A stretch of DNA of 64,000 nucleotides from a virus (Duplodnaviria > Caudoviricetes), in the IMG/VR virus record IMGVR_UViG_3300028025_003604, positions 1,923-65,922 of that record. One strand, 5' to 3'. The notes under the pieces are model-generated. The model was not told the origin of the DNA. It made no database searches and was given only the letters and a program-made list of their open reading frames with translations. Within the stretch, counting starts at the first letter, position 1. Each line of letters begins with the position of its first letter. The position numbers and the translations under genes were made by a program. Positions 1 through 64,000 of the stretch are shown piece after piece.

Positions 1-290
1 AGAGAGGGTAAAAGACACCCTGAATTATCAATACAATTGAATACATATATCTGCTCCTAGATTCAGAGCCTTCTGAACAAGGCTTCGCCTAAAAGCACTT
101 GTATAAGAACAAGCACCCTTAAGCGAATATCTGCTCCCGAGTTCTTCACCCACGTCACGCAGCTCTAGTTACCTAGCAGGGAGTATGATCCCCGTCGCCC
201 CTCATGTCAGCTTAAACATTCCAGTCCTCTGGATAAACATAGCTCGGCCTTTTTTAACTGGTAGCCATCCCATGAGGTAGAACCAGAATG

Positions 291-298
291 CTAAATTA
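291..298 (-). promoter_or_regulatory. putative leftward Bacteroidota-type -7 promoter element (TAATTTAG)
   Basis: One mismatch to TAnnTTTG; points into the hairpin-rich noncoding region 1-280. Confidence 0.35.
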
Positions 299-325
299 CA
301 TCACCTATCTAATATAGGGTGCCAG

Positions 326-334
326 TTATCCACA
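326..334 (+). promoter_or_regulatory. DnaA box TTATCCACA
   Basis: Perfect match to the canonical 9-mer in intergenic DNA. Confidence 0.5.
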
Positions 335-385
335 GCATGGGAATAACACAATATAATAGAGAGAAAGCAGTTTTATATTTACATC

Positions 386-559
386 ATGAACGCCACAATA
401 GAATATATCGATCAGGAAGGAGCTATAATAGCTTCTGTGTATGGTTCAGTTGGCGAGTCGATATATCTGAACGAATCGGAACTAAGATGGATCTATGAGT
501 CTCTGAGGGCCCATTACAGCGATTGTGAAAAGACGGGGAAAACTGGACGTGAAAATTAA
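386..559 (+). CDS. small hypothetical protein (57 aa)
   Basis: Hand-translated ORF MNATIEYIDQEG...; below the ORF-track cutoff. Confidence 0.4.
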   Translation: MNATIEYIDQEGAIIASVYGSVGESIYLNESELRWIYESLRAHYSDCEKTGKTGREN

Positions 560-764
560 AGGGGGATGTGTGGTCGAGGAGGGTGGGTTATACCATATTT
601 CCGGTGGCCACCGACCCAAACGCGAACTCGAAAACGGCAACCGAGTGGGGGTCAAAAAGGCGATTTTGAATTCGAAAAAGGGCCTGCAAACTTACCCCGT
701 GTTAGTTGCCTGACAATCGGAAAACCAATGCAGGCTTACGTTTCAGCCATGGGGGTGTGGGAGT

Positions 765-784
765 GTGTCAGAAAATTGTGTCAG
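765..784 (+). repeat. tandem GTGTCAG-N6-GTGTCAG, same geometry as the repeat at 11391-11410
   Basis: GTGTCAG AAAATT GTGTCAG seen directly. Confidence 0.7.
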
Positions 785-886
785 TCAGGATAGAAAAAGG
801 AAACGAACTAGGGCCATTGCGGTATGGAATGTACGTACGTGTACGCGTAACCGCAGAATCCTAGTAACCCCCTTCCCCTTCCAACA

Positions 887-943
887 ATCCGTAAACCCTA
901 TCAATTACCATCCGTAAAACAACCCATAAATCAACCCGTAAAG
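887..943 (+). repeat. short direct repeats A(T/C)CC(G/A)TAAA x4 upstream of the wHTH gene
   Basis: ATCCGTAAA twice, ACCCATAAA, ACCCGTAAA. Confidence 0.5.
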
Positions 944-953
944 GAACCATCCG

Positions 954-1280
954 ATGAAGATAGAGAAGTACATATTCTGCCTGCCAAAAGCAATCCGGTT
1001 AGCATCCACCCGCACCGGTATATCTAGGCCATTGTACCCCACTGAACTCTTCCTCCTTTATGCCCTCAAGCGCCTACCTTCCCCGTGTACCCAATCACAC
1101 CTCCAAAGGTTCTGCGCTAACGTCTATAATCCGCTTACCCTTACCACCATCCACAAAGGTCTTATGTACCTCTTGGAGCAGGAACTCATCGATCGAAAAT
1201 TGAAGTCTTATTCTCTTTCCCCTCTTGGCAGAGAATACCTTTCACACATACGACAATATCTTATTAATGTCCGTCTCTAG
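954..1280 (+). CDS. winged-helix DNA-binding protein
   Basis: TIHKGLMYLLEQELI...YSLSPLGREYL is a typical wHTH recognition helix and wing. Confidence 0.6.
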   Translation: MKIEKYIFCLPKAIRLASTRTGISRPLYPTELFLLYALKRLPSPCTQSHLQRFCANVYNPLTLTTIHKGLMYLLEQELIDRKLKSYSLSPLGREYLSHIRQYLINVRL

Positions 1281-1390
1281 TCTCTTATATACTATGAGAA
1301 CTACTATACCCCCGAGCTGCCCACTTTTGGGCAATCAGGCCCGTTTTTAATCCTTTTCCTATTTCGTTTACCCAAGCACGTTAGTAAAAA

Positions 1391-1399
1391 TGTGGATAA
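1391..1399 (-). promoter_or_regulatory. DnaA box (TGTGGATAA on +)
   Basis: Perfect 9-mer ~75 bp upstream of the early promoter. Confidence 0.5.
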
Positions 1400-1472
1400 C
1401 TTTTTATCTCTTACTCTCCCAAGGGTTTGAGCCTGCTAAATCTGTTTAGCAGAGGCCTAATTTAAAAATTTA

Positions 1473-1505
1473 TTTGGAAGCGATTATCCATTGACGTTAG
1501 TTTTG
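1473..1505 (+). promoter_or_regulatory. Bacteroidota housekeeping-sigma early promoter
   Basis: -33 TTTG (1473-1476), 21-nt spacer, -7 TAGTTTTG (1498-1505). Confidence 0.75.
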
Positions 1506-1514
1506 TGTCTCAAT

Positions 1515-1546
1515 TCGGGGATGAAGTTTCCCGATGCTCTTTGAAA
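1515..1546 (+). promoter_or_regulatory. hairpin plus boxA-like antitermination element
   Basis: Hairpin TCGGGGA-TGAAGT-TTCCCGA followed by TGCTCTTTGAAA, resembling rrn boxA (TGCTCTTTAACA). Confidence 0.65.
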
Positions 1547-1694
1547 GGTTGGTTACTGAATTCTGCAAAACGGCAGTGGGAGTAAAGGTGCGACTAGCTT
1601 CGGCGTAAAGTCTAAATGGAACCACATAACAAAAGCCCTCGGGCAAGCCCTACCACACCATAGGCAATGAACAGGATTCGCCTACCACCTTTCG

Positions 1695-1705
1695 GTTCTT
1701 TGAAA
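1695..1705 (+). promoter_or_regulatory. second boxA-like element GTTCTTTGAAA
   Basis: Near-identical to the first copy; follows a stem closed by AAAGGTG/CACCTTT. Confidence 0.6.
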
Positions 1706-1935
1706 TTATCGGCGCGAAAGTTTTACATGCGATGCTCTTCACCGGAGCTAACGATGGACATCGGCCCTGCCCCTTACACGGGAGCAACCCACAAACAAGC
1801 AACACCCCGCTAACCACGGCCTAGTCACTTGCTACCCATCTTACCCCTTACATGTAACACGAGTAACCCACCCATCGCCTTCAGGTCTGATTTATCGTCC
1901 TGATGTTTAGCGTAGTCTTGAGGCTAATGGGTTGG

Positions 1936-1990
1936 ATGGTCTAGCGGTAATAACTCCCGCTACTGATGAGACGCAGAACGTCGAAACCAT
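1936..1990 (+). ncRNA. hammerhead ribozyme HH1 (type III)
   Basis: ATGGTC^TAGCGG-loop-CCGCTA CTGATGA GACG-CAGAA-CGTC GAAA CCAT; full core, three stems, GUC site at 1939-1941. Confidence 0.9.
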
Positions 1991-2001
1991 AATCATACAT
2001 C

Positions 2002-2175
2002 ATGAAAAACTTTATTTCAATCATCAAATTTTACTTATTAATCGCCTTGCTTAACCCATTCACCCTTGCCGGTTTAATTTCCGGCTGCCACGGGTTTACA
2101 TTCTTTGGCTTTGTGGTATCTGCCCTTGCTTGTAGTGTCTTCTTCCTAGGTGGAGGAGTTAAAGCGTTCAAATAA
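2002..2175 (+). CDS. small membrane protein (57 aa)
   Basis: Hand-translated MKNFISIIKFLLLIALLNPFTLAG...; two hydrophobic segments; lies between HH1 and HH2. Confidence 0.7.
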   Translation: MKNFISIIKFYLLIALLNPFTLAGLISGCHGFTFFGFVVSALACSVFFLGGGVKAFK

Positions 2176-2195
2176 TTCCCCCGAGCTGCTCACAA

Positions 2196-2247
2196 GATTA
2201 ACTGATGAGGGTTTAATACCCGAAACATCCTTCGGGATGTCTTAATC
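2196..2247 (+). ncRNA. hammerhead ribozyme HH2 (type I)
   Basis: GATTAA CTGATGA GGGT-TTAAT-ACCC GAAA CATCC-TTCG-GGATG TC^ TTAATC; cleavage after 2241. Confidence 0.95.
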
Positions 2248-2260
2248 AAAAAACACCACC

Positions 2261-2428
2261 ATGAAAGTTGAACTAAAAGAGAGAGAAGTATACGGAAAAG
2301 TGCTTCTGTACCCTAAAAACATTAACGCCTGCATTTTTGCTGATTTAATTGGCAAAAAGACATTCGACCAACTAGACCTCTTCCACATACAACAACTAGG
2401 ATACGAGGTTGAAATCATTAAACTATAA
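2261..2428 (+). CDS. small hypothetical phage protein (55 aa)
   Basis: Hand-translated MKVELKEREVYGKVLLYP...KTF...LGYEVEIIKL; A-rich leader. Confidence 0.75.
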   Translation: MKVELKEREVYGKVLLYPKNINACIFADLIGKKTFDQLDLFHIQQLGYEVEIIKL

Positions 2429-2438
2429 AAGCACTAAC

Positions 2439-2645
2439 ATGTACGCAAAATTATCAATGGTGATTGCATCACACCTAAGCGATGCGCAGCACGACTTTGA
2501 ATCAGGTAATGATAAGCACGGGCACTACCGCTTAAACTTCATCAAATTGCTAGTACTTCAAAACCAAAGTTTAGATAAAGAGGTCAATGAAGAGTATCTG
2601 TGGAAGGTATGGAAAGAGTGCGAAGTTGGGGCTCCAAAAGATTAA
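2439..2645 (+). CDS. hypothetical protein
   Basis: ORF 2409..2645, likely start MYAKLS at 2439; GAT-TAA end forms HH3 stem I. Confidence 0.75.
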   Translation: MYAKLSMVIASHLSDAQHDFESGNDKHGHYRLNFIKLLVLQNQSLDKEVNEEYLWKVWKECEVGAPKD

Positions 2646-2691
2646 CTGATGAGGATTCAATATCCGAAACCTGCTCCGGCAGGTCTTAATC
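2640..2691 (+). ncRNA. hammerhead ribozyme HH3 (type I)
   Basis: GATTAA CTGATGA GGAT-TCAAT-ATCC GAAA CCTGC-TCCG-GCAGG TC^ TTAATC; cleavage after 2685. Confidence 0.95.
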
Positions 2692-2705
2692 AAAAAAATT
2701 TTACC

Positions 2706-3044
2706 ATGGAAACCTTACAAATCAAAAAAATTACCGGCCTAACTGAACTTGAGAAAAAAGTATTAACTGCGCTAGTTGATGGCATGTATGCAGAATGGGG
2801 ATTCAGCGATGTTGGAGCTACCGACCTTTCTGAATCTACCGGCATACCAAATAAGTCTATTCGCGGCGTAATTGGTTCGCTAGTTAAGAAGGGTCTAGTT
2901 TATGTGGATGACCGCACTGACATGTGTGACTACCGCAGCAATGACCCTGCATGGGAGCCCATCATATACCTGCAAAACGATGCCGAAGCATTGGTACCTA
3001 ATTGGCAAGAGCAGATAGGCTTCAAATCTGTTATCGAAGATTAA
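2706..3044 (+). CDS. winged-helix DNA-binding protein
   Basis: Start METLQ at 2706; LTELEKKVL...DLSESTGIPNKSIRGVIGSLVKKGLV HTH pattern. Confidence 0.7.
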   Translation: METLQIKKITGLTELEKKVLTALVDGMYAEWGFSDVGATDLSESTGIPNKSIRGVIGSLVKKGLVYVDDRTDMCDYRSNDPAWEPIIYLQNDAEALVPNWQEQIGFKSVIED

Positions 3045-3088
3045 CTGATGAGACTTAATTAGTCGAAACGCCTTCGGGCGTCTTAATC
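3039..3088 (+). ncRNA. hammerhead ribozyme HH4 (type I)
   Basis: GATTAA CTGATGA GACT-TAATT-AGTC GAAA CGCC-TTCG-GGCG TC^ TTAATC; cleavage after 3082. Confidence 0.95.
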
Positions 3089-3101
3089 AAAATCCAATCC
3101 C

Positions 3102-3338
3102 ATGAATGTTATTTTAGTCTCTCGAGACGGCATACTAGATACGCCGGTACTCGTGAAGCAGAACACCACGGCAGAAGCCACCTTTGAATCCATTGTTCGC
3201 GACCTCCTAGGTGAAGACGCCGATGATATAAACTTCTTTTGCGATACTGCCATCGATAAGGTTAACAACTACCTCAAGCCTTCCGGTATCACCATCTCTT
3301 GGTTTGTCGATATTGACGTAAACAACTATAAAAACTAA
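3102..3338 (+). CDS. hypothetical protein
   Basis: ORF with A/C-rich leader directly after HH4. Confidence 0.75.
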   Translation: MNVILVSRDGILDTPVLVKQNTTAEATFESIVRDLLGEDADDINFFCDTAIDKVNNYLKPSGITISWFVDIDVNNYKN

Positions 3339-3341
3339 ATC

Positions 3342-3413
3342 ATGAAAAGCACAACTACCGCTATCATCATTGTCATTGTCTTCTTGTTAATCACCCTAGC
3401 AGATAACATATGA
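3342..3413 (+). CDS. 23-aa hydrophobic peptide
   Basis: MKSTTTAIIIVIVFLLITLADNI; ATGA overlap with the next ORF. Confidence 0.45.
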   Translation: MKSTTTAIIIVIVFLLITLADNI

Positions 3414-3574
3414 GAAAAGTATATTTTTTCAGCTATCAACTAGCTGATGGGAACGAAATACTCTGCGCTATTAAGACTTGCATATATCCTGAACGGACCA
3501 AAATATGGAAGCGCCTCTTAACCCTTGTTATTAACAGAGAGGACGTAGTAAGTATTAAGTACTCCCTAGAATAG
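3410..3574 (+). CDS. small hypothetical protein (54 aa)
   Basis: Hand-translated MRKVYFFSYQLADG...; fills the gap. Confidence 0.55.
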   Translation: MRKVYFFSYQLADGNEILCAIKTCIYPERTKIWKRLLTLVINREDVVSIKYSLE

Positions 3575-3585
3575 TTTACCCCCGA

Positions 3586-3629
3586 ACTGCCCCCATACCG
3601 ATGGCATCCGGTTCGTGACCGGAGGCAGT
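3586..3629 (+). ncRNA. mini tRNA-like element E1
   Basis: ACTGCC/GGCAGT closing stem, small hairpin CCAT-ACCG-ATGG, T-arm-like TCCGG-TTCGTGA-CCGGA. Confidence 0.65.
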
Positions 3630-3650
3630 CCTAATCAAAATCCAAACCAC

Positions 3651-3917
3651 ATGAACTATCAACAAATCAAAGCCGCTCAGAAGGAGCAGGGCTACGACCA
3701 ATGGCAACACATCATCAACACCGGCCATGCATGGAAGACGGAGGGCGCTATAGGACGCGAGGCAATGCACTTGCTAGAATCCGGCGCATGTATGCTTCCC
3801 AAGACTGCCTTCCAAGACTACTATGGCAACAGAATCCCATCACGTGACGACCTCAAGGCCGGAACTAAAGGGACCTTCCAAAACTCAGTAAACTATTACA
3901 CTAACAATGCTTGGTAA
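3651..3917 (+). CDS. hypothetical phage protein
   Basis: Start MNYQQ at 3651; GHAWKTEGAIGREAMHLLESGAC. Confidence 0.75.
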   Translation: MNYQQIKAAQKEQGYDQWQHIINTGHAWKTEGAIGREAMHLLESGACMLPKTAFQDYYGNRIPSRDDLKAGTKGTFQNSVNYYTNNAW

Positions 3918-3937
3918 CAGGCGCAACTATTAACACT

Positions 3938-4150
3938 ATGGAAAAAGTAACCTTCGAATTTCACCCCTACGTCCAAGACTCTTGGGATTGCATGATTTCA
4001 ATTCACAGAGGGAACGAACTTGTTGTTCAGTACAAATTTCAGGCGCACATTATTGATGGGGATATTCAATTTGACCTTGACCCAGAATATGCTTACAACC
4101 CGCCTCAACGATACCTATCATTTATCACTTCAACCTTATTAAATCGATAA
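3938..4150 (+). CDS. hypothetical protein
   Basis: Likely start MEKVTF. Confidence 0.65.
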   Translation: MEKVTFEFHPYVQDSWDCMISIHRGNELVVQYKFQAHIIDGDIQFDLDPEYAYNPPQRYLSFITSTLLNR

Positions 4151-4154
4151 CACT

Positions 4155-4382
4155 ATGAAAAAGAATCTAACCGCAGAAATGCTATTAAACGAATTGCTTG
4201 ATATGAAAGCAAAGCACTACGACCTGTCTAAAATTGAACTAAGCTATCGTTTCGACCCTGATAGTGACGTAGAACCAATCACCTATGTTGGTGAAGGTCT
4301 CTTCGATGCAGATACTAACAATGTTCTAGAAGAACTTGTATTTATGACCGATGCGTCTGAATACGAAGGAGAGGGAATATAA
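4155..4382 (+). CDS. acidic hypothetical protein
   Basis: ORF in operon context. Confidence 0.7.
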   Translation: MKKNLTAEMLLNELLDMKAKHYDLSKIELSYRFDPDSDVEPITYVGEGLFDADTNNVLEELVFMTDASEYEGEGI

Positions 4383-4391
4383 CCTCCACCC

Positions 4392-4432
4392 AACCTACCG
4401 CCATGGGCGTGGGCTTCGATGCCGAGTAGGTT
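4392..4432 (+). ncRNA. mini tRNA-like element E2 (imperfect)
   Basis: AACCTAC/GTAGGTT 7-bp stem, CGCC-ATG-GGCG hairpin, GGC-TTCGAT-GCC T-like hairpin. Confidence 0.55.
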
Positions 4433-4452
4433 CTCATCAAAACTCAAACAAC

Positions 4453-4614
4453 ATGCAACAACAAGCATCAAAAACACGTAGCCACTTTGTACTATCTCTA
4501 GCTAAAAGTTTCTTAAGAGCCGGAGCATGTGTATGGCTTTACCTAGGCGACTATCAAGTAGCTGCCGGACTATTCTTAATCGCCGAAACCTTCGGTATTC
4601 TAGAAGAACTTTAA
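4453..4614 (+). CDS. small membrane protein
   Basis: Start MQQQASK; HFVLSLAKSFLR...LIAETFGILEEL. Confidence 0.7.
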   Translation: MQQQASKTRSHFVLSLAKSFLRAGACVWLYLGDYQVAAGLFLIAETFGILEEL

Positions 4615-4624
4615 AAACTAAATC

Positions 4625-4819
4625 ATGAGAAACAGAATCCACCCACCAATCTACTCTGTCAAGCCTAGTGGCCTAATCATCAAGCGCTGCAATAAACTGA
4701 GCGCATATGCAAGAAGGATGGAAGTATTGAAGGAACTCGGACTCGACGTAAAGGAATACGCCAAAGAGTGCAAGCTAAGGTCCTTATTCAGGATGCAGGC
4801 TGCAGGTCTTCTAGCATAA
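4625..4819 (+). CDS. hypothetical protein
   Basis: ORF in operon context. Confidence 0.65.
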   Translation: MRNRIHPPIYSVKPSGLIIKRCNKLSAYARRMEVLKELGLDVKEYAKECKLRSLFRMQAAGLLA

Positions 4820-4826
4820 TACCCCC

Positions 4827-4872
4827 GAGCTAGTAGGAATGACCGAAACCGGAGCGATACCGGTACTAGCTC
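4827..4872 (+). ncRNA. mini tRNA-like element E3
   Basis: GAGCTAGT/ACTAGCTC stem, linker, ACCGG-AGCGATA-CCGGT 5-bp stem with 7-nt loop abutting the closing strand. Confidence 0.7.
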
Positions 4873-4890
4873 CTCATTAAAACCTCAAAC

Positions 4891-5112
4891 ATGGATTACC
4901 CTTTAGAACTAAAAAAATATCTAGCTAGTAAGATGGCTAAGGTAGATGTTGAATGCATGGGAGTAGACTTCCAACAAGCATATGAATACCATTTAGCCAA
5001 CGACCCATTTACCCTCCTTGAATATTGGGCCGAATACTTCGGAGCATTTGACGACATGGGCGAAAACTTATTCATGGAGCTAAGCCCTGAGTCTATAGCA
5101 AAAAATAAATAA
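4891..5112 (+). CDS. hypothetical protein
   Basis: ORF directly after E3. Confidence 0.7.
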   Translation: MDYPLELKKYLASKMAKVDVECMGVDFQQAYEYHLANDPFTLLEYWAEYFGAFDDMGENLFMELSPESIAKNK

Positions 5113-5124
5113 GATAGTCCCCCG

Positions 5125-5168
5125 AACTGCGAGGTATGACCGAAGTAGGAGCGAAACCTACCGCAGTT
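5125..5168 (+). ncRNA. mini tRNA-like element E4
   Basis: AACTGCG/CGCAGTT 7 bp, GGT-ATG-ACC, GTAGG-AGCGAAA-CCTAC. Confidence 0.7.
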
Positions 5169-5212
5169 GCTAATCAAAAACTCAAGAGCGAGAGTCCAAA
5201 CGCACCAAACCT

Positions 5213-5557
5213 ATGTCAACTACTACAACATCAACCTTACAGATGCACGTCTTCACATTAGACAACGCACTAAGCTACCTGAAAGAAAATTTACAAACAG
5301 ACACAGACTTCAGCGGTGATAATGGCCCTGAGTTTCTAGATGATGACGCCGATGGATACGATTCAAATTTAGAGTACTACCTAGAAATGTTTTGGTCGAA
5401 GCACAAGCCGAAAGATGAAAAGACCCTGAATAATTTCTTCTTAAAGTTTTTTCAGTTCATGCAGAAGAGGGACCAATACTATTCAAACATTGAGTTCGAC
5501 CTTAAGTTTATTGGCGACCAAATAGTTTTAGCAGTGATGATGGAATGTGATTGCTAG
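5213..5557 (+). CDS. acidic hypothetical protein
   Basis: ORF with AAACCTATG leader. Confidence 0.7.
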   Translation: MSTTTTSTLQMHVFTLDNALSYLKENLQTDTDFSGDNGPEFLDDDADGYDSNLEYYLEMFWSKHKPKDEKTLNNFFLKFFQFMQKRDQYYSNIEFDLKFIGDQIVLAVMMECDC

Positions 5558-5564
5558 AACCCCT

Positions 5565-5608
5565 GAGCCGAGAGAGTGGATAAGGCAGAGCGATACTGCC
5601 CTCGGTTC
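5565..5608 (+). ncRNA. mini tRNA-like element E5
   Basis: GAGCCGAG/CTCGGTTC, D-loop-like linker AGAGTGGATAA, GGCAG-AGCGATA-CTGCC. Confidence 0.7.
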
Positions 5609-5623
5609 CTAAATCCCAAACCT

Positions 5624-6169
5624 ATGAGCCTACAAGACGCGGTAATCACCGCAGAAAAAAATGGTGGAGTCTCTTACAACCTTCACCATGGGTACATGAA
5701 TCCTGAGACCGGATACATGGTATCCCTAGCAGGAAGAGAGAGGCAGTCGCCATCACTCACCTATCACAACGTCCTCGGTTTTGTAAACGACAACATTGAA
5801 GCATTCGAGCCCACAACCTTCTTAGGCCTATGGCAGGAAGAAGGGACGTGGATAATGGATGTGTCTTTATGCATCCCGACACTAGCGACTGCGCTGCGGG
5901 TTGCGGAATCAAATGGCCAACGTGCCATCTACGACAATGCTAACAAAAAATCTATATACCTAAACCCTAACCGCATGGAAGAGCTAATCGAACAAATCAA
6001 GCAGCATGACTTTTGGTACATGATGTCCGAAGACTCAAGAGTATTTGACCAAGGTAAAGAGACCCAGAAATCGATCGAAGAGGGGCTTAAAAATTACCCT
6101 AAAGAAGAGGTCCTGAATAATCTACCCGAACACCTTCACGAATTTATAAAATCTATCTATGGCGCATAA
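5624..6169 (+). CDS. two-domain early protein; N-terminal domain possibly SAM-lyase-like
   Basis: Start MSLQDA; GYMVS...GLW...DVS...A...Q.AIYD pattern; second domain begins at in-frame ATG 5975. Confidence 0.55.
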   Translation: MSLQDAVITAEKNGGVSYNLHHGYMNPETGYMVSLAGRERQSPSLTYHNVLGFVNDNIEAFEPTTFLGLWQEEGTWIMDVSLCIPTLATALRVAESNGQRAIYDNANKKSIYLNPNRMEELIEQIKQHDFWYMMSEDSRVFDQGKETQKSIEEGLKNYPKEEVLNNLPEHLHEFIKSIYGA

Positions 6170-6377
6170 ACTAACAGGCGTAGAGCTCTACAATAGCGAG
6201 CTCAAGCGCAAGACAAAAGTATACGACGTTGCAAACAAAAAACTAATCGCTGAATTCGAAAGCGTGTGGGCTGCCTCCAACTACACCGGAGTCAAATGTA
6301 GTTACATCACCCAGTGTATGAGTAAGAAGTACCGCTCACATACAAATCGCCTAGGCATAACAATCACCTTCAGATGA
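6159..6377 (+). CDS. stand-alone NUMOD1-like DNA-binding protein
   Basis: VYD...LIAEFESVWAASNYTGV...ITQC motif. Confidence 0.65.
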   Translation: MAHKLTGVELYNSELKRKTKVYDVANKKLIAEFESVWAASNYTGVKCSYITQCMSKKYRSHTNRLGITITFR

Positions 6378-6462
6378 TAACACTACTAATCGTTCCTATT
6401 GCACTTGCTATCCTTATTGGTAACAATGCACTTAGTCCTGAATCTAATTTAGACTAACCCCC

Positions 6463-6509
6463 GAACCGGAAACCTAACGAGGTTATGGTATTCGCTCTAC
6501 CTCCGGTTC
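6463..6509 (+). ncRNA. mini tRNA-like element E6
   Basis: GAACCGGA/TCCGGTTC, AACCT-AACG-AGGTT, GGTA-TTCGCTC-TACC. Confidence 0.6.
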
Positions 6510-6522
6510 CTAAACCTACTTT

Positions 6523-6624
6523 ATGAAAAAGTTTAATTGGACCTTCTTAATTGCATGGACAACTATCCTCACCATAACATACATGTTGTGGTCATTCATC
6601 TTTAAACTAATATCCTACATATGA
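6523..6624 (+). CDS. 33-aa membrane peptide
   Basis: MKKFNWTFLIAWTTILTITYMLWSFIFKLISYI; ATGA overlap with the next gene. Confidence 0.5.
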   Translation: MKKFNWTFLIAWTTILTITYMLWSFIFKLISYI

Positions 6625-6860
6625 AAAGTACATTTCAACAAGTGATGGATGCAATAAATAACGGCGAAAAATTCTCATGGAATTTTAACGGCCTTACTGC
6701 ATTCAGAAACACCGACAGGTTAGTTCATGAAATACCTAACCCAACCGAGGCGTCCATTGGATGGATACTTCAAGAGTTCTGCGTTAAAGCATTATACGAT
6801 GCTGATTTATTAATCTCCTTCGAGCCATCACCTGAAGGGTTAAAAATATATTACAAATGA
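6621..6860 (+). CDS. hypothetical protein
   Basis: ORF in operon context. Confidence 0.65.
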   Translation: MKSTFQQVMDAINNGEKFSWNFNGLTAFRNTDRLVHEIPNPTEASIGWILQEFCVKALYDADLLISFEPSPEGLKIYYK

Positions 6861-6956
6861 GAACTACCTACCCAACAGAAACCCTATCATTCAACGATTG
6901 GATTATCTACATCCATAAAGAAAACATCCGTATTAGAATTCAAAAACTAAACCACT

Positions 6957-7148
6957 ATGAACAAAATCTCGGCAGCAAAAAAAGTGTTTCACACTATCAA
7001 CGAAGAATTGGACAAGGTACTATTGGGGGAAGAAAGTTCCCGCCGATTGGTTGTGCAGAAATTGAAATTGATTAATGAGGAACTATCCGATGCAGTAATT
7101 GACCTATTGAAAAAAAATGTAACCTATGAACAAGAGCGAAGTATTTAA
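6957..7148 (+). CDS. hypothetical protein
   Basis: ORF with AAACCACTATG leader. Confidence 0.6.
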   Translation: MNKISAAKKVFHTINEELDKVLLGEESSRRLVVQKLKLINEELSDAVIDLLKKNVTYEQERSI

Positions 7149-7476
7149 TGGCCTATGTGAGTATGCAGTTGAAGTTACCGGTATCGATATAAGGTACGCC
7201 AAAGGAAGACGTGAAGAGTATGTAAGGCTCAGGGCCGCTATCATGGTTATCCTTATGAACTACTACGGAGTCACCACTACATTGGCCGGACACTTTTTTA
7301 ATCGCGACCACACCACGGCAGTACACCACAAAGCAAATCACCCATGGCGATATAAGTCCGACGATGAATACGCCTATCTGTATGATGAGTTGGTGAAGCA
7401 CGTTTTACTATGTAAAAGAAATCAAGTAGACCTAGATGTACAAGAGGTACTCGAGTACATTAAATTAATTGGTTAG
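7126..7476 (+). CDS. DnaA C-terminal (domain IV)-like HTH protein
   Basis: R...VRLRAAIM.IL...TTTLAGHFFNRDHTTAVH matches the DnaA RDHTTV signature. Confidence 0.75.
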   Translation: MNKSEVFNGLCEYAVEVTGIDIRYAKGRREEYVRLRAAIMVILMNYYGVTTTLAGHFFNRDHTTAVHHKANHPWRYKSDDEYAYLYDELVKHVLLCKRNQVDLDVQEVLEYIKLIG

Positions 7477-7482
7477 TGAATA

Positions 7483-7571
7483 ATGCGGGTAGCTTAATGG
7501 TCACAATGGAAGTGACCCTTGAGGGAGGAAAGCGCTTAAATGAGATGTGGGTTCGATTCCCATCCCGCGTT
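7483..7571 (+). ncRNA. aberrant tRNA-like RNA (expanded D-loop, stub anticodon arm)
   Basis: ATGCGGG/CCCGCGT acceptor, GCTT/AAGC D-stem, GTGGG-TTCGATT-CCCAT T-arm. Confidence 0.65.
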
Positions 7572-7797
7572 CATAAATATAAAAGTTGGCGAGGTGAGAT
7601 ACCTTGATTACACCTGAGCAGGATGGTGGCCAATGGATGCTGCTAGTTATTAAGCCTATAGGATGAAATACCCTTGTACCGATGCCTTGCGGTTGGGTTA
7701 GACAAAGTTTTCTTGCGTTGCGGGTTCTATTAGGCGTTTTTTCATATCCCGTTAAAGAAAGCAAAGGGGCTTATGGTTGTGCCAGAACAACCAACAT

Positions 7798-7891
7798 AGT
7801 CAGGTCGCTCAAATTTTGGGAGCACATGCATCATTGTGTGTTCAATACAAGTCTGCTTAGGCTTGTGCAGGTTCGAATCCTGTCCTGACTA
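7798..7891 (+). ncRNA. tRNA-like RNA with non-canonical anticodon loop and long variable arm
   Basis: AGTCAGG/CCTGACT acceptor, GCTC/GAGC D-stem, GCAGG-TTCGAAT-CCTGT T-arm. Confidence 0.65.
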
Positions 7892-7976
7892 CAAACTTAT
7901 GCACAGAGTTATTCATGTAAGTATTTATACTGAATGTAACGCTCTTGCATAAACGTAGATTTGTAAAAAACAACCT

Positions 7977-8201
7977 ATGAACCAAACAACAAACCATTCG
8001 TCTGAAACGCTTAATATAACATGTGCTTATCCAAAAACTCAAACTGAATTTTCGTATGTAAGCGCTTCTCACCATAGTGTAATCGTTATAGTAAGCTCAC
8101 TATATCAAAAGCTATCAGACAAAGAAAAGTTGGAAATGCTTTCTAAATTAAATGATTGGACTTACAATGAAGCACTTAAAATTTTTAACCAAACCCAATA
8201 A
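7977..8201 (+). CDS. hypothetical protein
   Basis: ORF with AACCTATG leader. Confidence 0.6.
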   Translation: MNQTTNHSSETLNITCAYPKTQTEFSYVSASHHSVIVIVSSLYQKLSDKEKLEMLSKLNDWTYNEALKIFNQTQ

Positions 8202-8204
8202 TAT

Positions 8205-8453
8205 ATGGAACCACAAACCATCGAGCAACCATGCTCCCAAGAGCCTATCGCCTCAGTAGAGTATACTCCAACAAAGCAGGAGGCATTACGGCAGTATGAA
8301 ATTAGAATAGAATTCCTATCAAGAGGATGTATTGTTCGTGTAGGCTGTAAGTCTATACCTTTTGAGAGTGTAGATGCAGCAATGAAATGCTTAAGCGAGT
8401 ATGTAAAAGACCCTATCACCAAAGAAAAAGAGTGGGTGAAAATCTTAAATTAA
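8205..8453 (+). CDS. hypothetical phage protein
   Basis: IEFLSRGCIVRVGCKSIPF. Confidence 0.7.
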   Translation: MEPQTIEQPCSQEPIASVEYTPTKQEALRQYEIRIEFLSRGCIVRVGCKSIPFESVDAAMKCLSEYVKDPITKEKEWVKILN

Positions 8454-8460
8454 AGATGTT

Positions 8461-8591
8461 AGTCAGGTGGCGGAATTGATAGACGCTAAGTTAAGTTTAC
8501 ACACGAGATGCGACCTCATTAAAAGCTATAACGATGAGTTTAAATTGGTTCAGAGAACCACCTCTTGCAGGTTCGAATCCTGCCCTGACTA
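8461..8591 (+). ncRNA. tRNA-Leu-like frame with a ~80-nt insert replacing the anticodon/variable domain
   Basis: AGTCAGG TG GCGGAATTGATAGACGC ... GCAGG-TTCGAAT-CCTGC CCTGACT A. Confidence 0.65.
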
Positions 8592-8604
8592 CAAAAAGTA
8601 GCGT

Positions 8605-9225
8605 ATGAAATTAAATTCCAACATTCCTAGCTTTAAGGCGCTAGTAAAAAAATCCTACTTCACGAAGGACGCCAACGATAGTAACGAATACTACAACGTG
8701 TATGTCTTCGGCCTTCAGTCAGTATCCGGTAAGATAGTCACGTTCCATGTACTAACCGACTCCGGTATGCTAAGGAGCAGGGTGCCATTGTCTGAGATAT
8801 ATACCAAGGTACCAACGGGTGACATACCATTTAACTACAAGCAGCTATGGGATTGCTTTAGTGAGAATGTATCCGTAGTTGAGTATGACTTCCTTGCATT
8901 TCACAGAGCTCAAGTAGTACTGAGAGATGGCAGTAAAGTATGGGCCACGTATGTATTCACTATTGATTGGTTCAACAACCCATATAGTGATGAACCTTCC
9001 GACTATAAGTGCGGCCACGTGCTAGAATCGGATGATGGCTACTTGTTATGTATGCCGAACAACAGAATCTTTTGGAAGGATTCTAATTGGGTAACGAAAA
9101 GTTTACCGGAGGACCTGAAGCAGTTCAAGGTAGACACCGACCTTCCTTCTGTTGAAAACCAATCGGACCGATGGGTGGCAGAGGATACCAATTCATTTTA
9201 TTACGACATAATACAAGAGCTATGA
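8605..9225 (+). CDS. conserved hypothetical phage protein
   Basis: LWDCFS...YVFTIDW...PNNRIFWKD motifs recalled from aquatic phages; function unknown. Confidence 0.7.
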   Translation: MKLNSNIPSFKALVKKSYFTKDANDSNEYYNVYVFGLQSVSGKIVTFHVLTDSGMLRSRVPLSEIYTKVPTGDIPFNYKQLWDCFSENVSVVEYDFLAFHRAQVVLRDGSKVWATYVFTIDWFNNPYSDEPSDYKCGHVLESDDGYLLCMPNNRIFWKDSNWVTKSLPEDLKQFKVDTDLPSVENQSDRWVAEDTNSFYYDIIQEL

Positions 9226-9569
9226 AAACCGCAATGCAAGAATTAATCTTTCACATAGCATATATGGAAAGAAGAAAGTATCAAGATGAGCAAACACAGA
9301 TACTTGGAGGTATGAATGATTGTATTATGTATGATGCCATCGTTATTCAAAATAGAATCATTGAAGAATTAACTAAAGAGTATTCTGAATATCTTGAAAA
9401 AGAAAAGGAGCAGATAGTAAATGATTTTGAAAATGGTTACAAGGCCTGCGATTTAGATGAAGCATTGGAGATAAATAAAACAATGTTTAGCGGAGAAAGG
9501 TATTACGAACAAACCTATAAACAATACGGCTTAGATAATGAGGCTAGACAAATTTTAAATAACCTATAA
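9222..9569 (+). CDS. hypothetical protein (MKTAMQEL / EKEKEQI small-gene family)
   Basis: Likely start at 9222; AT-rich. Confidence 0.65.
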   Translation: MKTAMQELIFHIAYMERRKYQDEQTQILGGMNDCIMYDAIVIQNRIIEELTKEYSEYLEKEKEQIVNDFENGYKACDLDEALEINKTMFSGERYYEQTYKQYGLDNEARQILNNL

Positions 9570-9583
9570 CCAAAAAAATAACT

Positions 9584-9775
9584 ATGAACACTATGACCGT
9601 AATACTAGGATTAGGTACATTATTGGTTGGCTTTGTATTAGGATTTACTTTGCACTTTTTCATATCAAAAATGGAAGATGCAAAAACTTATACTAATGGT
9701 TTTAGAGATGGGATGCAAGCCGAGTTTAAAATAATTTATGAAATAATATTAAAATCAAATAACCAAAACAAATAA
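9584..9775 (+). CDS. small membrane protein
   Basis: N-terminal hydrophobic helix. Confidence 0.6.
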   Translation: MNTMTVILGLGTLLVGFVLGFTLHFFISKMEDAKTYTNGFRDGMQAEFKIIYEIILKSNNQNK

Positions 9776-9925
9776 CCAATGAAAAAAACAAAAATAACAT
9801 TTCAATTCCTTACATATGACCAACGAAGAGCTAAAATTATTGCTAATCTAAATAGTATAAAAGTAGACCCTATTAAAAGCCAAGTAACAACAACAGGTGT
9901 ATGGACTCCAAAAACTAATTAACCT

Positions 9926-10162
9926 ATGAAACTATATACAGAAGAACAAGTAAGAAAAGCTATTAGAGTAGCAGGACAATTAGTATGGGAAGATGAAGAA
10001 ATATTTGCTTCATTGCCATCAATAGAACTACCAAGTGATGAGGAGATAGAGAATAATGCTTATACAGATAGAATAGTAGATGATTGGAAGCATGAACAAC
10101 AAATTGGGTTTGAAATAGGTGCTAAATGGATGAAAGAACAAATACTTAACCAAAAAAAATAA
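9926..10162 (+). CDS. hypothetical protein (KLYTEEQV / ELPSDEEI family)
   Basis: AACCTATG leader; modular small-protein motifs. Confidence 0.65.
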   Translation: MKLYTEEQVRKAIRVAGQLVWEDEEIFASLPSIELPSDEEIENNAYTDRIVDDWKHEQQIGFEIGAKWMKEQILNQKK

Positions 10163-10165
10163 CCT

Positions 10166-10426
10166 ATGACACCACAAGAAAAAGCAACAGAATTAGTAGA
10201 AAAATTTAAGCCTTATGTAAATGGATATGTTGGTAGCTCAATGTTAACTAACACAGAATATCCAGAATCAATTTTAAGAAAGGCTAAAGAATGTGCAAGA
10301 ATAGTAGCAAACGAGATGATTGACAGATTAACATGGCATACAGGTGCAAGTGATTTAGGCAATACAATTATTGCTGAAGATATTGAATATTGGTATGAAG
10401 TGTTACAATCAATCAAATATAACTAA
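10166..10426 (+). CDS. hypothetical protein (MTPQEKA.EL family)
   Basis: AACCTATG leader; AKECA...YWYEV motif. Confidence 0.65.
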   Translation: MTPQEKATELVEKFKPYVNGYVGSSMLTNTEYPESILRKAKECARIVANEMIDRLTWHTGASDLGNTIIAEDIEYWYEVLQSIKYN

Positions 10427-10438
10427 ACCCAATAACCT

Positions 10439-10780
10439 ATGAAAATAGTAACAAACGAAAATGGACTATCTCTTGAAATAGTAAGAGACTATGTGCAAGC
10501 AGATGGGGAAGACTACTCACCAATGCTCGGAGGGGATGACTCAAATCCATCTTGGGAAGAGTATTTGGATGACTATAAAGAAGAGTTTAAGCCACATATT
10601 CTCCTACTGAAAAAATCGATCGAGGAAAATGGCCTTGTAGGATATACAGGGCAAGATGCCGATGACCTTTATTTTAAATTTTCAGATGGCAATGTTATGG
10701 GCTTTAGTTGGAGAGGATGGGGTGACCTAATGCAAGCCATTGTAAACAAGAATGAAGGCTATATGGCCTATTATATGTAA
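10439..10780 (+). CDS. hypothetical protein
   Basis: FSWRGWGDLMQA...YMAYY. Confidence 0.7.
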   Translation: MKIVTNENGLSLEIVRDYVQADGEDYSPMLGGDDSNPSWEEYLDDYKEEFKPHILLLKKSIEENGLVGYTGQDADDLYFKFSDGNVMGFSWRGWGDLMQAIVNKNEGYMAYYM

Positions 10781-10794
10781 CCTAAATCTACCCT

Positions 10795-10989
10795 ATGTCA
10801 GACATCACCAAATGCAGCGGGCAAGGTTGCCCGTTTAAAGAAAGTTGCTACCGATTTACTGCTCCCGCAGGAGATTTACAATCCTACTTCGTAGACCCTC
10901 CATTGGATGGGGACAATTGCGATATGTATTGGGGTCCCAATGGGGAGTCCATATGGAACCAATTGAAAGACGTGGTGGGTGAATCATAA
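10795..10989 (+). CDS. small Cys-rich protein
   Basis: MSDITKC...CPFKESCYRF...C. Confidence 0.7.
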   Translation: MSDITKCSGQGCPFKESCYRFTAPAGDLQSYFVDPPLDGDNCDMYWGPNGESIWNQLKDVVGES

Positions 10990-11138
10990 TGTGCGTTATA
11001 ATGCACATTGGGATGTGCTTTTATCCCTTATAATGCACATTAAGGGGTGCATCACAAATAGAAATATATTTCCAATTGTTTATTTTTTACCCGTAATTGG
11101 TAGTATAACTACCAACATTTAGAAATATACTTCCAATT
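10985..11138. repeat. cluster of short palindromes and dif-like cores
   Basis: AATGTGCGTTATAATGCACATT, TTATAATGCACATT x2, TAGAAATATAyTTCCAATT x2, TTGGTAGT-ATA-ACTACCAA. Confidence 0.65.
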
Positions 11139-11253
11139 TTGGCGCCATTCTGTTACGTGGTTTGGCGTATCTTACCCTTACTTTGTGACACGCAGAGTTG
11201 CTTTTGATTTACAAAAGCGCACTAGCACAACCCGTTTTCGACCCTGAAAATGC

Positions 11254-11547
11254 GTGTCAGAATTGTTATCAATATTGTTAATATTGTTTGCATTCATCAG
11301 TAAATCAACTATATTTATGGGGTCGATGAGTAATCCGGTATCATGCAGCAAGTTATTTTGCCTATGATTATCAATTAATTAACACCGTTTGTGTCAGAAT
11401 TCCGTGTCAGTTTTGTGCGGAATTTGAGCAAAAGGCTTCATTAAAACGTAGTAAAATTAACTATTGCCAAAGATTCTGACACACATTTTTTCAGCCCCTC
11501 CTGATGTGTTTTCCAGAGGTTGTGCATAACCGGACTATCCCATCGAC
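11254..11547. other. putative attP / integrase arm-site region
   Basis: GTGTCAG repeats at 11254, 11391, 11404 and inverted at 11476-11482; outer imperfect inverted repeat 11322-11347 / 11523-11547; immediately upstream of the integrase. Confidence 0.55.
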
Positions 11548-11583
11548 AAGTAAATATATCTTGTCACTTCAAAACTCAAAGCA

Positions 11584-12885
11584 ATGACTATTTCGTTTTA
11601 CCAACGCGGCGCCACCATCTACTGCCGTGTACACCATGGCACTGACATGGTCCGTATCTCTACCGGTATAAAGGTTCCCCCTTACATCAGGTTCGCCAAG
11701 GACAGATTCCTAGGAGACACTACCGAGGCCGCATCCCTTAACGCAGATTTGCATAGGCAAAAGGCTGTCATTAACGAGCTATACGCAGCCAATAGAGGTA
11801 ACCTATACAAGGTCAAGGAGGCTTACTCTACCCCCGAGCTCGTGGTCGATTATGAAGAGGAGAACTACGATTTAGTGAACCTCTGCGAGAGGTATATGTC
11901 AAGCATCATGTCCGGCGAGATTAAGACCCGTCAGAAGAAGAAGTTCAGGGTGTCATCCATAAAGGGGTACCAATTCCCCGTTAACGTCCTTACCCAATTC
12001 TCCCTTATCCATGGGAGTATTGACCTTAGTGAGTTCGTATTGGACAACAAGAGCCTCAAGGAAAAGCAGGTCATCACCGATAGGTTCATGGCATACTTCG
12101 ACAAGTTTATGGACTATATGATTGACTGCGAACTTCAGATTAACACAAGGCGCGAGTGTGTGAATGTTATCTGCATTGTCATCAACTACTTCAGGGATAA
12201 GCTATTCTTAAACGTACCCAAGATTCAAAGGTTGGGCGTTCAGGATAGTCCTATCGTCATCTTGCAACCTGAATTCCTTAAGAAGTTCGTGATGGATGAG
12301 CATCGTTTATACAAAGGTTTCTCCCCCGAGCATAGGTACATGTGGGAGATGATTGCCACCATGTTGGTGACCTCTTTCAGAATATCCGACGCAGTGTTGC
12401 TGACCAAAAATGATTTCATTATAAAAAACGAGGAGGTGTTCTTGGTAAAAGAGAATCAGAAAACCGGAGAGGATACCGAAATGCCCCTGCCGAAGGTCCT
12501 CACAGACGTCTATATGGAAAACCTAGCTAGACACCGGTCGATCTACACGCCTATTGGCCCCAAGGATAAGCTCGGGTACTTTAGAAAGAAGATGAGAGAG
12601 TTCCTCGCCATGTATCCAGAGATGCATGAGATGGTCACCGTGAAGAAGGCTGACATTCGTGGTAACAAGATCCCTATCACGAAGCGTATGTACGAATGGG
12701 TACACCCGCATATGCTACGGAAGACGGCGATCACTACTATGTTGATCAACAATGTTAGTCCTGACCACGTGAAGTTTGCTTCTGGTCACCGGCCCAACTC
12801 GAACGCCTTTAATAGGTACGTTGGTTTTGTAGACCGGCATTACAAGAGTCAGATCAACGACTACCAGAAGAAAATGTTTAGTTAA
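11584..12885 (+). CDS. int: tyrosine recombinase / phage integrase
   Basis: N-terminal arm-binding-like region, FRISD (R), KT (K), HMLRKT (HxxR), SGH, Y. Confidence 0.9.
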   Translation: MTISFYQRGATIYCRVHHGTDMVRISTGIKVPPYIRFAKDRFLGDTTEAASLNADLHRQKAVINELYAANRGNLYKVKEAYSTPELVVDYEEENYDLVNLCERYMSSIMSGEIKTRQKKKFRVSSIKGYQFPVNVLTQFSLIHGSIDLSEFVLDNKSLKEKQVITDRFMAYFDKFMDYMIDCELQINTRRECVNVICIVINYFRDKLFLNVPKIQRLGVQDSPIVILQPEFLKKFVMDEHRLYKGFSPEHRYMWEMIATMLVTSFRISDAVLLTKNDFIIKNEEVFLVKENQKTGEDTEMPLPKVLTDVYMENLARHRSIYTPIGPKDKLGYFRKKMREFLAMYPEMHEMVTVKKADIRGNKIPITKRMYEWVHPHMLRKTAITTMLINNVSPDHVKFASGHRPNSNAFNRYVGFVDRHYKSQINDYQKKMFS

Positions 12886-12890
12886 TTAAT

Positions 12891-12913
12891 AAGGCCCCCG
12901 ATCTGGGGGCTTT
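12891..12913 (+). terminator. intrinsic terminator after int
   Basis: GCCCCC-GATCT-GGGGGC followed by TTT. Confidence 0.7.
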
Positions 12914-12927
12914 TAAATTCCCACCCT

Positions 12928-13113
12928 ATGATATATGTAAACGGAGAAATTAAATTTAGTCAGGACATATCGCCACTGGCAGAATACGATGATGAGAAGA
13001 TGGAAGAGTTTATGCGAGAGTTTCAGGGGTTCATGGACCTGTACGCCATCACCCGCATCGATCTCTCTATCGATCCATATAAGTATATGCAACACAAAAA
13101 AGAAATGAGATGA
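12928..13113 (+). CDS. hypothetical protein
   Basis: CCCACCCTATG leader, shared with the gene at 20712. Confidence 0.6.
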   Translation: MIYVNGEIKFSQDISPLAEYDDEKMEEFMREFQGFMDLYAITRIDLSIDPYKYMQHKKEMR

Positions 13114-13301
13114 TAATTAAAGTAATGTACGACGACGACGTTGTTATCTTTCACGAGGGCAAAAGACTTGGCGCCATTGACTATGATACCTTTTGTCTGC
13201 AAGTATTATCGCCACGTCAATTTAGGCGTCTAGAAAAAGATCCAGATGTTAGAGTATGGGATGTACGTAAATTAGAGCTGGTCAATGCGCTACTTAGTTA
13301 G
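13110..13301 (+). CDS. hypothetical protein
   Basis: ATGA coupling to the previous ORF. Confidence 0.6.
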   Translation: MIIKVMYDDDVVIFHEGKRLGAIDYDTFCLQVLSPRQFRRLEKDPDVRVWDVRKLELVNALLS

Positions 13302-13619
13302 TTTGTCGATTATCCTTTTTAGTCGATCGTTCTCCTCTCTTAGTTGTTTGAGCTCTGAATCCAAATTTCTTTTGTCTGTCTTCTCTCCATCAATTAGATA
13401 GTTATAATCAACGTTGAGTTTCTGTTTAAGTATTCTAAGAACAGAATAATTAGGGGTGTAAAGACCTTGTTCGATAGCTCCTATAGATCCACTGGCCAAC
13501 CCTACTAATTTACCCATATCGGCCTGAGTTAATCTATGATCTAAACGAATTTCTCTAAATCTTTTGTTTATGTCTGAGTAGTCGGTCGGTTCCTTCTCTG
13601 TTGATTTCTTTAGACGCAT
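13290..13619 (-). CDS. XRE-family HTH repressor
   Basis: RFREIR...LTQADMGKLVG...IGAIEQG...P...V.YNYLIDG; divergent from the replication operon. Confidence 0.85.
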   Translation of the reverse strand: MRLKKSTEKEPTDYSDINKRFREIRLDHRLTQADMGKLVGLASGSIGAIEQGLYTPNYSVLRILKQKLNVDYNYLIDGEKTDKRNLDSELKQLREENDRLKRIIDKLTK

Positions 13620-13718
13620 GATGTAAATCTAATATATTTTTTATCATGTGCAAAACGTTGTCAATAACATTAACTCTCTTTTATAGAGTATTAGTATCTT
13701 TATTAGAGAATATATTTT

Positions 13719-13949
13719 ATGAAAGTATCCTATGACTATTCCAAGGACATTATGCTGATCGATGGCGTGGAGTACCCGCTCCGTCCTTACAGAAAGTGGC
13801 TATTGGAATTCCATGAAAGCCTATGTACTGGGCACTTTATCAAGGCAATACGAACCTTGGATAAGGTAAAGTACACCTACGACTGGGACACCATCTACTT
13901 CAAAGCTGGCCAGTACGAATTCTTAAATCAATACTTAAAAACTATATGA
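13719..13949 (+). CDS. hypothetical protein
   Basis: First gene divergent from the repressor. Confidence 0.65.
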   Translation: MKVSYDYSKDIMLIDGVEYPLRPYRKWLLEFHESLCTGHFIKAIRTLDKVKYTYDWDTIYFKAGQYEFLNQYLKTI

Positions 13950-14731
13950 CCTACCTACAATCCCTCCTTGAAAACTTAAGGAAAGAAATCCCCTATCAAT
14001 GGCGTGTCCAATCCCGTAACAAGGACAAGACTAAAGCCATCTGCTCTGCGTACATAGATGCGAGAGACGTAATGAATACTCTAGACAAGTACTGCGAATA
14101 TGGTTGGCAGACTGATGTCAAGGAGTTAGCTGGTTTTATTTTCTACGGAATTGGGATTGAGATCCCAGAGTTTAATCCAGAAGGTAAACATACAGGATTT
14201 ACTACCACCCTGTGGAGATGGGATACAGGCGCAAGGATCGAAGATAATGAGAAGGATAATATGTATGAGCAAGCTGGTAAATCAGCAGCCTCAGATGCCC
14301 TTAAAAGAGCTGCGGTTCAGTGGGGTGTTGGTCGTTTCCTTTATGACCTACCTACCGTTACTCTCCCTTGTGATCAATACGGCAATGTCGTAGATGAGAA
14401 GGGTGCCAGAGTATGGGATCTTACAGAACATATCAATAACAAAAAGACTAAGGTTAAGTCCCCCGAGCCGGCCAAGGCTCCTAAACCTGCAGAGTCATTC
14501 AGAGATGTAATACACGCTGTAGTTAAAGGTGCAATAGATGTTCCTACCCAAAAGGCTGCAGAGGTTACTAGCGATGAGAAGCCAGTGCTTACTCCAGAGA
14601 AGCTGGACGCCATGTTGAATTTTATCAAGGAAGGTAAGATCGAACAGGTAGAACAAGCAATGGAAAAGTATAAGCTAAATCTCGCTCAGAAGACTACGCT
14701 CAACGCCCTTATCAAACAATCCAAAAAGTAA
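13946..14731 (+). CDS. Rad52/Sak-like ssDNA annealing recombinase
   Basis: AYIDARDVMNTLD...KSAASDALKRAAVQWGVGRFLY. Confidence 0.85.
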   Translation: MTYLQSLLENLRKEIPYQWRVQSRNKDKTKAICSAYIDARDVMNTLDKYCEYGWQTDVKELAGFIFYGIGIEIPEFNPEGKHTGFTTTLWRWDTGARIEDNEKDNMYEQAGKSAASDALKRAAVQWGVGRFLYDLPTVTLPCDQYGNVVDEKGARVWDLTEHINNKKTKVKSPEPAKAPKPAESFRDVIHAVVKGAIDVPTQKAAEVTSDEKPVLTPEKLDAMLNFIKEGKIEQVEQAMEKYKLNLAQKTTLNALIKQSKK

Positions 14732-14733
14732 AT

Positions 14734-15729
14734 ATGAAAGGATTAAAACTTACACCGACTTCGAAACTAACGGAGTCGGAATGGCAGCGCCTTCGCCAGA
14801 CATTCACACTTAGAGGTATGGTTGGTGGATCAGATGCCGGAACCTTATTGGGTTGGAATAAATGGAAGTCTCCTATCTCTATGTACTATCAGGCCCTTGG
14901 CTTATCTCCTGTACCTAACCTAATGAATATCGAAATGGCGATGGGTAAGATGCAGGAAGACAACATCGCTGAATCATGGCAGTACTGGGATGGCGAAGAA
15001 GGATTCATTAAAAACATTGTCACCAAAAACAAGGTGCGCAAGTATAAAAAGATCAAAGCGATCATTGAGAATCCTAAGTACCCTACTCTGTTTGCTAACA
15101 TCGATGGCCTTATCACTTTACACCCAGTTCGGGGGAAGAAAAAAGGTATCCTAGAAATCAAGAAGATTAACGGCATGACCGTAGATACTTACATCGGTGG
15201 CATACCTCCTCAGTATATCGCACAGGTACAGCACTACATGTTAGTGTGTGATCTTGAGTGGGCTGAGTTGTGTATGCGTGTGGATGGTAGACAACTACTT
15301 GTTGAAACCATTGACGCTGATTTTGAAATCCAATCTACGATCCTTAACGAAGCTAACAAGTTTAACGAGCGTGTTAACACAGCCCTTGAGGCCATCAAGT
15401 CTTCAGGTATAGATGATAAAGAAGAGTTGTATGGTATCGCTGCTCAGTTCGAGCCGGATGCAGATGACTCAGATGATTTCAACTACTTCATATCAGAGAA
15501 GCATAAGCTAAGAGAAACCGAGGTAACGATCCAAGGTACACAAGAACATCAGCTATGGGCGGAAGAGTATAAGACTATCGCCAACAGCATCAAGGACCTT
15601 GAGTCTGGTAAGCAGCTCCTTCAGAATAAATTAAAACAGGTAATGGAAAAAGAAGGCGCCAGTATTCTGGATCTGCCGGATGGTAAGATTACTTGGAGAA
15701 AACAATTCAACATTAAACTCAACAAATAA
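14734..15729 (+). CDS. YqaJ/lambda-exonuclease family recombination nuclease
   Basis: VGGSDAG, ANIDG, LEIK, YIAQVQHYM motifs. Confidence 0.88.
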   Translation: MKGLKLTPTSKLTESEWQRLRQTFTLRGMVGGSDAGTLLGWNKWKSPISMYYQALGLSPVPNLMNIEMAMGKMQEDNIAESWQYWDGEEGFIKNIVTKNKVRKYKKIKAIIENPKYPTLFANIDGLITLHPVRGKKKGILEIKKINGMTVDTYIGGIPPQYIAQVQHYMLVCDLEWAELCMRVDGRQLLVETIDADFEIQSTILNEANKFNERVNTALEAIKSSGIDDKEELYGIAAQFEPDADDSDDFNYFISEKHKLRETEVTIQGTQEHQLWAEEYKTIANSIKDLESGKQLLQNKLKQVMEKEGASILDLPDGKITWRKQFNIKLNK

Positions 15730-15734
15730 AACCT

Positions 15735-16127
15735 ATGACAAAACTACGTGACCTAGAGAAAGCGATGAAGCCAAACTTCATCTGGAACAGAGACGGCTTA
15801 AAGCCAATGCAATTGAATGAAGAGTACGAAGGCAGTTTAGATCTGGCCCGTATGATCTTCGTTGGACTTGCAGACATGTACGGATTTGATTCCGTAGAGA
15901 CCATGAACTACATCGATATGGAGTATGAGTCTCACAGGACGAAGCTCCAGCAGTTCAGAAGTAACTACAGAGAATCTCTCCGTAGAGTAGAGAACGAAAC
16001 GATCTCCCTGATCGATGACCCCATCAAGAAGTTCTACTACAAAGTTCAGTTGTGTTTGAATTCTATTAAGTACAACTACCAAACCAATCCCTTCATTAAA
16101 CTAGAATCTTGGATGACCTATGAATAA
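15735..16127 (+). CDS. hypothetical helical protein
   Basis: ORF in the replication operon. Confidence 0.7.
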   Translation: MTKLRDLEKAMKPNFIWNRDGLKPMQLNEEYEGSLDLARMIFVGLADMYGFDSVETMNYIDMEYESHRTKLQQFRSNYRESLRRVENETISLIDDPIKKFYYKVQLCLNSIKYNYQTNPFIKLESWMTYE

Positions 16128-16413
16128 AGCCACCTTTTACGGGAGAATAACTGAAGTCAGTGAGCCCCGAATCTTTGAAAAGAATGGCGATGAATACCAG
16201 TACAGAACTGTGGTATTCAATGTTGCCGATCCTGACAGCGGATACCATGCTGTCCCCGGAAATTTTATTGCCGCTAATGTTTGGGATGATAGAGAACTAC
16301 CGGACCACGGAGTGTTATCTAGGTTCAGTGTTAGGTTAACGTCAGAGCGCAATCGCAAATCACCTGACGTGTACTTCCACAAAGTGAACCTGCAGAACGT
16401 AGAAGCACTCTGA
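16120..16413 (+). CDS. OB-fold / SSB-like protein
   Basis: Beta-rich pattern GRITEV...YRTVVF...FIAANVW. Confidence 0.55.
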   Translation: MNKATFYGRITEVSEPRIFEKNGDEYQYRTVVFNVADPDSGYHAVPGNFIAANVWDDRELPDHGVLSRFSVRLTSERNRKSPDVYFHKVNLQNVEAL

Positions 16414-16454
16414 ATACTCACGCAAAATTTTAAACTATATAAAAAACTCGACGA

Positions 16455-16922
16455 ATGGACACTACAATCACTCAGTCTACCCGTGAAATACTAAGAAGTT
16501 TCTCTTCCAAAAAGGACTGCCTCACAGCTGTAGGCTTGGTTATAAACGAGCTTGAATGTCGTGTGGTATACTCTGAAAATGTCGATCAATTGCTTGTGCA
16601 TTGGTATAAGACTAAGAAAGAAATAGAGAACTACGAAGACAGGGAACTCGCCCAGCAGGTAATGGATTACTTCAATGAGGTTAACAATACAGCTTACCGC
16701 AATCTTATCCAGATCCGAAGTGTGATCAAGCAAATACCAACTGTTACACTCGATCAATTCCAATCTGTGATAATGCATAAGCATGAGACTTGGGGCAGTG
16801 ATCCAAAGATGAGACCCTATATCAGACCCGCTACATTATTCGGTAGCAAAAATAAATTCATAACCTATCTAGAGGACAGCACAAACTACTGGATTCAAAA
16901 ACAAAAAACATATGGTGAATAA
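16455..16922 (+). CDS. replication-initiator-like protein with conserved phage C-terminal domain
   Basis: VMDYFN...K.ETWGSDPKMRPYIRPATLFG.KF..YL. Confidence 0.7.
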   Translation: MDTTITQSTREILRSFSSKKDCLTAVGLVINELECRVVYSENVDQLLVHWYKTKKEIENYEDRELAQQVMDYFNEVNNTAYRNLIQIRSVIKQIPTVTLDQFQSVIMHKHETWGSDPKMRPYIRPATLFGSKNKFITYLEDSTNYWIQKQKTYGE

Positions 16923-17076
16923 CGATGTACGAAAAGAGATACACGCTCTCGAAGACAAGCGTGAAGTGATAGAAAAAAAGATGCAGTCCCTTTACGAAAG
17001 GCTTGATAAGATGAAGCACGACATCGCCAACCTAGATACAAAACTAAAACCCCTATACAAAAAACTTTACAAATGA
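16912..17076 (+). CDS. small coiled-coil protein (54 aa)
   Basis: Hand-translated MVNNDVRKEIHALEDKRE...; ATGA coupling to the primase-helicase. Confidence 0.55.
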   Translation: MVNNDVRKEIHALEDKREVIEKKMQSLYERLDKMKHDIANLDTKLKPLYKKLYK

Positions 17077-18815
17077 TAGATAAGCTCCGCGCATTGGGAA
17101 TAGAAGTTAGGACTGGTTCGCGGGGAGATGTAAAGACTACATGCCCTAAGTGCAGCCCAACTAGAAAAAAGAAAAACGATCCGTGCCTATCTGTAAATGC
17201 AGACACTGGCGTATGGAATTGTCACAACTGCGGATGGCATGGTGTAGTAAAGACTCCGAAGAAGGAATATTCAAAACCACAAAGTGAGCTCAGGAATGTA
17301 TCCGAACCAGTTATTAAATGGTTTGCAGCTCGGGGAATATCCAATCAGACTTTACTACGATATAAGGTAACAGAGGGTTTGGAGTATATGCCTCAAGCTC
17401 AGGAACAACGAAACACAATTCAATTCAATTACTTCTATGAAAACGAACTGGTTAACATTAAGTTTAGGGATCGTGAGAAAAATTTTAAGCTGGTGTCTGG
17501 CGCTATGCTTTGTCCTTACGGCATCGATGTCGCTCGTGATAATAGTAGTGACGAATTGGTTATTGTTGAAGGCGAGATTGATGTCCTCTCGTTTTTCGAA
17601 GCGGGGATCAAGAACGCAGTCAGTGTTCCAAACGGAGCCAGCAAAGGAAACCAAAAGCTCGAGTGGTTGGAGGATCTCTACGGAGTCTTTGAAGGAAGAA
17701 GAATTCTACTAGCCACAGATACAGATGAACCCGGTGTCGCTCTTAAGAATGAGCTGGCAAGAAGGTTCGGTAAACAGAATTGTTTAGTTGTTTCATTCCC
17801 TCATGACTGCAAGGACGCCAACGATACCTTAGTTAAGTATGGTAAGGAGGCCCTGCTAGAATGCTACAGAGAAGCTACTCCGTTTCCAGTAGAAGGAGTA
17901 GAGGACGCATCATCTAAAGCTACAGATCTATTAGCCCTATACGATCAGGGGTACCCAGAAGGATATGCGTTAGACTGGGACATGGATGCAGATTTCAAAT
18001 GGTATCCATCGCAGGTAACACTTATCACTGGTATACCCGGATCTGGTAAGACCACATGGCTAAAGAATGTACTCGTAAGACTAGCTTCCCTACACAACTG
18101 GAAGAGCCTGATATACTCAGCCGAGGAGGCCAACACAGAGTTTGCTCTTGCTGATTTGATTTCCATCATGACAGACAAGTCCTTCTTCTATTCGCCAACA
18201 TCTAAGCGAGTTACTAAAGAAGAGGTCCAGCAGCTCACCCCATTCCTTACCGATCACTTTAAGTACTACAAGCTGATGGATAACGACCTCACTATCGAGG
18301 GTGTGTTAGCTAAGGCTGAAGAGATGGTTAAGCGCCATGGTATTAATGCCTTGGTGATTGATAACATGAGTACGATCGAGCGAGGTATGTCTAAGAACTC
18401 TGACAATAGACACCATACTATCGGCGAGATGATGGGAGACATTGTAAAGTTTGCCAGAAACTATGGCGTACATGTGTTCATTGTAGCGCATCCTAAAAAG
18501 ATGGCTAAGATAAATGGTAAACACGAGCTGCCAACTGGTTACGATGTAGGGGATTCTTCTCACTACTACAACAAACCTGACAATGGATTAACCGTTCATC
18601 GAAACAGAGAAACTGGAATCACCGAGGTTCACAAGTGGAAGGTGAGGTTCAGGTACACAGGGCAGGAAGGTATCGACTACTTCAAGTTCAATATCCACAC
18701 CAGCAAATTTACATCAACCCAAAACGTAAACGATGGCAGCGACAAAAAGAAGTTCAAAGGACAGCCGCTCTCTCAAGGAGACGTTGGACGATTTATCCAA
18801 GCAGGTTCTGTTTAA
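17073..18815 (+). CDS. T7 gp4/Twinkle-like primase-helicase
   Basis: Zn finger CPKC...CHNC, TOPRIM VEGEID / DTDEPG, Walker A GIPGSGKT, VAHP. Confidence 0.92.
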   Translation: MIDKLRALGIEVRTGSRGDVKTTCPKCSPTRKKKNDPCLSVNADTGVWNCHNCGWHGVVKTPKKEYSKPQSELRNVSEPVIKWFAARGISNQTLLRYKVTEGLEYMPQAQEQRNTIQFNYFYENELVNIKFRDREKNFKLVSGAMLCPYGIDVARDNSSDELVIVEGEIDVLSFFEAGIKNAVSVPNGASKGNQKLEWLEDLYGVFEGRRILLATDTDEPGVALKNELARRFGKQNCLVVSFPHDCKDANDTLVKYGKEALLECYREATPFPVEGVEDASSKATDLLALYDQGYPEGYALDWDMDADFKWYPSQVTLITGIPGSGKTTWLKNVLVRLASLHNWKSLIYSAEEANTEFALADLISIMTDKSFFYSPTSKRVTKEEVQQLTPFLTDHFKYYKLMDNDLTIEGVLAKAEEMVKRHGINALVIDNMSTIERGMSKNSDNRHHTIGEMMGDIVKFARNYGVHVFIVAHPKKMAKINGKHELPTGYDVGDSSHYYNKPDNGLTVHRNRETGITEVHKWKVRFRYTGQEGIDYFKFNIHTSKFTSTQNVNDGSDKKKFKGQPLSQGDVGRFIQAGSV

Positions 18816-19128
18816 GCCTTACTACAAACCGCTTAATAGCGGTGGGCAGATACGGGACTACATGCTTGAAGAGAAAGGCGACGACTTGTTAAGACTTGCT
18901 ACCGAAGATGAGATTGTTCCTTCAGTAGATAAGTTCTACATGCAAGATCCAATGAGATCTAACACGTTCTACCGCACTTCGTTTGATCCTTCGGTTGAGT
19001 GGGATTCTATAATGGAATTTATCAATGCAAAAAAACTCTATGTCAGAAATCAGAAACCAAATAACAACAGCACTGGCAAATCATCCGCTAATAGGGATAC
19101 GGGGCCTGTGCAATCTAGTCTCTTTTGA
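18733..19128 (+). CDS. hypothetical protein
   Basis: Overlaps the helicase 3' end. Confidence 0.6.
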   Translation: MAATKRSSKDSRSLKETLDDLSKQVLFKPYYKPLNSGGQIRDYMLEEKGDDLLRLATEDEIVPSVDKFYMQDPMRSNTFYRTSFDPSVEWDSIMEFINAKKLYVRNQKPNNNSTGKSSANRDTGPVQSSLF

Positions 19129-19246
19129 GAAGGGTCCTATAATCAAAGAGATTATCCTTATGAAAAAGGAAGGCCTTATAGAAATGAAAGGTCGCTATTA
19201 CAAACTCCGCCCCATGTACAAACAACTTGAGTTGTATAAAAATTAA
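19040..19246 (+). CDS. small winged-helix-like protein
   Basis: Likely start MSEIR; MKKEGLIEMKGRYYKL. Confidence 0.5.
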   Translation: MSEIRNQITTALANHPLIGIRGLCNLVSFEKGPIIKEIILMKKEGLIEMKGRYYKLRPMYKQLELYKN

Positions 19247-19251
19247 CCCCA

Positions 19252-19944
19252 ATGAAAATACTACACATCAGCGACACGCACGGATTTCACAACCAGTTCC
19301 CTGAAGATCGATGGGAAGGTGTGGATGTAATAGTCCACAGCGGCGATTGTTCTAACTACTTTAACGTAATCCGGAACGAGCTTGAGGTTTTCAACTTTAT
19401 GAATTGGTATGAACGTATACCTGTCAAGCACAAGATATACGTAGCAGGCAATCACGACACGTCTATTGAACGTAAGCGTGTAAAGAAGAAAGACTTCGAG
19501 GATCGTGGATTAATCTATCTGGAAAACGAAGAGGTAGTTATTGATGGCGTTAAGTTCTACGGATCTCCCATCACCCCAACCTTTGGCCAGTGGGCATTCA
19601 TGAAAGCCAGAGATAAGACTCACGAAGTATGGAAGGCTATTCCTGACGATACAAATGTATTGATCGTGCATGGTCCTCCCAAAGGCATACGTGATCTGTC
19701 ATTCAACAGACAAGGACAGCTTGAGTTTTGTGGGTGCAGGTCTTTATCTAAAAGGTGTTACGAATTAAAGGAGTCTCTTAGACTTGTTTGCTTCGGTCAT
19801 ATCCATGACATGGAAGATGTAAGTAATCAGGGAGTATCCACCTTCTCTAAAACACGTACGATCTTTTCTAATGCTACATGTGTAGACGATGGCAGGTTTG
19901 ATCGTGGCCTTACGTCTTATGGAAACATATTCTATTTATTCTAA
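19252..19944 (+). CDS. calcineurin-like metallophosphoesterase
   Basis: SDTH, HSGD, AGNHD, VHGPP, FGHIH. Confidence 0.9.
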   Translation: MKILHISDTHGFHNQFPEDRWEGVDVIVHSGDCSNYFNVIRNELEVFNFMNWYERIPVKHKIYVAGNHDTSIERKRVKKKDFEDRGLIYLENEEVVIDGVKFYGSPITPTFGQWAFMKARDKTHEVWKAIPDDTNVLIVHGPPKGIRDLSFNRQGQLEFCGCRSLSKRCYELKESLRLVCFGHIHDMEDVSNQGVSTFSKTRTIFSNATCVDDGRFDRGLTSYGNIFYLF

Positions 19945-19955
19945 TCCAATACCCT

Positions 19956-20294
19956 ATGCCTAAGATTAACGCCAGAAAAAAGGGCCATGCATTTGAGCTA
20001 CAGATACGAGACATCTTTAAAGAACTCGGTTGGGATAAAGCAGTAAGCTCCCGATCTGAGAGTAAGAACAAAGATGATCAAGGTATCGATCTATGTTTTA
20101 CTGATCCATTCTCTGTGCAGTGCAAGGCTGTGGAAAACCTTGGATCTATTCACAAGGTGTTAGCAAGTATGCCTCAAGATTCAAATTATAATTTAGTTTT
20201 CCATAAACGCAATCGTCAAGGTACAATCGTGGCCATGACGCTGGAAGACTTCAGAGAGATTGTTGCAATGTTAAAGTCAAATAAGATCCTATGA
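19956..20294 (+). CDS. PD-(D/E)XK Holliday-junction-resolvase-like nuclease
   Basis: RKKGHAFE...GID...SVQCK. Confidence 0.75.
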   Translation: MPKINARKKGHAFELQIRDIFKELGWDKAVSSRSESKNKDDQGIDLCFTDPFSVQCKAVENLGSIHKVLASMPQDSNYNLVFHKRNRQGTIVAMTLEDFREIVAMLKSNKIL

Positions 20295-20433
20295 AAATAA
20301 AACTCCACAGCGAAGTCGAACCGGAATATATTCTGGGTGCTGCAATCTCCTACTCGCCAATCGATAAAAGTATAACGCTGGCGATAGGAATATTTAAATA
20401 CACATTTTCTATAACAATAAAAATAAACTCCAA

Positions 20434-20670
20434 ATGAGTAACGAGAAAGTCTATGTAGGTCGTGTTGAGACCAAGGAAAACAAATTCGGTGACATCGAAA
20501 CGCGCATCGGTTTGACAAGTGAAAACTTGCAAGTTCTTAACGATCACCTTAGTGAAAAAGGATGGGTTAACCTTATCCTTAAAACAACCAAAGAAGGCAA
20601 GCCTTACTTACAGGTTGATACTTGGAAGCCTGCAGGCGCAACTGTAGCCCAAGAAGATTTACCATTCTAA
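20434..20670 (+). CDS. small ssDNA-binding-like protein
   Basis: GWVNL...GKPY..VDTWKP and acidic EDLPF tail. Confidence 0.6.
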   Translation: MSNEKVYVGRVETKENKFGDIETRIGLTSENLQVLNDHLSEKGWVNLILKTTKEGKPYLQVDTWKPAGATVAQEDLPF

Positions 20671-20675
20671 TTAAC

Positions 20676-20700
20676 AGGGGGACTAACCATCCCCCTTTTT
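20676..20700 (+). terminator. intrinsic terminator
   Basis: AGGGGGA-CTAACCA-TCCCCCT plus T-run. Confidence 0.7.
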
Positions 20701-20711
20701 AATCCCACCCT

Positions 20712-21020
20712 ATGAAACAAGTACACTTAAATTTTGGAGAAGGCTTTTCTCATGACTTTAATATTGAGTTTGAAGAACACAAGAACGGAACATTCACTAG
20801 GCTAGTACGAACCACAAGCACACAGTGGACCAAAGAAGCTAGAGGCAAGCAGAGTGTTGGGATTGCAGACGATGGCAGCGGCTTGCATGTTGTACTCGAA
20901 CGGGGCAAAGACTTTATCCTCGACTATGATGAGGCAGAAGAGTTATTTATTCTTCTTACGCAACAGAAGTTTACCCCATTTGAAATTAAAGAAACTAAAA
21001 CAACACTAGCATGGCCTTGA
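20712..21020 (+). CDS. hypothetical protein
   Basis: LDYDEAEELFILL. Confidence 0.7.
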   Translation: MKQVHLNFGEGFSHDFNIEFEEHKNGTFTRLVRTTSTQWTKEARGKQSVGIADDGSGLHVVLERGKDFILDYDEAEELFILLTQQKFTPFEIKETKTTLAWP

Positions 21021-21373
21021 TCTCAATAGACTATGACGATACAATCGTCTACGCCGACTACCCAAACATCGGCACAATCAAACCCCACGCAAGAGAAGTC
21101 ATAAACAATCTCTATAACGAAGGCCACTTTATAATCATCTGGACCTGCCGGTCTGGTGAGCACGAGAAGATGGCAGCTGAATACCTCAGATCTATTGGCG
21201 TGAAGTTCCATCACATCAACGAGAATCATCCTGAGAATATCGTCCAGTACGACAGCGACTCCCGTAAAATATTTGCTGACATCTATATCGATGACAAGCA
21301 GCTCGGGGGCTTACCTGAAAGCTGGATAGATATAGACACCCAATTAAGAGAACAATTAAAAAAGATAAAATGA
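21011..21373 (+). CDS. HAD-superfamily hydrolase
   Basis: DYDDTI, IWTCR, KIFADIYIDDK. Confidence 0.85.
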   Translation: MALISIDYDDTIVYADYPNIGTIKPHAREVINNLYNEGHFIIIWTCRSGEHEKMAAEYLRSIGVKFHHINENHPENIVQYDSDSRKIFADIYIDDKQLGGLPESWIDIDTQLREQLKKIK

Positions 21374-21999
21374 TTATAGGACTATCAGGCTATGCAAAAT
21401 CTGGGAAGGATACGGTAGCTGAAATAATCAGAGAGATCCAGCCCGATAAATGGCAGATTAAAAAGTTCTCTGGGAAGTTAAAGACGATCGCATCGATCAT
21501 GTTAGGTATACCAGAATACCTGTTTGAGAATCAGGATTTCAAATCTGAAATACTTGGCGAGGAATGGTGGAAGAACTATGGTGACTTCTATCACCAGACA
21601 ACTGTTAGGGATTTCCTGCAGCTGTTAGGCACTGACGCTATCCGTAATGGATTGCATAGTAACGCATGGGTTAACGCACTTATGGCGGATTATAAGCCAA
21701 CAAATGAACCTAAAATGGTGCTAGATAATGGCGTTAAGGTATATGACATAGATAGCCCAGACTTTAAGATGCCTAACTGGATTATCACTGACTGCCGATT
21801 TCCTAACGAAGCTGAGGCAATCAAGGACCGTGGTGGCATCATCATCAGGATAGATCGTCCGGGCGTAGAGCCAGTCAATGCACACCCATCAGAGATAGCT
21901 CTTGATAACTGGGACTTTGATTATAAGATCGCCAACGTATCAGATCTCCCTGCTTTAAAACAAACAGTTGAAGTACTCTTAAATAAAATCCCATGCTAG
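21370..21999 (+). CDS. deoxynucleoside monophosphate kinase
   Basis: GYAKSGKDT P-loop, RDFLQLLGT, ITDCRFPNE, HPSE. Confidence 0.9.
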   Translation: MIIGLSGYAKSGKDTVAEIIREIQPDKWQIKKFSGKLKTIASIMLGIPEYLFENQDFKSEILGEEWWKNYGDFYHQTTVRDFLQLLGTDAIRNGLHSNAWVNALMADYKPTNEPKMVLDNGVKVYDIDSPDFKMPNWIITDCRFPNEAEAIKDRGGIIIRIDRPGVEPVNAHPSEIALDNWDFDYKIANVSDLPALKQTVEVLLNKIPC

Positions 22000-22331
22000 C
22001 AACAGAATCATTTAATGATAAACAAGTAGTAGGACCCAGCAATACAGTCCATGTGTTTGATGTCAATCGTCTTTATGAATTAGAGATTGTTGATTCCAAA
22101 GCTTATACAGAATGCGCTCCAGAGACAATCGTTGGTAGGTATCATATAGCTGGTCTGCACATGTTAAAGATCCTAAATAATAAATTTATCGGAGCTGAAG
22201 ATGTAAAGCCTCAACTAAAGGAAGTATACGTAGCTCTCTCCCGAGCTGTCGAAGAAGGGGACTCATTAAAGATCGGTATCGTCCTCGGTCAAACACTAAC
22301 TAAACTTGAACAAATTATCAATGGCAATTAA
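21993..22331 (+). CDS. hypothetical protein
   Basis: ORF in operon context. Confidence 0.65.
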   Translation: MLATESFNDKQVVGPSNTVHVFDVNRLYELEIVDSKAYTECAPETIVGRYHIAGLHMLKILNNKFIGAEDVKPQLKEVYVALSRAVEEGDSLKIGIVLGQTLTKLEQIINGN

Positions 22332-22647
22332 ACTAACGGAAACCCAAACAGAATTACTTAACCTGCTATACGCTAACATCGTTAACGCTAACGACTACTG
22401 CGAAGCTTTGTTAGGCGATGATGAATTATTCAAGGGTGTGAAGGAGGAGTGCATAAGACCGTTACATGTAAAGGTGAAATGGGTTAAGCAGTCTTTGGCC
22501 CTTAAGGTACCAAGACATAAGACTCACGAAAGAGAGATAGCTTTTAAAGATACTCTTGTGTATGATGAGGTCGCCAGATTGATGAGCTATATGACACCAG
22601 AGAAAAGGCAACAGGTTGAAGACTTTGCTAAGTCTATATTGACATAA
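22321..22647 (+). CDS. hypothetical protein
   Basis: Likely start MAIKL. Confidence 0.65.
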   Translation: MAIKLTETQTELLNLLYANIVNANDYCEALLGDDELFKGVKEECIRPLHVKVKWVKQSLALKVPRHKTHEREIAFKDTLVYDEVARLMSYMTPEKRQQVEDFAKSILT

Positions 22648-22711
22648 TGTCCTAAAGAGATCGTCGGCATAGTTGTTGATTAATTTATACAACCAAACGA
22701 TGAACCAAGAG

Positions 22712-22736
22712 AGAGCCCCCAGTTCGGGGGCTTTTT
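22712..22736. terminator. terminator between convergent genes
   Basis: AGCCCCC-AGTTC-GGGGGCT followed by TTTT. Confidence 0.75.
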
Positions 22737-23081
22737 CTATTTAATCCTCCAGACTCTAATCAATTCGTTACTGGTCCTTCTCACCGTAAACTTTGCAGCA
22801 TTATTTCTGCTTCTTACATATGATGCACAGGCAGAGCTTAGGTTAGATACTTTCTTTTTAATTTCCTTTGTGTTCACCTTGATCTCGAAAGATTCACCAA
22901 CTTCCATTTCCGCAAATGGGTATCTTAGGTGTGGCCCTAGGGATCTATACGTACCAGAGATCGGTATGTTTCTTTGAATTCTAAATACCTCCCCAGTCTC
23001 AGTAGTTACGGCGCGGTGATGTGGTACTTCCTTTACGACAGGCATTCTTACAGTTTTAGATTTCTTAGCGGTCATATTCAT
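22737..23081 (-). CDS. small basic DNA-binding-like protein
   Basis: YPFAEMEVGESF...FTVR...IRVWRIK; own -7 TATTTTTG promoter near 23097-23104. Confidence 0.7.
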   Translation of the reverse strand: MNMTAKKSKTVRMPVVKEVPHHRAVTTETGEVFRIQRNIPISGTYRSLGPHLRYPFAEMEVGESFEIKVNTKEIKKKVSNLSSACASYVRSRNNAAKFTVRRTSNELIRVWRIK

Positions 23082-23215
23082 ACGTTATGTTTCCCCAAAA
23101 ATATCTGTAATAGATATATAAACTCCATTACAATTTAATTTTCGGTTACAAAAACGTAACCACAATTTGAAGCATTGTTGCGATTTCTTCTATTCTTAAA
23201 GCTACCTTTTGCTTT

Positions 23216-23482
23216 ATGTATAGGAGATTGTTAAATCGTGTAATTGTAGGCAAGTGGAAGATCTACATAATATTGATAGTATCTAAGAAGCCGATGAGGT
23301 TTAATAAGATCAAACAGCTTTGTCATCCCATTAGCTCTAACACTCTTACCAGATGTCTTAGACAACTAGCAGAAGATGGCATTGTTACTAAAAAAGAAAA
23401 CACCCACACAACGTATTTTGTTACGCCGGTAGGTGCAAAGATTTCTAAATTACTATCACAGATCAATGACCTGCTTCAGTAA
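23216..23482 (+). CDS. HxlR-family winged-helix regulator
   Basis: GKWKIYII...PMRFNKI...ISSNTLTRCLRQLAEDGIV...Y..TPVG. Confidence 0.8.
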   Translation: MYRRLLNRVIVGKWKIYIILIVSKKPMRFNKIKQLCHPISSNTLTRCLRQLAEDGIVTKKENTHTTYFVTPVGAKISKLLSQINDLLQ

Positions 23483-23487
23483 TTAAG

Positions 23488-23874
23488 CTATCTATACTTA
23501 GCAGTCTTCTTGGCGATCTTGTCAGGTTGTTTTACAAACTGTTTACCAGACTTATCACCCTTAGATTTAGCAGCGTTAGTGGCCCTCTTTTCTGCTGCAC
23601 TTAAAGAGCTCCATGCCTTCTTAGGTAGGTATCTCTTCTTGCCTTCAGATGGTTTACCATCAGAGGTAGTCCATTCTTGTTTGGTCCACTTAGCTAAACT
23701 ATTACTAGAGGACTTGGCTCCTTTATATTTTCCTCCCTTCTTTTTGTAAGCAGCTACAGCCAACTGTGCTTTACGGGCTGACCACTCTCCGGGGTCACCA
23801 CCCTTACCACCGGCCTTTACGCTAGCTACTACAGACTTCCAAAGTCCGGGGTTAGATTTTACTGCTGTACTCAT
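23488..23874 (-). CDS. Lys-rich conserved phage protein
   Basis: GEWSARKAQL...YKKKGG.Y...SLAKWTKQEW...RYLPKKAW. Confidence 0.75.
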   Translation of the reverse strand: MSTAVKSNPGLWKSVVASVKAGGKGGDPGEWSARKAQLAVAAYKKKGGKYKGAKSSSNSLAKWTKQEWTTSDGKPSEGKKRYLPKKAWSSLSAAEKRATNAAKSKGDKSGKQFVKQPDKIAKKTAKYR

Positions 23875-24374
23875 ATCTTTACGAATCCGTTTTGATCAAC
23901 TTTATTTTCGCTATGTAGTTTTCTTAATTGAACTATACTGTATCCAAATGTTTTTTGGAAGTGAGGTTGATCTACGAATCTCCAATCACCACCCCATTCC
24001 CATCCGTATCTTTTAAACACGGCTACTGCTTCCATCCAATCTGATTTACCATCGCCATCGAAGTCGGTCTTCACGTCCCATGATGCTGCTTCAAATGTTC
24101 CGTTCTTGTCTTTGTCAACAAGCAAAACAATATCAATAGCTAGTCCGTAGTTGTGATACGACTGACCACCTTTAGCTTTGGTCACAATCTTTCCGGGCTT
24201 AGTTCTGCCCTGAGCAAATAGAGCGTCCTGCTCTGCAAAGGTTCTCAACGTAAACGAGAATCTGCATATCGCTCTTCCCTTTAACTCTTCACAAATTTCT
24301 TTGTAGATTTCTAGAGCTTCTTCCCTAAGCTTAGGGTGTAGTAAGGCGATTCTATCAAGCGTTATCTTGTCCAT
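23871..24374 (-). CDS. endolysin, M15 L-Ala-D-Glu peptidase family
   Basis: LRTFAEQDALFAQGRT, SYHNYGLAID, WGGDW..D.PHFQ. Confidence 0.92.
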   Translation of the reverse strand: MDKITLDRIALLHPKLREEALEIYKEICEELKGRAICRFSFTLRTFAEQDALFAQGRTKPGKIVTKAKGGQSYHNYGLAIDIVLLVDKDKNGTFEAASWDVKTDFDGDGKSDWMEAVAVFKRYGWEWGGDWRFVDQPHFQKTFGYSIVQLRKLHSENKVDQNGFVKI

Positions 24375-24555
24375 TCCTGAATAGCTTTAATACGTTAGTG
24401 ATGATGGTGTCGGGACTGAACACGAGGCCCAGTCCGATACCGATTCCGATTGAAGCGTCTAGCCATGACTTATCAAAGAACACGCTAGCTCCTGCCGCTC
24501 CTATAATTATTAATCCGATAGTGGTTGTCTTCCAACCTTTGTAAACGTTTTTCAT
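24355..24555 (-). CDS. putative holin
   Basis: WKTTTIG plus two TM helices, adjacent to the endolysin. Confidence 0.7.
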   Translation of the reverse strand: MKNVYKGWKTTTIGLIIIGAAGASVFFDKSWLDASIGIGIGLGLVFSPDTIITNVLKLFRNGQDNA

Positions 24556-24556
24556 A

Positions 24557-27500
24557 TTATTGATTTGGAAATTCAGATAATGCTTCTGCTCTTGCGTCTT
24601 CGATCACACCTGAGATGTAAGCCTTGAGCTCTTTTCTTCTTTGCTTCCTGTCAGGGATAGCGAGTATCTTGCTGATGTCTTTCCATTCTTCTTGGAGATA
24701 CTGCTTAGTGATTTGACCTGAACGCTTAGTGTACTGGTAGTACTCATCGTCGGTCATGTCACGAGTTTCCTCGCTACTAGGATCGTCGCTCACATATAGA
24801 GGGCGAGTCTCAGGCTTACCGATGTAGATACCGTTCTCGTTAAGAGCTGCAAGCAACTCATCCTTACTAGGCTTACCTACTGTGATAGGTAATAACTTCT
24901 CTGAAGTAGATGGTGTAACTGGTTCACCGAATACATCTAGGATCGGATTTAATCCATCATTCAAATAAGGAATGTCTCTGTAGATTCTTTCAACACCCTT
25001 AGCCGCCTTAATCGGAGAGTCCATCGCTTCACGTGTGAACTTGATAGCCTGCTGAGTGAAGTTTGATACAGCCATTGTTTTAGCTTGATCAGAACCCCAG
25101 CTTATAATACGATCTCCAAGACTTGATGACTGGTTGTATTCTTGCTTAGGCTTGATCACCTCAACGAAGTCTTGAATACCTTTCATTACAGACTTGTCGT
25201 ATAATGCTGTAACCATACCTGCTGCTGCGATTTTTGCCTCGTTAGTAGGCTGATCACTGCTATTGTACTTTCCGCTATCATGCATAGCTCCTACAGCAGC
25301 TAACACTGGAGCAACAGGCCAGTCCTTATAAGAGATGTATCTGCCGCTCTTAAGCTTGATAGAGTAAGGTCTCCATCCGCTCTTCATTAACTCGTAGTTT
25401 TTCTGAGGATCGCCGGAACCATTAGCTGTTACTTCGAATAGATCATCATCATCGTCACCAGTTAATCCGCTTAACATTATGAATGTTGATAAACCGATAG
25501 TAGCCTTGATGGCGAAGTCGGCTCTCTCATCTGCAGTAAGCTTTCTTCTAACGTTTCCTTTTAAGGAAGTATCAACAACTGTACTTCCAACGGCAGATTT
25601 TACATAACCCAATGGAGTGTAGTTTAAAGCATTCTCTGTAAGGTTAACAACGATACGAGTGAACGGTAAAAACATTCTAGATAGTTTAGTAGACTGCTGG
25701 AATGAAAGAGCTAATTTGTACACAGGTCTCATGAATCCTTCTGGCTCGTAGTTAAGAGTAACTCTCTTACCGAACTCATCAGCCTCCTTCTTAATGTCCT
25801 TGCTTCTACCTTCTTCTAAGATCTGACCAACCCTTCTTCTGTATCTTACAGTGCCCGGAAGGTATCCTTCTGACTTAGCCTTATCAGCTGCCTCAGCTTT
25901 TTTCTCAGAAGTCTTGTTTAGTATTTCGTCAACACGCTTCTTAATATCCATATCAGGATTAGCCTTACCTTCTTCCTTAGCGGTATTGTAAGCCATCACT
26001 CTTGAGATAGCTTCTGAGTTTGCTCTAGCAAATGCAGCATCCGTTGCAGCTAGTGCACGGCCCACATACTTTAATACCTTTGGACTTAATCCACCAGCCC
26101 AGTCTAATACCTTACCAGCTTTATCTCCAGCCACTTGCTTCCAAGAGAAGAACTCTAGGATGTTGCCCTGCTTGAACTTATCTCCGTCTTGAGCGGTTAC
26201 ACCTGTCTTTAAAATATCAGCAGCGTCATTTGCGCCCTGCTTAATTCCAGCTAAGAAACCTTGGATACCATTAATGAATGGCATTACGCTCTTGGTTTTG
26301 ATTGCCTCACGAGTACCAACCACAGCACCTTCTGCGAAAGAGTTCCATAAGTTGGCAAAGAAGTTGGTAGACTGGGTAGTGATACCACTCAGGATGTGAG
26401 CGTACCATATAGCCTCCATAATATCTGTGGCAGCTACCGGAGTAATTGAGCTGATGTAGTTTCCTAAAGCATAAGTCGCCTCATCCTTTGGCAAACCTTC
26501 GTCAGCATTTCTTACCTCTTTAGCTAGGTCTGTGATAGTCTTGCGCTGCTCTTCTGTTAATGGCTTGCCGTTCTCGGATTCTACCTGATCCATGATCTTC
26601 TTAACATAGAACTGTAACATAGATGGCGAACCTTTAGAGTTCTCATAGAAGCGTCTGAATGCCTGTATAGCCTGACCAAGTTCTGTACCTAATGGCGCCA
26701 CTTGGTTTACTAATTGGGCCTGCTTTTCACTTAACCTTTGAGCGGTTTCTTTATCACCCTTAATCTCCGCCATATTGATAGCGGTGTCGATCTTATCCAT
26801 AACCGCACCACTCATCCAGATCCTAACACGGTTAGGTATATCTTGAGGCTGAGTAAGAAGATAGTCTAATGCATCTTCTGGGTTCTTTTCATCTATAAAT
26901 GCTTGAGCCTCTTCAGCTGTTTGTTTATTGGAGACAACAAAGTATTTCTTTGCGTCATCGTTTATCTTAGCTATGGTATCAACTCCTCTGTCAGGGAAAG
27001 TTTTAGATAACCCCCGAGCTCTCTGGCCCTCTTCAAGGTCACCAACAATATCTTCCACTGATGGGTTAAGGGCTGGGTCATACTTAACATCTTCAATAAG
27101 ATCCATGGCCTCATCTTTAGTCAACCCCTTTTCATCCATAATGATTTGAGCAACATCTTCGTCACTAAGTTTACCTAACATATTAGCTACACTCTTTCTG
27201 GTATCGGCATCGATATTGGCGCCACCTTTAGAAAGCTGTGCACCACCAACCTGATCTTTAAAGAAAGCCTTAACAGCTAAGTCGGTAGCGTTATCGATCA
27301 TAGACTTATCGAAGTCTATACCCTTACCCCACTTATCCATAAGGTCTCTTATAACCTTTTGTACGTAGTTGATTAGGGTATTGATAATATCTCCAGATGT
27401 AGCCTGATTGTAGCCGTATACTGTGTCTCTAAACTCATTCTTATCCTTGGCCATAATACCGGCCATGTTATCTCTGAAATCTTTGTTCGTTAATAACTCA

Positions 27501-30500
27501 GCCATGAACTCATTAAAGTTCTGTAGGCCATAGTAAGCACCGCTTGCCTTTTCGCCAACGATGTCTGGATGTTTTGCCTTTAAGAACTTATAGATGTCTT
27601 CAAGAGCTTTGTACTCAGTGGTACCTTTGTTCTTGTTGATACTATCAAGAGTAACCCAGTGCATCATCTCGTGAGCAGTGGCAGAATACTGGTTGGCGTA
27701 GATGTCTGTAGCGATACCTATAACCGGCTTGTCAAGGAATGTTCTTGGACGAGAGTATAAACCTGCAACCATACCACCAGACTGGTTGAATATGTTTGCT
27801 GTTTGACCTAGGTTATACATCTCAACCTTGTCCGCCTTTGGCATCTTAGAGATCGCCTTGAATATAGGCTGGTATGGACCTTCAACTTCTGCTAGCTTTT
27901 CAGCTACAGTCTTTACATTCTCGCCAGTTAAATCTGTAATGCCGAACTTAGATAGAGGTACGTAGTTGCTTCCCTCAGCTAGGTTTATGTTCGGTAGGCT
28001 ATTGAAATCCTTTAGATCTTCTACAGATAAACCTCCACCGATCTTAGCTTGAGCACGCTTTGCGTTAGGCTTAAACTTAGCAAGAGCAGGATTTGTTTCA
28101 ACCTGATTTAGGGTTCCCGGCTTTACCTTGCTGTATACTTCTGGCTTTAAGGCCTCTGTAGTCTGAGCTCTTAATAGTTTCTTTCTTCCAATGTTCCATT
28201 CTGCTACAGTCATAGGATACCCCCGACCTGCCGCAGCTTTAGAAACCCAAGCAACCTGCTTGTTTGGATCGAACGCTTGTCCCGGATATTGTTTTTCAAA
28301 CATCCTTCTTGCTGGCTCGATTAAGTTAAGTGGGTCCTGATTAAAAGGATAAACCTTCCCTTTAGGTACACGTACCACATAACCGTAATCGTTAGGAATG
28401 TTTCTTTCCAAAACGTCAGGTCTGGTGTAATACATTGAGATACCTACACCCGGACGCTCATCTCTACCAGTTGCTCTGGTATTGCTACCGAACTTATTAG
28501 GATCGATCTTCTTAATATTCTTATCGCTGTAGTGATAGAACAAGTAGTTGCCCTTATCATCTTCAGTCATTTGTTTTTGTGTAGTGGCAGGTAATTCTAC
28601 CTTACCAACTTTTTGTTGAACAGGAGAAGCAACACCTTTTATACCTGAACCATACGGCGCCACTGTCTGTGACTGTTGTGTCTTAGATTTAAGCTCTGGG
28701 TATTTCGCCCTGAACTCAGGAGTCATAATATCGTAAGCGTTAATCTTCTTATCAGGCACACCTACTACAGTACCAAGAACATTGTTCTGGTAAGTAGAGT
28801 GATCTGACACTCCACCAAACCCTGTTGGTTTCAACACGAGCATGATGTCATTCATGTCGAAGTTGTTGTCCTTATAGAAACCGTCTCTTAAAGATTCGTA
28901 GTCAACAAATAATTTGTTGTCATCTAAGAACTTCTTAAGCTCAGTACCTTTCTTTTCTTTTTGATCATCAAGAGCAATCAAGAAATCTTTTCTCTTAGGA
29001 CTCTCTAATAATTCTTCAAAAGAATTGAAGTCGTTAACGATCTTGTTAAGACCTGAGATCTTAGAGATGCTGTTAAGTTTTTCTTTGAACTTAGCGTAGT
29101 CATCTTTAAAGATCCCTTTCAACCTTTGAACAGTAATATCTGCAACACTCTTGTTAAACAGCTTGCTCTTTGAAGGAGAACCTGAAATGATAAATAAGTA
29201 GTCGCTTTTCTTGATGTTATCGTTAACAAACTTCTCACCCTTGCCTGTAGCCCAGATAATATTCTCTTTTCTATTCTTTGGATCAAGAGCGAATGAAGGA
29301 CCAGCATCTAAGTAATGCTCGCCATCAATAACACTATCGTAATAATTACCACGACCTAATTGATCTGCTACCCAGAACCAAACCTTCTGGCCCTTTGCTT
29401 GAATCTCATCGATCAAAGATTTGATGTCGATCTTGTCTTCTGGTTTTACAAAAGACAGTGGATAGCTTTCTTTAAACCTTACTGGTTCTGCTTTCGGATC
29501 AGCAACCCTTAACTGAGTTGGCGTACCTACGTTCTCACCAATATTGTTTTTAAACTCGGTAACGTTCTCCTTACCTACTACTTCTGATATATCTGTACCA
29601 GTCTTAAGAGCGTTAGAAATTTCCTTAGCCTTCTTAATGAAGGTGGCTTTATCTGTGTCGCTAAGTAGTGGATCAAGGCCTAAGTATTTTGCAATCTCAT
29701 TTACGAAATCGATTACGGCCTGCTTGAAACCTGTAGGAACCGAATCGAAATCAATAGTACCATCAGCCATCAAAGCAATAGATTCAACCATTGCTTCATC
29801 TACCTGTGTTTCTTTTCCTTCGTAGTTATTCTCTGACCAGTTAACAATAGCCTTAGCATTGTTATTAGTTTTCGCCAACTGAGCTAAACCATTAGCCATC
29901 TTGTCGTACAGATTTCTATCTGTATTTCTAATGATGTTCATCACAGGGTGAGAAGACTCGTGCCATGCAATGTTCCAGTCCTTAGAGTTTTTGATTGCAG
30001 CCAAGTTGATAGACACAGTTCCGTCTTCATCAACGAATACACCTTGAGTAGATTTATCCTGACCTGACTCACTAGCAAATGAATCTGCGTTATCGTAGAT
30101 CTTAAATTTAACTCCCGAGCTGGCAAGTGTCTTAGCAGCTTGGTTTACATCAGCAATAACCTTCTTGTGGATAGGACTGCTAACAGTTACGTTAGGTAGA
30201 TCTACTGGAGCATCTGCAGTTACTGTGAACTTAGGACTCTTATCAGTATAGTTATCCTCTATATTAGAGAACTCTTCTGGTAATAAACCAATCTTCTGCT
30301 CAGCAAACGGACGCTCTGTTGCGCTCATGAAACCTTCATCACCTTTCTTCTTGATAGATCCATCAGGATTTCTCATTTGCTTACCGAAGTTTACCCATGA
30401 GTTTTGACCACGTGTCTCAGTAGTCATTGCTCTTCTTGCGAGAGGAGTAAACATTCTTGCGTGAACGTCCCATGCATTCTCTTCACCTACGGCGCCAAAA

Positions 30501-33151
30501 GAATTACCTCTTTCTGTGTGGCCGAAGAAGTCATGCACACCACGGAACACATCGTTCATTAACAATGGTTTGCCGTTAATATCTTTAGCACCACTATCTC
30601 TCAATAGTGGGTTATCATTTCTTTGTTGATCTGTGATAGGATTCTGACCGAAGTCTTTTTCTGTAGAGAGAACGAATAGATGTTTGTTGTCACGCACATC
30701 TTTAATCATCTCCTCAGAGTTTTTATATGGCTCACCCTGACCCTCGTAGATTTCGAACTTAACACCAGCTTTAGTGATGGCGTCAAATTGATCTTTAGTT
30801 TCTTGGGCCATAGCCTCGTAAGCAGCTTTTACTTGTGGATCGTTAGGGTTATTCTCCATAGCGTCATAAGCATCTGCTATTGATTTAGATTTATTTTCAT
30901 CAAGCTTTGTGATAGGCGCTCCTTCTGGAACATCGATACCCTTAGCTTGCTTGTATTCTGTAGCAATAACCTTAGTCTCAGGATTAGGTTCGTTAAACAA
31001 TCTCTTGCCTGCTTTAACTGTAACCTCTGGTAGGTCGACAGCTTTAGCACTCCTGTCCTTATCTACTACTGCAAGTATCTGCTTTTCTAATTCCTTTATT
31101 TGATTCTCAGCTTCTGGTTTAAACGCAGGATCTAATTCCTTAGCTTGCTGAGTTAATGCATCCTTCTTTTTAATTAGTTCTAGTGTCTCAGCTTTTGCAG
31201 AATCAGAAAGATCTTCAGGAACTTTCTTAATATCTGTAGTTGTTTGGGCGATCTCTTGCTTGAGCTTCATACCCTGCTCCTTGGTTAGATTACCAGAAGC
31301 AACATTTAGATCTATATTGTTTGATACCTGTGCCGCATCACCCTTAGTAACTACAGTAACAACATCTTTCTTTGAAATATCTTTTCCTCTCTTCGCAGTC
31401 TCAACCATTGTACCGTAAGCTATCTCTACAGATCCCGGACCGGTTTCTCCGATCGCTTCCATAAGGATTGCGTTAGGGCTTGTGATTTTACCTTCAGAAA
31501 CTAATTGACCAGCAGCCTCACCACCAGCACCAAGCCCTGCCTGTACAGCCATCTCTGCTGCACCTGCTAGCGCTTTCCCTGCAATTGTTTTGGCTGGCTT
31601 TGATAATACCTTACCAGCAATACCACCACTAATCATGTCAAACAATGCTACAGGGACACCCTTCTTCAAACCGTCTGACTTTAACTCATCCATTAACTTT
31701 TTATCAGCAAATGCATTCTTAAGATCTTCTGCGTTTGTTACATCAACGCCAAGTTCAGAGAGCCCTTCTATTATTTTACCAGAGTACTCTAGGTTTAATG
31801 AGGCCATACCTAATCCAGCTAAAGCACCAGTACTAGCACCAGCAGCAGTTCCAATTCCCGGAACAACACTACCAGCTACAGCACCTGTACCAGCACCGGC
31901 AGCCATACGTGATGCGCCATGAGAATATAATGCACTTAAACTTTCTAGTGATAGCTCTAAAAGAATTCCCAATGGATTCTTTTTAAATAATTCAAAGCTT
32001 GGGTTGTTGCTAAACTCTTCGTAAATCTTTGTACCCTTTGCGTCTTGCTGAAGCTTTTGCAATTCAGCTAAACGAGCTACATCTATACCAGAGTTTTCTG
32101 CAGTTACGTTTAATATGTCAGCAGTCTCACCAACCTTAGTTCCGCGATCAATAGCATTACTAATTAATTTCCCAAAGGCCCTAGTTGTGTAAGGATTTTC
32201 GTAATCAATTTGGCGTAACCTTTCTGAAGCAGCAGCCTTTTCTTCTTTGGCCTTGTTAAATAACTCAACAGCAGTTGCAATATCTTTATTTTGATTGATC
32301 ATAGTTGCCGCAGCATCCTGATCAATATCAGCGCCAATCATATCAAGCTCTAACTTAACAGCTTCCTTTTCTGACTCGCTAGTCTTAGGGTCATTTAGTT
32401 TTTGAATAGCATCGGTATATTCACTTTGCTTACCATACGACAACGACTTAAGGCCGTTGAATTGACGGCCTGTTAAAACTCCTTTTAAATCGGAGTTCTC
32501 ATATTCTTTAGTTAATTCTGGAGACTTAGAGTTGTATACACCAGCATAGGTGCTACTAATAAAAGAATCACGTGTTTGATTATTGGTCTGAAGATCTGAG
32601 TTCTTTGAGAAGAAGTCATACAGTAAGCCTGTTCTTTCAGTACCTTTATTTTGTTGGTTTAACTCATAAGCACTTCTGATTAACTCAGAAGCCTTTGGAG
32701 CAAACGTTGGATCTTTCTTTTTCTTATCTTCTATAAGCGAGTTAAGCGTTCCGGTACCGGCGCTAACCCTCTTATATCTTTCCTTCATCTCATCTGTTAC
32801 AACGGGATCTATCTCCAATGGTAATGGAGATTGGTCCGATACAGATACAGATGCAGAAGCTTGAGATGATTGAGGCGTAGATGTCTTTGATGACTTTACC
32901 ACAACTTCTGGCAAAGTCTCTCCATCCACCGCCATCTCTTTTTTTTTTACAGGAAAGAACTCTGGGAACTTGTCCTCAAACTCAACATCAGATTTATATT
33001 TACCGCTATCTATTGTAGCAGAGTAATCGAAGGCAGCAGATAAATTATCTTTACCTATTTGAGGAAATTGATTCAACAGTTCATCATCACTTATTTCAGG
33101 ATTAGACTTAAGCGTTTCATGAAAATTTAATAGCGTTTGTTTTATATCCAT
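24557..33151 (-). CDS. giant polyvalent ejection/internal virion protein (2864 aa)
   Basis: Gly/Ala-rich membrane-like segment, two HExxH motifs, HDFFGH/ETRGQNSW domain, ART-like FYHYS segment; lies after the tail genes. Confidence 0.75.
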   Translation of the reverse strand: MDIKQTLLNFHETLKSNPEISDDELLNQFPQIGKDNLSAAFDYSATIDSGKYKSDVEFEDKFPEFFPVKKKEMAVDGETLPEVVVKSSKTSTPQSSQASASVSVSDQSPLPLEIDPVVTDEMKERYKRVSAGTGTLNSLIEDKKKKDPTFAPKASELIRSAYELNQQNKGTERTGLLYDFFSKNSDLQTNNQTRDSFISSTYAGVYNSKSPELTKEYENSDLKGVLTGRQFNGLKSLSYGKQSEYTDAIQKLNDPKTSESEKEAVKLELDMIGADIDQDAAATMINQNKDIATAVELFNKAKEEKAAASERLRQIDYENPYTTRAFGKLISNAIDRGTKVGETADILNVTAENSGIDVARLAELQKLQQDAKGTKIYEEFSNNPSFELFKKNPLGILLELSLESLSALYSHGASRMAAGAGTGAVAGSVVPGIGTAAGASTGALAGLGMASLNLEYSGKIIEGLSELGVDVTNAEDLKNAFADKKLMDELKSDGLKKGVPVALFDMISGGIAGKVLSKPAKTIAGKALAGAAEMAVQAGLGAGGEAAGQLVSEGKITSPNAILMEAIGETGPGSVEIAYGTMVETAKRGKDISKKDVVTVVTKGDAAQVSNNIDLNVASGNLTKEQGMKLKQEIAQTTTDIKKVPEDLSDSAKAETLELIKKKDALTQQAKELDPAFKPEAENQIKELEKQILAVVDKDRSAKAVDLPEVTVKAGKRLFNEPNPETKVIATEYKQAKGIDVPEGAPITKLDENKSKSIADAYDAMENNPNDPQVKAAYEAMAQETKDQFDAITKAGVKFEIYEGQGEPYKNSEEMIKDVRDNKHLFVLSTEKDFGQNPITDQQRNDNPLLRDSGAKDINGKPLLMNDVFRGVHDFFGHTERGNSFGAVGEENAWDVHARMFTPLARRAMTTETRGQNSWVNFGKQMRNPDGSIKKKGDEGFMSATERPFAEQKIGLLPEEFSNIEDNYTDKSPKFTVTADAPVDLPNVTVSSPIHKKVIADVNQAAKTLASSGVKFKIYDNADSFASESGQDKSTQGVFVDEDGTVSINLAAIKNSKDWNIAWHESSHPVMNIIRNTDRNLYDKMANGLAQLAKTNNNAKAIVNWSENNYEGKETQVDEAMVESIALMADGTIDFDSVPTGFKQAVIDFVNEIAKYLGLDPLLSDTDKATFIKKAKEISNALKTGTDISEVVGKENVTEFKNNIGENVGTPTQLRVADPKAEPVRFKESYPLSFVKPEDKIDIKSLIDEIQAKGQKVWFWVADQLGRGNYYDSVIDGEHYLDAGPSFALDPKNRKENIIWATGKGEKFVNDNIKKSDYLFIISGSPSKSKLFNKSVADITVQRLKGIFKDDYAKFKEKLNSISKISGLNKIVNDFNSFEELLESPKRKDFLIALDDQKEKKGTELKKFLDDNKLFVDYESLRDGFYKDNNFDMNDIMLVLKPTGFGGVSDHSTYQNNVLGTVVGVPDKKINAYDIMTPEFRAKYPELKSKTQQSQTVAPYGSGIKGVASPVQQKVGKVELPATTQKQMTEDDKGNYLFYHYSDKNIKKIDPNKFGSNTRATGRDERPGVGISMYYTRPDVLERNIPNDYGYVVRVPKGKVYPFNQDPLNLIEPARRMFEKQYPGQAFDPNKQVAWVSKAAAGRGYPMTVAEWNIGRKKLLRAQTTEALKPEVYSKVKPGTLNQVETNPALAKFKPNAKRAQAKIGGGLSVEDLKDFNSLPNINLAEGSNYVPLSKFGITDLTGENVKTVAEKLAEVEGPYQPIFKAISKMPKADKVEMYNLGQTANIFNQSGGMVAGLYSRPRTFLDKPVIGIATDIYANQYSATAHEMMHWVTLDSINKNKGTTEYKALEDIYKFLKAKHPDIVGEKASGAYYGLQNFNEFMAELLTNKDFRDNMAGIMAKDKNEFRDTVYGYNQATSGDIINTLINYVQKVIRDLMDKWGKGIDFDKSMIDNATDLAVKAFFKDQVGGAQLSKGGANIDADTRKSVANMLGKLSDEDVAQIIMDEKGLTKDEAMDLIEDVKYDPALNPSVEDIVGDLEEGQRARGLSKTFPDRGVDTIAKINDDAKKYFVVSNKQTAEEAQAFIDEKNPEDALDYLLTQPQDIPNRVRIWMSGAVMDKIDTAINMAEIKGDKETAQRLSEKQAQLVNQVAPLGTELGQAIQAFRRFYENSKGSPSMLQFYVKKIMDQVESENGKPLTEEQRKTITDLAKEVRNADEGLPKDEATYALGNYISSITPVAATDIMEAIWYAHILSGITTQSTNFFANLWNSFAEGAVVGTREAIKTKSVMPFINGIQGFLAGIKQGANDAADILKTGVTAQDGDKFKQGNILEFFSWKQVAGDKAGKVLDWAGGLSPKVLKYVGRALAATDAAFARANSEAISRVMAYNTAKEEGKANPDMDIKKRVDEILNKTSEKKAEAADKAKSEGYLPGTVRYRRRVGQILEEGRSKDIKKEADEFGKRVTLNYEPEGFMRPVYKLALSFQQSTKLSRMFLPFTRIVVNLTENALNYTPLGYVKSAVGSTVVDTSLKGNVRRKLTADERADFAIKATIGLSTFIMLSGLTGDDDDDLFEVTANGSGDPQKNYELMKSGWRPYSIKLKSGRYISYKDWPVAPVLAAVGAMHDSGKYNSSDQPTNEAKIAAAGMVTALYDKSVMKGIQDFVEVIKPKQEYNQSSSLGDRIISWGSDQAKTMAVSNFTQQAIKFTREAMDSPIKAAKGVERIYRDIPYLNDGLNPILDVFGEPVTPSTSEKLLPITVGKPSKDELLAALNENGIYIGKPETRPLYVSDDPSSEETRDMTDDEYYQYTKRSGQITKQYLQEEWKDISKILAIPDRKQRRKELKAYISGVIEDARAEALSEFPNQ

Positions 33152-33165
33152 TATTTTCCTTTTAA

Positions 33166-34584
33166 TTATCTTGGGGTGCCTTTTTGTTCTTTCGGTTTAG
33201 GGTTATATCCTGTTCCGCTTGTTGCTGGAACTACTACATCGCGCCATGATTGGATGTCGTATGTTTTTAATGGTTCACCTGCTTTCTCTCTTACGAAGAA
33301 CTGACGTGTACCAGAGTTGTACTGAACCTCTACTGGTCCATAAGTACCTCTTCTATTTTTGAATAATGGTAGGTTATTGAACTGTCCAGTTACATCGTAC
33401 ATCATATTCCCCTGACCAGTCTTTTTAGCGGAGCCTAGGAAGTTTGTATCAAGACTAATGATAGATGTGATACGGTCGTTAGGTGCAGCGTTCGTAGGAT
33501 CTGTTGAGGTAGGTGTAGTGATTCTTGGTTGGAATATAATATCCTGCTTAGACTCTGACTCTACCTTGCCGATTTGATTAGCCACAGATTGTGTATGGAA
33601 TGCCTTCTTGATGTTTTCTAGAATGGCGCCATTTGCTGGATCTAGAACTTTAGGCAAGCTGATAGTAGGAGGTAGTCCTGCCTTAGCAGCCATTGCCGCC
33701 TTACCTTTATCATCTGCAGTGTTGTAGTCGTTAATAAAGCCAACAGCTCTCGATGTAAGCATCCTGTTGATGCTTGGATCTGATACGTCGTCTTTATAAA
33801 CCTCGTCTACTAGAAACCCGTTATTATCAGTATTTAATACGATCTCCTCGTTCTTATCATCGTACTTCTGGTACTTAGGAGAAAAAGTAATCTTATTCGT
33901 TTCAGAAGTTCTTTTTAATCCACGCTGTACCTTAAGACTTAAAGTCTCTGTAGACTTAGGGGCCTTAGTAATTTTTTCAGTAAGAGCATTATAGCCGGTA
34001 CTAAGGTTAGCAAACTTTAATCCATCTGGACTATTAATAAGAGAGCCTAAGTAATCTTGACTGTCATCCAGTTCATCATTAGACTTAGGAACCCAGTTGC
34101 CTTTAGCGTCTTGTTTCTTGAATGCATTTCTAATAGCAACCTGTTTAGCTTCGCCAATATTATAACCCTTCCTCTCATCGTCAGTTAATGACTTCTCTCT
34201 CTCGTCAATATTCTTTAGGATGTTAGCATACTTAGCATCTCCTGCAGTAATATTCATTAATTGCTTTAGGGCGTTTTCTGCAACTTGTGCATCAGTACCA
34301 CCTTTCATTCCGCCTTTAAGAACAGCAGTTGTATTAGTTAAAATGTCGTCAACCAAAGCGGCTCTAGTTTCTGCACGCAGCTTACTAGGATCGAACATCG
34401 AACTCAATAGTTCTTTGTTCTGTTGATATATTCTCTTTTGCTCCTCAGCTTCAATACGCATCTTCTCTCTTTCCCTTTCGGCATTGAGGGCATTACGACG
34501 ATCAATGCTAGACGCCATATTCGTAAGAATCTGCGAAGCAGTGTTGTCAAACTGTATAGGATTTACTCTAGTTTCTTGTGCCAT
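33166..34584 (-). CDS. putative ejection/internal virion protein
   Basis: Helical, charged; between the small pilot-like protein and the giant protein. Confidence 0.6.
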   Translation of the reverse strand: MAQETRVNPIQFDNTASQILTNMASSIDRRNALNAEREREKMRIEAEEQKRIYQQNKELLSSMFDPSKLRAETRAALVDDILTNTTAVLKGGMKGGTDAQVAENALKQLMNITAGDAKYANILKNIDEREKSLTDDERKGYNIGEAKQVAIRNAFKKQDAKGNWVPKSNDELDDSQDYLGSLINSPDGLKFANLSTGYNALTEKITKAPKSTETLSLKVQRGLKRTSETNKITFSPKYQKYDDKNEEIVLNTDNNGFLVDEVYKDDVSDPSINRMLTSRAVGFINDYNTADDKGKAAMAAKAGLPPTISLPKVLDPANGAILENIKKAFHTQSVANQIGKVESESKQDIIFQPRITTPTSTDPTNAAPNDRITSIISLDTNFLGSAKKTGQGNMMYDVTGQFNNLPLFKNRRGTYGPVEVQYNSGTRQFFVREKAGEPLKTYDIQSWRDVVVPATSGTGYNPKPKEQKGTPR

Positions 34585-34588
34585 TTAT

Positions 34589-35143
34589 TTATTTACCTTT
34601 AGCGCTGTTAGATAAATTAGCGGCAGACAGCAATGAGTTACCTACATTCTGCCATGCGCTAGTTCTTGTTTGACCAGCGGCACCTAGGAGGTTAGCTCTT
34701 GAGTTAAATGCGGTTTGTGCTCCTTCGTACATGGCTTGGTCTTCTTGTTGACCCGCTCTCTGTGCGTTATATAAATCCTGCAGCTTCTGAAGTCTCATCT
34801 GCTGATTCATTTCGTTAGCCTTAAAAGCATCTTGATTAGCTTGAGCTCCGTAAGCAGATACTAGAGATAGCATTTGACTAGGGTCAACTACATTCCTTTG
34901 AGCTGCCGCTACCATGTTAGCTTGATTAGCTGCAATCTGTCTGTTCTGAATACTAGCAAATGGATTAGCGTTAAGCTCGTTTTGAGCCTGAGCCAACATC
35001 TGTGCGGGTAGCTTAGAGCGCTCCCGAACTGGCACCTGACCAGCAAGTTGATCAAACTTCTTAGCAGTCTTACCGGCACTGATACCGCCAATGATATTGC
35101 CAATAGTTCCAGCGGCTGCCAAGCCTATTGATATAGGGTCCAT
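34589..35143 (-). CDS. putative DNA pilot/ejection protein
   Basis: MDPISIGLAAAG N-terminus; Ala/Gln-rich coiled coil. Confidence 0.65.
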   Translation of the reverse strand: MDPISIGLAAAGTIGNIIGGISAGKTAKKFDQLAGQVPVRERSKLPAQMLAQAQNELNANPFASIQNRQIAANQANMVAAAQRNVVDPSQMLSLVSAYGAQANQDAFKANEMNQQMRLQKLQDLYNAQRAGQQEDQAMYEGAQTAFNSRANLLGAAGQTRTSAWQNVGNSLLSAANLSNSAKGK

Positions 35144-35198
35144 AGTTATATGTATTTATAATTAAAATACCGTTGCTGTATAGGCATTACGGTATATG

Positions 35199-35245
35199 CA
35201 AAAATCGACTAGAATGGTTGGAGAGTCCTGTAAAACAGGGGGTGA
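35199..35245 (-). promoter_or_regulatory. late promoter: -7-like TTTG plus upstream TCACCCCCTGTTTT element
   Basis: Same element and 37-bp offset at 54487 and 61161. Confidence 0.55.
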
Positions 35246-35246
35246 T

Positions 35247-36005
35247 TTATACTGTTTGACCCGTAGAAGAGTCGAAGTCTATGTCAACAAACTTGATTGA
35301 TTTCAGTACTTGAGGTTGTGTGTAAACTACCATGGTTTTACAAAGCTCACCCCTAATAGTATCGCCAGTATATAACTTGTCATTGAAGTTACCTGCGGCA
35401 TTTGGGGACAACCTGTCTCTGAATAATTCAGAATAGTTGACACCTTCTTTGTTAGAGAACTCCAAGCCTACAAGATCTGTACTTTGAACATAAGGGACCT
35501 CAGTTCTTACATGCACACGGTCCGGCACATCACCCTCAATGGCGATGGTCTTGTAAGACTTTACCGTATTGCCAGCCTCACTGTGAGTAAGAGCTATACA
35601 TGTGTCACATAGCTGGCCATAGAATGTATTGTATGATCCATTGTGTATGTAGGGTTTGCCACCTTTAAAGGTTACTAACCTATTCCCAACCATGGTCATC
35701 CATTCAGGTCTGAAGCTGTACTGGGTGATCCACTTATCGATAAGAGGTTGGAACGCTATGGTCCCACCTTGGCCGTCATTAATATTATAGAATGATCTTA
35801 ATAGCTCAGTCACCACTACATTACCTGTACCAGACGTAGACGTCTCCAACCTGATCGTATTGGTTCCGTTAGAAACAAAGTATCCAGTCCCGCCATTGTT
35901 AATGATCTTTATGTTAGAATAAAAAACATTTACTCCGGCTGGCGCGGTTACCTTGTAGACTTTATCTATCGTGGTTGATATTGTTATATTGGTTATGTAT
36001 AGCAT
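35247..36005 (-). CDS. tail nozzle/stabilization protein, C-terminal part
   Basis: TIAF...KWITQYSFRPE...FKGG.PYIHN...FYG...KEG..Y resembles the C-terminus of crAss-like muzzle proteins. Confidence 0.6.
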   Translation of the reverse strand: MLYITNITISTTIDKVYKVTAPAGVNVFYSNIKIINNGGTGYFVSNGTNTIRLETSTSGTGNVVVTELLRSFYNINDGQGGTIAFQPLIDKWITQYSFRPEWMTMVGNRLVTFKGGKPYIHNGSYNTFYGQLCDTCIALTHSEAGNTVKSYKTIAIEGDVPDRVHVRTEVPYVQSTDLVGLEFSNKEGVNYSELFRDRLSPNAAGNFNDKLYTGDTIRGELCKTMVVYTQPQVLKSIKFVDIDFDSSTGQTV

Positions 36006-36006
36006 A

Positions 36007-39000
36007 TTAGCAGCTTGTTCTGGCTATGACGTAGCCGTCGTTATCTAATTGTACAGAGTATACAGCGCCAGTACCGTTAAGGCTAATAGCCAACCATTTG
36101 TTGTTCTGGCCTGTGATAGGATACTGTAATCCTGTATCGTTGTAGAGTCTTGTTACTCCGCTTGGGTGACCCTCTGCAGCGTACACATATCTAGCTGTGT
36201 TATAGTTAGGGCATGATGCGGCAGATGAATCATAGTAGTTAGCCTGTGCACCATAACCGTAGTATTGTGCAGGAGGTTGAACTGTAACGGTTCCGCTTAC
36301 TGCCACATTTGTAGAAGCACCACCACCAGCTACACCAACGTTTTCTGGACCCTTGGCACCAGCTGATCTGCCAGACTTTAATCTAACCCATACAGTATTG
36401 TTTGCAAGAGTTCCTGTTCCAGTGTATGGAAGAGTAACTACAGATCCACTAAACCCTTGAAGAGCGTTAGTAACTGAAACCTCAAAGTTTTGGGTGGCAG
36501 CTATTGCTATTGTTCCACCGCCTGCAGTAAGGTTAAATGCCTCAAGTGTAAACTGCTGTGCTATTGAAGGACCAAATCCTTCTACATAGTCTAGGCCAGT
36601 AATTACGCTAGGGGTAGCAACAATTCTAGGAGTTACGTTAACAGTTACATTACCGCTACAAACTACAGTGTCAGATAGTTCTGCATTCTGTGTTTGGCAG
36701 TTAATGACCTGAGAGTTATAGTTTCCAACAACTCTGCCTGACTTAAGCCTTACGTAGATCGTAGTTGAGATAGCCATGTTTGTTTCTGGTATTGAAACTG
36801 ACTGAGAGAATGTGGTATTGTTTAATGACACTTCGTAATCGGTAGTGCCAGTAACAGTTGCGATCATACCCGGTCTTAGGTTAGTCCCAGTAAGAACAAA
36901 TGTTTGAGATGTAGAAGGACCGAAGCCAACCTCATAGGTAAACCCTGTTAATGTTTCAGGGACAGCTACGAGTGTAGCCTGAGCCATTGTGTAAGAGTAA
37001 GTATTAGTACCCAACTCCATGTCTGTTAATATTTCGTTCTGAGGTATAACAGTCATCCTTGGCATGTTCATCAAGTACTCAGTATGGAACGGATCTACTC
37101 CACCAAGAACCCTTATAGGGAAATTATTATTCGCCAAGTTGTAAGTCTCTGGCGATTTAAAGTAGTTTAATATTTCTGCACCAAGAGTCCTGAAGTACTT
37201 CGTCATTTTTAAACGAGAGATCTCAGTTAAGCCTTGGCTATTATATCTAACCCAGCATCCTTTACTTGCATCAAAGAATAAAACCTCACCACTCCATTTG
37301 AAAACACTCTCTGGGTTAATGGTTCCGTAGCTACCTCTTAGGATATTTACTTGACCTATTACCCCCGAGCTCTTTGCAAGGAATGAAGAACCAGTAGCGT
37401 CGAATACTTGGGTTTCGCCAATGTATATAGATACGGTTTCTTGCTGACCAATTGCTAAAAGAACAGTTCCTTCAAACTGAACCTTAGATGTGTTTACTAA
37501 TTTTTCAACTGCACCTATCTCTAATGGTAGTATAAATATATTTAGAGAGTCAAATGATACAAGACCATTATTACCTGCGTTATAAACATTACTAAATATA
37601 CCACCTGTGTTTAATCTCTCTACTTTGCTAAGAGTCTCAACTGTAGCACGGCCAGTATTATCAGCCCATACAGTATAGATCTTGTCATTGTAGTTCATGG
37701 TCTCTACTAAGTACGTAGTGTTGTCAGGACGTGTTCTTAATTTCAACGTCACATCACCGGCAGTAGTAGAGAATAAATCTCCGTAAGTTCTTGTAGCAGT
37801 ACCCGGATTTAGGATAGCTGTCTTATTGGCGATCTCGTAGAATATTTCATTGTTTGAAATTTCTTTCGGAGTATACACCTCAACAATCACCTCATCGTTA
37901 GATGTAAGTGGGTTGCTGATTAGAACGTATTCAACGATAATAAAATCTGAATAAACATCTAATACTCTAGACGTATACTTAACTAGGCCATTGTAAATGT
38001 TTACAAGGTCGCCCTGCTGGTAAGCATACCCCTGACCGAACAATGTCAAGTCAGACATCTTTATAGCTAGACCAAACACCTTTACGTTGGTTGTGTCTAA
38101 ACCTAAAACATATTCACCAGCGTCGTTCTTTGATACGACCCTTAACTCTGATGATTTAAATTGCTGGAAGAATCCAGTTCTCTTATTCTTAGTTCTTACG
38201 ATTGAGAAGTACTTAGCCCAATCTGGTATTTCGTTTATTGCGTTTGCGTTACTTAAAGTCCAGTTGATACCAATGGCGAACTGACTGTTAGTTTCTGTTC
38301 TGTCTGGAACAGTTATAGATGGACCACCAACTACACCACAAGCTCTTCCTGCATCATCATAGAATACTACGCCATACTTATAACTGGTGCCGCTTTTAAA
38401 TACAGGCATACCGTTAGATCCGGCAGTATTAGATAATGATAATGTTAGTGAGGTTGTGATTGGAGAATCATATCCTAATAAGACGTCACCCATAAACAAT
38501 CTATTCTTAGAAAGTTCAAGGGTGCCAGCTAATCTAGGGACACTGTCAAATGGCTTAGCAGCTGCAGCGTCATCTACATAGATACCTAAAGTATTACTGA
38601 AGAAACTAAATTCTAATGGGGTAGTACCTGCGTTATGTGCAGCAATGGCAGCAGCATCTTTGGTTGCATACCAAGTATGAACGATAGCTGTCTTACCACT
38701 TAGGCTATACTTAACAGCAGCTTCGATCTGATCAATATCTGATGGGATCTTTTGCTCTAGAGGTATGAAGAATTTTAGGTAACCAAGATTACCTGCTGTT
38801 TCAAATGTCTCAGAGTAAATACTGAATGTACTATACTCTTTATCTTTATAAACAAACCTGTATGTACCTTGGTATACATCGAAATTCAAATCATCAGAGC
38901 TATTGTAAAAACCAATAGTTAATGGATATACAGGCTGAGGTCTTATGATTGTAAGTGCGGACTGGGTAACCGGTACGGCATATACACCCTCTGTACCTGA

Positions 39001-39501
39001 GTAGGTAGGGTGGTTTGTTTTGATACCTCTCTCTAGATTAATTCTTCTTGGCTCGTTATAGTCGTCAGTCCAGAAAAGAATATTATCTATGTAGGTAATA
39101 CTGTGGATGAATTTATTTCTTTGGAAGTTTAAACCTCCAGTTATATCTGAATTTTTAAATACAGTGTATATTAAATCTGTATCGAAGTCGTAGCAGTATA
39201 TGCCATGTGTACCTGAAGAGTTCCAGTTAAACCACACGATCCTTCTGTTAGCGGTATCTTCGTATGCACCTATAGCTTCGTTTGTGCCAGACGGTAATAC
39301 AAATGTGATTCTAGCGCCAGCATCATTAATAGTTTCAGTCTTTTCAACATTACCCTCAACGTTAGACACCTTGCCCACTTGACCTTTCTCACTGGTAGCA
39401 AAACGTATATTAAGACCACCAAGGTATTCCTTGGGATCTAAAAGGTATTCAGAGTCATCTGTATTGAGACCCCCTATTAAAAGCTTCTTGGTTATGGGCA
39501 T
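36007..39501 (-). CDS. tail nozzle/stabilization protein, N-terminal part with appended Ig-like repeats
   Basis: GGLNTDD...GN, LFWTDDYNEPRRIN, YKYGVVFYDDAGR, YGTINPES; two YEVGFGPS/YVEGFGPS repeats. Confidence 0.75.
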   Translation of the reverse strand: MPITKKLLIGGLNTDDSEYLLDPKEYLGGLNIRFATSEKGQVGKVSNVEGNVEKTETINDAGARITFVLPSGTNEAIGAYEDTANRRIVWFNWNSSGTHGIYCYDFDTDLIYTVFKNSDITGGLNFQRNKFIHSITYIDNILFWTDDYNEPRRINLERGIKTNHPTYSGTEGVYAVPVTQSALTIIRPQPVYPLTIGFYNSSDDLNFDVYQGTYRFVYKDKEYSTFSIYSETFETAGNLGYLKFFIPLEQKIPSDIDQIEAAVKYSLSGKTAIVHTWYATKDAAAIAAHNAGTTPLEFSFFSNTLGIYVDDAAAAKPFDSVPRLAGTLELSKNRLFMGDVLLGYDSPITTSLTLSLSNTAGSNGMPVFKSGTSYKYGVVFYDDAGRACGVVGGPSITVPDRTETNSQFAIGINWTLSNANAINEIPDWAKYFSIVRTKNKRTGFFQQFKSSELRVVSKNDAGEYVLGLDTTNVKVFGLAIKMSDLTLFGQGYAYQQGDLVNIYNGLVKYTSRVLDVYSDFIIVEYVLISNPLTSNDEVIVEVYTPKEISNNEIFYEIANKTAILNPGTATRTYGDLFSTTAGDVTLKLRTRPDNTTYLVETMNYNDKIYTVWADNTGRATVETLSKVERLNTGGIFSNVYNAGNNGLVSFDSLNIFILPLEIGAVEKLVNTSKVQFEGTVLLAIGQQETVSIYIGETQVFDATGSSFLAKSSGVIGQVNILRGSYGTINPESVFKWSGEVLFFDASKGCWVRYNSQGLTEISRLKMTKYFRTLGAEILNYFKSPETYNLANNNFPIRVLGGVDPFHTEYLMNMPRMTVIPQNEILTDMELGTNTYSYTMAQATLVAVPETLTGFTYEVGFGPSTSQTFVLTGTNLRPGMIATVTGTTDYEVSLNNTTFSQSVSIPETNMAISTTIYVRLKSGRVVGNYNSQVINCQTQNAELSDTVVCSGNVTVNVTPRIVATPSVITGLDYVEGFGPSIAQQFTLEAFNLTAGGGTIAIAATQNFEVSVTNALQGFSGSVVTLPYTGTGTLANNTVWVRLKSGRSAGAKGPENVGVAGGGASTNVAVSGTVTVQPPAQYYGYGAQANYYDSSAASCPNYNTARYVYAAEGHPSGVTRLYNDTGLQYPITGQNNKWLAISLNGTGAVYSVQLDNDGYVIARTSC

Positions 39502-39503
39502 AA

Positions 39504-40262
39504 TTAGTTTTTAATGGTAGGACCATACCCGATTGCTAGAGATCTTCTTATATCGTTCACATCGATTGGGTTCAGTCTACCTTTCAATATTCTTAATTGG
39601 TTATAAAACTCATCCTTAGATTCCATACGATCGCCTTGTGTATATGCACGGCTATTCGCTTTCATCTTCCAAATGATATATGCTTCGATTGTAGCAGCGG
39701 CGTAAGGATGGATAGCATTAGATGCGCTGATAGTTAGACCATCAGTCAGGTAGTCCATGGTAATTTCTGTACCGGTATAGCTAACATCTAATTGAATTTC
39801 ATTGCGCTCTCTGATGATCTGGAATGAATGTCGAAAAGAAGGCTGAGCATTGTAGAGTCTACCAGTGAGTTCGCCTTTATCATTAGCGTAATTTGTATAC
39901 CAGAGTCCATCAAAATTGGCTGGTAAGTAATAGTTTTGAGACTCCACATCTGGGTAAGGTATTTTATTGCCTTGCGCGTCAAACTTATTCAGGCGGTTAA
40001 AAGATTCTTTCGGACCCCATGGATCAATATACTGGCCAAGCTCATTACCAACCCTGATATAATCAACGAAGTCGATAGGTAGGGTACAAGCCTTGTAGCT
40101 ATTCACCGGTAGTCTTGCGCTCTTTACATTCTGCAATACGTCCATGTTCAGCTCACGAAGACACTGAACACCGTAGTGAAGGAAGTTTAAATAGAAGTGC
40201 ATTGGATAGCCTCTGCTCATCAATGTGCCTCTAACAATATTATCTAAGGTATATAGCTTCAT
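39504..40262 (-). CDS. tail ring/adaptor protein
   Basis: LRELNMD...LPIDFVDY; podovirus ring-protein position. Confidence 0.65.
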   Translation of the reverse strand: MKLYTLDNIVRGTLMSRGYPMHFYLNFLHYGVQCLRELNMDVLQNVKSARLPVNSYKACTLPIDFVDYIRVGNELGQYIDPWGPKESFNRLNKFDAQGNKIPYPDVESQNYYLPANFDGLWYTNYANDKGELTGRLYNAQPSFRHSFQIIRERNEIQLDVSYTGTEITMDYLTDGLTISASNAIHPYAAATIEAYIIWKMKANSRAYTQGDRMESKDEFYNQLRILKGRLNPIDVNDIRRSLAIGYGPTIKN

Positions 40263-40873
40263 TAGTCGTTAGTTATTTTATCCGCTGGCGGAGTTTGTAC
40301 AAGAATGTTATAAACAGTCTGAACGATCATCGCCTCCATATCTGAAGAGATAGGAAGAGTTTCGTAATCCGTTACAGTGTTAAGGTCAACGCCAACAAGT
40401 CTGATAAACACATTGTTTATACCTAGTCCCGGTAGGTTCTTAGTGAACACTACATCCTTACCAAATACTTCGTACCCGATAAGACCACTGAGTTCGCCAA
40501 GTAATACCTGTGGTTTTACGATACCATATAATCCTGATGGGATCGGTATGAATGGTTCGTCAATAGCATCTGTTCTAGAGATATGAAACACGCCCATATT
40601 CCTTGGTAGGTTTATTGGCATAGATGGAAGTACAGCTTTACTTACTCCTTTGTATACAGTTACAGGAACAGACTCATAAGTATAAATCATGCAGTTCGGG
40701 GGAATAGTATCACCATCCGCCATATTAACCTGAAAGAATTCTGTCTTCAGTAACTGATTAGCTACCTGCTCTATTAAAAGCTTGACATCATTTTTCTGCA
40801 CACGAGCTTGAATCACAGGGTTACCTGCAATCAATCTTTGTATCTGTTCTGCTATTTTAAATTTAGTAGTCAT
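40262..40873 (-). CDS. tail ring/adaptor protein
   Basis: Synteny; LP..PI.LP...PISSDME. Confidence 0.6.
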   Translation of the reverse strand: MTTKFKIAEQIQRLIAGNPVIQARVQKNDVKLLIEQVANQLLKTEFFQVNMADGDTIPPNCMIYTYESVPVTVYKGVSKAVLPSMPINLPRNMGVFHISRTDAIDEPFIPIPSGLYGIVKPQVLLGELSGLIGYEVFGKDVVFTKNLPGLGINNVFIRLVGVDLNTVTDYETLPISSDMEAMIVQTVYNILVQTPPADKITND

Positions 40874-41577
40874 TATTGCCCCTGTTGGTTTTTAATCTCA
40901 GCAAACTGAATCACTTCTTGAGATTGAAGATTCAATCCGTAATACGACAGCGCCTTAATAATTACATTGTTTATGTCAGCCTCATTCCACTCTAGCTGAG
41001 TAGAAGAACCAGAGTTGTAAGTGATCGTTCTGCCTGACTGAGTGTAGGCGAATACTGGAACAGCTGGTCTCTTAAAGTAGTACACACGACCCGGCTGTGG
41101 TTGCTCTGGGAATAACTGGATCTTCTTAGCTGCATTCATGATACAGATCGGATCTTCATAGCTCACAGGGATAACCTGACTTTCTAATCTCTCGATTAAC
41201 TCCTCTTCGTTTAACACCTGTACTGGGTTAACTACGTTACGTCCTAATGACTGTATAAACTGGGTAGTATATAAAGCGATCAGGTGCATGTAGTCTGAAG
41301 GGAGGGTGATAACTCCACCGGGAGTGTCGTTGTTTGTGAACGTGTATGTCTTCTTGAAAGGAGACAATGCGTCGTCCATACGCTGGCTATCTCCATATCC
41401 GGGGACAGGAGCCTTAGCTTGACGTGTATTGTAAAGCTTAGGGTTAGCGTGGTATTCATTGAATAGCGCCATCTGAGCTCTATCTAAAACCTCATCAATC
41501 TCGGCATGGGTAATAAAACCTTGCTGAGCCTTGTTAAGGTAGAAGAGGATGACGTTATGTATATCTTGTATGTTCAT
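40873..41577 (-). CDS. tail ring/head-tail connector protein
   Basis: LNK.QQGFIT..E....AQ, LPSDY, YFKRP. Confidence 0.65.
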   Translation of the reverse strand: MNIQDIHNVILFYLNKAQQGFITHAEIDEVLDRAQMALFNEYHANPKLYNTRQAKAPVPGYGDSQRMDDALSPFKKTYTFTNNDTPGGVITLPSDYMHLIALYTTQFIQSLGRNVVNPVQVLNEEELIERLESQVIPVSYEDPICIMNAAKKIQLFPEQPQPGRVYYFKRPAVPVFAYTQSGRTITYNSGSSTQLEWNEADINNVIIKALSYYGLNLQSQEVIQFAEIKNQQGQ

Positions 41578-41894
41578 TAGAACCTGTTATTAGGGATGTT
41601 AACTGTCTTGCCGATCTGTGATCCTTCTCTCCAATTCTTATCGTTGATATAAGCCTTTGGGCTTTTGTTCCCTGCGTGTCTGGCGAAGTAGCTCTTTACC
41701 TGTCCAGCAGACTTACCACCCTTGGTACCCCACTTGCCACGGTGCTTAGCCTCACCACCCTTAAGTGTGATCTCACGACCAGTCTTAGGATTGATGCCGG
41801 TAGCCTTCCATGCGTGCTTACCATCTTTTGCTGCTGATACTTTAAATAAAGACATTGACCAATTTGAATATTTGTTTGCGGAATACGATGACAC
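41577..41894 (-). CDS. small basic protein
   Basis: KSYFARH motif; Lys/Gly-rich. Confidence 0.55.
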   Translation of the reverse strand: MSSYSANKYSNWSMSLFKVSAAKDGKHAWKATGINPKTGREITLKGGEAKHRGKWGTKGGKSAGQVKSYFARHAGNKSPKAYINDKNWREGSQIGKTVNIPNNRF

Positions 41895-42390
41895 CTGCGA
41901 TGGCTATAATGCCCCAGAACTTTAGGGCAAGGTTGCGGTTCTCTTTCTTTAATTCGCGGTTTGCGATCTGCGAATCACTTAGCAGTTTGATGTAGGCTGA
42001 GATAGCTGTATCTCTCTTGGTTATGTCGCCCTTAAGAATATTCTCGTAGGCTTTATCTCGAATGTTATTTGTCTTAGTTATGGTACGGAGGATTTGCTTT
42101 TCCTTGCATTTATGCTGGTAGGTTAATACCCCCGAACTGATTCTAATCAAGGTTCCGTCTGGTAGGTTCTTTTCAAAATCACTACACGGAACTTGTATTT
42201 TATTCTCTATAATAGAGTCCTTATAAACAATAGAATCCTTAGTGGTCTCTATTGTTATAGTATCATTTACACATGCACCGCTGCGAATCACAGCTTCCTT
42301 TACTTGCTCAAATTTTTCACGATCATTAAGAACACGCTTGACTGGATTGCATCCTATTAACAATATAAATATTAATGCTGCGATCCTCAT
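41842..42390 (-). CDS. lipoprotein with C-terminal TM helix (unimolecular-spanin-like)
   Basis: Lipobox LLIGC after a hydrophobic signal; C-terminal FWGIIAIAGVIVF. Confidence 0.6.
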   Translation of the reverse strand: MRIAALIFILLIGCNPVKRVLNDREKFEQVKEAVIRSGACVNDTITIETTKDSIVYKDSIIENKIQVPCSDFEKNLPDGTLIRISSGVLTYQHKCKEKQILRTITKTNNIRDKAYENILKGDITKRDTAISAYIKLLSDSQIANRELKKENRNLALKFWGIIAIAGVIVFRKQIFKLVNVFI

Positions 42391-42677
42391 TTACTTATTG
42401 CTCTTAACGTTGTGATAAAGTATTCTATAATGAGACCCAATGAAACAATCGCCGATACGGTATAGATTATTTTCTTCTTGAAGTCTCTTAGGTCTTCAAT
42501 CTCTTTTTCTAGGTGACTGATCTTACTTACAAGACCTGCACCCTTACCCATGAGTGGATTTCCAACCAATGCTTCTACGACTTGGTTTAACTTACTGTCG
42601 ATATTATCGATCTTAGATTCTAATTCTGTCAATCTATTATCCATTTTTTCTAGCTCTGATTGGAAATCCTTCTCCAT
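42387..42677 (-). CDS. coiled-coil membrane protein (holin/lysis accessory-like)
   Basis: Coiled coil followed by a C-terminal TM helix. Confidence 0.55.
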   Translation of the reverse strand: MEKDFQSELEKMDNRLTELESKIDNIDSKLNQVVEALVGNPLMGKGAGLVSKISHLEKEIEDLRDFKKKIIYTVSAIVSLGLIIEYFITTLRAISK

Positions 42678-42682
42678 GATAA

Positions 42683-42961
42683 TTAGTCCTTAAATGAACT
42701 CAAGATCTGAGCCTTTGCAAGCACAGTCAATTGTTCGTTTGTTTTTACGAAATCTTTAAGGGTACCTTCATCAGACTTGTCTAGATCCAAAGTTTCACCG
42801 TTGTAAATCTTCTGGGCCCAAGTAAACATCTTTAAGGCATCACCTTTGTTCGCCCCTGCTAACTGGCTAGCTAATAGCTTACCCACAGGTAGCGATTCGT
42901 TCTTCTCGTCTTTCACTTCTTTGCCATCAAGGCCAACAAGTGGTTGGTTAAAATCTAACAT
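42683..42961 (-). CDS. hypothetical tail-associated protein
   Basis: Follows the tail-fibre genes; -7 TAATTTTG promoter at 42992-42999. Confidence 0.65.
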   Translation of the reverse strand: MLDFNQPLVGLDGKEVKDEKNESLPVGKLLASQLAGANKGDALKMFTWAQKIYNGETLDLDKSDEGTLKDFVKTNEQLTVLAKAQILSSFKD

Positions 42962-43033
42962 AGATTGTTATTTGGTTTAAAAATTGATGCACAAAATTAC
43001 CCATGATGTTATCCAAACAGGGGAAATTTACCC

Positions 43034-43258
43034 CTAGATAATTGTGAGGTTCAGTTGTGCTGCGGCCCAGTTCCACCGGTTGGTATTACCCTCGGTGTAG
43101 CTGCCACCCGACATGGTCAGGTTACCGGCAATGCCGCCTAGATTGTAGTAGAATTTTGCTGTTTCCGTTAGGTCATCGAAGGTGCAGTATAACTGCAGTT
43201 GGGTTACAGTAACGGATTGTCCGTTTAACCAGATATTAACTGGCGAAATAGTCTTCAT
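43034..43258 (-). CDS. tail-fibre accessory protein
   Basis: MKTISPVNIW...GNLTM...WAAAQLNLTI. Confidence 0.6.
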   Translation of the reverse strand: MKTISPVNIWLNGQSVTVTQLQLYCTFDDLTETAKFYYNLGGIAGNLTMSGGSYTEGNTNRWNWAAAQLNLTII

Positions 43259-43293
43259 GGTTGGCGTGCTCCTTCACACGCAGGGGTTTTAAA

Positions 43294-43698
43294 TTATGCT
43301 GTCGGTTCTGATAGGTCTGGGGTAGGTTCTGGAGTTGGCTCAGGGGTTGGTTCTGGAGTTGGGGTTGGCGTTGGAGCCCATGGTAATGGAGGAGAAACGA
43401 TCGGAGGGTTAATTAGGTTAGCTATTTGCTTATCTAAATTAGCATCTAAAGCTTCCATATCCATTGAGCTTTCTAACCAGCCACATACGATCTCAAACGT
43501 TAGGTCCTCGTAAGGAATAAAGTTTGTTACGTTTTCAGCGCTGAATGACTGAGCACCATACACATCTGCATTGTACTCTTTTTCTCCTACTACTTCATGA
43601 GCCTGTCTGCGCCAATGGCAAACTACCACGAAGTCTTTTAAGTCGCCATCTTGAGGCAAACAATCTAATTGGGATACGACCCAGTTCTTAGTACTCAT
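43294..43698 (-). CDS. tail-fibre accessory protein with PEPT tail
   Basis: FIPYEDLT.E.V.GW...LPW then PTPEPT repeats. Confidence 0.65.
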   Translation of the reverse strand: MSTKNWVVSQLDCLPQDGDLKDFVVVCHWRRQAHEVVGEKEYNADVYGAQSFSAENVTNFIPYEDLTFEIVCGWLESSMDMEALDANLDKQIANLINPPIVSPPLPWAPTPTPTPEPTPEPTPEPTPDLSEPTA

Positions 43699-43700
43699 TC

Positions 43701-46700
43701 TTATTTATTTAATTGTGATTTTAATTCGTTGATTAGAGTGCGCTGTTCATTAAGCTGAACCTGCTGCTCTTTGATTGCATTAACCAATGTTACCCAGATA
43801 CCTTCAGATTCTAAACCTAAATAATCTTCTGAACCTAATAGTCTTACCATATCAGGCATTACTTCCTTAACCTCCTGAGCGATGAAACCATACTTTAATC
43901 TAGCCTTAGTTAAATCATCATTGTAGTAGAATGTTTTAGGGTTTAATTGAAGCACTTCGTTTAGACCGTAGGTTAAAGGCTTGATGGTGTTCTTAAGTCT
44001 GAAGTCTGATGGATTGGTATTAGTAATAAAACCTGCATTTGAGTACAAAGCTCCAGTACTTAAGTTACCTGCGTATACCTGACCAAATGCTGCTGTACCA
44101 TTTGCGTATAAAACGGCTCCTTGAGTGGTTGCTGTAGCATTAATACAGATTGCTCCACCCTCAGTAATTCTCATACGCTCAACAAACGTTGTACCAAATG
44201 TATTTCCTGCACTTTCGTTGTGAACATAAAATACCATCGCTGAACCCCAGCCTGTAGTTCTAATACCCCTTATACCTGCTGTAATTACGTCCTCATTTTG
44301 GAATTGCAATAATCCACCATGCCCTGAAGTGTATGTGTCAGTTTTAGTAAAGATGTTTATACCATTTCCAAGAGCTCCAGCTCCTGTTGACAGACTGAGT
44401 AACACTTGACCTGCACTTGTTATGCGCATACGTTCTGCCCAACTTCCGCTGTATGTATTAAATACTAAATCATTTGTACTTCCACTTCCCGGACCACTTA
44501 ATCCAATCGATGCGGCATAGGTTGGTGTAGCATCTTTATAAAACTCAAGGTGGCCACCTTGTAGCAATGCACCTGCCGTGCTTACTGTTGATACTATATG
44601 CAATTTACCATTTGGATTTGTAGTTCCAATTCCAACATTACCACCACTTGTTATGCGCATACGTTCACTTAACGAACCACCGCTTGCAGTTCTAAACCAC
44701 AAATCAGCTGCGTTAGTAGACTCGCCACCATTTTGTATTGATAAACCAAAAGAAGCTCCGGGCTTAATGGCACCATTTGTGTTATGGGAAATCATTATAG
44801 CCGTTGCTGAAGATGTGTTAATCCCTGTGTTAACATCTAAGACGGTATTAGGATTTGTAGTGCCTATACCAACATTGCCTAGTTGAGTAATCCTCATCCT
44901 TTCAACAGGAGAATTAGCTTGATATTGGCTTGTTGTACTAAAGGATAGATAACCTGCATAAAAATACCCATCCGTACCGTATGCTATTTTAGCTAAAGCA
45001 TAATTAGAAGGATATGTATTATTAAAGTAGATTGAACTGTTTTCAGCAGAAGTTGAATAGTTAACCGTAGTTAATGAAGCAACGCCATTTACATCTAATG
45101 TATATAATGGACTCGAAGTGTTTATACCTACATTACCATTTGCCGTAATACGCATACGCTCTAAAGAACTACCACTACCATTGTGTGTTCCAAAGGCCAT
45201 TGCCCCATGACCATTGTTCCCTCCAGAGTTTGAAATCACTTTTATAAAACCTGTTGGGACTCCTGATGTATACCCAGCGTCACCATAAAAATTCAACTGC
45301 GCTCCTTGAACTCCAAATGCTGCTCCTCCAGCCATATTCCTAATTGATGCTACAGTATATCCTGATGAGTTACTTGACGCTGCGACAAATGTTCCATAAG
45401 CTGCATCTGTAGATCCAATCAATACATTCCCCCCACTTGTTATGCGCATACGTTCTGCGTTGTTCGTGCCAAATACTAAAGCATTATTTGAACTATTTTG
45501 CAATGTTACTAATCCACCATTTGATTTTAATTGACCTGTGTAAACAGCATTATCAACTAAATCTATTCTTGGAGTGCTTGAAGTTCTTGCTAGTTCTAAT
45601 CCATATCCAGTTCCATCTGCTGCATTACCAATACCAATCATACCTGCTGATGTTATGCGCATACGTTCGGTATTGTCTGTTCCGAAGATAACAGGGTCAG
45701 CAGTTAATGAACCTATAAGTAATCCTGCACTGCTTGTTCCACTTGATAATAAGGCAGTATAATTACCTGCAAATAACCCAAATACAGTAAATCCAAAACC
45801 CGATGAATAAGTAGTAAATTGTCCAAGACTACCAATATTATTTTCAACATAAATTCTTGCCGTTGCTGCCGCACCTGAATTTAAGTTTATTGACCTTATT
45901 GTATTTTCACTATTAACATTTGAACTGACATCTAACTTATATGTATCATTAGTGTTTCCTATTGATAAATTACCTGAAGCGTTTAACGTCATAGCTTGGG
46001 TAAAGGATATAGCGTTACCTGCCGTTCCTGAAGAGGCTTGATACCAAAGATGTGTGCTTCCGTCTTGCACATAGGCACTTGCGGAATTGCTTGTTATATA
46101 CTTGTAACCACCATCATAATAGGAATTATTAAATACTATTGTCCCAAATGTTCCACTATTTGCTAAAGCACCTGAATTACCAAATTGAAATGCTTTTACA
46201 TTTGTTCCACTCCATGCACTCGGTGTAACTCCTAATCCTATTGCATTGGTTCCCTCTTGTAAAATACTATTCCCTATTGTACTTGTACCTGTAAACTTAG
46301 GTAGGTAGTTTGTAGTACCTGTACCAGAGACATTGCCAACAGTCCAGCTTCTATCAGCAGACAAATCAAAGGTAGTGCCGTTGATAGTTAGTGTTCTCGA
46401 GTTAAGGGTATAAGGAGCTAGTGCAGCAGAGGTAATGTACCCCTGTGATGTTACAAACGACTGAGTAGCATATGCGGTTGAAATTGATAGTATACCAAAG
46501 GCATCAGACACTACAACACCGCTTGTGAATGTTGGCACCTGAACCTGACCTGTGGTTCTAATTACAAAAGCATTATTGTTAGCAGCAACTCCAAAGGTTA
46601 AATTACCTGCGGCATTTGTTGCCTGTATGTAGTTAATACCAGCAGTTGTAAACGAAAGCTGTGAGTCTAAAGTAAGTATACCTGTGAATCTACCAGTACC

Positions 46701-48776
46701 TGTTACATCTAGCCTGTATGTATTGTTAGTATTATTGATTGAGATATTACCCGTAGTCGCATTAATCCTCATTCTCTCTGTAGCACCTGTACCAAACAAG
46801 AAGTTACCTGCTGAGTTGGTGTTGTTAGAAAGAATCATATCGCCAGCCGCAGCACCAATAATAAAGTGATTGCTTGCTGTCGCCATACCGATAATACCTG
46901 TGTAGGTAGGAGATGTAATAGTGTCTGCGAATCTAAATGAAGGAGCAGAACCAATAGCCTGATAATGATTATCTGCTGTGGTAGAGTATACCATGAACTT
47001 GGCAGACCCCGGAGTTTGGGTTCCGATCAATACCGATGTACCTGCGTCATAGATTAAACTATTACCTAGTGCTGTACTTGTGGACCACTTAGGTACAAAA
47101 CCCATAGATCCAGATCCAGTAACAGTGCCCACTGAGAAGCTTCTGTCAGCTGTAAGATCAAATGTAGTTCCGTTAATTGTTATTGTTCTAGCATTGGTTA
47201 CTGGAGTGAAACCTAATGCAGTAGTTACCATGTTAGACGTGATACCTGATATATAACCTGCAGGATTAGAGCTATCATAAGGAGTGTATCCTAATAATGT
47301 AGCGATTGACTTCATCTTATATAAAGACGTAGAAGCCTCGTATGCTAAAACTGTATTGTCAGATGGGGTAGATGTTATTTGAACATTATGAATTTCATTT
47401 AGTTCAAAACCGTTCTGTACGTTTACAAAGATCTCTCCATTGTTCTGCTGCGCCCTTGTTACAACACCAATATAAACCAAATGATTTGGAGCATATGGCT
47501 TATTAGCCAATCCAAACAATAAGTTACCATCAGTACCTAACCAAACAGGATCTCCAGCTTGAGCAGATGATGTATCTAAGCCAGAAAGTAAACCTTCGGT
47601 AACAACAAAACCTGTACCATTAACTGAAAGGCTCTGAGCAATAAGACCCATCGTTTTACTTGATGTACTCTCTGTAGCATTTGACGCCTTGCTCACAATC
47701 ATATTGGTACCATCAGCACTTGACACATAAACAGCTTGACCCTTAGTCAATGCCACGCCAGCTTTAACTGTGTGCTTTACTGTACCTGTATAATTATCTA
47801 TCCACTCTGTGTTATAATTAGTGTTATCTATCTTAGCTAAGATCTGACCAGTAGTACCGCCAACAGGAAGTATTGCTGAAGGGTTAACAATAGCTTGCGT
47901 AGATAATACCCCCGAACTGTTCGCCACTACCATACGGTCTCCTGTGCCAGCAAGATCACCTACCCTTACTAAACCGCTTACTAAATTCATAGCATAGTGA
48001 GTAAGGCCAGTTGTAGCGGTTAATGTAGGGTTATAATAAATACCCGTAAAGTTTGAAGTACTTTGCGTGTAGTTTAAAGTAGGCATCAAATTGATACCAT
48101 AACCATTAATATTTGCAGAAGGCGTTGGATTACCAAATGCATCACTGGTAAATATTTTAATTAACGAAACGTCACCATTGTAGATTGTTCCATTGTTACT
48201 ATATGCGCCATTGAATGAGAATACCGCTTTGATTGCAGTAGCAGCACCAAATCTTAAATCACCAACGAACCCCATTGTGTAAGCAGAGGCCGCATTGTAT
48301 GAATTCTGTTTTGTATAACCATCAGTAGTCGGTGTGATATAAGTTTCATTCCTAAAAGAATGCGCCCCTGTAGCCAACTGTGATGCTCTTACAGTACCAA
48401 AAACATCCATCTTATAACCAGCATCAACCGGAGACGCCTGACCAATTACAATATTACCATTGGAAAATATTTGTTGTCTGATAACATCTGAAGTACGTAG
48501 CTCTAATCCAGCTGTGGCATACTCATTGGCAAGTATTAAGTTAAGAGTAGCATTACTATAACCTATGTATGATTTTGCAGTAGGTGATAAAGTGCCTTGA
48601 GCAAATACCATTTTCATTGTGCCACTACTAGACACCCTTTCAAAGACTAAGTTGTTAGCCTCTGTTCTTAAACGAGTACCAGTACCTGCGTAGATAGTAT
48701 TCGATGCAGCATTAGCTGAAAACGTATTCTCTACTGTAAGACCGGCCTTAACTAATATGTCACTTAAAAACTTCAT
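43701..48776 (-). CDS. tail fibre / receptor-binding protein with C-terminal intramolecular chaperone (S74-like)
   Basis: Multiple ERMRIT..GNVGIG repeats; SDFRLK...GFIAQEV C-terminus. Confidence 0.88.
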   Translation of the reverse strand: MKFLSDILVKAGLTVENTFSANAASNTIYAGTGTRLRTEANNLVFERVSSSGTMKMVFAQGTLSPTAKSYIGYSNATLNLILANEYATAGLELRTSDVIRQQIFSNGNIVIGQASPVDAGYKMDVFGTVRASQLATGAHSFRNETYITPTTDGYTKQNSYNAASAYTMGFVGDLRFGAATAIKAVFSFNGAYSNNGTIYNGDVSLIKIFTSDAFGNPTPSANINGYGINLMPTLNYTQSTSNFTGIYYNPTLTATTGLTHYAMNLVSGLVRVGDLAGTGDRMVVANSSGVLSTQAIVNPSAILPVGGTTGQILAKIDNTNYNTEWIDNYTGTVKHTVKAGVALTKGQAVYVSSADGTNMIVSKASNATESTSSKTMGLIAQSLSVNGTGFVVTEGLLSGLDTSSAQAGDPVWLGTDGNLLFGLANKPYAPNHLVYIGVVTRAQQNNGEIFVNVQNGFELNEIHNVQITSTPSDNTVLAYEASTSLYKMKSIATLLGYTPYDSSNPAGYISGITSNMVTTALGFTPVTNARTITINGTTFDLTADRSFSVGTVTGSGSMGFVPKWSTSTALGNSLIYDAGTSVLIGTQTPGSAKFMVYSTTADNHYQAIGSAPSFRFADTITSPTYTGIIGMATASNHFIIGAAAGDMILSNNTNSAGNFLFGTGATERMRINATTGNISINNTNNTYRLDVTGTGRFTGILTLDSQLSFTTAGINYIQATNAAGNLTFGVAANNNAFVIRTTGQVQVPTFTSGVVVSDAFGILSISTAYATQSFVTSQGYITSAALAPYTLNSRTLTINGTTFDLSADRSWTVGNVSGTGTTNYLPKFTGTSTIGNSILQEGTNAIGLGVTPSAWSGTNVKAFQFGNSGALANSGTFGTIVFNNSYYDGGYKYITSNSASAYVQDGSTHLWYQASSGTAGNAISFTQAMTLNASGNLSIGNTNDTYKLDVSSNVNSENTIRSINLNSGAAATARIYVENNIGSLGQFTTYSSGFGFTVFGLFAGNYTALLSSGTSSAGLLIGSLTADPVIFGTDNTERMRITSAGMIGIGNAADGTGYGLELARTSSTPRIDLVDNAVYTGQLKSNGGLVTLQNSSNNALVFGTNNAERMRITSGGNVLIGSTDAAYGTFVAASSNSSGYTVASIRNMAGGAAFGVQGAQLNFYGDAGYTSGVPTGFIKVISNSGGNNGHGAMAFGTHNGSGSSLERMRITANGNVGINTSSPLYTLDVNGVASLTTVNYSTSAENSSIYFNNTYPSNYALAKIAYGTDGYFYAGYLSFSTTSQYQANSPVERMRITQLGNVGIGTTNPNTVLDVNTGINTSSATAIMISHNTNGAIKPGASFGLSIQNGGESTNAADLWFRTASGGSLSERMRITSGGNVGIGTTNPNGKLHIVSTVSTAGALLQGGHLEFYKDATPTYAASIGLSGPGSGSTNDLVFNTYSGSWAERMRITSAGQVLLSLSTGAGALGNGINIFTKTDTYTSGHGGLLQFQNEDVITAGIRGIRTTGWGSAMVFYVHNESAGNTFGTTFVERMRITEGGAICINATATTQGAVLYANGTAAFGQVYAGNLSTGALYSNAGFITNTNPSDFRLKNTIKPLTYGLNEVLQLNPKTFYYNDDLTKARLKYGFIAQEVKEVMPDMVRLLGSEDYLGLESEGIWVTLVNAIKEQQVQLNEQRTLINELKSQLNK

Positions 48777-48779
48777 TCA

Positions 48780-49865
48780 TTATTTTTTAATAACTACACG
48801 ATATGCATTAGACGCAGGTGCTACTGCAAAACTTACTGTAACAGTATTCACGTCAGTGATAACCACATCAGCAAAAACCTCTTCAAGAGTTGTATTATCT
48901 TTTAACATTACAATCACATCAACCGTATTAAGCCCGTGGCTTACAGCGTAAGACGTAGCTGAACCATTACCGATATTAGCAGCGTATCCGCCTGTTCTAT
49001 TATCTAGTAAAGTCTTTAACTTTAAAGGAGTAACCGCAGTGGTGTCATCTGTACCTGTGTTAACTTCAGTTTGTGTTGCTAATCTAACAAGACCTAATAC
49101 TGTTTCTGTTGCTTGATCTCTATTAACCTCTAATCTGATCCAGTCTGCTTTTGACGAAGTAGATGCGTTGTCAATCTTAGCGATAATCATATCGCCAATG
49201 TTGAACGCTTCTCCATCTACAGTACCTGCTACAGACACATACCAGTAGTCACCTTTCTTTGTACCGCCAGTACCAACTGGGAATGATCCTGTTGATGCAT
49301 CCCATGCACCTTCAAGGTTCCCAAGATTACCTACAGTGGTATCGATATAAGATTTAATTGCAGATGATGTAGCAAGGGTAGTAGTTGAAGCAGAAGCAAG
49401 ATCTGTTACAATAACAACGGCAGATGGTGTAGCAGTAGAGCCGCTAGTATTACCAATAACTGTATTGTTTGCTAACTGTGCAAGTTTACCTAAAGTAACC
49501 TGATTGTCACCTAACTTGATTGTAGTAATAGCGCCATCGTTAAGCTTTGCTGTAGTGATACCAAGATCTTTCACACGAACTGTGTCGTTATTGATCTCGA
49601 TGGTAGCATTATCTACGTTAATGTCTAATGTAACTGCGCCACTTGTACCTCCACCAGTTAGACCTGCACCTGCAATAACAGCTGTAATATCTCCAGAAAC
49701 ATTGATCCATGTAGATCCATCCCAGAAATAAACCGCAAGGTCTACTGTGTTAAAATAGATCTGACCAGCTACTGGTGAGCTAGGAGCAGACGATAGATTC
49801 TGTAACGCTACGTTAAGTATCTGATTTTTTGATAGGTCTAAATTGACCAAGACTTTTTTTGCCAT
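48780..49865 (-). CDS. tail fibre/structural protein
   Basis: Likely start MAKKV; ITTAKL.DGAITT repeats, ATETVLGLVRLATQTEV. Confidence 0.75.
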   Translation of the reverse strand: MAKKVLVNLDLSKNQILNVALQNLSSAPSSPVAGQIYFNTVDLAVYFWDGSTWINVSGDITAVIAGAGLTGGGTSGAVTLDINVDNATIEINNDTVRVKDLGITTAKLNDGAITTIKLGDNQVTLGKLAQLANNTVIGNTSGSTATPSAVVIVTDLASASTTTLATSSAIKSYIDTTVGNLGNLEGAWDASTGSFPVGTGGTKKGDYWYVSVAGTVDGEAFNIGDMIIAKIDNASTSSKADWIRLEVNRDQATETVLGLVRLATQTEVNTGTDDTTAVTPLKLKTLLDNRTGGYAANIGNGSATSYAVSHGLNTVDVIVMLKDNTTLEEVFADVVITDVNTVTVSFAVAPASNAYRVVIKK

Positions 49866-49866
49866 G

Positions 49867-51042
49867 TTAGTTGAGATATGCTTTTCCTGCAACAGGTGCA
49901 GTGAATGTTATTGTAAGTTGATTGTTTGAATTGTATCTAACCTCGCCTTCAACCTGATCGTTAGCAGTGTCAACAATAGACACGCTCGGGAATTTTCCCA
50001 TATTATGAGTCACTACCCAAGTAGCAGATGCCACCTGCTGATCAAACACAAAGTTGTTTTGTGTGATAAGCGAAGACAGGTAAGTCCATAAGTCTGTCTG
50101 GTTAGTTAAATCGCCGGTGATGTTACCCCAAACTGCTCCGGGGAAATATGCACTTAGATCGTATGGTAAGATCTGGCAGTTACATGGAGTGTAAGCTGGA
50201 AGCTGGTAGTTGGTTAGAACCCTGATAAGGTCCTTAAGATCTGTATAAATATCAGCTACGTCTTCAGTCTTGATCTTGTCGATAATATGAACAAACAAAG
50301 ATTGCGCATATTCAAAGTCTGCCTTGATCTGACCGAACTCATTTCCTGTATTAATTCTTTGGTTAAGCTCTGTCTTAAGTCCACTGATCTGTGTTACTAT
50401 AGAGGTTAAACCCGGAGGGGTTTGTGCGTAAGAGGTAAATGTTTTACTTACCCTTTCGTCAATAGTAAACCATGTATACACCTGATGGGTGTAAAGAACA
50501 GACGCCGTGAATGTACCATTGTAGTAGGCGTCAAAATACTTGTTATCGAAAATAAGATCGATGGTATTGGTAGAAGATGTCTTGGTTCCTGTTGGGATAC
50601 TAGACACGCTCCACGCTCTGGTAACTGCGCCGTTGTTAAAATTAGATCTTGAGTACACTGTATCATCGAAGTATCTAAGCTTTGGCGTAAACACATCGAA
50701 GTCTTCTCTTAGGTTTAATACAACAGCGTCATACGCTACCTGAAATGTTCTGGTAAAAGTTGTCACCAAATCGTCCGTTGTCCTGATCTCGTACTCGATC
50801 ACGTACTCTCCATTCTGTACGCCACCGGTAGAACTTAATCTTAATAAAGAAGAGAAAGTACCCCCTGAGACTGTAACATCGGGAGAGTTGAAGTTGCCAG
50901 TCCTAGTGTATCCGTCTGGCTGAGTGATATTGTAAATGCCAACAGCTCCAGCGGGATAAGTAGATGTATCCGTTAGAACAAGAGTGGGGGTACTTATTAA
51001 GTCAAACTTTACCGTAAATCCTATGTTGTTTATTATGGGCAT
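49867..51042 (-). CDS. structural protein (tail/fibre attachment)
   Basis: Likely start MPIINN; WGNITGDLTNQTDL and WVVTHNMGKFPSV motifs. Confidence 0.7.
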   Translation of the reverse strand: MPIINNIGFTVKFDLISTPTLVLTDTSTYPAGAVGIYNITQPDGYTRTGNFNSPDVTVSGGTFSSLLRLSSTGGVQNGEYVIEYEIRTTDDLVTTFTRTFQVAYDAVVLNLREDFDVFTPKLRYFDDTVYSRSNFNNGAVTRAWSVSSIPTGTKTSSTNTIDLIFDNKYFDAYYNGTFTASVLYTHQVYTWFTIDERVSKTFTSYAQTPPGLTSIVTQISGLKTELNQRINTGNEFGQIKADFEYAQSLFVHIIDKIKTEDVADIYTDLKDLIRVLTNYQLPAYTPCNCQILPYDLSAYFPGAVWGNITGDLTNQTDLWTYLSSLITQNNFVFDQQVASATWVVTHNMGKFPSVSIVDTANDQVEGEVRYNSNNQLTITFTAPVAGKAYLN

Positions 51043-51095
51043 TTGGCAGCAAAATTCCTCATTATACGTAAGTAATATGGGAAAAACAGACCCAC

Positions 51096-51125
51096 AAAAA
51101 AGCCCCACCTAAACAGGCAGGGCTT
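51096..51125 (-). terminator. intrinsic terminator
   Basis: AAGCCC...GGGCTT hairpin with an A-run on +. Confidence 0.55.
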
Positions 51126-51175
51126 AACCAAACCAAACGCGAGATGAACCTCTGTTTAGTTATAAACTAAGGTCA

Positions 51176-52009
51176 TCACTTCTTGGCCTTGCTTTGAATA
51201 GTTTGGTATACTTTCTCACCTTTCGCCGAGCTAACACAGAATGAGATTAACTCATCTACTGCATCGCTACCAGTACTTCTGGCCACCGTCAAGATAGCTT
51301 CCTTGTTAGGCCACTCGAATCTTGACTGCTCTTCGTTAAACACAATCACACCCTTTGTAACCGCACGGTTGATTGTTGCTTTCATTACAGCTTGCTTATT
51401 CCCGATAAGGTCTAAGAAAGCTGCAGGATCTGTATCTGCTAATTCTTCTAATTCGTTTCTAAGAACTGAAACAGGCTTGGTGTCGTCCTTACCTAAAGCA
51501 GCGCTATAGTCCTTCACATCTTCAGGGCTTAAGTCAGCAGCAGCATTTAAAGCTTCACGCTTCATGTTACGCTTCTTAGTCTCCTTCTCAGCCTTGGCGC
51601 CTTCATCTACTAATTCAAACACGATCTCCTTTGTTGTATCCCTATTAGGGTTAGATGCATTGTGATTGGTTAGTGACATGTAGCTATGGATCTCTTGATC
51701 AATAGCTCTTCCCCCGAACAGGGTCAAATGGCCAGCAAGCTGAGCTGTAAAGAAGATGTCATGGAATGTTGGATTGCCGTCCGAATCTACAGACCTTAAG
51801 GCTGCGATGTCTACGTACTCTTGTTTCTCTTCATCCCAGATCTGATCGATCACAGGGATATTCTTAGAAGCAGGGATCGCCAAACGAGACGGGTCCATTG
51901 GGTTTTTCTGAATGTTATAAAGCCTGTAAGTAACTCTCTCTCCCGGCTTTAACATGGTTGACTTCAACAACTTATCAGAAATGTTGTTGAACACTTTACT
52001 TTTTTTCAT
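51176..52009 (-). CDS. conserved protein downstream of the major capsid gene
   Basis: FELVD...A...DPAAFL...AVTKGVI; crAss-like synteny. Confidence 0.7.
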   Translation of the reverse strand: MKKSKVFNNISDKLLKSTMLKPGERVTYRLYNIQKNPMDPSRLAIPASKNIPVIDQIWDEEKQEYVDIAALRSVDSDGNPTFHDIFFTAQLAGHLTLFGGRAIDQEIHSYMSLTNHNASNPNRDTTKEIVFELVDEGAKAEKETKKRNMKREALNAAADLSPEDVKDYSAALGKDDTKPVSVLRNELEELADTDPAAFLDLIGNKQAVMKATINRAVTKGVIVFNEEQSRFEWPNKEAILTVARSTGSDAVDELISFCVSSAKGEKVYQTIQSKAKK

Positions 52010-52048
52010 TCTCGGTTTTTTGGTTTGTTAAATTCTTTGAGGTTAGAA

Positions 52049-52080
52049 AAAAATAAGAAGGGGACACTAGGCCCCCTCCT
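52049..52080 (-). terminator. terminator after the major capsid gene
   Basis: AGGGG...CCCCT hairpin with an A-run on +. Confidence 0.5.
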
Positions 52081-52094
52081 CATCCTTTTAGAGA

Positions 52095-53396
52095 TTAAAC
52101 TAATTTGAAGAACTGGTTTGCACCTAAGATCTCTAAACCTTGGATTGACTCGTAGTGGATTTCCAATACGCTTCTTTCGTTGGTAGGAACTGGAGCAAGA
52201 CCGCCTAACAAGATCTCACGATACTTAAGATCAAGACCGTCACCAGCCATGTATCTTACACCGATACGATCGATTAAAGCGCCATCAACAGTCTTCTGCT
52301 TTGTAGCAGGAGCACCGTAAGCAGCATCTTTGAAGTTAGGTCCACCAGTGAAGTTTACGATATTCTTGTGATCAAGAATTGGTAAGTACTTCTTGTGGTA
52401 TGTACGACCGTAGATCTTCACGCTGTCGATACCTAAATCTAATTTAGATTGTACGTTGAAACGAGCAGCTTGAGAAACGATAGCACCGTTACCTAATGCA
52501 TTAAAGAAGTTATCCCATGCAATGTTTTGAGTAGTACCTGTGAAAAGGAAGTACTCAGCAGGACAACGATCTTTATTCAAAGTCTGAGTTAAAGTCTTAA
52601 CATCAGCAGCGCTTAAAGAACCAGCAGTTAACAAGCTTTGGTTTACACCGTAAGTTGTAACATATTGGTCAAGACCTGCAGTTGTTTGAACTGGCTTACC
52701 TTCGCCATCTACTAATGAAGGGTTAGCGTCAGCAAACTGAGTTGTTGACATACGACCGAACATTAAAGCAGCACTGATGTCACCACGGAATTTCATTAAA
52801 GATTCGTGTTGACCTTTGTACATGTAGAAAGGTTTACCTTGGAATTCAACTTCAACTTTAGAAGCTTTCTGAACGTCAGTGATACTGAACTTGCCTTTGA
52901 AAGCTTGTACTTGGTTGTAGTATTTAGTTACACCCCAACGCTTAGCATCTGGAGAAAGTGAACCTTCACCAGCAGCGTTAGAGAAGAAGCTGATCTTGTC
53001 AGCAGGAGCAAGAGTTAATGTGCTAGCGTCAACACTCTTAATTACTACATTAGAGCCAGACTTAGAGAACACATAACCAACTTTCCCGTCAGGGAATAAA
53101 ACTAATTCACCAGCATTAACGTAAGCCCAAGCTGTAGCGTCAATTGTAGCAGTTACAGAAGTTGTAGTAGAACCAGTTACTGCAGTTACAGTAGCAAGAA
53201 CATACAATTCTTCGTTAACGAAGTGGTGATAGGTTGGAACAGAAGTAGGAGTAGAACGACCAGTCAATTCCATGATGTCAAGGAAAGAAGACTCTTCGTT
53301 TGTAATGTCCAATACTTTGTTAAGGATTTCTCTCTGATCGAGGAAATTTACAGATGATACGTATTTCTTATCGTATACGCCGATAGTACCTGCCAT
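52095..53396 (-). CDS. major capsid protein
   Basis: 433 aa, strong codon bias, portal-scaffold-MCP order. Confidence 0.85.
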   Translation of the reverse strand: MAGTIGVYDKKYVSSVNFLDQREILNKVLDITNEESSFLDIMELTGRSTPTSVPTYHHFVNEELYVLATVTAVTGSTTTSVTATIDATAWAYVNAGELVLFPDGKVGYVFSKSGSNVVIKSVDASTLTLAPADKISFFSNAAGEGSLSPDAKRWGVTKYYNQVQAFKGKFSITDVQKASKVEVEFQGKPFYMYKGQHESLMKFRGDISAALMFGRMSTTQFADANPSLVDGEGKPVQTTAGLDQYVTTYGVNQSLLTAGSLSAADVKTLTQTLNKDRCPAEYFLFTGTTQNIAWDNFFNALGNGAIVSQAARFNVQSKLDLGIDSVKIYGRTYHKKYLPILDHKNIVNFTGGPNFKDAAYGAPATKQKTVDGALIDRIGVRYMAGDGLDLKYREILLGGLAPVPTNERSVLEIHYESIQGLEILGANQFFKLV

Positions 53397-53429
53397 TTTT
53401 TAAAAATTTAAATAGGGGTTAGAATAAAA

Positions 53430-54467
53430 TTATTTGCTTACCCCTCTGTCTGCGAATGCTCTTAATAGGCCGGAAGTAAAATCCCCCGAACCGTCAGTGG
53501 GAACATCTCCAACAGAATTGCTAGAGGGGTTCTTGATTTCTTTTGTCACCTCGCTACGTCCAAGTGTCTTGCCATAATTAATCAAGGCTTTTTCAAAAAG
53601 CTCTGGATTTTGACTATAGGCTGCGGTCTTATACCACTTACTAAAGTCAATCTGGCCTTCACTGGAGGCGAACTGAGAAAAGAATTTGTCATTGTCAACA
53701 GTCATGTCCACGATTGATTCTGGCTCTGGGATTTCATATGCAAACTCTTCTTCTCCAACCTTGATAGCAATTCTCTTGTTTTCAAGAATGTTCTTTGTGA
53801 GTTCATGTGACTTTACAGATTGTTCGAACTTCTGTAATGCCTCCCTAGCTTCAGCTTCAGCTTGTTCCTGCTCTTGGCTACTTTCGTTTGAAGGTTCCGG
53901 GGCCTTAAAACCATTTTGCCAATCAACATACTTTTGACGAGACTTGGCTGCTTCTGATTTCAATAACTCTTGTCCGAGTTCAAAATCATCTTCGCCGTAC
54001 TCATCAGGATCAAGTTTGTACTTGTCGATTACTTGTTGCTTATAAAGCCTATCAAAAGCTTTATCAGAAACGTCAGGATACTGCTCGCGAAGACTACGTC
54101 TCATAATCTCCTCGTCAGACATCTGATTGAAATCAACAAGCTTTGCTTGCAGGTATGGGGTGATGTCGCCTGTTTTCTCGTAATACTCAACAACTCCTTT
54201 AATGAAGTCGTCTTTGAAATTGTAGGGGTCAACTGGGGCTTGCTTCTGAACTACTGGCTCAGTCTTAGTTTCCTCAGTCTTTGCAGGTTCAGCTGTAGCA
54301 GGAGCTGCTTCTGGAGCGTCTTCTGTTTTAGCTTCCGGTACACCATCAGTAGAAGTTTCTTTTACTCCTTCTTCTGTGTTTGTCTGCTGTTGACCTTCTT
54401 CTGCGATAGACTTACCGCCTATCGTCACATCTTCTAAAGAGATGCTGTTAAAATCTAGTTCACTCAT
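53430..54467 (-). CDS. scaffold/capsid assembly protein
   Basis: Acidic low-complexity N-terminus; between portal and MCP. Confidence 0.7.
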   Translation of the reverse strand: MSELDFNSISLEDVTIGGKSIAEEGQQQTNTEEGVKETSTDGVPEAKTEDAPEAAPATAEPAKTEETKTEPVVQKQAPVDPYNFKDDFIKGVVEYYEKTGDITPYLQAKLVDFNQMSDEEIMRRSLREQYPDVSDKAFDRLYKQQVIDKYKLDPDEYGEDDFELGQELLKSEAAKSRQKYVDWQNGFKAPEPSNESSQEQEQAEAEAREALQKFEQSVKSHELTKNILENKRIAIKVGEEEFAYEIPEPESIVDMTVDNDKFFSQFASSEGQIDFSKWYKTAAYSQNPELFEKALINYGKTLGRSEVTKEIKNPSSNSVGDVPTDGSGDFTSGLLRAFADRGVSK

Positions 54468-54486
54468 ATTTGTGGGTTTGGTTGTG

Positions 54487-54533
54487 CAAAGCTTTTATAT
54501 ATAGTTGACAATGTGTGGAAAAACAGGGGGTGG
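54487..54533 (-). promoter_or_regulatory. late promoter with CACCCCCTGTTTT element
   Basis: AAAACAGGGGGTG on +, 37 bp from CAAA. Confidence 0.55.
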
Positions 54534-54534
54534 T

Positions 54535-56931
54535 TTATTCCACCTCCTGTTCCATCATGTCTTCTTGCATATCCTCTTGCATATCTTCTTGCGTATCTTC
54601 TTCCTCTGGTTGTGTCATATTTGGTTGAGGGATAGGAATCTGAGGCACTGTACCAAAGTCATCATCTGGTTGGCCCATCTTTAACTTGGTAACACTCTTC
54701 TTCCCTTTGTTCTCTACCTCTTTAGTTGTAACCTTACCAGTCTGGCGCATTTGCTCTAACTGTAACTCATACTGATACTTGAGCTCAAGTAGCTTAGCAT
54801 CAAGTTCTTTTTCAACTTGAATGATCTGAGCTTTAACCTGACCTTCAACTTGGATGGTTTGTTGCTTAGCTTGCTCTGCCACCAACGCTGACTGCTGTTG
54901 GGTTTGAGCATTCATCTCCTGCATTCTAATAGCCTTCTCTTCTTCTTGCTCTCTACGCTTCTTGGTTTTGTACGCCAATAACTGCTGAGCAACTTTAAGG
55001 TTATCTGTATTCTGGATGATGATAGCATCTTCTATATCCAACATACCGTTAGCTTGACCGGCAGCAACCTGCTGCATCAACATAGCTCTTTGGTCATCAG
55101 TAGGTTTGTCTTCAAGGAAGATTCCGTATTCATGTAGATGAATGTTAGGATTGATGCGGATGAAGTTCAATGTGTTGTTTCCTAAAGATCTTAGGTAACC
55201 TTTAACCTCACCTTTCAAGATCACGTCCTGTAATCTTAGAACCACTGCGTTTGCTAAAGACTCAAGCAACTTCTTCTCGCCCTGTACTATATGAGTTAAG
55301 GCGTTGTTAGTTCCTTCGTATGCTAGCTTAGCTACAGTTGTAAGTGTACGTGGGTCAGGAGTAGATCCGTCAGTCAGCTCGTTCAATCCGGTAATATCTC
55401 TAAGCATTTGGATATTGTTCTGGATGATCTGCCAGTAGCTCATCACATCACGACCTAAACCATTCTCCAATTCTTCGATTGGCTTGTAGTTGGTCATTCT
55501 GCCTTGAGGATCTGACTTACGGTAAACTAGGGTACCAGTCTTGTTGTAAAGATCTAGGACCTTCATTGGCGTTAACTGCTTGCCGCCCTTACCTAATGGG
55601 ATCTCTTCTAGGGCACCCATCTCAATCATGATACCTTTAGGTCTAGCTTGGTTGATCGCGTTCTGTAGGCGATACCATGCGATCTGGATGGCATCAGCGA
55701 TTGGGATCAACTGCTCCATCATACCATAAGCACGCATATCCCAGAACTCTGGGGCGTATAGGTGGAAGTTTAGCTCAGTATCCATCAAGCTTGACTTAGC
55801 ACGCTTCATGTCTGTTTCTAAACCATAGTTGTAAATGAAGTCAGTATTAATGATCCACTTACCTTTATAAACTACCTTGTAGGCAACTCTTTCGAACTTG
55901 TCTTTCTTTTTGTTTCTGTCTTCGTATTTTGCTTTGGCGTAGATCTTGTTACCCCTCCTGTCAACACGCTGTTCGAAAACCAATTCATTAACACTGAAGA
56001 ACTCAATGTCGAGTACACGAATCTTGAACTTGTCATAACCTTTGTTGTAAATAGAGTAAGAGGTTGGCCAGTCTTTAGGGTTACCTAATAGGCCGATGTG
56101 GTTCTTGGCAATCTGCTCATACTGTTCTTCTGAGAACTGGTTGCCAGCCTGCTGCTTTAAATCTGCAATAGACATCTCAATGATTTCGCCAACATATTCA
56201 GCATCACTGAAGTCTTTGTTCTTACAATAAGAAGTAAGAATATTTCTTGGGTTAACGGTACGTACCTTAACGGCGCCATTACTGTCAATCCATTCTTTAT
56301 ATCCACCAACACCGAAATCAAAGAAGTCCTCACGGATCTTCTCTCTCATCTTCTCGATGCTGTTTTGTTCTAATATTAATTTGATACCCTGCTCAGCTTC
56401 TATTGCCATCTGATGCTTGAATGTGTAGTTCATTTGCATCTCAAGCTCTTCCATATCTTTTGCCTCCCGAGCTGACAGCTGTAGGGATGGAAGTTCTAAC
56501 AATGATGGGTCTACTTTCTTAGCCTGCTCACGAACAAGAAGCTTTGCTCTCATTCCTGCGAAGTATGCGTCTGTCTCTTCATTCGCCAATGGATCGATAG
56601 GCGTAGCGACAATGTTGTAATCTACTTTGTTTAACCTACCTAGTGCTATCCTTCTGAACTTAGGTACAATTGGAATAACACTCCAGTCTACGTTTAACCA
56701 TGTCTCGGTTGCCTCTTCATCTACACCAAGTAAAGGTTTATACTTGTTGATGGTTTGGTTACCCATGGCGTACTGTTTGTACATTTCATAGTTAAACCTG
56801 TTGTGGAAAAAGATATTGCGAGGTGTGTCATTCTCGAAAGAACTCCATGCTGCCTTACAATACTGCATAATCCATTCCCTGCCCTTCTCGGACGGCGGAA
56901 TCAAATGCGACGGAAACGACGCTGTTATCAT
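54535..56931 (-). CDS. portal protein
   Basis: NVDWSVIPIVPKF, ITGLNE..DGSTPD; follows the terminase. Confidence 0.88.
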   Translation of the reverse strand: MITASFPSHLIPPSEKGREWIMQYCKAAWSSFENDTPRNIFFHNRFNYEMYKQYAMGNQTINKYKPLLGVDEEATETWLNVDWSVIPIVPKFRRIALGRLNKVDYNIVATPIDPLANEETDAYFAGMRAKLLVREQAKKVDPSLLELPSLQLSAREAKDMEELEMQMNYTFKHQMAIEAEQGIKLILEQNSIEKMREKIREDFFDFGVGGYKEWIDSNGAVKVRTVNPRNILTSYCKNKDFSDAEYVGEIIEMSIADLKQQAGNQFSEEQYEQIAKNHIGLLGNPKDWPTSYSIYNKGYDKFKIRVLDIEFFSVNELVFEQRVDRRGNKIYAKAKYEDRNKKKDKFERVAYKVVYKGKWIINTDFIYNYGLETDMKRAKSSLMDTELNFHLYAPEFWDMRAYGMMEQLIPIADAIQIAWYRLQNAINQARPKGIMIEMGALEEIPLGKGGKQLTPMKVLDLYNKTGTLVYRKSDPQGRMTNYKPIEELENGLGRDVMSYWQIIQNNIQMLRDITGLNELTDGSTPDPRTLTTVAKLAYEGTNNALTHIVQGEKKLLESLANAVVLRLQDVILKGEVKGYLRSLGNNTLNFIRINPNIHLHEYGIFLEDKPTDDQRAMLMQQVAAGQANGMLDIEDAIIIQNTDNLKVAQQLLAYKTKKRREQEEEKAIRMQEMNAQTQQQSALVAEQAKQQTIQVEGQVKAQIIQVEKELDAKLLELKYQYELQLEQMRQTGKVTTKEVENKGKKSVTKLKMGQPDDDFGTVPQIPIPQPNMTQPEEEDTQEDMQEDMQEDMMEQEVE

Positions 56932-58919
56932 ATCTTATGTGCTTTAAAGTAATCACCGACCTCTCGTACGGCGGTTAAATCTTTTTTGGTAACCTTTATC
57001 TTATCAGCTATTAAGCAGTAGCCTGCAGCCATAGCCAAGTCAAATCGTGTAGTGTTTTGTGTGTCGAACTCAAGCCATTCTTTGATGAGCTCTTTGAAGT
57101 ATACGTTATCAATATTCTCTTTGATGTACGTATCTGTTATCTCTGCAATGTATTGAGTGTTTTTTGCTCCAGCTGCTATTCCGGGTTGAACTCTATCAGG
57201 AAGCCACATTAAAAAATTAAAGTACCCCCGATCTGTCATGTAGTGTTGCAATCCTATCTTCTGGTTCTCGAACAATACTTCTGCGCCATAATACACTGCA
57301 ACCTTTATCACCTCTTCATAAAACATCTGAGGTGTGTCTGGTCTGTAGCAATACTTTGCAACGAATGCATTGTTGTAGCTAGACTCTGTTGGGTTGTGCT
57401 TCTTCAGCACGATGATGGCGCCATTGGACATTTTATTGTCTGCAGTCTTGATGTGGTCAAAGGGATCGACTCCGATTACAAACCCTGTGTTACTAGGGTG
57501 GTAGCTTTCGCCTCTCTTCTGTATCCTGTTAGATTGCGTATCATCTTTAAACAGATAAACAATCTCCCATTTACCATTCTGCCTTGGCTCAAACTCTACC
57601 CTCGTATCCCTGTCACCATCCTTCCAAACAAACTCACCTCTTGTGGTAATGTTATCCTTCCAGCTTAACCTGTCAAGTCTTTCGTTTAGTAACATGGCGT
57701 CGTATAAACAATCGTCACCATCTACCCTGAAAGCCTCTTCGATTGTAAAAGGATTCTTGCGTATGATTGAACTCAACTGACGTGTGTCGTGAGCAAAACC
57801 TTTTCGCATGTTCAGGTAATAGGTCATACCTTTTACCGTGTCTTCATTTCCATACTCGTCAAAGAACGTAGACTCATGAGCTCCGAAGAATAATCTGTAC
57901 ATACCAGATGTAGTTCTTCCATTCTCATCTCTTTTAGTTTGATCACTGTTGGTCCATATATCTTTAGGGCCTCTACCAGTGACATCTATATCTTCAATGG
58001 TTGACGTAACAAAAGCTTTTCCAACCCAGTTGCCGTCCTGATCCATACAATACCTTACGATATTCCATGTATCCCATACGTTAGATCTTTGTGGTTTACC
58101 AAACTCATCCAGCGTGTATGCATATAATGCGTTACCGTCGTATGCGAATGATTCAGATGATCCGAAGTTTATTACGCTTCTTAACTCATCTCCTTGTAAC
58201 ATGTCGTCAGAATGCTTACCCTTGATTGTTGGTTTATAAAACCTTAGTTCTTTCTTAGGGCGCAAACCTTGAGAGGTGTCATAGATAGGCTTGAAGAAGT
58301 GAGGGAGGTTTACGAAGTAGTTGATGAGCTTACTAAAAACAATCTTAGCATCTTCATCCGTTTTACTTTGTGTACCACCAACCTTATCTAGCGCCAAGCT
58401 CAAACGATCTAACTGCCATGCATTCGCTATATATGTTTTACCACCACGACGTCTGCTGACATATACTAACCCGCCAGCTCGGGGATCATCTTCTACCGAT
58501 CTTAAACAGTAGAATATTTTCCTATCCGTATTTCTAAAATTCATGTAACCCACGTTCGTGACGCACCAATTCAGATAATACCAGTGGGTTCCAGTTATAT
58601 AAACATCTTGTCCGTTATTTTTAAACCAAAATCCACAACGTCTATACGTCCAATGTTTCTCACGTATAGCCTCTAGTTCTGGATCGAAGTAGTCAGGATC
58701 TTGTTTCATCCTTAACTCTTCTTTTGCTCTACGTTTATCGTAGTCTCTCGGTAGAAGTATTCTTTCAAACTTCTGTTCCGATTTCTTTGGTGAAGACTGA
58801 TGTACGCCTATGTGTACCAGATCTCCAGTAAGACGGTCAACGCCGTAGCCTACCGGAGGAACCCAGCACTCTATTCCTTGTATGTTTTCAAGCGTACCGC
58901 CTTCTACCTTTCTATACAT
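56928..58919 (-). CDS. terL: terminase large subunit
   Basis: RRRGGKT Walker A, LDEFGK Walker B, GVDPFD nuclease, FDLAMAAG. Confidence 0.92.
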   Translation of the reverse strand: MYRKVEGGTLENIQGIECWVPPVGYGVDRLTGDLVHIGVHQSSPKKSEQKFERILLPRDYDKRRAKEELRMKQDPDYFDPELEAIREKHWTYRRCGFWFKNNGQDVYITGTHWYYLNWCVTNVGYMNFRNTDRKIFYCLRSVEDDPRAGGLVYVSRRRGGKTYIANAWQLDRLSLALDKVGGTQSKTDEDAKIVFSKLINYFVNLPHFFKPIYDTSQGLRPKKELRFYKPTIKGKHSDDMLQGDELRSVINFGSSESFAYDGNALYAYTLDEFGKPQRSNVWDTWNIVRYCMDQDGNWVGKAFVTSTIEDIDVTGRGPKDIWTNSDQTKRDENGRTTSGMYRLFFGAHESTFFDEYGNEDTVKGMTYYLNMRKGFAHDTRQLSSIIRKNPFTIEEAFRVDGDDCLYDAMLLNERLDRLSWKDNITTRGEFVWKDGDRDTRVEFEPRQNGKWEIVYLFKDDTQSNRIQKRGESYHPSNTGFVIGVDPFDHIKTADNKMSNGAIIVLKKHNPTESSYNNAFVAKYCYRPDTPQMFYEEVIKVAVYYGAEVLFENQKIGLQHYMTDRGYFNFLMWLPDRVQPGIAAGAKNTQYIAEITDTYIKENIDNVYFKELIKEWLEFDTQNTTRFDLAMAAGYCLIADKIKVTKKDLTAVREVGDYFKAHKI

Positions 58920-59516
58920 TTATCTCTTAGCCTGTGACTCGGGGCTTAATCTTTTTCGTTTGGTTATTGAGTCTTCGAGTTGTTCATCCCCTCCTGATAA
59001 TTCGCGGATGTATTTTTTGAGTCTCTGAGCTATATCATCTTGAGACTGCATGATTGAAGTTTTTATATTGATCGCCTGAAGGATGTCTTTATCACGACTA
59101 CCATCTACCGGCATCATTACTCTTTGGTTGAATTCGTAGAACGCCTGTTCATTTGATACGACCATAGACCATACCCAGTTATTCTGGTACTTGAGATACT
59201 TCATGATTAATTCTAGCATCTCTTCGCACGGAACATATTCGTCCTCTTCATTCTTAGTTTTAAAATCAAATAGTTCTGTAACATCATCCTTATCTAAGTC
59301 ATACCCAGCAATGGATGCAGCGAATTTCTTACGCTTACCTAGTTCAGGATAGTATTCTCTGAGTGGCGAATTCTGATCGTACATCAAAAGGACGTATCTC
59401 ATCATCTTATCATCAACATCACCTACTATCTGCTTTAGTTTAGGGTACACAACCGTCACTGCCTTTTTAACAGTAGGGTTGAACTCCATCCTTAAGTAAT
59501 CGTTTTCACTAATCAT
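58920..59516 (-). CDS. hypothetical protein, possible terminase small subunit
   Basis: Directly upstream of terL; YVLLMYD..SPL. Confidence 0.5.
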   Translation of the reverse strand: MISENDYLRMEFNPTVKKAVTVVYPKLKQIVGDVDDKMMRYVLLMYDQNSPLREYYPELGKRKKFAASIAGYDLDKDDVTELFDFKTKNEEDEYVPCEEMLELIMKYLKYQNNWVWSMVVSNEQAFYEFNQRVMMPVDGSRDKDILQAINIKTSIMQSQDDIAQRLKKYIRELSGGDEQLEDSITKRKRLSPESQAKR

Positions 59517-60199
59517 GGTCTTGTGGTTTTATCGCATCTGTTACAGTAGCCTTCATACATATTCAGTATGGCGTTATACTCTATATTAGTGACAGCGCCA
59601 CAATCACATGTGATACTATCCGGTACTTCGATAGAAGCCTTAATAGCTTCCCTATAACTTTCAGGTCTTACGATATAAATAACCTTGTCGATGAATGTAT
59701 ATGGCAGTCTCTTAGATAGTGCCGTGTAGAACTCACCGTCACCGCAATAAACAAACCCCCACTTGGGAAGGTTATCGATCTTAGGATATACGCCTGTTGG
59801 GGTGCCAACGTTTCCTATGGCAACCACGTGTTCTCTGGGAACCCGCATATCCTGCACCGAATACTGAAAGAAGTAGAGCTTGTGTTCTGTACAATGACTT
59901 CGTATAATCTCCATTGCGTTAGGAGCGTAGATGTCATCGTCATCGCCATTCATTAAGTAATCTCCCGGCAGTTCATCCTGCCACCTAGACCTAGATCCAT
60001 GGCCCCAATAACCGAGCGGCTCGGGGTTATGTAAAGTGATAACTTTACATTTACTATCTATTTGTAAAGCTATAGGTTGACAATCCCAGATGATGGTTAG
60101 GTAATCGTTCTCGTTTAACTGAGGGGCGATACTATCTATCATCCTTTGTAGGGTTGGTCTACCTGCTGTGGCTATTACTACGTTGAATGATTTGCTCAT
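59513..60199 (-). CDS. GT-A (family 2-like) glycosyltransferase
   Basis: VVIATAGRPTL, GDDDD motif, C-terminal CxC...CxxC. Confidence 0.8.
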   Translation of the reverse strand: MSKSFNVVIATAGRPTLQRMIDSIAPQLNENDYLTIIWDCQPIALQIDSKCKVITLHNPEPLGYWGHGSRSRWQDELPGDYLMNGDDDDIYAPNAMEIIRSHCTEHKLYFFQYSVQDMRVPREHVVAIGNVGTPTGVYPKIDNLPKWGFVYCGDGEFYTALSKRLPYTFIDKVIYIVRPESYREAIKASIEVPDSITCDCGAVTNIEYNAILNMYEGYCNRCDKTTRP

Positions 60200-61154
60200 A
60201 TACTTTTAATCTTTCAGGTGCATGTTTGTATAAGTCATAATTCTCTTTACAGAATTTGTATAACTTATCCCCCGAACTCTTTCTTAGTTCAGGATCTTCC
60301 ACCAACCTTGTTATCTGTTCCACCCATGCCTTCTCTCCGTTTGCATAGTGCACAGGAAGACCACGGTATGGATCAGCATCACTGACCACGACCGGCATCT
60401 TTAGTGCTGCAAACTCAAGCAGTTTCAGATTGCTCTTACACTTGTTAAACTGTGTGGACTTACTCGGAAGAATTCCGATGTCGCCGACATAATTTGACAT
60501 GTAAGAATATGAATCTGCCCACGGCATGAAGCTGTGTGGAATCTTACCATCTGCTGTTAAGTTCTTAACCAGTATGTCAAAGAGCGGGTTCTCTTTATAC
60601 CCAGCTATAACAATCTCGATATTGAGATGAGACAGCTTGTGCATTGCTCCCGCGATAAGGTCGGTGTTCGCATAGTTCATGATCGTACTGGCGTATAATA
60701 GCCTGACACGTTCACTCTTCTTCTGCGCTTTATATTTAAACTGCCCCTTACCATAAGAGATAAGATTAGGCAGAATGTATATATGATTGTTTGGTACCTG
60801 CTCGGCCAGATCTGCATGTGTGCAGGTAACCGCATCGGCATTCATTAAGTGTTGTCGGATCTGTAAGCTGATATTGCTCTTGGTCCACCACTGGTACTTG
60901 GGGTGACCTTTGTCAACCTCCCACCAGTCATCTGTGTCTACCACGATCTTAAATCCATACTTGTCCCTGAACTGGTTCAAGAAGTCTACGGCTATCATGG
61001 TATGACGGCTGTAATGCAGGATGTCACACCATGCCAGATCCTCTTCGGATAACTGGGTTACGGTACGTACATCTGCTTCGATCGATTGGTTTGGTAAGTG
61101 AATACGATGGTAGGTACATCCATCCATCCCTTTCACGTAGGACAACACTTTCAT
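60159..61154 (-). CDS. GT-B glycosyltransferase
   Basis: DTDDWW, DIGILP...FNKCKSNLKLLE...PVVVS. Confidence 0.85.
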   Translation of the reverse strand: MKVLSYVKGMDGCTYHRIHLPNQSIEADVRTVTQLSEEDLAWCDILHYSRHTMIAVDFLNQFRDKYGFKIVVDTDDWWEVDKGHPKYQWWTKSNISLQIRQHLMNADAVTCTHADLAEQVPNNHIYILPNLISYGKGQFKYKAQKKSERVRLLYASTIMNYANTDLIAGAMHKLSHLNIEIVIAGYKENPLFDILVKNLTADGKIPHSFMPWADSYSYMSNYVGDIGILPSKSTQFNKCKSNLKLLEFAALKMPVVVSDADPYRGLPVHYANGEKAWVEQITRLVEDPELRKSSGDKLYKFCKENYDLYKHAPERLKVYEQIIQRSNSHSR

Positions 61155-61160
61155 GCACGG

Positions 61161-61207
61161 CAAAGCTAGACTGGATCTAGGGTTGAGGGCCGGAAAAGAG
61201 GGGGTGA
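61161..61207 (-). promoter_or_regulatory. late promoter TAGCTTTG plus TCACCCCCTCTTTT element
   Basis: Perfect -7 box; upstream element at the same 37-bp offset. Confidence 0.6.
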
Positions 61208-61453
61208 TTATTGGTACATCTCATTGAGGATGCGCTCGAATTTATCGATTGGCATCAATATGTTGTAGACGTCATTACGGGTATAAGCCCTAACTGCAGG
61301 TTCTTCGATTTCGGTATCGTCGATGGTATAACTAACGTTATCTTCTACGTAGGCTTCGATACACATAGGGTTGATGCGCAGGTTTGTGATAACTCCTCCG
61401 CCATCTTCTGATTCAATGACTGCTTTAAACTTTACAAATCTGCTGGTAAACAT
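61208..61453 (-). CDS. hypothetical protein
   Basis: Likely start MFTSRF. Confidence 0.65.
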   Translation of the reverse strand: MFTSRFVKFKAVIESEDGGGVITNLRINPMCIEAYVEDNVSYTIDDTEIEEPAVRAYTRNDVYNILMPIDKFERILNEMYQ

Positions 61454-61794
61454 GGCTTTGGTTTTTTGTAAAAGAATTTCATTGCTACTTCGGTAAACAT
61501 TCCACACAACCAAGCACCTGCCTCGTCGTCTTCCACACCACGGTCGTTGAGGATCTCTCTTACCAGATGATATATCTCGTGGGCGATGGTATTGTTACTT
61601 AGGTATTTTTTATTGATCACTAAGTAATAGTTGTTCAAGTCAAAGCAAATAACTGTTCCTTCTGCGGAGTCTACTTCTTCGTCATACTTCTCATTAGACT
61701 TTTTGTAAATAGAAGCACAGACCTTATCAAAGTTCTCGGCTAGGATAAAGTGCACGTTGCAGCTATATACATCTAGTTTAATTTTCTTGCGCAT
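61432..61794 (-). CDS. zincin-like HExxH protein
   Basis: TIAHEIYH...DDEAGAWL. Confidence 0.7.
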   Translation of the reverse strand: MRKKIKLDVYSCNVHFILAENFDKVCASIYKKSNEKYDEEVDSAEGTVICFDLNNYYLVINKKYLSNNTIAHEIYHLVREILNDRGVEDDEAGAWLCGMFTEVAMKFFYKKPKPCLPADL

Positions 61795-62146
61795 AAAGTA
61801 ATTTCCAGTTGTTAATATATTTTGTCATCTTTCCGCCCATGGTTATTTGAAGGGCAGCTCCGGTAATGTCTTCGATAGGTATAATAAACCAAGCACATTC
61901 CGGTTTGATATAGATGACCATGAAGTCAACGTCAAAGGTGTACTTGCTTTGGTTATATCCAGATGTCTTCACCCAGTAGGCGTTACCTCTTTTGTTAGCT
62001 GTCATCTTGATCTGGACCCTAGACAGCTTACCATTGTGGTCAACGATCCTGTCGTACCTAGCGTGGGCTAGGGGACGGGACACCGTTAGGCCCTTATCTG
62101 TCGCCAGATAATCAAACAATGCTTCAGCTGCGTATCCGTTACTCAA
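61778..62146 (-). CDS. PD-(D/E)XK endonuclease
   Basis: G..AE...YDRIVD...RVQIK. Confidence 0.8.
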   Translation of the reverse strand: MSNGYAAEALFDYLATDKGLTVSRPLAHARYDRIVDHNGKLSRVQIKMTANKRGNAYWVKTSGYNQSKYTFDVDFMVIYIKPECAWFIIPIEDITGAALQITMGGKMTKYINNWKLLYAQEN

Positions 62147-62639
62147 TGACAGTTAGGTATTTAGAGTCCATCTTTAAGAAAGCATTCGTCCTAAATGCAG
62201 TCCCACCATTCACGGTAGCACGTGTTGGAGTTTGTTTGGTTTCAAACTTCTCGGTGTAGTCGCCAACTGATGTGGTTATCTGCCATACCAGTATAACGTT
62301 CTCTTCCATCAGAGAGACTATAACATAAAATGGCACCTTGTACATACTAGATGCTAAGGCGCCAAATTTAAGTTTCTCTGCAGTTATCAGGTACCCTCCG
62401 TTTTCAGATAGGTACTTTCTGGTTAATGGTATACTACCCGCGGTCTTTCTACTTTTGATCTCTGCTAATCCTGTCATCGTTAACCTACCATCGATTACCT
62501 TGGATAGGATAACATCTGCGTTATTAGATGCGCCACTGGTGTTGATCACAGTATAACCCCGAGCAGCAAGTCTTTCTTGTGTTCGGTATTGTTCCTGTAT
62601 AAACAGTTGACCTAGTGGTGTCTCGCAGTCTAGAGGCAT
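62139..62639 (-). CDS. PD-(D/E)XK-like nuclease
   Basis: AD...LAEIKSR pattern. Confidence 0.55.
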   Translation of the reverse strand: MPLDCETPLGQLFIQEQYRTQERLAARGYTVINTSGASNNADVILSKVIDGRLTMTGLAEIKSRKTAGSIPLTRKYLSENGGYLITAEKLKFGALASSMYKVPFYVIVSLMEENVILVWQITTSVGDYTEKFETKQTPTRATVNGGTAFRTNAFLKMDSKYLTVIE

Positions 62640-62723
62640 TCTTCGTAGTTAGCATTGATTTCATCTTCTAGTTGTTTAAGAGTTTTAGTTTGTGTGGGGT
62701 AAGAGAAGCTTACAGTGTATTCT

Positions 62724-63056
62724 TTATTCAGAATCCGAAACGATAGTATCAGCAACTTGTGGTACACTATCTTGTCCGGGAAGCACTGCATCAGCATCTC
62801 GCTTTGCTTTTTCATTGCGTTCGGTTTGAAGTTTATGTATTTGTTCTAGGTAACTGTGTATACCTGCCATACCAAGCTTTTCGTACGCATGACGCAAGCG
62901 TCTCTCGTGGTTGATCTCTATGAGGTAGAGGTTTGGTTGGGGTTCTTTATCCCCTTTCTCATTAACACCCCACTCAAAACCAGACATGTGTTGTTCATAC
63001 ACCACTGGCAGCTTTGAAGCGATCTCTCGTATTTGTATAATGGTTTTCTTCTTCAT
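62724..63056 (-). CDS. hypothetical protein
   Basis: INHERRLRHAY..G. Confidence 0.65.
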   Translation of the reverse strand: MKKKTIIQIREIASKLPVVYEQHMSGFEWGVNEKGDKEPQPNLYLIEINHERRLRHAYEKLGMAGIHSYLEQIHKLQTERNEKAKRDADAVLPGQDSVPQVADTIVSDSE

Positions 63057-63412
63057 TAACTAAGCATTAAGAAGTACTTAAGTTTACCTACAGATTCCTC
63101 GAACTCACCAGACAGGTTGATCATAGCCTCGTCAGCTATACCTTTGGCGTAGTTGCAGAACATCTCAGCTAAAGCAGAAGCCTCCATTTCTATGTTCTCG
63201 CCAACCTCAATAATAGATGCTGACACTTTCACGATCTTTCTTTCGCCGATATGGTACTCAATCAGGCGGTCCTTTGTCTCGTTAACTTTCGCCAAAAAAT
63301 CACCAAAGGCTTCATGAGCAGCGAACGACTTAGTGTTCACGTGTGCTACGTGAGCACCCACTGATAGCGCATAGAACTTGCGGATCAGAATGTCAATTGT
63401 TTTTACTTCCAT
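63056..63412 (-). CDS. ferritin/Dps-like four-helix protein
   Basis: HVAH.NTKSFAAHEA...D.LIE...LKY.L. Confidence 0.7.
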   Translation of the reverse strand: MEVKTIDILIRKFYALSVGAHVAHVNTKSFAAHEAFGDFLAKVNETKDRLIEYHIGERKIVKVSASIIEVGENIEMEASALAEMFCNYAKGIADEAMINLSGEFEESVGKLKYFLMLS

Positions 63413-63983
63413 TGTATTTAATTAAAATGTTATTGTTATACATGCAATACAGCCTCTTGCCTTCGATAATATTCCAGAACTTACCTACCTCTTCGTACTC
63501 TACCTCACATCCGTTAGGAATATCTGGGTCGAGACTGGAGTAGACACGGCCACGGTTCTTCTCCTTCTTTTGGGCCAGCTCGGGAATTATTAGTAGCTCA
63601 CTGGTCACCTCCTCTTCAATAGGATCAATAAGGATATGTGAACCTACTGGCAGCACCTTACCATCTCTTACAAGTGCTATCGCATTCCAATAGTCTACGA
63701 TCCAGTACTCCTCACCTTCGTGCTCTATCCTGTTGTCAGGATCTAGAACGACGTTGAAGTTGAAGTACAGTTTGTCGCCTACCTGAACGTTATGCTGGAA
63801 GTCATCGTCCACATGTACGAAATCTACATGCATAGGTATAGCGGTCACTATACCACAGGTGGTAGAGTTCTCCTCTGGTTTCCAAGTCGTGTCTTTAAAT
63901 AACTTTATTCCGCTATCTGTTTCAATCTCGTCTTGAAACTTCTTTTCAATTTGTACGAATATCCTGTTGAATACGGGTTGCAT
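63393..63983 (-). CDS. tandem GroES-like co-chaperonin
   Basis: PVFNRIFVQ...TDSGI...G.V...VQVGDK; second repeat PVGSHILIDP...IIPE...GRV. Confidence 0.7.
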   Translation of the reverse strand: MQPVFNRIFVQIEKKFQDEIETDSGIKLFKDTTWKPEENSTTCGIVTAIPMHVDFVHVDDDFQHNVQVGDKLYFNFNVVLDPDNRIEHEGEEYWIVDYWNAIALVRDGKVLPVGSHILIDPIEEEVTSELLIIPELAQKKEKNRGRVYSSLDPDIPNGCEVEYEEVGKFWNIIEGKRLYCMYNNNILIKYNGSKNN

Positions 63984-64000
63984 AATATAAAGTTAGACAT

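What the first reader, a model, noticed from the sequence alone, without database searches (positions are those of the whole stretch)
1309..60278. Genome-wide, strand-biased over-representation of CCCCCGA(A/G/T)CT
Seen (manual count, may be incomplete): CCCCCGA on + at 1309, 2178, 3579, 4822, 5119, 6458, 11831, 12323, 12895, 14460, 27011, 28220, 37362, 42129, 47909, 51711, 53483, 57225 and 60269 (19 copies). On - it occurs at about 15126, 21300, 22721 and 40693 (4 copies). Near-matches such as CTCCCGAGCT add more. Most copies continue -ACT or -GCT. A rough independent-base estimate at ~40% GC gives about one per strand. Many copies lie inside CDSs of both orientations, so the bias follows the DNA strand rather than transcription. 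Inference: a polar DNA signal such as a host Chi-like site protecting injected linear DNA from AddAB/RecBCD, a translocase/packaging orientation signal, or a protein-binding site.
Basis: partly seen in the sequence, partly recalled or inferred. Interest (0 to 1): 0.72.

Follow-up and report, generated by a model that had tools for sequence, protein, structure and literature searches.

The report
Polar DNA word in phage clade
A short C-rich DNA word is packed about twenty times too often into this freshwater phage and its close relatives, points in a set direction that flips at the replication genes, and in the early genes it opens small tRNA-like or ribozyme RNA-processing modules, so it is a real, lineage-specific signal whose reader is still unknown.

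Summary
CCCCCGA occurs 19 times on + and 4 times on −. That is 10–25× more than dinucleotide, Markov or codon-aware nulls give. The full word is about 15 nt: WWWW-CCCCC-GA-N-C-T-G.

The word is confined to one genus-level phage clade. It is absent from sister clades, cultured relatives and unrelated phage contigs, and rare in 406 Bacteroidota genomes. A host Chi or KOPS site is therefore not supported.

- **Polarity is not uniform.** In 15 genomes it is 104:28 (+:−) upstream of the primase-helicase gene. It is 8:26 from that gene to the convergent arm junction, and 84:20 through the late arm.
- **Early-arm copies open RNA-processing modules.** They start 1–4 nt after a stop codon. Their GANCTG is the 5′ strand of a covarying tRNA-like minihelix, or they precede a hammerhead. 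A conserved leader and the next ATG follow.

Best reading (about 0.4): the C-run/G junction marks where an RNA 5′ end is made. RNase P would make it in the tRNA-like modules. At stand-alone copies RNA chains would start there, oriented like lagging-strand primers from an origin beside the primase gene. Rivals are promoters, Chi-like sites, nick sites and roadblocks. No read-level data were available.

The parts
1309..1319 (+). Word copy. It lies 29 nt after the stop of the conserved 108-aa ORF and opens a ~700-nt ORF-free region that ends in a hammerhead.
2178..2188 (+). Word copy 3 nt after a stop codon, followed about 18 nt later by a hammerhead (core at 2202).
3576..3655 (+). Intergenic module: word at 3579, tRNA-like element, A/C-rich leader, ATG.
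   Evidence: R1 69.2 bits; fold; alignment A2
4819..4895 (+). Intergenic module: word at 4822 plus a tRNA-like element with a covarying acceptor stem, GAGCTAGTA/TACTAGCTC.
   Evidence: R1 76.2 bits; fold z = -3.05
5116..5194 (+). Intergenic module: word at 5119 plus a tRNA-like element.
   Evidence: R1 66.2 bits
6455..6527 (+). Intergenic module: word at 6458 plus a tRNA-like element (acceptor GAACCGG/CCGGTTC).
   Evidence: R1 32 bits; sequence
4384..4457 (+). tRNA-like element without the exact word (degraded C-run).
   Evidence: R1 28.4 bits
5557..5628 (+). tRNA-like element with a variant word (CCCCTGAGCCG).
   Evidence: R1 40.6 bits
1937..1989 (+). Hammerhead-like ribozyme (core CTGATGAG..CGAAAC at 1963) just before the ATG at 2002.
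   Evidence: Rfam RF00008, 26.4 bits, below gathering score 48.5; core
2637..2705 (+). Hammerhead-like module (core at 2646). Stem I holds the upstream stop codon. No word copy. The span is approximate: it was read by eye from the printout.
3036..3095 (+). Hammerhead-like module (core at 3045) with GUC before UUAAUC. No word copy.
   Evidence: Rfam RF00163, 23.5 bits, below gathering score 34; three-way-junction fold; sequence
11831..14470 (+). Four plus copies at 11831, 12323, 12895 and 14460. Two lie in the integrase-like gene, one in Erf. The copy at 12895 is the 5′ arm of a terminator-like hairpin, CCCCCGATCTGGGGG.
15129..22730 (-). Three minus copies at 15129, 21303 and 22724, forming the reversed-polarity domain. 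The copy at 22724 is part of the hairpin at the convergent arm junction.
27011..60279 (+). Nine stand-alone plus copies inside late genes, antisense to them: 27011, 28220, 37362, 42129, 47909, 51711, 53483, 57225, 60269. There are also 3 CTCCCGA variants at 30112, 35021 and 56464.
   Evidence: no acceptor partner above background
40696..40702 (-). Single minus copy in the late arm (sense to its gene).
17073..18815 (+). T7 gp4-type primase-helicase gene. In the 15-genome composite the word's polarity flips near its start.
16455..16922 (+). Phg_2220_C 'replication initiation'-type protein just upstream of the polarity switch.

Best explanation
SHOWN.
- CCCCCGA is the core of a ~15-nt asymmetric word, WWWW-CCCCC-GA-N-C-T-G. 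One genus-level clade of freshwater, Bacteroidota-type podophages carries it 23-40 times per ~66-kb genome.
- It has two contexts. (I) In the hypervariable early arm it opens the intergenic modules. It begins 1-4 nt after the upstream stop codon. Its GANCTG is the 5′ strand of the 7-bp acceptor-like stem of a covarying tRNA 'top-half' (5-bp T-stem, TTCGAnn loop), or it sits just upstream of a hammerhead. A conserved U(C/U)A(U/A)UCAAAAC leader and the next ATG follow. (II) Elsewhere it stands alone inside genes, in any frame and without structure.
- Its polarity forms two domains. These switch near the start of the primase-helicase gene and at the convergent arm junction.

INFERRED (about 0.4).
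- The junction between the C-run and the G is a place where an RNA 5′ end is made.
- In the tRNA-like modules host RNase P would cut there, with a 3′ cut after the discriminator. This would chop a polycistronic early transcript into mRNAs with uniform leaders.
- At stand-alone copies RNA chains would start at that G, copied from the G-rich strand.
- The genome-wide orientation of such chains is always opposite to forks leaving an origin next to the replication genes. That is the orientation of lagging-strand primers.
- The lead candidate reader is the phage's own gp4-type primase-helicase. A phage-redirected host RNA polymerase is the alternative.
- A long recognition word would itself explain why the word has to be enriched to about one per 1.6-2.6 kb.
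For: Enrichment. It is 5-25× over codon-aware nulls in all four arm × orientation classes, pooled over 5 genomes.

Clade specificity.
- 6 of 6 relatives with TerL ≥73% identity carry 19-40 copies.
- 3 relatives with TerL at 51%, 42% and 29% identity carry 0-1 copies.
- 5 cultured relatives carry 0-2 copies.
- 64 sister-clade primase loci (708 kb) carry 4 copies in all.
- The two of those three distant relatives whose sequence was fetched (TerL 51% and 42%) have no other enriched word.

Polarity domains in 15 genomes: 104:28, then 8:26, then 84:20. Fisher p = 3.5e-9 and 2.5e-9. The first switch lies within one operon, with no change of transcription direction.

Early-arm architecture.
- 31% of copies lie within 10 nt of the upstream stop, against 3% of random positions.
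- 30% have the next ATG 60-100 nt away, against 12% of random positions. The values visibly cluster at about 61-83 nt in the per-site listing.

tRNA-like element.
- 97.9% of cells are paired against 73.4% in shuffles (0 of 500 reach it). Sliding the partner gives 25-46%. All 5 T-arm pairs show compensatory changes.
- There are 52 hits, all gene-sense in clade early arms, and none in the sister clade above E = 0.22.
- 32 of the 52 start with the exact C5|GA register.
- The first five acceptor pairs, the part shared with the word, do not vary, while the inner pairs covary. So the word carries its own sequence constraint.

G and A after the C-run are invariant, as initiating purines usually are.

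A primase Zn-motif peptide (WNCHNCGW) is present.

Spacing: mean gaps are 1.6-2.6 kb. The gap CV is 0.64-0.94 against 0.94 for random placement, and 1 of 5 genomes is significant.

Intragenic copies are uniform along genes.
Against: - No read-level data exist. All 22 listed runs are assembled contigs and no RNA holder is listed. No 5′ end, nick or primer was therefore observed.
- Known primases read 3-5 nt, not 9-15 nt (recalled knowledge).
- If the primase reads the word only on replicating DNA, the fixed register with the tRNA-like stem and the placement before hammerheads would be a coincidence.
- Early-arm polarity is absolute (38:0 in five genomes, from the map). That is sharper than the roughly 80:20 seen elsewhere and looks transcription-related.
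- No origin-like iterons or AT-rich block were found at either switch point.
- 4-fold-site skews shift only weakly at the primase gene: GC4 is -0.23 upstream and -0.15 downstream.
- A terminus only ~5 kb from the origin needs an extra assumption, namely that forks stall against head-on late transcription.
- RNase P alone can explain the 5′ ends of the tRNA-like modules without any sequence word.
- No phage RNA polymerase or sigma factor was found. The giant virion protein has no DFDxD motif, no PDB relative, and resembles polyvalent proteins (a lead only).
Confidence: 0.4

Rival explanations
1. Compact phage-specific promoter. Host RNA polymerase, redirected by an early phage factor, would start at or near the G. 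One candidate factor is the conserved 108-aa first-gene product. Sense copies would drive early and recombination genes. Antisense copies in replication and late genes would delay those genes by transcriptional interference. The ribozyme or tRNA-like element behind each promoter would act as an insulator that gives every mRNA the same leader.
For: - Early-arm copies are intergenic, directly upstream of genes and 100% gene-sense (38:0).
- They have a fixed register with the 5′ end of the tRNA-like element (32 of 52) and are placed before hammerheads.
- The canonical Bacteroidota promoter pattern is not enriched: 3 matches against 2.7 expected.
- 'Wrong-way' copies in late genes would be harmless under this model.
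- The 108-aa ORF is present in 5 of 5 full clade genomes and absent from the outgroup.
Against: - No RNA polymerase or sigma factor was identified.
- About 80% of copies outside the early arm are antisense and inside genes, which is unprecedented for a promoter class.
- They show no preference for gene 5′ ends.
- Polarity flips from sense to antisense inside what looks like one operon (Erf-exo-...-primase, with overlapping ORFs).
- No second promoter element is conserved between -15 and -5.
Confidence: 0.22
2. Chi-like site for the host's AddAB/RecBCD nuclease. Properly oriented copies would switch the nuclease from degradation to recombination. This would protect rolling-circle tails or broken forks, as in Chi-rich lambdoid phages.
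For: - There is a close statistical precedent, read in passages of PMC12315714. Phage LLS has 23 Chi sites, 20:3 in orientation, half of them in the terminal 22% of the genome. [quoted passage not shown]
- Here the word is the top 7-mer of the genome, runs 19:4, and is denser toward one arm.
- The complement GYTCGGGGG is G-rich, like known Chi sites (recalled).
- Polarity that diverges at the replication genes and converges elsewhere is the geometry of Chi on bacterial chromosomes.
Against: - Host test: 0 of 406 Bacteroidota genomes show Chi-like density together with enrichment. The maximum is 578 copies in 3.6 Mb at 1.7× the control, and the best ratios (about 4×) occur at 1 per 15 kb.
- No N-C dependency appears in the five most enriched genomes (26-34%).
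- In the partial listing for the most enriched genome (G207), the largest contig shows mixed strands.
- Sister clades and unrelated phage contigs are not enriched.
- The phage encodes Erf plus a YqaJ exonuclease. In the lambdoid survey, Chi-rich phages lack a Rec module.
- The word carries 9-15 informative positions, against 5-8 for known Chi sites (recalled).
- Caveat: the true host is unknown and may be unsampled.
Confidence: 0.13
3. Recognition word of a phage nickase, giving localized single-strand interruptions in virion DNA as in T5, phiKMV-like phages and phage tf.
For: - Precedent read in passages of PMC3517423. Phage tf has two convergent arms and 14 nicks at a 9-bp consensus, all in one strand, 11 of them in the left half. 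Positions are similar in relatives and the consensus differs slightly between relatives.
- Here the word has a similar length and copy number, is clade-specific, and is partly conserved in position. The copy at 53483 is kept in 3 of 3 relatives and the copy at 42129 in 2 of 3.
Against: - Known nick words are confined to one strand. Here about 22% of copies lie on the other strand with full flanks (C at +8 in 23 of 24), and polarity inverts over a 5-kb domain.
- No nickase candidate was found. The tyrosine recombinase is absent from G003, which carries 30 copies.
- Nicking does not explain the fixed register with RNA structures.
- Nicks could not be examined because only contigs were available.
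Confidence: 0.08
4. Polar roadblock or termination/cleavage signal, 'stoperator'-like. A phage DNA- or RNA-binding protein bound to the word would stop polymerases coming from one side. This would shut off early transcription and kill read-through antisense transcripts that cross the convergent junction in either direction.
For: - Orientation fits. The word faces rightward transcription in the early arm and in the late arm (where rightward means antisense). It faces leftward transcription only between the primase gene and the junction (again antisense).
- Copies sit immediately after stop codons.
- Two copies are built into terminator-like hairpins at 12895 and 22724.
- Small conserved HTH-like ORFs exist: a weak DnaA_C-like hit at 7126-7476 and a weak DUF4364 hit at 954-1280.
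Against: - Sense copies in late genes (18 in five genomes) are 5-10× enriched over null, although they should be harmful under this model.
- Sense copies inside Erf, exo and integrase would cut off their own operon.
- The first switch does not coincide with a visible operon boundary.
- The cI-like repressor is missing from word-rich G003 and G411.
- The DnaA_C-like ORF also occurs in word-free outgroup loci.
Confidence: 0.08

Closest known systems
Chi-rich lambdoid phages (LLS, MD8; PMC12315714, passages read)
   Same: - One short asymmetric word is the most over-represented k-mer of the phage.
- There are about 20-30 copies, roughly 85-100% in one orientation, denser toward one end.
   Different: - There the word is the host's Chi and the phages lack a Rec module.
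- Here the word is not enriched in 406 Bacteroidota genomes and the phage has Erf/YqaJ.
- The word here is longer, and its polarity inverts over a 5-kb domain.
- Its early-arm copies are fused to RNA structures.
Localized nick words of phage tf, T5 and phiKMV-like phages (PMC3517423, passages read)
   Same: - A lineage-specific ~9-bp word with 14 or more copies and strand bias.
- A podophage with convergent arms, with more copies in the early half.
- Partial positional conservation among relatives.
- Function unknown.
   Different: - Those words lie on one strand only.
- Nicks there were shown physically, whereas nothing physical could be tested here.
- No link to RNA elements is reported there.
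Mycobacteriophage L5 'stoperators'
   Same: About 30 asymmetric ~13-bp sites spread over the genome, many in short intergenic gaps, and orientation-dependent.
   Different: - Stoperators are co-oriented with transcription in both arms and are bound by the immunity repressor.
- Here most copies outside the early arm are antisense.
- The cI-like repressor is dispensable for the presence of the word.
T7 gp4 primase recognition sites, 5′-(G/T)(G/T)GTC-3′ (recalled)
   Same: - Read by a Zn-finger primase-helicase on the lagging-strand template.
- The primer starts with a purine next to a 'cryptic' base.
- The orientation is set by fork direction.
   Different: T7 sites are 3-5 nt and need no enrichment, whereas the word here has 9-15 informative positions and is 16-24× enriched.
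tRNA punctuation and RNase P substrates; ribozyme insulators (recalled concepts)
   Same: Acceptor-stem plus T-arm minihelices and self-cleaving hammerheads sit between cistrons and give defined mRNA ends.
   Different: - Here they are truncated tRNA mimics, not tRNA genes. Rfam's tRNA model does not match them at E ≤ 5.
- They lie in a phage early operon and alternate with hammerheads.
- 32 of 52 are prefixed by the genome-wide word.

Membership tests
Chi (RecBCD/AddAB control) site | Over-represented and polar in the genome that uses it | tested here: met
   Searches show this for the phage itself.
Chi (RecBCD/AddAB control) site | The same word is over-represented and strand-skewed in the host chromosome | tested here: not met
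   - 5 named plus 401 sampled Bacteroidota genomes were counted, with the N-C dependency test.
- The host itself is unknown, so an unsampled host cannot be excluded.
Chi (RecBCD/AddAB control) site | Changes the activity of the host nuclease at the site | not testable with these tools
   This needs biochemistry or genetics.
Localized nick (sci) words of T5/tf/phiKMV | All copies lie on one strand | tested here: not met
   - The ratio is 19:4 in the window and 84:24 in four genomes, and minus copies carry full flanks.
- Polarity inverts over a 5-kb domain.
Localized nick (sci) words of T5/tf/phiKMV | A physical nick at the word in virion DNA | not testable with these tools
   Only assembled contigs were available.
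Phage promoter class | Intergenic, upstream of genes and co-oriented with them | tested here: inconclusive
   - Met in the early arm: 38:0, and 31% of copies lie within 10 nt of the upstream stop.
- Not met elsewhere, where copies are intragenic and about 80% antisense.
Phage promoter class | A cognate polymerase or sigma factor is encoded or recruited | tested here: not met
   - Nothing was found in the PHROG or Pfam scans of about 50 ORFs.
- The giant protein does not look like an RNA polymerase.
- Small unannotated ORFs remain unexamined.
tRNA-like element / RNase P substrate | A 7-bp acceptor stem stacked on a 5-bp T-stem with a 7-nt TTCGAnn loop, supported by covariation | tested here: met
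   97.9% of cells paired, 0 of 500 shuffles reach it, and 8 of 12 pairs show double changes.
tRNA-like element / RNase P substrate | Cleavage by RNase P at position -1/+1 | not testable with these tools
   No RNA data were available.
tRNA gene (Rfam RF00005) | Matches the full cloverleaf model | tested here: not met
   - None of the modules is reported at E ≤ 5.
- Only 7483-7571 matches the tRNA model.
Hammerhead ribozyme | CUGAUGA and GAAA cores, three stems, and an NUH cleavage site | tested here: inconclusive
   - Cores and stems are seen by eye and in the fold.
- Rfam scores are below the gathering thresholds: 26.4 against 48.5 and 23.5 against 34.
Primase recognition site (gp4 type) | Lies on the lagging-strand template, so its polarity flips at the origin | tested here: inconclusive
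   The polarity flip lies beside the replication genes, but the origin has not been mapped and no iterons were found.
Primase recognition site (gp4 type) | A short (3-5 nt) recognition sequence | tested here: not met
   The word has 9-15 informative positions.

The most novel reading that the evidence does not exclude
A phage lineage has evolved a long (9-15 nt) start word for RNA chains. Its own primase-helicase would use the word for lagging-strand priming. The word therefore had to be sown through the whole genome at Okazaki-fragment spacing, with polarity set by an origin beside the primase gene. The same word was co-opted as the 5′ strand of tRNA-mimic 'punctuation marks' that, together with hammerhead ribozymes, cut a hypervariable early operon into uniform mRNAs.
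Probability: 0.15. Interest if true: 0.85.

Novelty: new variant of a known kind. Interest (0 to 1): 0.68.

Why it matters
- Genome-wide polar words (Chi, KOPS, nick words, stoperators) are rare windows into how DNA machines read direction. This word belongs to an abundant freshwater phage clade: its endolysin alone has 5,804 metagenomic relatives at E ≤ 1e-10.
- The word is not borrowed from the host, at least as far as 406 Bacteroidota genomes show.
- Its polarity map predicts an origin and a terminus that can be tested directly.
- The early arm shows a compact natural design: stop codon, word, tRNA mimic or hammerhead, standard leader, ATG. I did not find this design described for phage operons in the listing of one six-term literature search. 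It resembles engineered ribozyme insulators.
- Either result would be useful. A long-site primase or a new promoter class would be new biochemistry. A Chi of an unsampled host would give the first Chi sequence for that group.

Tried and rejected
1. **Peptide-motif or codon-usage artefact.** Rejected: all three frames are used, and synonymous and codon-order shuffles do not reproduce the counts.
2. **General hairpin next to the word.** Rejected: folding energies of the flanks equal those of random positions. Only a subset of early-arm copies pairs with a downstream partner.
Rejected: it is absent from G003, which has 30 copies.
Rejected: it is absent from G003 and G411 and present in word-free G413.
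Not supported: it also occurs in 8 word-free outgroup loci.
6. **crAss-type virion RNA polymerase.** The giant protein has no DFDxD motif and no PDB relative. In the phi14:2 preprint (10.1101/2020.03.07.982082, passages read), early transcripts have no common upstream motif.
7. **Sequencing runs.** No RNA holder is listed. All 22 listed runs are Logan contigs. Laying four of them showed strain variation and cassette swaps but cannot show nicks, ends or starts.
8. **Host identification.** The TerL scan of bacterial genomes found nothing. The endolysin search returned only phage contigs among the 120 listed hits.
9. **Origin-like repeats or AT-rich blocks at the switch points.** None were clear.
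10. **Antisense copies aimed at gene 5′ ends.** Rejected: they are uniform along genes.
11. **Canonical Bacteroidota promoter pattern.** At chance level.
12. **Hammerheads in three relatives by Rfam at E ≤ 0.5.** None were reported. A core-pattern scan then found 1-2 per relative.


Full report
**1. The observation**

It also finds 4 minus-strand positions (15129, 21303, 22724, 40696). Dinucleotide shuffles give 2.34 ± 1.55 copies (maximum 7), and 0 of 100 reach 23.

The word is longer than seven bases. C at +8 is invariant (23 of 23). T at +9 occurs in 18 of 23 and G at +10 in 17 of 23. The four bases upstream are A/T-rich. On the plus strand of the whole genome CCCCCG occurs 19 times, as often as CCCCCGA, so every copy is followed by A. 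Pooled over four genomes the figures are 85 and 84. The variant CTCCCGA-N-CT adds 5 plus and 0 minus copies.

The window is bases 1923-65922 of a 65,922-bp viral record. Its 127-bp terminal repeat looks like a circular-assembly overlap. The first 1,922 bases hold no copy.

Inside CDS there are 12 plus copies, against 1.24 (synonymous-codon shuffle) or 0.77 (codon-order shuffle), and 0 of 500 shuffles reach 12. Copies in late genes use all three frames.

**2. What genome this is**

- Genes run rightward from about 0.3 to 22.6 kb and leftward from 64 to 22.7 kb.
- The late arm has a portal, a large terminase, tail fibres, an endolysin and a 2,864-aa protein.
- The left arm has many small ORFs, a tyrosine recombinase and a cI-like HTH gene on the opposite strand. 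It also has Erf, a YqaJ exonuclease, a Phg_2220_C protein, a T7 gp4-type primase-helicase, RusA and a dNMP kinase. No DNA polymerase was seen.
- Only 7 of 85 ORF starts have a Shine-Dalgarno-like sequence, and leaders are A-rich.
- The nearest cultured TerL relatives (25-30% identity) infect Flavobacterium, Cellulophaga and Tenacibaculum.
- Public runs that hold the sequence are freshwater or subsurface metagenomes.

A Bacteroidota host is likely but not shown.

**3. Distribution of the word**

- Relatives with TerL at 73-78% identity all carry it, and the excess strand is always antisense to TerL. The counts are 18:5, 13:6, 24:6, 18:5, 23:9 and 29:11, so 6 of 6 agree. In the genomes examined it is the most enriched 7-mer, at 16-24× an order-2 Markov expectation.
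- Relatives at 51%, 42% and 29% TerL identity have 0-1 copies. The two whose sequence was fetched (51% and 42%) have no other word enriched more than about 4-7×.
- Five cultured relatives have 0-2 copies.
- 64 sister-clade loci found through the primase (40-43% identity, 708 kb) hold 4 copies in total.
- I scanned IMG/VR for one 14-base form of the word, and 80 loci were examined. All 11 word-rich loci with G+C below 0.5 are members of this clade. The others are mostly single chance hits in high-G+C contigs.

**4. Host test**

I obtained Bacteroidota genome handles with a 16S probe.

- CCCCCGANC occurs 3-52 times in five named genomes of 2.7-6.5 Mb, never above the reversed control.
- In 401 genomes drawn evenly from the phylum, the maximum is 578 copies in 3.6 Mb at 1.7× the control. 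The best ratios (about 4×) occur at 1 copy per 15 kb, and most genomes hold fewer than 50 copies. The phage has 23 copies in 64 kb, and its reversed control count is 0.
- In the five most enriched genomes, only 26-34% of CCCCCGA copies are followed by N-C, against 98% in the phage.

A host Chi or KOPS site is therefore unsupported. The caveat is that the host is unknown.

**5. Polarity is not uniform**

I oriented five full genomes alike. In the early arm the word is exclusively plus: 10:0, 7:0, 5:0, 11:0 and 5:0. It is mostly minus from the replication genes to the arm junction, and mostly plus again in the late arm.

I then added ten non-redundant loci centred on the primase-helicase. The composite is:

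| Region relative to the primase start | + : − |
|---|---|
| −15 kb to 0 | 104 : 28 |
| 0 to +5 kb (the arm junction) | 8 : 26 |
| beyond +5 kb | 84 : 20 |

The Fisher p-values for the two switches are 3.5e-9 and 2.5e-9. Of the 13 genomes or loci that have copies in the 0 to +5 kb stretch, 10 have more minus than plus there, 2 are tied and 1 goes the other way. All 15 have more plus than minus upstream of the primase start.

The first switch lies inside a run of overlapping same-strand ORFs, so it is not a change of transcription direction. The second coincides with the convergent junction. The divergent junction shows no strand switch.

Minus copies carry the full flanks (C at +8 in 23 of 24). 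Codon-aware nulls show 5-25× enrichment in all four arm × orientation classes. Both orientations are therefore selected, one about four times more strongly than the other.

Individual sites turn over, but number and polarity persist. The copy at 53483 is kept in 3 of 3 relatives and the copy at 42129 in 2 of 3, while others are lost.

**6. Early-arm copies head RNA-processing modules**

Among 107 plus copies upstream of the primase gene, 31% begin within 10 nt of the upstream ORF's stop, mostly 1-4 nt. The figure for random positions is 3%. For 30% of copies the next ATG-ORF start lies 60-100 nt away, against 12% for random positions. In the per-site listing the values cluster at about 61-83 nt.

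Aligning these modules shows this layout:

CCCCC | GAACTGN … a short variable arm … a 5-bp stem with a TTCGAnn loop … NCAGTTC, C, TCATCAAAAC…ATG

This is a tRNA 'top half': a 7-bp acceptor stem stacked on a T-arm.

- Covariation is strong. 97.9% of cells are paired against 73.4% in shuffles (0 of 500 reach it). Sliding the partner gives 25-46%. All five T-stem pairs change on both sides in 3-11 of 21 sequences.
- The five outer acceptor pairs, which overlap the word, do not vary.
- A covariance model finds 52 such elements in the 15 clade genomes. All are gene-sense and in the early arm. It finds none in G412 or G413, and only two hits at E = 0.22 in 755 kb of sister-clade DNA.
- 32 of the 52 begin with the exact word in the same register. 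The rest have degraded C-runs or wholly different, compensated acceptor stems.
- Rfam's tRNA model does not match them.

The same arm holds hammerhead-like modules. In the window, CTGATGAG…CGAAAC cores lie at 1963, 2202, 2646 and 3045, and most relatives have 1-2. Rfam scores are sub-threshold. The sequence at 3036-3095 folds into a three-way junction. Cleavage after GUC would leave UUAAUCAAAA…AUG, nearly the leader that follows the tRNA-like elements. At 2178, and in locus L168, the word precedes a hammerhead instead of forming a stem.

Outside the early arm the word has no such partner: 7 of 65 late-arm copies against 8% of random positions. Flank folding energies are no different from random.

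**7. Mechanism**

What is shown:
- It is a clade-specific ~15-nt word under selection.
- It has two polarity domains.
- In the early arm it has a fixed position at the start of intergenic modules, where the C-run/G junction coincides with the 5′ end of a tRNA-like stem.

My best reading (0.4) is that this junction is where an RNA 5′ end is made.

- In the modules the obvious agent is RNase P. A 3′ cut after the discriminator would give the uniform leader.
- For stand-alone copies I infer de novo RNA starts at the invariant G-A, copied from the G-rich strand.
- The orientation of such chains is everywhere opposite to forks leaving the region just upstream of the primase-helicase gene. That is the orientation of lagging-strand primers.
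- With that origin, replication would run co-directionally with transcription of the replication genes and of all late genes.
- A primase that needs a long word would force the genome to sow that word at about 1.6-2.6 kb spacing.

Points against this reading:
- Known primases read 3-5 nt (recalled).
- No origin-like feature was found.
- 4-fold-site skews shift only weakly.
- The early arm's absolute polarity and the fixed register with RNA elements look transcriptional.
- A terminus 5 kb from the origin needs forks to stall against late transcription.

Rivals:
- **A compact promoter with antisense copies (0.22).** It explains the early arm best. It lacks a polymerase or sigma factor, and the flip inside one operon and the uniform intragenic spread count against it.
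- **A Chi-like site (0.13).** The statistics are strikingly similar to phages LLS and MD8, but the host test is negative and a Rec module is present.
- **A nick word (0.08).** The precedent is phage tf, but copies here lie on both strands.
- **A polar roadblock or terminator (0.08).** The orientation logic fits, but sense copies in late genes are enriched.

**8. Novelty and limits**

I know of no described phage word that combines all four of these properties:
- genome-wide enrichment,
- two polarity domains anchored at the replication genes,
- absence from the likely host phylum, and
- fusion to tRNA-like or hammerhead punctuation of an early operon.

The one literature search aimed at such punctuation (listing only) showed no paper describing it. 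That is not proof of absence, and supplements were closed.

All mechanistic steps beyond sequence statistics and covariation are inference. No reads, RNA or host were available.

Noticed in passing
window 1900-6530 (and the early arms of L014, L019, L168, L169, L171-L179): The hypervariable early arm is 'punctuated'. Nearly every small ORF is followed by a ~55-nt tRNA-like minihelix (6 in the window) or a hammerhead-like ribozyme (4 in the window), then a conserved U(C/U)A(U/A)UCAAAAC leader and the next ATG. The ORFs themselves are almost entirely different between relatives.
   Followed up: yes
window 1281-2001: A ~700-nt ORF-free, G+C-richer stretch that begins with a word copy and a terminator-like hairpin and ends in a hammerhead. 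Parts of it are 72-80% identical in G411, G003 and G005. In the four relatives a hammerhead core lies about 500-970 nt past the start of the conserved 108-aa ORF, and a word copy directly follows that ORF in G005 and G004. This may be an abundant early non-coding RNA.
   Followed up: partly
window 7483-7571 and 7798-7892; 7868-8565: A tRNA match with a 28-nt insertion (Rfam, 35 bits) and a second tRNA-like call with an odd anticodon (ARAGORN). Just downstream, contigs from four runs join 7892 to about 8460 or carry different inserts, so this is a cassette-swapping hotspot.
   Followed up: no
window 11584-13949: A lysogeny-type module: a tyrosine recombinase, a cI-like HTH gene on the opposite strand (13290-13619) and a small divergent Cro-like ORF. 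The recombinase and repressor are missing from the near-complete relative G003, so the clade may mix temperate and lytic members.
   Followed up: partly
window 24557-33151 (-): The 2,864-aa protein has no DFDxD motif and no PDB relative. Its first 1,500 residues resemble 'polyvalent' multi-domain phage proteins (ART-PolyVal and LPD domains; atlas score 0.88, a lead only).
   Followed up: partly
window 12894-12910 and 22708-22738: Two terminator-like hairpins are built from the word itself (CCCCCGA-N-CTGGGGG). One follows the integrase gene and the other sits at the convergent arm junction. Similar hairpins occur in G004 at 3440 and 12457.
   Followed up: partly
window 7126-7476: A small ORF conserved across the clade, with a sub-threshold match to the DnaA C-terminal DNA-binding domain (24.7 bits against a cut-off of 31.5). 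Homologues at 30-31% identity also occur in eight word-free sister-clade loci.
   Followed up: partly
window 1-20000 in run X1: The k-mer depth of the source run's contigs rises stepwise, from 87 at the left end of the early arm to 812 over the primase gene. This suggests many co-existing strains that share the replication genes but differ in their early cassettes.
   Followed up: no
whole clade: The clade appears very abundant in public metagenomes. The endolysin alone has 5,804 relatives at E ≤ 1e-10. The best 120 are 74-96% identical, and many lie on 60-66-kb contigs.
   Followed up: no

Follow-up and report, generated by a model that had tools for sequence, protein, structure and literature searches.

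We propose that positions 1473–1989 (+ strand) of the window, that is, the 64,000-nucleotide stretch of phage DNA analysed here, form the promoter and the untranslated leader of the phage's rightward early operon. In the reading that we prefer, a Nus complex would load at a boxA element and shield a long, untranslated and ribozyme-processed early transcript from Rho, the leader being released thereafter. To this explanation, taken as a whole, we give a probability of about 0.5. All of the sequence features listed for this region in the initial annotation were found where it had placed them; the significance of several of them is revised below.

Homologous leaders

The leader proved to be conserved. 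Its homologues comprise 17 sequences from 12 phage lineages, with boxA columns that are invariant in a 12-sequence alignment and with covarying structure. A pattern scan of metagenomes yielded 118 stretches, all of which were screened; seven were judged real, and the other 111, which displayed no loop, boxA or ribozyme, were rejected. When the leader pattern was searched for in 185,579 species genomes there were two matches, both due to chance in coding sequence, and neither a prophage copy nor a host was found in this collection. Deposited phage genomes gave no match with blastn and tblastn. No description of such a leader was found in the literature, supplements aside; the hammerhead alignments in Dataset S1 of Perreault 2011 and the supplementary tables of Baniulyte 2017 could bear on the matter.

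Promoter and start of the leader

Bacteroidota housekeeping promoters have the consensus -33 TTTG and -7 TAnnTTTG, with a spacing of 19–21 nt. The promoter of this type that had been claimed for the window is located at 1473–1505 (+ strand), where TTTG (1473–1476) and the -7 box TAGTTTTG (1498–1505) are separated by a 21-nt spacer; its activity is predicted. By itself the pattern is not significant, since it occurs three times in the window against 2.33 expected, and 35 of 100 shuffles reach three. Its conservation is more telling: the TTTG and -7 motifs are invariant in a seven-sequence promoter alignment (A5) in which the spacer varies, and an exact TTTG-N21-TAnnTTTG lies upstream of boxA in 11 of the 17 homologous leaders. 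The remaining six possess no consensus promoter by the pattern used, which we count against our explanation. Transcription would start at about 1511–1515. Shine-Dalgarno motifs are nearly absent (upstream of one of 32 ORFs, the upstream regions being 49% A) and this, together with the conserved promoter, points to Bacteroidota as the host phylum.

BoxA-like elements

Two boxA elements had been reported, and both sequences are present: TGCTCTTTGAAA at 1535–1546 and GTTCTTTGAAA at 1695–1705 (both + strand). As a pair they are confined to three of the 12 lineages. GCTCTTTGAAA at 1536 and GTTCTTTGAAA at 1695 each fit the BoxA core GYUCUUU with its subsequent purine and A. The second element is homologous to the single boxA of most relatives, and the first aligns with the single boxA of relatives L129 and L194. 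The hairpin said to accompany the first element is predicted at 1515–1534 (+ strand, seven pairs) and directly abuts it on the 5' side; inspection by eye shows it retained, though with altered pairs, in L129 and L194, and boxA is likewise preceded by a hairpin in G005, G007, G008 and G011.

A boxA-like G[GCU]UCUU[UA] occurs in all 12 phage lineages (17 homologous leaders) and, judged from the alignments, is the best-conserved 5' feature of the leader. Columns G7 and T9–G14 of the second element are invariant in the 12-sequence core alignment (A3). In the 11 of 17 leaders with an exact promoter, boxA lies 19–53 nt past the -7 box, the transcription start being a predicted one. The columns of boxA are unpaired in the 12-sequence consensus fold save for two pairs to the hammerhead core, which were discarded as implausible.

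Variants also occur. They include GGUCUUU in G002, GUUCUUA in G010, and G, U, C or A at position 8 in the G005-like clade. The variants at position 8 and in G010 and G002 were counted against our explanation. According to PMC5725501, there are five positions of the E. coli boxA at which a single substitution is enough to destroy function.

The 9-mer GYTCTTTGA is found ten times in the window against 1.38 expected. Eight of the copies lie outside the leader: that at 24473 is coding (V-F-F-D-K), six others fall, by their coordinates, within ORFs of at least 150 aa, and the eighth is at 43766. As most copies lie in ORFs, motif counts are no evidence by themselves. A separate scan of viral contigs for two exact boxA copies 135–165 nt apart gave one match, a chance occurrence in coding sequence.

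The suggested comparison with the rrn boxA of the host was made at the level of the phylum, using 20 loci drawn from 20 genomes that share the phylum of a MAG titled Bacteroidetes, and it came out in favour of the boxA assignment: the leader boxA equals the rrn boxA of this Bacteroidota sample, matching over 9 nt. In this sample GTTCTTTGA is the rrn leader boxA at 11 of the 20 loci, 78–140 nt upstream of 16S, and it also occurs in the 16S-23S spacer of 16 of the 20. The leader boxA differs from the gamma-proteobacterial consensus, given in PMC5725501 as GYTCTTTAANA, at position 8 only, where it has G as do the Bacteroidota rrn elements.

The 159-nt module and the body of the leader

Between the two boxA-like elements is inserted a structured module (1547–1694, + strand) with a conserved core GGTGCGnCT...AGnCTAAATGGAAC and no Rfam match. 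Module and second boxA together amount to 159 nt which are missing from the closest relatives; these, at 95–97% identity in the core leader, have one boxA and lack the multi-hairpin domain. The 159-nt unit is confined to the window, the near-identical G007/L096, and G005, that is, to three of 12 lineages, and a scan with the module pattern matched only G005, G007 and the near-identical L096. Derivation of the module from the sampled rrn leaders was rejected, the boxA 11-mer alone being in common. The multi-hairpin domain of the initial annotation stands as a structured module of restricted distribution, and its proposed closing helix is not supported. While AAAGGTG (1584–1590) and CACCTTT (1686–1692) are present and are exact complements, the MFE fold pairs 1688–1694 with 1543–1549, and the helix is not conserved in the three homologues of the module. 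The leader had also been called free of ORFs, which is nearly right: it is overlapped by one 48-aa ATG ORF (1667–1813, + strand), which begins inside the window-specific insertion, and on the minus strand by two further ORFs, 49 and 55 aa long.

Past the second boxA there is a conserved segment (1706–1793, + strand) containing an invariant G..G.GAAA (1711–1719) and a hairpin formed by CGGCCCUGC (1762–1770) and GCAACCCACA (1784–1793). A C-rich, G-poor tract extends over 1760–1890 (+ strand; 40% C, 15% G) and belongs to the stretches of the 64-kb window with the greatest excess of C over G. Eleven of the 12 aligned leaders retain this composition, and alignment columns 129–220, in which there are no consensus pairs, cover most of the tract. 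It has the rut-like properties of a putative Rho loading site, being at least 80 nt long, C-rich, G-poor and apparently unstructured. At 1870–1932 (+ strand) we find a three-helix junction, supported by covariation (helices 4–9), in which ACCCAUCGC pairs with GCG...AUGGGU to enclose a long hairpin with a conserved loop UCUGAUUUAUCGU and a hairpin UAGUC-UUGA-GGCUA.

Within the core leader the share of paired cells is 95.7%, where shuffles reach 82.2% and slid controls 28–43.5%. Pairs changing on both sides number 22, as compared to 12.0 in shuffles, and none of 500 shuffles reaches 22. These compensatory base-pair changes in 22 pairs argue for selection on RNA structure; on such comparative grounds the core leader is a structured RNA under RNA-level selection. 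The fold energy of the whole leader is no better than that of shuffles (z = +0.70), which we count against our explanation. Rfam families were matched neither by the leader body nor by the longer leaders of G008, G010 and G011.

Terminal ribozyme

The leader ends in a type III hammerhead (HH1, 1937–1989, + strand), recognized through Rfam, its core motifs and covariation, with predicted cleavage after C1941. Against Rfam Hammerhead_3 it scores 26.4 bits (E 0.052), under the gathering score of 48.5, and the hammerheads of relatives score 33.4–44.3 bits. The catalytic core CTGATGAG...CGAAA is located at 1963–1986 and the cleavable triplet GUC at 1939–1941. Five of six pairs in stem I and three of four in stem II have changed on both sides; stem III, an open stem, covaries by eye (UGGU/ACCA, GGUGU/ACACC, GUGUGU/ACACAC). 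A self-cleaving ribozyme terminates the leader in all 12 lineages, a hammerhead in ten and twister-P1 in two, L012 and L250 (E 1.4e-9 and 1.2e-9), where it takes the place of the hammerhead. Since the two classes have been exchanged at one position, the cut itself and a defined 3' end of the leader appear to have been kept by selection. With either type, cleavage would leave nearly the whole ribozyme on the mRNA side.

Release of the leader by predicted self-cleavage, as had been proposed for HH1, is strongly indicated by these comparisons. The size of about 430 nt that had been put forward for the RNA is particular to the window; in relatives the distance from -7 box to ribozyme core is about 290–550 nt.

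RNA-library contigs

Short contigs from four RNA libraries (four studies) cover 1695–1958 and little else of the region 1300–3300, whose uncovered parts are no evidence of absence. The contigs derive from relatives of 95–99% identity with different flanking genes, and cover of the leader alone may for this reason reflect conservation and not abundance. One contig, X20, also covers 1410–1489, upstream of the proposed start; either DNA was carried over, or transcripts read through from further upstream, or the start site is wrong. In two studies a contig ends at 1922, which hints, weakly at best, at a 3' end close to where the ribozyme would cleave.

Proposed mechanism and alternatives

We envisage that a host sigma factor initiates transcription near 1511, and that an rrn-type boxA (GYUCUUUGA) would be exposed in the first ~25–50 nt of the RNA. 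It would be bound by the host NusB-S10 dimer which, together with NusA, NusG and SuhB, would convert RNA polymerase to a Rho-resistant form, as at rrn leaders. The need for such protection would arise from the next ~400 nt, which lack translation and contain the ~130-nt C-rich, G-poor, unstructured tract on which Rho may load, and from intergenic ribozymes, which would cut the following operon repeatedly and uncouple translation from transcription. The terminal ribozyme, in the window a type III hammerhead, would then cleave after C1941. The freed leader would carry a 2',3'-cyclic-phosphate 3' end just past the conserved three-helix domain, and the first mRNA would begin with a 5'-OH, capped by the folded ribozyme. 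The leader of the window in addition contains the optional 159-nt module with its own copy of boxA. The analysis itself shows the motifs and how well they are conserved, covariation at the RNA level, identity with the Bacteroidota rrn boxA and the ribozyme exchange; the binding of Nus, the resistance to Rho, the start site and in vivo cleavage are what we infer. We further assume, by analogy with co-transcriptional rRNA processing, that the modified polymerase persists after self-cleavage, when boxA is no longer tethered through the transcript, a point that counts against the scheme.

A possible but tentative alternative is that the leader serves mainly as an early phage ncRNA acting in trans, for which promoter, boxA and ribozyme provide an expression chassis; after release, the conserved domain of three helices would, with the 13-nt loop and the C-rich tract, act on a host target, for instance by titrating Rho or another RNA-binding or defence protein. 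The middle domains are indeed modular and lineage-specific while both ends are constant, both ribozyme types would leave a clean 3' end about 17–18 nt past the conserved junction, the junction domain is backed by covariation, and the RNA-library contigs are confined to the leader. The contig evidence is, however, confounded by sequence conservation; a target was not found: the rest of the 64-kb window holds no complement of the conserved 13-nt loop. Nor was any Rfam family matched. This alternative extends a role for boxA rather than excluding it. In a version that we regard as speculative to about the same degree, promoter, boxA and terminal ribozyme would constitute a constant expression cassette for exchangeable structured ncRNA cargo. 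As cargo modules would count the three-helix junction and the C-rich tract, besides the 159-nt GGUGCG...CUAAAUGGAAC module and larger domains found in the G005/G008 clade. A Bacteroidota phage family would then produce, early and in abundance, an ncRNA whose 3' end carries a cyclic phosphate. Its modules, shuffled between lineages, would exert their effect on the host in trans, perhaps as decoys for Rho or for RNA-sensing defence. In this version the Nus complex at boxA might also act as a folding chaperone for the leader RNAs and the downstream ribozymes, as it does for rRNA.

Other readings we consider less probable. That the leader is a Rho-dependent attenuator or timing switch, the C-rich tract ending most transcripts before the early genes and boxA, or an unknown phage factor on the structured domains, setting the passage, is rather unlikely. 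It would agree with the conserved rut-like tract downstream of boxA, an order also seen in lambda, where nutR is followed by the rut sites of tR1, and with wHTH-type regulators adjoining the leader (ORF 954–1280, with a weak DUF4364 match, and ORF 2706–3044, which matches TrmB). On the other hand no switch regulator was identified, no antiterminator was found among the 17 proteins searched with PHROGs and the nine with Pfam, and rrn-type boxA acts constitutively where studied. Slightly less credible again is that GUUCUUU is no Nus site and belongs to the leader's own fold or to the site of another protein, its likeness to boxA being coincidental. The variation at position 8 and in G010 and G002, the abundance of the 9-mer in the coding sequence of this genome, and the ability of the first boxA to pair with a downstream segment in the three-sequence module fold could be explained in this manner. 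Against it, the boxA columns are free of pairing in the consensus fold apart from the two discarded pairs, the element is the most conserved at the 5' end and has 9 nt in common with the host phylum's rrn boxA, and it stands, like known boxA elements, close to the predicted 5' end of the transcript. Finally, conservation might stem from a DNA-level element such as a replication origin or an operator with DnaA-box-like sites, given that TGTGGATAA at 1391–1399 and TTATCCA in the promoter spacer (1484–1490) recur in relatives. This is highly improbable in view of the compensatory changes in 22 pairs, which speak for selection on RNA structure, and of the ribozymes, which as RNA elements are strand-specific; the DnaA-like sites, besides, are upstream of or within the promoter and not in the leader body.

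Significance and comparison with known systems

BoxA/Nus antitermination is textbook knowledge for rRNA and lambdoid phages, to which a small number of untranslated bacterial RNAs have lately been added. If our explanation is true, a phage family outside the Proteobacteria copies the rrn boxA of its host without a recognisable N/boxB system, and places it before a long untranslated leader and a ribozyme-cut operon. Cutting of a transcript uncouples ribosomes from polymerase and so should invite Rho; the boxA leader would offer a testable reason why ribozyme-rich phage operons can exist. The exchange between hammerhead and twister at one position is unusually clean comparative evidence for selection on the cut itself and on a defined leader 3' end, and the junction domain and the optional 159-nt module are candidates for new RNA motifs without an Rfam family.

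A close parallel is the rrn leader (boxB-boxA-boxC; NusB/NusE/NusA/NusG/SuhB). The phage boxA core is that of Bacteroidota rrn leaders and spacers, a hairpin directly before boxA in several phage lineages recalls the boxB-boxA order, and the element lies near the predicted 5' end of a long transcript that is untranslated, structured and, as predicted, processed. The window and two other lineages even flank a structured RNA with two boxA elements, as boxA precedes both 16S and 23S. Unlike the rrn leader, that of the phage precedes a protein-coding operon and would be cut off by a self-cleaving ribozyme instead of RNase III; no boxC-like conserved element was identified in it, and Nus binding is putative.

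Lambda nutL and nutR (boxA, boxB and N) likewise belong to early-operon leaders in which boxA is close to the promoter and is followed by rut-like sequence. The phage leader differs in having no clear boxB: 6–15 nt past boxA is the invariant G..G.GAAA, where a weak 3-bp helix is predicted (87.9% of cells paired). No N-like protein was found among the 17 (PHROGs) and nine (Pfam) proteins, a scan which left many small early ORFs outside, N proteins being short and divergent. Moreover the phage boxA fits the full rrn consensus, whereas that of lambda is shorter and weaker.

RNA-only processive antiterminators, the HK022 put sites and the EAR element, are comparable as structured leader RNAs that could act on the transcribing polymerase; no likeness in sequence or structure to either was found, and neither was matched in Rfam searches. 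Elements of boxA also exist outside rRNA (suhB 5' UTR, CRISPR array leaders); work of Stringer et al. from 2020 reportedly has them standing ahead of untranslated or poorly translated RNA and blocking Rho. The position before such RNA is shared by the phage element, as would be the block to Rho, which PMC5725501 also describes for boxA outside rRNA. What distinguishes the present case is a Bacteroidota phage in which boxA occurs together with a conserved, structured leader and with the predicted release of that leader by a ribozyme.

For the ribozymes, Perreault et al. 2011 (PMC3088659) describe prophage hammerheads flanking genes, and the HHphage of haloviruses HF1 and HF2. According to the same paper an early polycistronic transcript of HF2 has a hammerhead variant 13 nt ahead of its first gene, with a mapped 5' end within 3 nt of the cleavage site. 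There, as presumably here, self-cleaving ribozymes cut long phage transcripts into gene-length pieces. Unlike those examples, the first ribozyme in our phages ends a conserved boxA leader of about 300–550 nt, and its class, hammerhead or twister, has been swapped among relatives at one and the same position.

Genome setting and related leaders

The best-supported reading of the leader, the untranslated 5' RNA of the rightward early operon, is that of an rrn-style, N-independent antitermination leader, in which we infer Nus binding, Rho sensitivity, the start site and cleavage. The host Nus complex would load at boxA, the Nus-factor antitermination signal of rrn leaders, near the 5' end, and would carry polymerase across a leader that is long, untranslated and includes a rut-like, presumably Rho-sensitive tract, and then through an operon whose transcript ribozymes would cut repeatedly; the terminal ribozyme would free the leader.

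The window represents bases 1923–65922 of a 65,922-bp IMG/VR virus record, both ends of which share a 127-bp repeat. PHROGs matches include portal, large terminase, primase/helicase, integrase, Erf-like annealing protein and RecE-like exonuclease. Genes from about 2000 to 22000 lie on the + strand and the structural genes on the – strand, as does a giant 2864-aa ORF (24557–33151) whose sole PHROGs match is phrog_3170, a family of unknown function (residues 757–926). In the early region Rfam also finds a tRNA (7483–7571, 35 bits) whose D-loop region carries 28 inserted nt; the ARAGORN call is a different one, at 7798–7892, an unusual "tRNA-???" with an anticodon of two bases.

The leader heads the + strand block directly 3' of a 108-aa ORF (954–1280) closed by a terminator-like hairpin. 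This ORF, which adjoins the leader in most lineages, is winged-helix-like (weak DUF4364 match), and the fourth early ORF (2706–3044) specifies a TrmB-type wHTH protein; either may regulate the leader promoter.

Related leaders were collected by protein searches with the primase/helicase and the 108-aa ORF, DNA searches of the resulting records, conserved-block patterns and fetched upstream stretches. All 118 metagenome pattern matches were screened and seven kept; the remainder were chance matches, as were both matches in species genomes. The searches yielded no prophage copy and no named host. The 17 homologous leaders fall into 12 lineages: the window; L129/L185/L194; L104/L142/L205; L099; L083/L236 (G002); L012 (G003); L094/L096 (G007); L085 (G005); L246 (G008); L247 (G010); L248 (G011); and L250/L249 (G004/G012). 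The evidence for the leader is comparison among these relatives, simple motif counts being insufficient.

Promoter and boxA

The initial annotation had proposed a consensus Bacteroidota promoter followed by a hairpin and two boxA elements, and all are present on the + strand at the positions claimed. The promoter (1473–1505) consists of TTTG at 1473–1476, 21 nt, and TAGTTTTG at 1498–1505. Its pattern occurs three times in the window against 2.33 expected; seven aligned sequences agree throughout ATTTGG and TA..TTTG and differ in the 21-nt spacer. The exact pattern lies 5' of boxA in 11 of 17 leaders, the other six (G002-type, G003, G007, G010, G011) not fitting it. Only one of 32 ORF upstream regions, which are 49% A and 9% G, carries a Shine-Dalgarno-like tetramer; this near absence and the promoter type we take to be Bacteroidota traits.

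About 100 nt 5' of the promoter, at 1391–1399, lies TGTGGATAA, presumably a perfect DnaA-box complement, and the promoter spacer contains TTATCCA (1484–1490). DnaA-box-like sites occur also in L129, L194, L099 (TTATCCACA), L104 and G008, and AATCCACATTTTGCGGATAA takes their place in G002, G003 and G007.

A 7-pair hairpin (1515–1534) precedes boxA 1 (TGCTCTTTGAAA, 1535–1546); boxA 2 (GTTCTTTGAAA) lies at 1695–1705. G[GCU]UCUU[UA] is found near the leader 5' end in all 12 lineages, and the core alignment of 12 sequences shows no variation in the boxA columns G and TCTTTG. G002 has the variant GGUCUUU and G010 has GUUCUUA; in G004 and the G005-like clade, position 8 holds U, C or A in place of G. 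Wherever a consensus promoter exists boxA starts 19–53 nt past the –7 box, and in several lineages a hairpin ends 0–3 nt 5' of it. GYTCTTTGA occurs ten times in the window against 1.38 expected; seven of the eight copies outside the leader (all but 43766) were placed, that at 24473 being coding by sequence and the other six lying by coordinates inside ORFs of at least 150 aa, so that the excess looks largely like a coding-sequence effect.

For comparison with rrn operons we examined the 16S loci of 20 genomes, all from the phylum to which a MAG titled Bacteroidetes belongs. Of the 20 loci, 11 have GTTCTTTGA 78–140 nt 5' of 16S (among the nine without it, five had less than 360 nt of upstream sequence) and 16 have it in the 16S–23S spacer. 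The rRNA-type element claimed for this phage is thus the same sequence as the rrn boxA of its probable host phylum. A hairpin lies within about 13 nt 5' of boxA in most of ten rrn leaders by a quick, non-rigorous fold.

A module carrying the second boxA

The closest relatives, L129, L185 and L194 (95–97% identity to the window across the core leader), have a single hairpin and a single boxA leading directly into what lies 3' of boxA 2 in the window. The window has 159 extra bases (1547–1705), a structured module plus the second boxA copy, and since the insert brings that copy an 11-nt direct repeat brackets the module. Its core, GGTGCGnCT...AGnCTAAATGGAAC, recurs in the distant leaders of G007 and G005, there too with a boxA copy on either side, and is absent from G008 and G011, relatives of G005. 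The GnCT/AGnC helix shows one compensatory change among the window, G007 and G005. The module has no Rfam match and nothing in common with the sampled rrn leaders but boxA. The multi-hairpin domain proposed between the boxA copies corresponds to this module; its closing helix (1584–1590/1686–1692) is possible, but the minimum-energy fold pairs 1688–1694 with 1543–1549 instead, and three sequences are non-decisive.

Core fold and C-rich tract

A consensus fold was derived from 12 sequences and, after two implausible pairs were dropped, comprised 43 pairs, including hammerhead stems I and II. In this fold 95.7% of cells are paired against 82.2% in shuffles (28–43.5% in slid controls), and 22 pairs are changed on both sides against 12.0, a value reached by none of 500 shuffles. 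By these measures the RNA of the core leader is structured. The fold contains a hairpin of CGGCCCUGC (1762–1770) with GCAACCCACA (1784–1793) and a three-helix junction (1870–1932), both on the + strand, the long arm of the junction bearing a conserved terminal loop, UCUGAUUUAUCGU, and the short arm being UAGUC-UUGA-GGCUA. The tract between them has no consensus pairs; in the window it consists of 40% C against 15% G and ranks near the top of the 64 kb for C over G. This composition, kept in 11 of 12 aligned leaders (the exception is G003), is that which would be expected of a Rho-loading site.

Other, longer middle domains occupy the G005, G008, G010, G011 and G004 leaders, so the leader middle is modular. 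The conserved junction and this modular middle argue that the freed RNA would be more than spacer. A segment of about 25–39 nt, CCCCGCTAACCACGGCCTAGTCAC..., lies within the C-rich tract in the window (1805–1829), 5' of boxA in L104 (3586–3624), and at both places in L142 and L205, a placement that reads as module shuffling or duplication within leaders.

The ribozyme at the leader end

The hammerhead proposed to end the leader, HH1, is likewise present: its core (CTGATGAG...CGAAA) lies at 1963–1986 (+ strand), and the Rfam type III alignment over 1937–1989 predicts a cut after C1941, with a score of 26.4 bits (E 0.052) that does not reach the gathering score of 48.5. Type III hammerheads end the leader in ten lineages, those of the relatives scoring 33.4–44.3 bits (E 2e-6 to 0.002). 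In two lineages a twister-P1 takes the hammerhead's place (L012 517–581, L250 11411–11472; 47.5 and 47.9 bits, E 1.4e-9 and 1.2e-9, the gathering score of 67.2 not being reached). The L012 twister starts 13 nt 3' of the junction GAGG and presumably cuts about 17 nt past it; the predicted hammerhead cut in the window is 18 nt past GAGG. Two unrelated ribozymes at one position, either of which would leave almost all of itself with the mRNA, show that the cut, and with it a defined leader 3' end, is the conserved trait.

The G002 hammerhead core (L083, about 7415–7450) is CCGAUGA instead of CUGAUGA, which may slow or abolish cleavage. In G007 (L094, about 1860–1925) a second CTGATGAG about 30 nt 5' of the core may have been left by an earlier ribozyme or may match by chance.

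Downstream elements of the early operon

Three further hammerheads, of type I, lie 3' of HH1 between small early ORFs, at 2202 (2194–2250), 2646 (2638–2694) and 3045 (3037–3093); the third matches Rfam Hammerhead_1 (23.5 bits, E 0.072). UUAAUCAAAA... and an ATG follow every one of them, which would give the downstream mRNAs a common short A-rich 5' end.

CCCCGARCYG occurs 16 times in the window against 0.11 expected, on the + strand at 1310, 2179, 3580, 5120, 6459, 14461, 42130, 47910 and 53484 and on the – strand at 15125, 17326, 21299, 22720, 40692, 58475 and 60017, in some cases inside ORFs. Copies in the early operon and 3' of the 108-aa ORF come immediately after stop codons, in relatives as well as here. 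A phage protein may bind the motif as DNA, or it may belong to a processing signal.

Five intergenic elements (3577–3640, 4820–4880, 5118–5180, 5561–5625 and 6457–6520) are placed as the hammerheads are. They have in common the order CCCCCGA, a 5–6-bp helix, an asymmetric loop (often AUGACCGAA), a hairpin with an AGCGAUA-like loop, the return strand, a (U)CCUAAUC-like sequence, an A-rich run and an ATG. None has an Rfam match; a new motif for self-cleavage or processing is conceivable.

Possible leader accumulation and comparison with known systems

Contigs from four RNA libraries (four studies) map to the leader with 95–99% identity, covering 1695–1922, 1735–1922, 1711–1859, 1722–1859, 1830–1909 and 1711–1958, with little other cover in 1300–3300. 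Since they come from relatives with different flanking genes, and such libraries may contain DNA, they weakly support accumulation of the leader. One contig, a module-less variant, additionally covers 1410–1489, 5' of the proposed start, and calls for caution on the start site.

Neither a boxA leader in a Bacteroidota phage nor one ended by a ribozyme is described in the literature that we searched. From the gamma-proteobacterial boxA consensus, GYTCTTTAANA (PMC5725501), the phage element differs only at position 8, and the same paper describes BoxA targets other than rRNA; according to PMC3177189, NusB-NusE recognises eight nucleotides of BoxA. As to ribozymes, PMC3088659 describes prophage genes flanked by hammerheads and, in a halovirus, an early transcript whose 5' end carries a hammerhead variant.

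What the first reader, a model, noticed from the sequence alone, without database searches (positions are those of the whole stretch)
1936..3088. Four intact hammerhead ribozymes punctuate the phage early operon
Seen: one type III hammerhead (1936-1990) and three type I hammerheads (2196-2247, 2640-2691, 3039-3088). Each has the full CUGAUGA...GAAA core, a GUC cleavage triplet and fully paired stems. Stems II and III differ in sequence between copies but keep their pairing, which indicates selection on structure. All are intergenic and on the coding strand. HH2-4 would cut at 2241, 2685 and 3082, leaving 19, 20 and 19 nt of A/C-rich leader before the next ATG (2261, 2706, 3102). Established: hammerheads leave 5'-OH and 2',3'-cyclic phosphate ends, and 5'-OH RNA is a poor substrate for 5'-monophosphate-dependent decay. 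Inference: the phage self-cleaves its earliest polycistronic mRNA into stabilised units with standardised leaders, a protein-free analogue of T7 RNase III processing.
Basis: partly seen in the sequence, partly recalled or inferred. Interest (0 to 1): 0.95.

Follow-up and report, generated by a model that had tools for sequence, protein, structure and literature searches.

The report
Hammerhead ribozymes punctuating a phage operon
Four textbook self-cutting hammerhead RNAs really do sit between small genes of this freshwater phage, and they belong to a large phage family placed tightly between one gene's stop codon and the next gene's ribosome-landing site, but such clusters have been known in phages since 2011.

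Summary
Observation confirmed. An independent descriptor finds exactly four hammerheads in the 65.9-kb genome, at the stated coordinates and cut sites. In 200 dinucleotide shuffles the mean was 0.1 hits and the maximum 2. Rfam reaches gathering score for none. It lists HH1 and HH4 below threshold and does not list HH2 or HH3.

HH2-4 belong to a compact type I subfamily found in at least 120 IMG/VR stretches. Its covariation is strong: 14 of 16 pairs change on both sides, 0 of 500 shuffles reach this. Placement is tight. The upstream stop codon lies within -9..+8 of the ribozyme start in 158 of 181 elements, and the next ATG lies 18-29 nt after the cut in 150 of 181. Random positions give 12% and 6.5%.

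The leaders carry the Bacteroidota initiation signature. A type III element heads the array in 8 of 10 related loci.

Self-cleaving mRNA punctuation is the best reading. Stabilisation through 5'-OH ends and "earliest transcript" are not shown. Clustered phage hammerheads with this proposed role were published in 2011. This scan has noted them on other DNA many times. No cleavage evidence was obtained here.

The parts
1473..1505 (+). Promoter-like site of Bacteroidota type (TTTG-N21-TAgtTTTG), downstream of a terminator-like hairpin at 1328-1343. Candidate start of the hammerhead operon.
   Evidence: Pattern match: 3 matches in the window against 2.33 expected, so this is weak on its own. The consensus was recalled from memory. 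Terminator-like site.
1695..1941 (+). Conserved non-coding leader RNA whose 3' end would be made by the HH1 cut.
   Evidence: Homology to relative L032 begins at about 1697 and runs to HH1. Indels of 27 nt and 1 nt occur within it, and mean column identity over the 363-column alignment is 84%. RNA-library contigs from two studies both begin at 1695 (X19 1695-1922; X20 1695-1844), while DNA contigs continue across that point. This is a weak hint only.
1936..1990 (+). HH1, type III hammerhead. Stem III AUGGU/ACCAU, GUC cut after 1941, stem I hairpin of 6 bp, core CUGAUGA, stem II GACG/CGUC, GAAA. It ends 11 nt before the ATG at 2002, so the ribozyme body stays on the downstream mRNA.
   Evidence: RF00008 26.4 bits, E=0.0064, below the gathering score. 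Covariation in type III relatives.
2002..2175 (+). First gene, 57 aa, hydrophobic, no family match.
   Evidence: ORF. 84% identical homologue in L032. No PHROG match.
2178..2190 (+). CCCCCGAGCUGC motif in the spacer before HH2. The same 5' motif opens the tRNA-like junction elements further downstream.
   Evidence: Also conserved before the matching hammerhead of L032.
2196..2247 (+). HH2, type I hammerhead. Stem I GAUUAA/UUAAUC, stem II GGGU/ACCC, stem III 6 bp with a UUCG loop. Cut after 2241, leaving a 19-nt leader to the ATG at 2261.
   Evidence: 73.7 bits to the family model R1, which includes this sequence. Not listed by Rfam.
2261..2645 (+). Two-gene block (2261-2428, 55 aa; 2439-2645, 68 aa) with no ribozyme between the genes. 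The stop codon of the second gene lies in stem I of HH3.
   Evidence: The second gene has a 46%-identical homologue in L032, which there sits directly after the type III hammerhead.
2640..2691 (+). HH3, type I hammerhead. Cut after 2685, leaving a 20-nt leader to the ATG at 2706. TAA 2643-2645 in stem I ends the upstream gene.
   Evidence: 72.1 bits. Not listed by Rfam.
2706..3044 (+). Gene of 112 aa. Its stop codon TAA 3042-3044 lies in stem I of HH4.
   Evidence: phrog_18303, E=2.9e-8, function unknown.
3039..3088 (+). HH4, type I hammerhead. Cut after 3082, leaving a 19-nt leader to the ATG at 3102.
   Evidence: 70.9 bits. RF00163 23.5 bits, E=0.0088, below the gathering score.
3102..3338 (+). 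Gene of 78 aa after HH4.
   Evidence: 59%-identical homologue in L032, where no hammerhead precedes it.
3586..6509 (+). Context: six ~45-nt tRNA-like minihelices (closing stem, small hairpin, T-arm-like hairpin) at later junctions of the same operon, followed by the same kind of A-rich leader.
   Evidence: No Rfam family at E<=1 in 3400-9000 other than one tRNA hit. First noted as e1-6245585.

Best explanation
The four elements are active, cis-acting hammerhead ribozymes. They cut a long + strand phage transcript at gene junctions as it is made.

HH1 (type III) cuts at its own 5' edge. This severs a conserved ~245-nt leader RNA and leaves the folded ribozyme at the 5' end of the first message, 11 nt before its ATG.

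HH2-4 (type I) cut at their 3' edge. The ribozyme body therefore stays on the upstream message as a structured 3' end carrying a 2',3'-cyclic phosphate. That message keeps its stop codon, which in HH3 and HH4 is the TAA inside stem I.

Stem I is only six weak base pairs, so the downstream piece should fall away. It would then be a 5'-OH message whose 19-20-nt G-poor leader is essentially a bare Bacteroidota-type translation initiation region.

The outcome is one- or two-gene messages that can be translated and degraded independently.

Shown here: the motifs, selection on their structure, their tight placement, and the family-wide architecture. Inferred: cleavage itself, product release, and any effect on stability or translation.
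For: 1. All core positions and all three stems are canonical in the four elements. None is expected by chance: 0.1 per shuffled genome, maximum 2 in 200 shuffles.

2. A pairing test that does not presuppose pairing. The IMG/VR pattern fixed only stem I TTAA, the core and GTC, and gave 122 unique matches. Of these, 114 have at least 3 further contiguous stem II pairs (10.6 expected with shuffled interiors) and 118 have at least 3 further stem III pairs (8.6 expected).

3. Covariation in type I: 113 sequences, 14 of 16 pairs changed on both sides, score 0.641 against 0.130 for shuffles (0 of 500 reach it) and 0.05-0.10 when the partners are slid. In type III: 12 of 15 pairs changed on both sides, 0 of 500 shuffles reach the score.

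4. Core variation occurs only where hammerheads tolerate it. N7 is U, C, A or G, and H17 is C or A. C3, U4, G5, A6, G8, A9, A13 and A14 are invariant in all 113 rows; G12 is in a column at least 90% conserved.

5. Placement. In 158 of 181 unique type I elements the upstream stop codon lies at -9..+8 of the ribozyme start: 56 use the TAA in stem I and 24 use a TGA of the core. In 150 of 181 the next ATG lies 18-29 nt after the cut. Random positions in the same loci give 541 of 4600 and 297 of 4600.

6. Orientation. No locus has hits on both strands (0 of 120). 54 of 120 loci hold two or more hits, up to 6, and one bacterial-MAG contig holds 8 in 5.8 kb.

7. The leaders show A at -13/-12/-11 (0.73/0.79/0.72), A at -3 (0.81) and 6% G. 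This is the signature reported for Flavobacterium johnsoniae.

8. The stem I duplex is predicted at only -2.1 kcal/mol at 37 C and -3.8 at 20 C. The 3' products are predicted to be unstructured around the start codon.

9. In the same operon and in close relatives, the equivalent junction slot is filled by tRNA-like minihelices, some with canonical UUCGAGU or UUCGAUU T-loops. What the two element types would share is endonucleolytic RNA cutting, if the minihelices are tRNA-processing substrates (inferred).

10. No terminator-like site lies on the + strand between 1535 and 6570.

11. Precedent: clustered prophage hammerheads cleave in vitro, and in A. tumefaciens also in vivo.
Against: - No cleavage data exist for these sequences.
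- Rfam gathering scores are not reached by any element, and HH2 and HH3 are not even listed at E<=10.
- With 30-nt flanks, the predicted MFE of HH1 and HH2 is not the hammerhead fold and HH3 loses stem I. HH4 alone misfolds. Folding would therefore have to be co-transcriptional.
- No stem I/loop II tertiary contact is demonstrated. There is only a conserved U.A.. loop II and an A/A flank at the seventh position (109 of 122).
- The equal helix-to-ATG spacing of type III and type I elements argues that the selected variable is distance from structure to start codon, not the length of the cleaved leader.
- Two genes (2261-2428 and 2439-2645) have no ribozyme between them. Homologous genes in L032 sit at different positions relative to hammerheads. 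So cutting is not needed gene by gene.
- The type I and type III sets used for searches were chosen by a descriptor that demands pairing. Their percentage paired is therefore circular, although the number of pair types is not.
Confidence: 0.72

Rival explanations
1. The hammerheads are mainly portable junction modules. Their near-identical sequences act as short homologies at which related phages exchange gene cassettes, and RNA cutting is secondary or incidental.
For: - blastn of window 1-12000 against the 120 loci gives mostly 50-65-nt hits that cover only the hammerheads.
- Contigs of other freshwater metagenomes lose or gain homology within a few nt of hammerhead borders: a joint 1989->2636 and loose ends at 2194, 2695, 2697 and 3037.
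- Gene order relative to the hammerheads differs between the window and L032.
- Stem I is almost invariant (GGUUAA in 119 and GAUUAA in 27 of 202 type I hits), more than pairing alone requires.
Against: - A recombination linker does not need a catalytic core, three covarying stems, H17 not being G, or a fixed strand and position between stop codon and initiation region.
- The search pattern itself fixed TTAA, which inflates the apparent stem I conservation.
- The two roles are not exclusive.
Confidence: 0.12
2. Cleavage is gated by translation. A ribosome terminating at the stop codon inside or just before stem I unfolds the ribozyme. Cutting, and the release of the next gene's initiation region, would then depend on ribosome traffic on the upstream gene.
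For: - The stop codon lies in stem I or in the core in 80 of 181 elements (offsets +3 and +7) and within 9 nt upstream in 71 more.
- In the window this holds for HH3 and HH4.
- The 3' strand of stem I forms positions -19..-14 of the next gene's leader, so pairing and cutting change its accessibility.
- A related design was noted on other DNA by this scan (e1-3481804).
Against: - Tight packing in a compact genome explains the overlap equally well.
- HH2 sits 20 nt after its stop codon and HH1 follows no gene.
- Nothing here measures a dependence on translation.
Confidence: 0.12
3. Pairs of hammerheads excise RNAs with 5'-OH and 2',3'-cyclic phosphate ends, which a host RtcB-type ligase then closes into circles.
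For: Fragments between successive cuts would carry exactly the ends RtcB joins (established chemistry, recalled). Perreault et al. raised this possibility.
Against: - Perreault et al. report that they could not detect circular or spliced products.
- The phage genome has no RtcB match (0 candidates).
- The excised pieces are ordinary protein-coding messages with start and stop codons.
Confidence: 0.03
4. The motifs are chance matches or decayed relics without activity.
For: Rfam gathering scores are not reached. Alternative MFE folds appear once flanks are included.
Against: - Four perfect motifs against 0.1 expected.
- Family-wide covariation.
- Invariant core.
- Fixed placement.
Confidence: 0.01

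Closest known systems
Clustered hammerhead ribozymes flanking genes in prophages (Perreault et al. 2011, PMC3088659; passages read)
   Same: Several canonical hammerheads of mixed types, all in the same orientation, flank single genes or short blocks in phage DNA. The authors proposed processing of long phage transcripts into single-gene or operon-length mRNAs. Their tandem arrangements cleaved in vitro, and the A. tumefaciens set also cleaved in vivo.
   Different: The present elements belong to a compact subfamily: a 6-bp G-N-UUAA stem I flanked by A/A, a 4-bp stem II and a 5-nt U.A.. loop. Rfam's type I model scores it below its cut-off. The elements are wedged between the stop codon and a Bacteroidota-type initiation region, and a type III element heads the array. 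I could not see that paper's figures or Dataset S1 (supplements are closed), so members of this subfamily may already be in its alignments.
HHphage of haloviruses HF1/HF2 (described in PMC3088659)
   Same: A hammerhead lies 13 nt upstream of the start codon of the first ORF of an early polycistronic transcript. The mapped 5' end of that transcript lies within three nucleotides of the cut site. HH1 here ends 11 nt before the first ATG of the array.
   Different: HHphage is a structural variant in an archaeal virus and needs high Mg2+. HH1 has a fully canonical core and is followed by three type I elements.
RNase III processing of phage T7 early mRNA (recalled, not checked here)
   Same: A long early phage transcript is cut at structured intergenic sites into individual messages that retain a hairpin at the 3' end.
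   Different: T7 uses a host protein enzyme acting on double-stranded sites and leaves 5'-phosphate and 3'-OH ends. Here the RNA would cut itself and leave 5'-OH and 2',3'-cyclic phosphate ends. The resemblance is in how it works, not in membership.
tRNA punctuation of mitochondrial transcripts and t-elements (recalled; named as closest known by earlier scan note e1-5955508)
   Same: Structured RNA elements at gene borders mark where a polycistronic transcript is cut. In this operon, tRNA-like minihelices occupy later junctions in the same slot as the hammerheads.
   Different: Those systems depend on RNase P and RNase Z. The four elements of this finding are self-cleaving.
Synthetic ribozyme insulators such as RiboJ (recalled, not checked here)
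   Same: A type III-style hammerhead placed before a coding region removes the variable upstream RNA and leaves a defined 5' end, as HH1 would.
   Different: RiboJ is engineered. Here the arrangement is natural and recurs in 8 of 10 related loci.

Membership tests
Hammerhead ribozyme (Rfam clan CL00010) | Catalytic core C3 U4 G5 A6 N7 G8 A9 ... G12 A13 A14, pair A15.1-U16.1, and H17 (not G) at the cut site | tested here: met
   All four elements read CUGAUGA ... GAAA ... GUC with the A15.1-U16.1 pair.
Hammerhead ribozyme (Rfam clan CL00010) | Three helices around the core, with pairs directly adjacent to it | tested here: met
   Stems I/II/III are 6/4/5, 6/4/6, 6/4/6 and 6/4/5 bp. The hammerhead fold is the MFE for HH1-3 alone and for HH4 with flanks. 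With flanks, HH1 and HH2 prefer other folds.
Hammerhead ribozyme (Rfam clan CL00010) | Helices supported by compensatory changes among relatives | tested here: met
   Type I: 14 of 16 pairs, 0 of 500 shuffles. Pattern-only set: 114 and 118 of 122. Type III: 12 of 15 pairs. HH1 compared with L032.
Hammerhead ribozyme (Rfam clan CL00010) | Score at or above the Rfam gathering cut-off (RF00008 48.5 bits; RF00163 34 bits) | tested here: not met
   No hammerhead at gathering score. HH1 26.4 bits, HH4 23.5 bits, HH2 and HH3 not listed. This is a property of the Rfam models rather than of the ribozyme definition.
Hammerhead ribozyme (Rfam clan CL00010) | Tertiary contact between stem I and loop II that gives fast cleavage at physiological Mg2+ | tested here: inconclusive
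   Loop II keeps U and A at fixed places, and an unpaired A/A flanks the 6-bp stem I in 109 of 122 elements. No contact could be modelled.
Hammerhead ribozyme (Rfam clan CL00010) | Site-specific self-cleavage giving 5'-OH and 2',3'-cyclic phosphate ends | not testable with these tools
   Only assembled contigs of two RNA libraries were available. They cannot show RNA ends.
Clustered phage hammerheads that flank genes (Perreault et al. 2011) | Several hammerheads close together, in the same orientation as the genes, flanking single genes or short gene blocks in phage DNA | tested here: met
   Four elements lie within 1.15 kb on the coding strand, bounding blocks of 1, 2 and 1 genes. The record encodes portal, terminase, tail fibre and integrase proteins.
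Compact GNUUAA-stem-I type I subfamily defined here (model R1) | 6-bp stem I G-N-U-U-A-A/U-U-A-A-N-C with A/A flank, 4-bp stem II, 5-nt loop II, ATG 18-29 nt after the cut | tested here: met
   HH2-4 score 70.9-73.7 bits, but they were part of the model. Their features are read directly.

The most novel reading that the evidence does not exclude
Freshwater Bacteroidota phages may run a two-part RNA punctuation system in their small-gene operons. Self-cleaving hammerheads and tRNA-like minihelices (cut by host tRNA-processing enzymes) would be interchangeable junction modules.

Each module is packed between a stop codon and an SD-less initiation region. A type III hammerhead releases a conserved leader RNA at the head of the array.

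Cutting, followed by release of the weak 6-bp stem I, would unmask the next gene's initiation region. The near-identical modules would also serve as homology for swapping gene cassettes between phages.
Probability: 0.3. Interest if true: 0.75.

Novelty: new member of a known kind. Interest (0 to 1): 0.5.

Why it matters
What bacterial and phage hammerheads are for is still described as unresolved in the 2019 review (PMC6765202).

This locus and its family give a concrete handle on that question. There are at least 181 unique elements whose position is fixed to within a few nucleotides between a stop codon and a defined, SD-less initiation region. The hosts belong to a phylum where initiation is known to depend on unstructured, A-rich leaders.

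That makes one hypothesis directly testable with a simple reporter in Flavobacterium johnsoniae: that cutting frees the initiation region and uncouples neighbouring genes.

The practical lesson is that Rfam's hammerhead models miss this abundant phage subfamily at their gathering scores.

Tried and rejected
Rfam at gathering score found no hammerhead. In E-value mode it found only two of the four, both below cut-off.

GenBank phages (INPHARED): no match to window 1500-5500 by megablast, and none to the 76-nt HH2 region by blastn. No cultured relative was identified.

Sequencing runs:
- Only two RNA libraries hold a small share of the stretch, and only as contigs.
- Their six pieces (1695-1922, 1695-1844, 2262-2412, 2398-2428, 3108-3258, 3349-3579) span none of the four cut sites.
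- With about 790 nt covered out of 3001, I estimate roughly a one-in-three chance of that happening at random. Contigs cannot show RNA ends, and DNA may be present in RNA libraries. This is no evidence for or against cleavage.
- Parts without RNA cover are likewise no evidence.

The sigma-70 promoter scan gave fewer sites than shuffles (24 against 29.8), so it is uninformative for this host type.

The Bacteroidota promoter pattern gave 3 matches against 2.33 expected. The site at 1473-1505 is plausible by position only.

RtcB (PF01139) is absent from the phage genome. The circular-RNA idea was not pursued further.

One of the three Mucilaginibacter chromosomal hits (L135) showed a single hammerhead without an adjacent ATG or array. 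It supports the host phylum but gives no operon model. L126 and L134 were only scanned for hammerheads (one each), not inspected.

The MAG hits labelled Aliivibrio, Gammaproteobacteria, Burkholderiales and Streptomycetaceae are on contigs of 0.9-12 kb. I treat them as probably binned phage DNA, not as host evidence.

From the type III/II list I dropped two rows. L009 is an alternative parse overlapping a type I element with a 4-bp stem I. L117 is a type II hit with 3-bp stems and is probably chance.

A few of the 214 descriptor hits are alternative parses of one element (for example L017 and L023).

Papers:
- Searches found no paper that describes this subfamily or its placement against the initiation region.
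- The library is partial, and the supplements of PMC3088659, which hold its alignments, are closed.
Full report
**What is there.** The window is positions 1923-65922 of a 65,922-nt IMG/VR virus record. Its 127-nt terminal repeat looks like an assembly overlap of a circular or permuted genome.

It is a tailed phage. Portal, large terminase, tail fibre and an SU10-type capsid protein lie on the minus strand. Integrase, Erf, YqaJ exonuclease, primase-helicase and dNMP kinase lie on the plus strand.

The finding lies at the head of the plus-strand block, among five small genes. Three of them have homologues in a related contig and one matches a PHROG of unknown function.

**Checking the observation.** Reading the sequence shows the four elements as described.

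I wrote a descriptor that asks for the hammerhead core, the A15.1-U16.1 pair, H17, and stems pairing directly next to the core. I ran it on both strands of the whole genome.
- 200 dinucleotide shuffles give on average 0.1 hits and never more than 2.

HH1-3 fold into the hammerhead as their minimum-energy structure when taken alone, and HH4 does so with flanks. With 30-nt flanks HH1 and HH2 are predicted to prefer other folds. Correct folding would therefore have to happen during transcription.

Rfam is less helpful than expected.
- No hammerhead reaches a gathering score.
- In E-value mode HH1 scores 26.4 bits to RF00008 and HH4 scores 23.5 bits to RF00163, both below cut-off.
- HH2 and HH3 are not listed at all.

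One detail needs correcting. HH3 and HH4 overlap the TAA stop codons of the upstream genes, which lie in stem I. The elements are therefore not all strictly intergenic.

**Relatives.** I scanned IMG/VR with a pattern that fixes only four stem I bases, the core and GTC.

My descriptor finds 214 hammerheads in those stretches: 202 type I, 11 type III and 1 type II. They are never on both strands of one locus. 54 of 120 loci hold two or more.

Because the pattern does not require stems II and III to pair, it allows an unbiased test. Of 122 unique matches:
- 114 have at least three more stem II pairs, against 10.6 expected from shuffled interiors;
- 118 have at least three more stem III pairs, against 8.6 expected.

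On an alignment of 113 type I elements, 14 of 16 pairs change on both sides. The covariation score is 0.641, against 0.130 for shuffles (0 of 500 reach it) and 0.05-0.10 for slid partners.

The core varies only at N7 and H17, the positions hammerheads tolerate.

The subfamily is compact and distinctive:
- stem I is six pairs, G-N-UUAA;
- an unpaired A flanks each side in 109 of 122;
- stem II is four pairs with a five-base loop that keeps a U and an A.

A type III hammerhead like HH1 occurs in ten of the loci. In eight of them it lies upstream of the type I elements, as in the window. Its stems covary too: 12 of 15 pairs.

Against the closest relative, L032, the ~245 nt before HH1 are highly conserved, interrupted by a 27-nt and a 1-nt indel, so they are non-coding. 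Stems I and II of HH1 are replaced there but still pair.

**Placement.** Among 181 unique type I elements:
- The upstream gene's stop codon lies within -9..+8 of the ribozyme's first base in 158.
- 56 use the TAA in stem I and 24 use a TGA of the core.
- The next ATG lies 18-29 nt after the cut in 150.

Random positions in the same loci give 11.8% and 6.5%.

The leaders are 56% A and 6% G, with A peaks at -13 to -11 and at -3. Few contain Shine-Dalgarno-like words (20 of 154). Only 3 of 40 larger window genes have one. This is the initiation signature that Baez et al. report for Flavobacterium johnsoniae (abstract and section 15 read).

The only isolate genomes holding the pattern are three Mucilaginibacter, which are Bacteroidota. 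The runs that hold the phage are mostly freshwater metagenomes.

The type III elements cut about 60 nt upstream of the ATG, yet they end 11-24 nt (mode 13) before it. That is the same helix-to-ATG spacing as the type I elements (19-22 nt minus the 6 nt of stem I). So the conserved quantity is the distance from the last helix to the start codon. The ribozyme is packed against the initiation region, and the constant leader length of type I products follows from that.

**Mechanism.** The topology makes sense for message processing.
- A type I element cuts at its 3' edge. The upstream message keeps its stop codon and gains a folded 3' end.
- The downstream message starts with the six G-free bases of stem I followed by the A-tract.
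- Stem I is predicted at only -2.1 kcal/mol at 37 C, and the downstream products are predicted unstructured around the start codon.
- The type III element at the head instead stays on the first message and cuts off the leader RNA.
- No terminator-like site interrupts the plus strand between 1535 and 6570.

A further argument comes from the neighbours. Later junctions of the same operon carry tRNA-like minihelices followed by the same kind of leader. Close relatives (L032, L098, L010) have these too, some with canonical T-loops. In L098 the order is type III, type I, then minihelices, as here. The property the two element types would share is that they specify an RNA cut, assuming the minihelices are tRNA-processing substrates, which was not tested here.

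All of this is inference. I obtained no evidence of cleavage. The RNA-library contigs are too few, and they cannot show ends.

**Other readings.** Homology between related phages often starts or stops at hammerhead borders, and gene order relative to the ribozymes differs between the window and L032. The modules may therefore also act as recombination joints. The stop codons inside the ribozyme allow a translation-gated reading. Neither excludes processing. Circularisation is unlikely. Chance is excluded.

**Comparison with what is known.** Perreault et al. 2011 described clustered hammerheads flanking genes in prophages. They showed cleavage of ~2-kb transcripts in vitro and of the A. tumefaciens set in vivo. 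They proposed processing into single-gene or operon-length mRNAs, and they noted a halovirus hammerhead 13 nt before the first ORF of an early transcript. The 2019 review still calls the purpose unresolved. This scan has noted phage hammerheads thousands of times, including mini-tRNAs that swap with hammerheads and hammerheads locked to stop codons.

The finding is therefore a new member of a known kind. It is a clean, well-supported example of an abundant subfamily that Rfam under-detects, with a placement rule that makes the function testable. It is not a new principle.

Noticed in passing
window 3586-6509 (elements near 3586, 4392, 4827, 5125, 5565, 6463): Six ~45-nt tRNA-like minihelices sit at later gene junctions. 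Each has a closing stem, a small hairpin and a T-arm-like hairpin. Most are preceded by CCCCCGA and followed by the same A-rich leader as the hammerheads. Relatives L032, L098 and L010 have them too, some with canonical UUCGAGU or UUCGAUU T-loops. No Rfam family matches.
   Followed up: partly
window 1695-1941: A conserved non-coding leader ends at the HH1 cut. Homology to L032 starts at about 1697, with 27-nt and 1-nt indels. Contigs from two RNA libraries both begin at 1695 while DNA contigs run on, and the X20 contig carries 10 unmatched letters before 1695. This could be a processed or primary 5' end of a stable RNA.
   Followed up: partly
window 1309-1321 and 2178-2190: The motif CCCCCGAGCUGC, which opens the minihelices, also stands alone before HH2 and after the gene that ends at 1280. 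The copy before HH2 is conserved in L032. It looks like a half-element left where a hammerhead replaced a minihelix.
   Followed up: partly
window 1989-3037, compared with metagenome contigs of runs X2 and X3: Homology to contigs of other freshwater metagenomes breaks within a few nt of hammerhead borders: a joint 1989->2636 and loose ends at 2194, 2695, 2697 and 3037. This suggests the gene cassettes between the ribozymes are exchanged among related phages.
   Followed up: partly
window 7483-7571 and 7798-7892: Rfam calls a tRNA (35 bits) with a 28-nt insertion in the D-loop region and a very short anticodon region. ARAGORN instead reports an odd tRNA at 7798-7892 with a two-base anticodon. 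Neither looks like a standard decoding tRNA.
   Followed up: no
window 1328-1343 and 1473-1505: A terminator-like hairpin with a T-run is followed by a Bacteroidota-type -33/-7 promoter match. This would make the hammerhead array its own transcription unit.
   Followed up: partly
window 24557-33151 (minus strand): A 2864-aa ORF has no Pfam family and only one PHROG of unknown function, over residues 757-926.
   Followed up: no
genome ends (G000:C1 1-127 and 65796-65922): The 'direct terminal repeat' is exactly 127 nt, which I recall as a common assembler k-mer size. The record is probably a circular assembly, not a genome with physical terminal repeats. 'Left end' and 'earliest' therefore cannot be read from the coordinates.
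   Followed up: yes
L127 (5.8-kb contig binned in a bacterial MAG) and L034: Arrays of 8 type I hammerheads in 5.8 kb and 6 in about 5 kb. Four in the window is not exceptional for this family.
   Followed up: no
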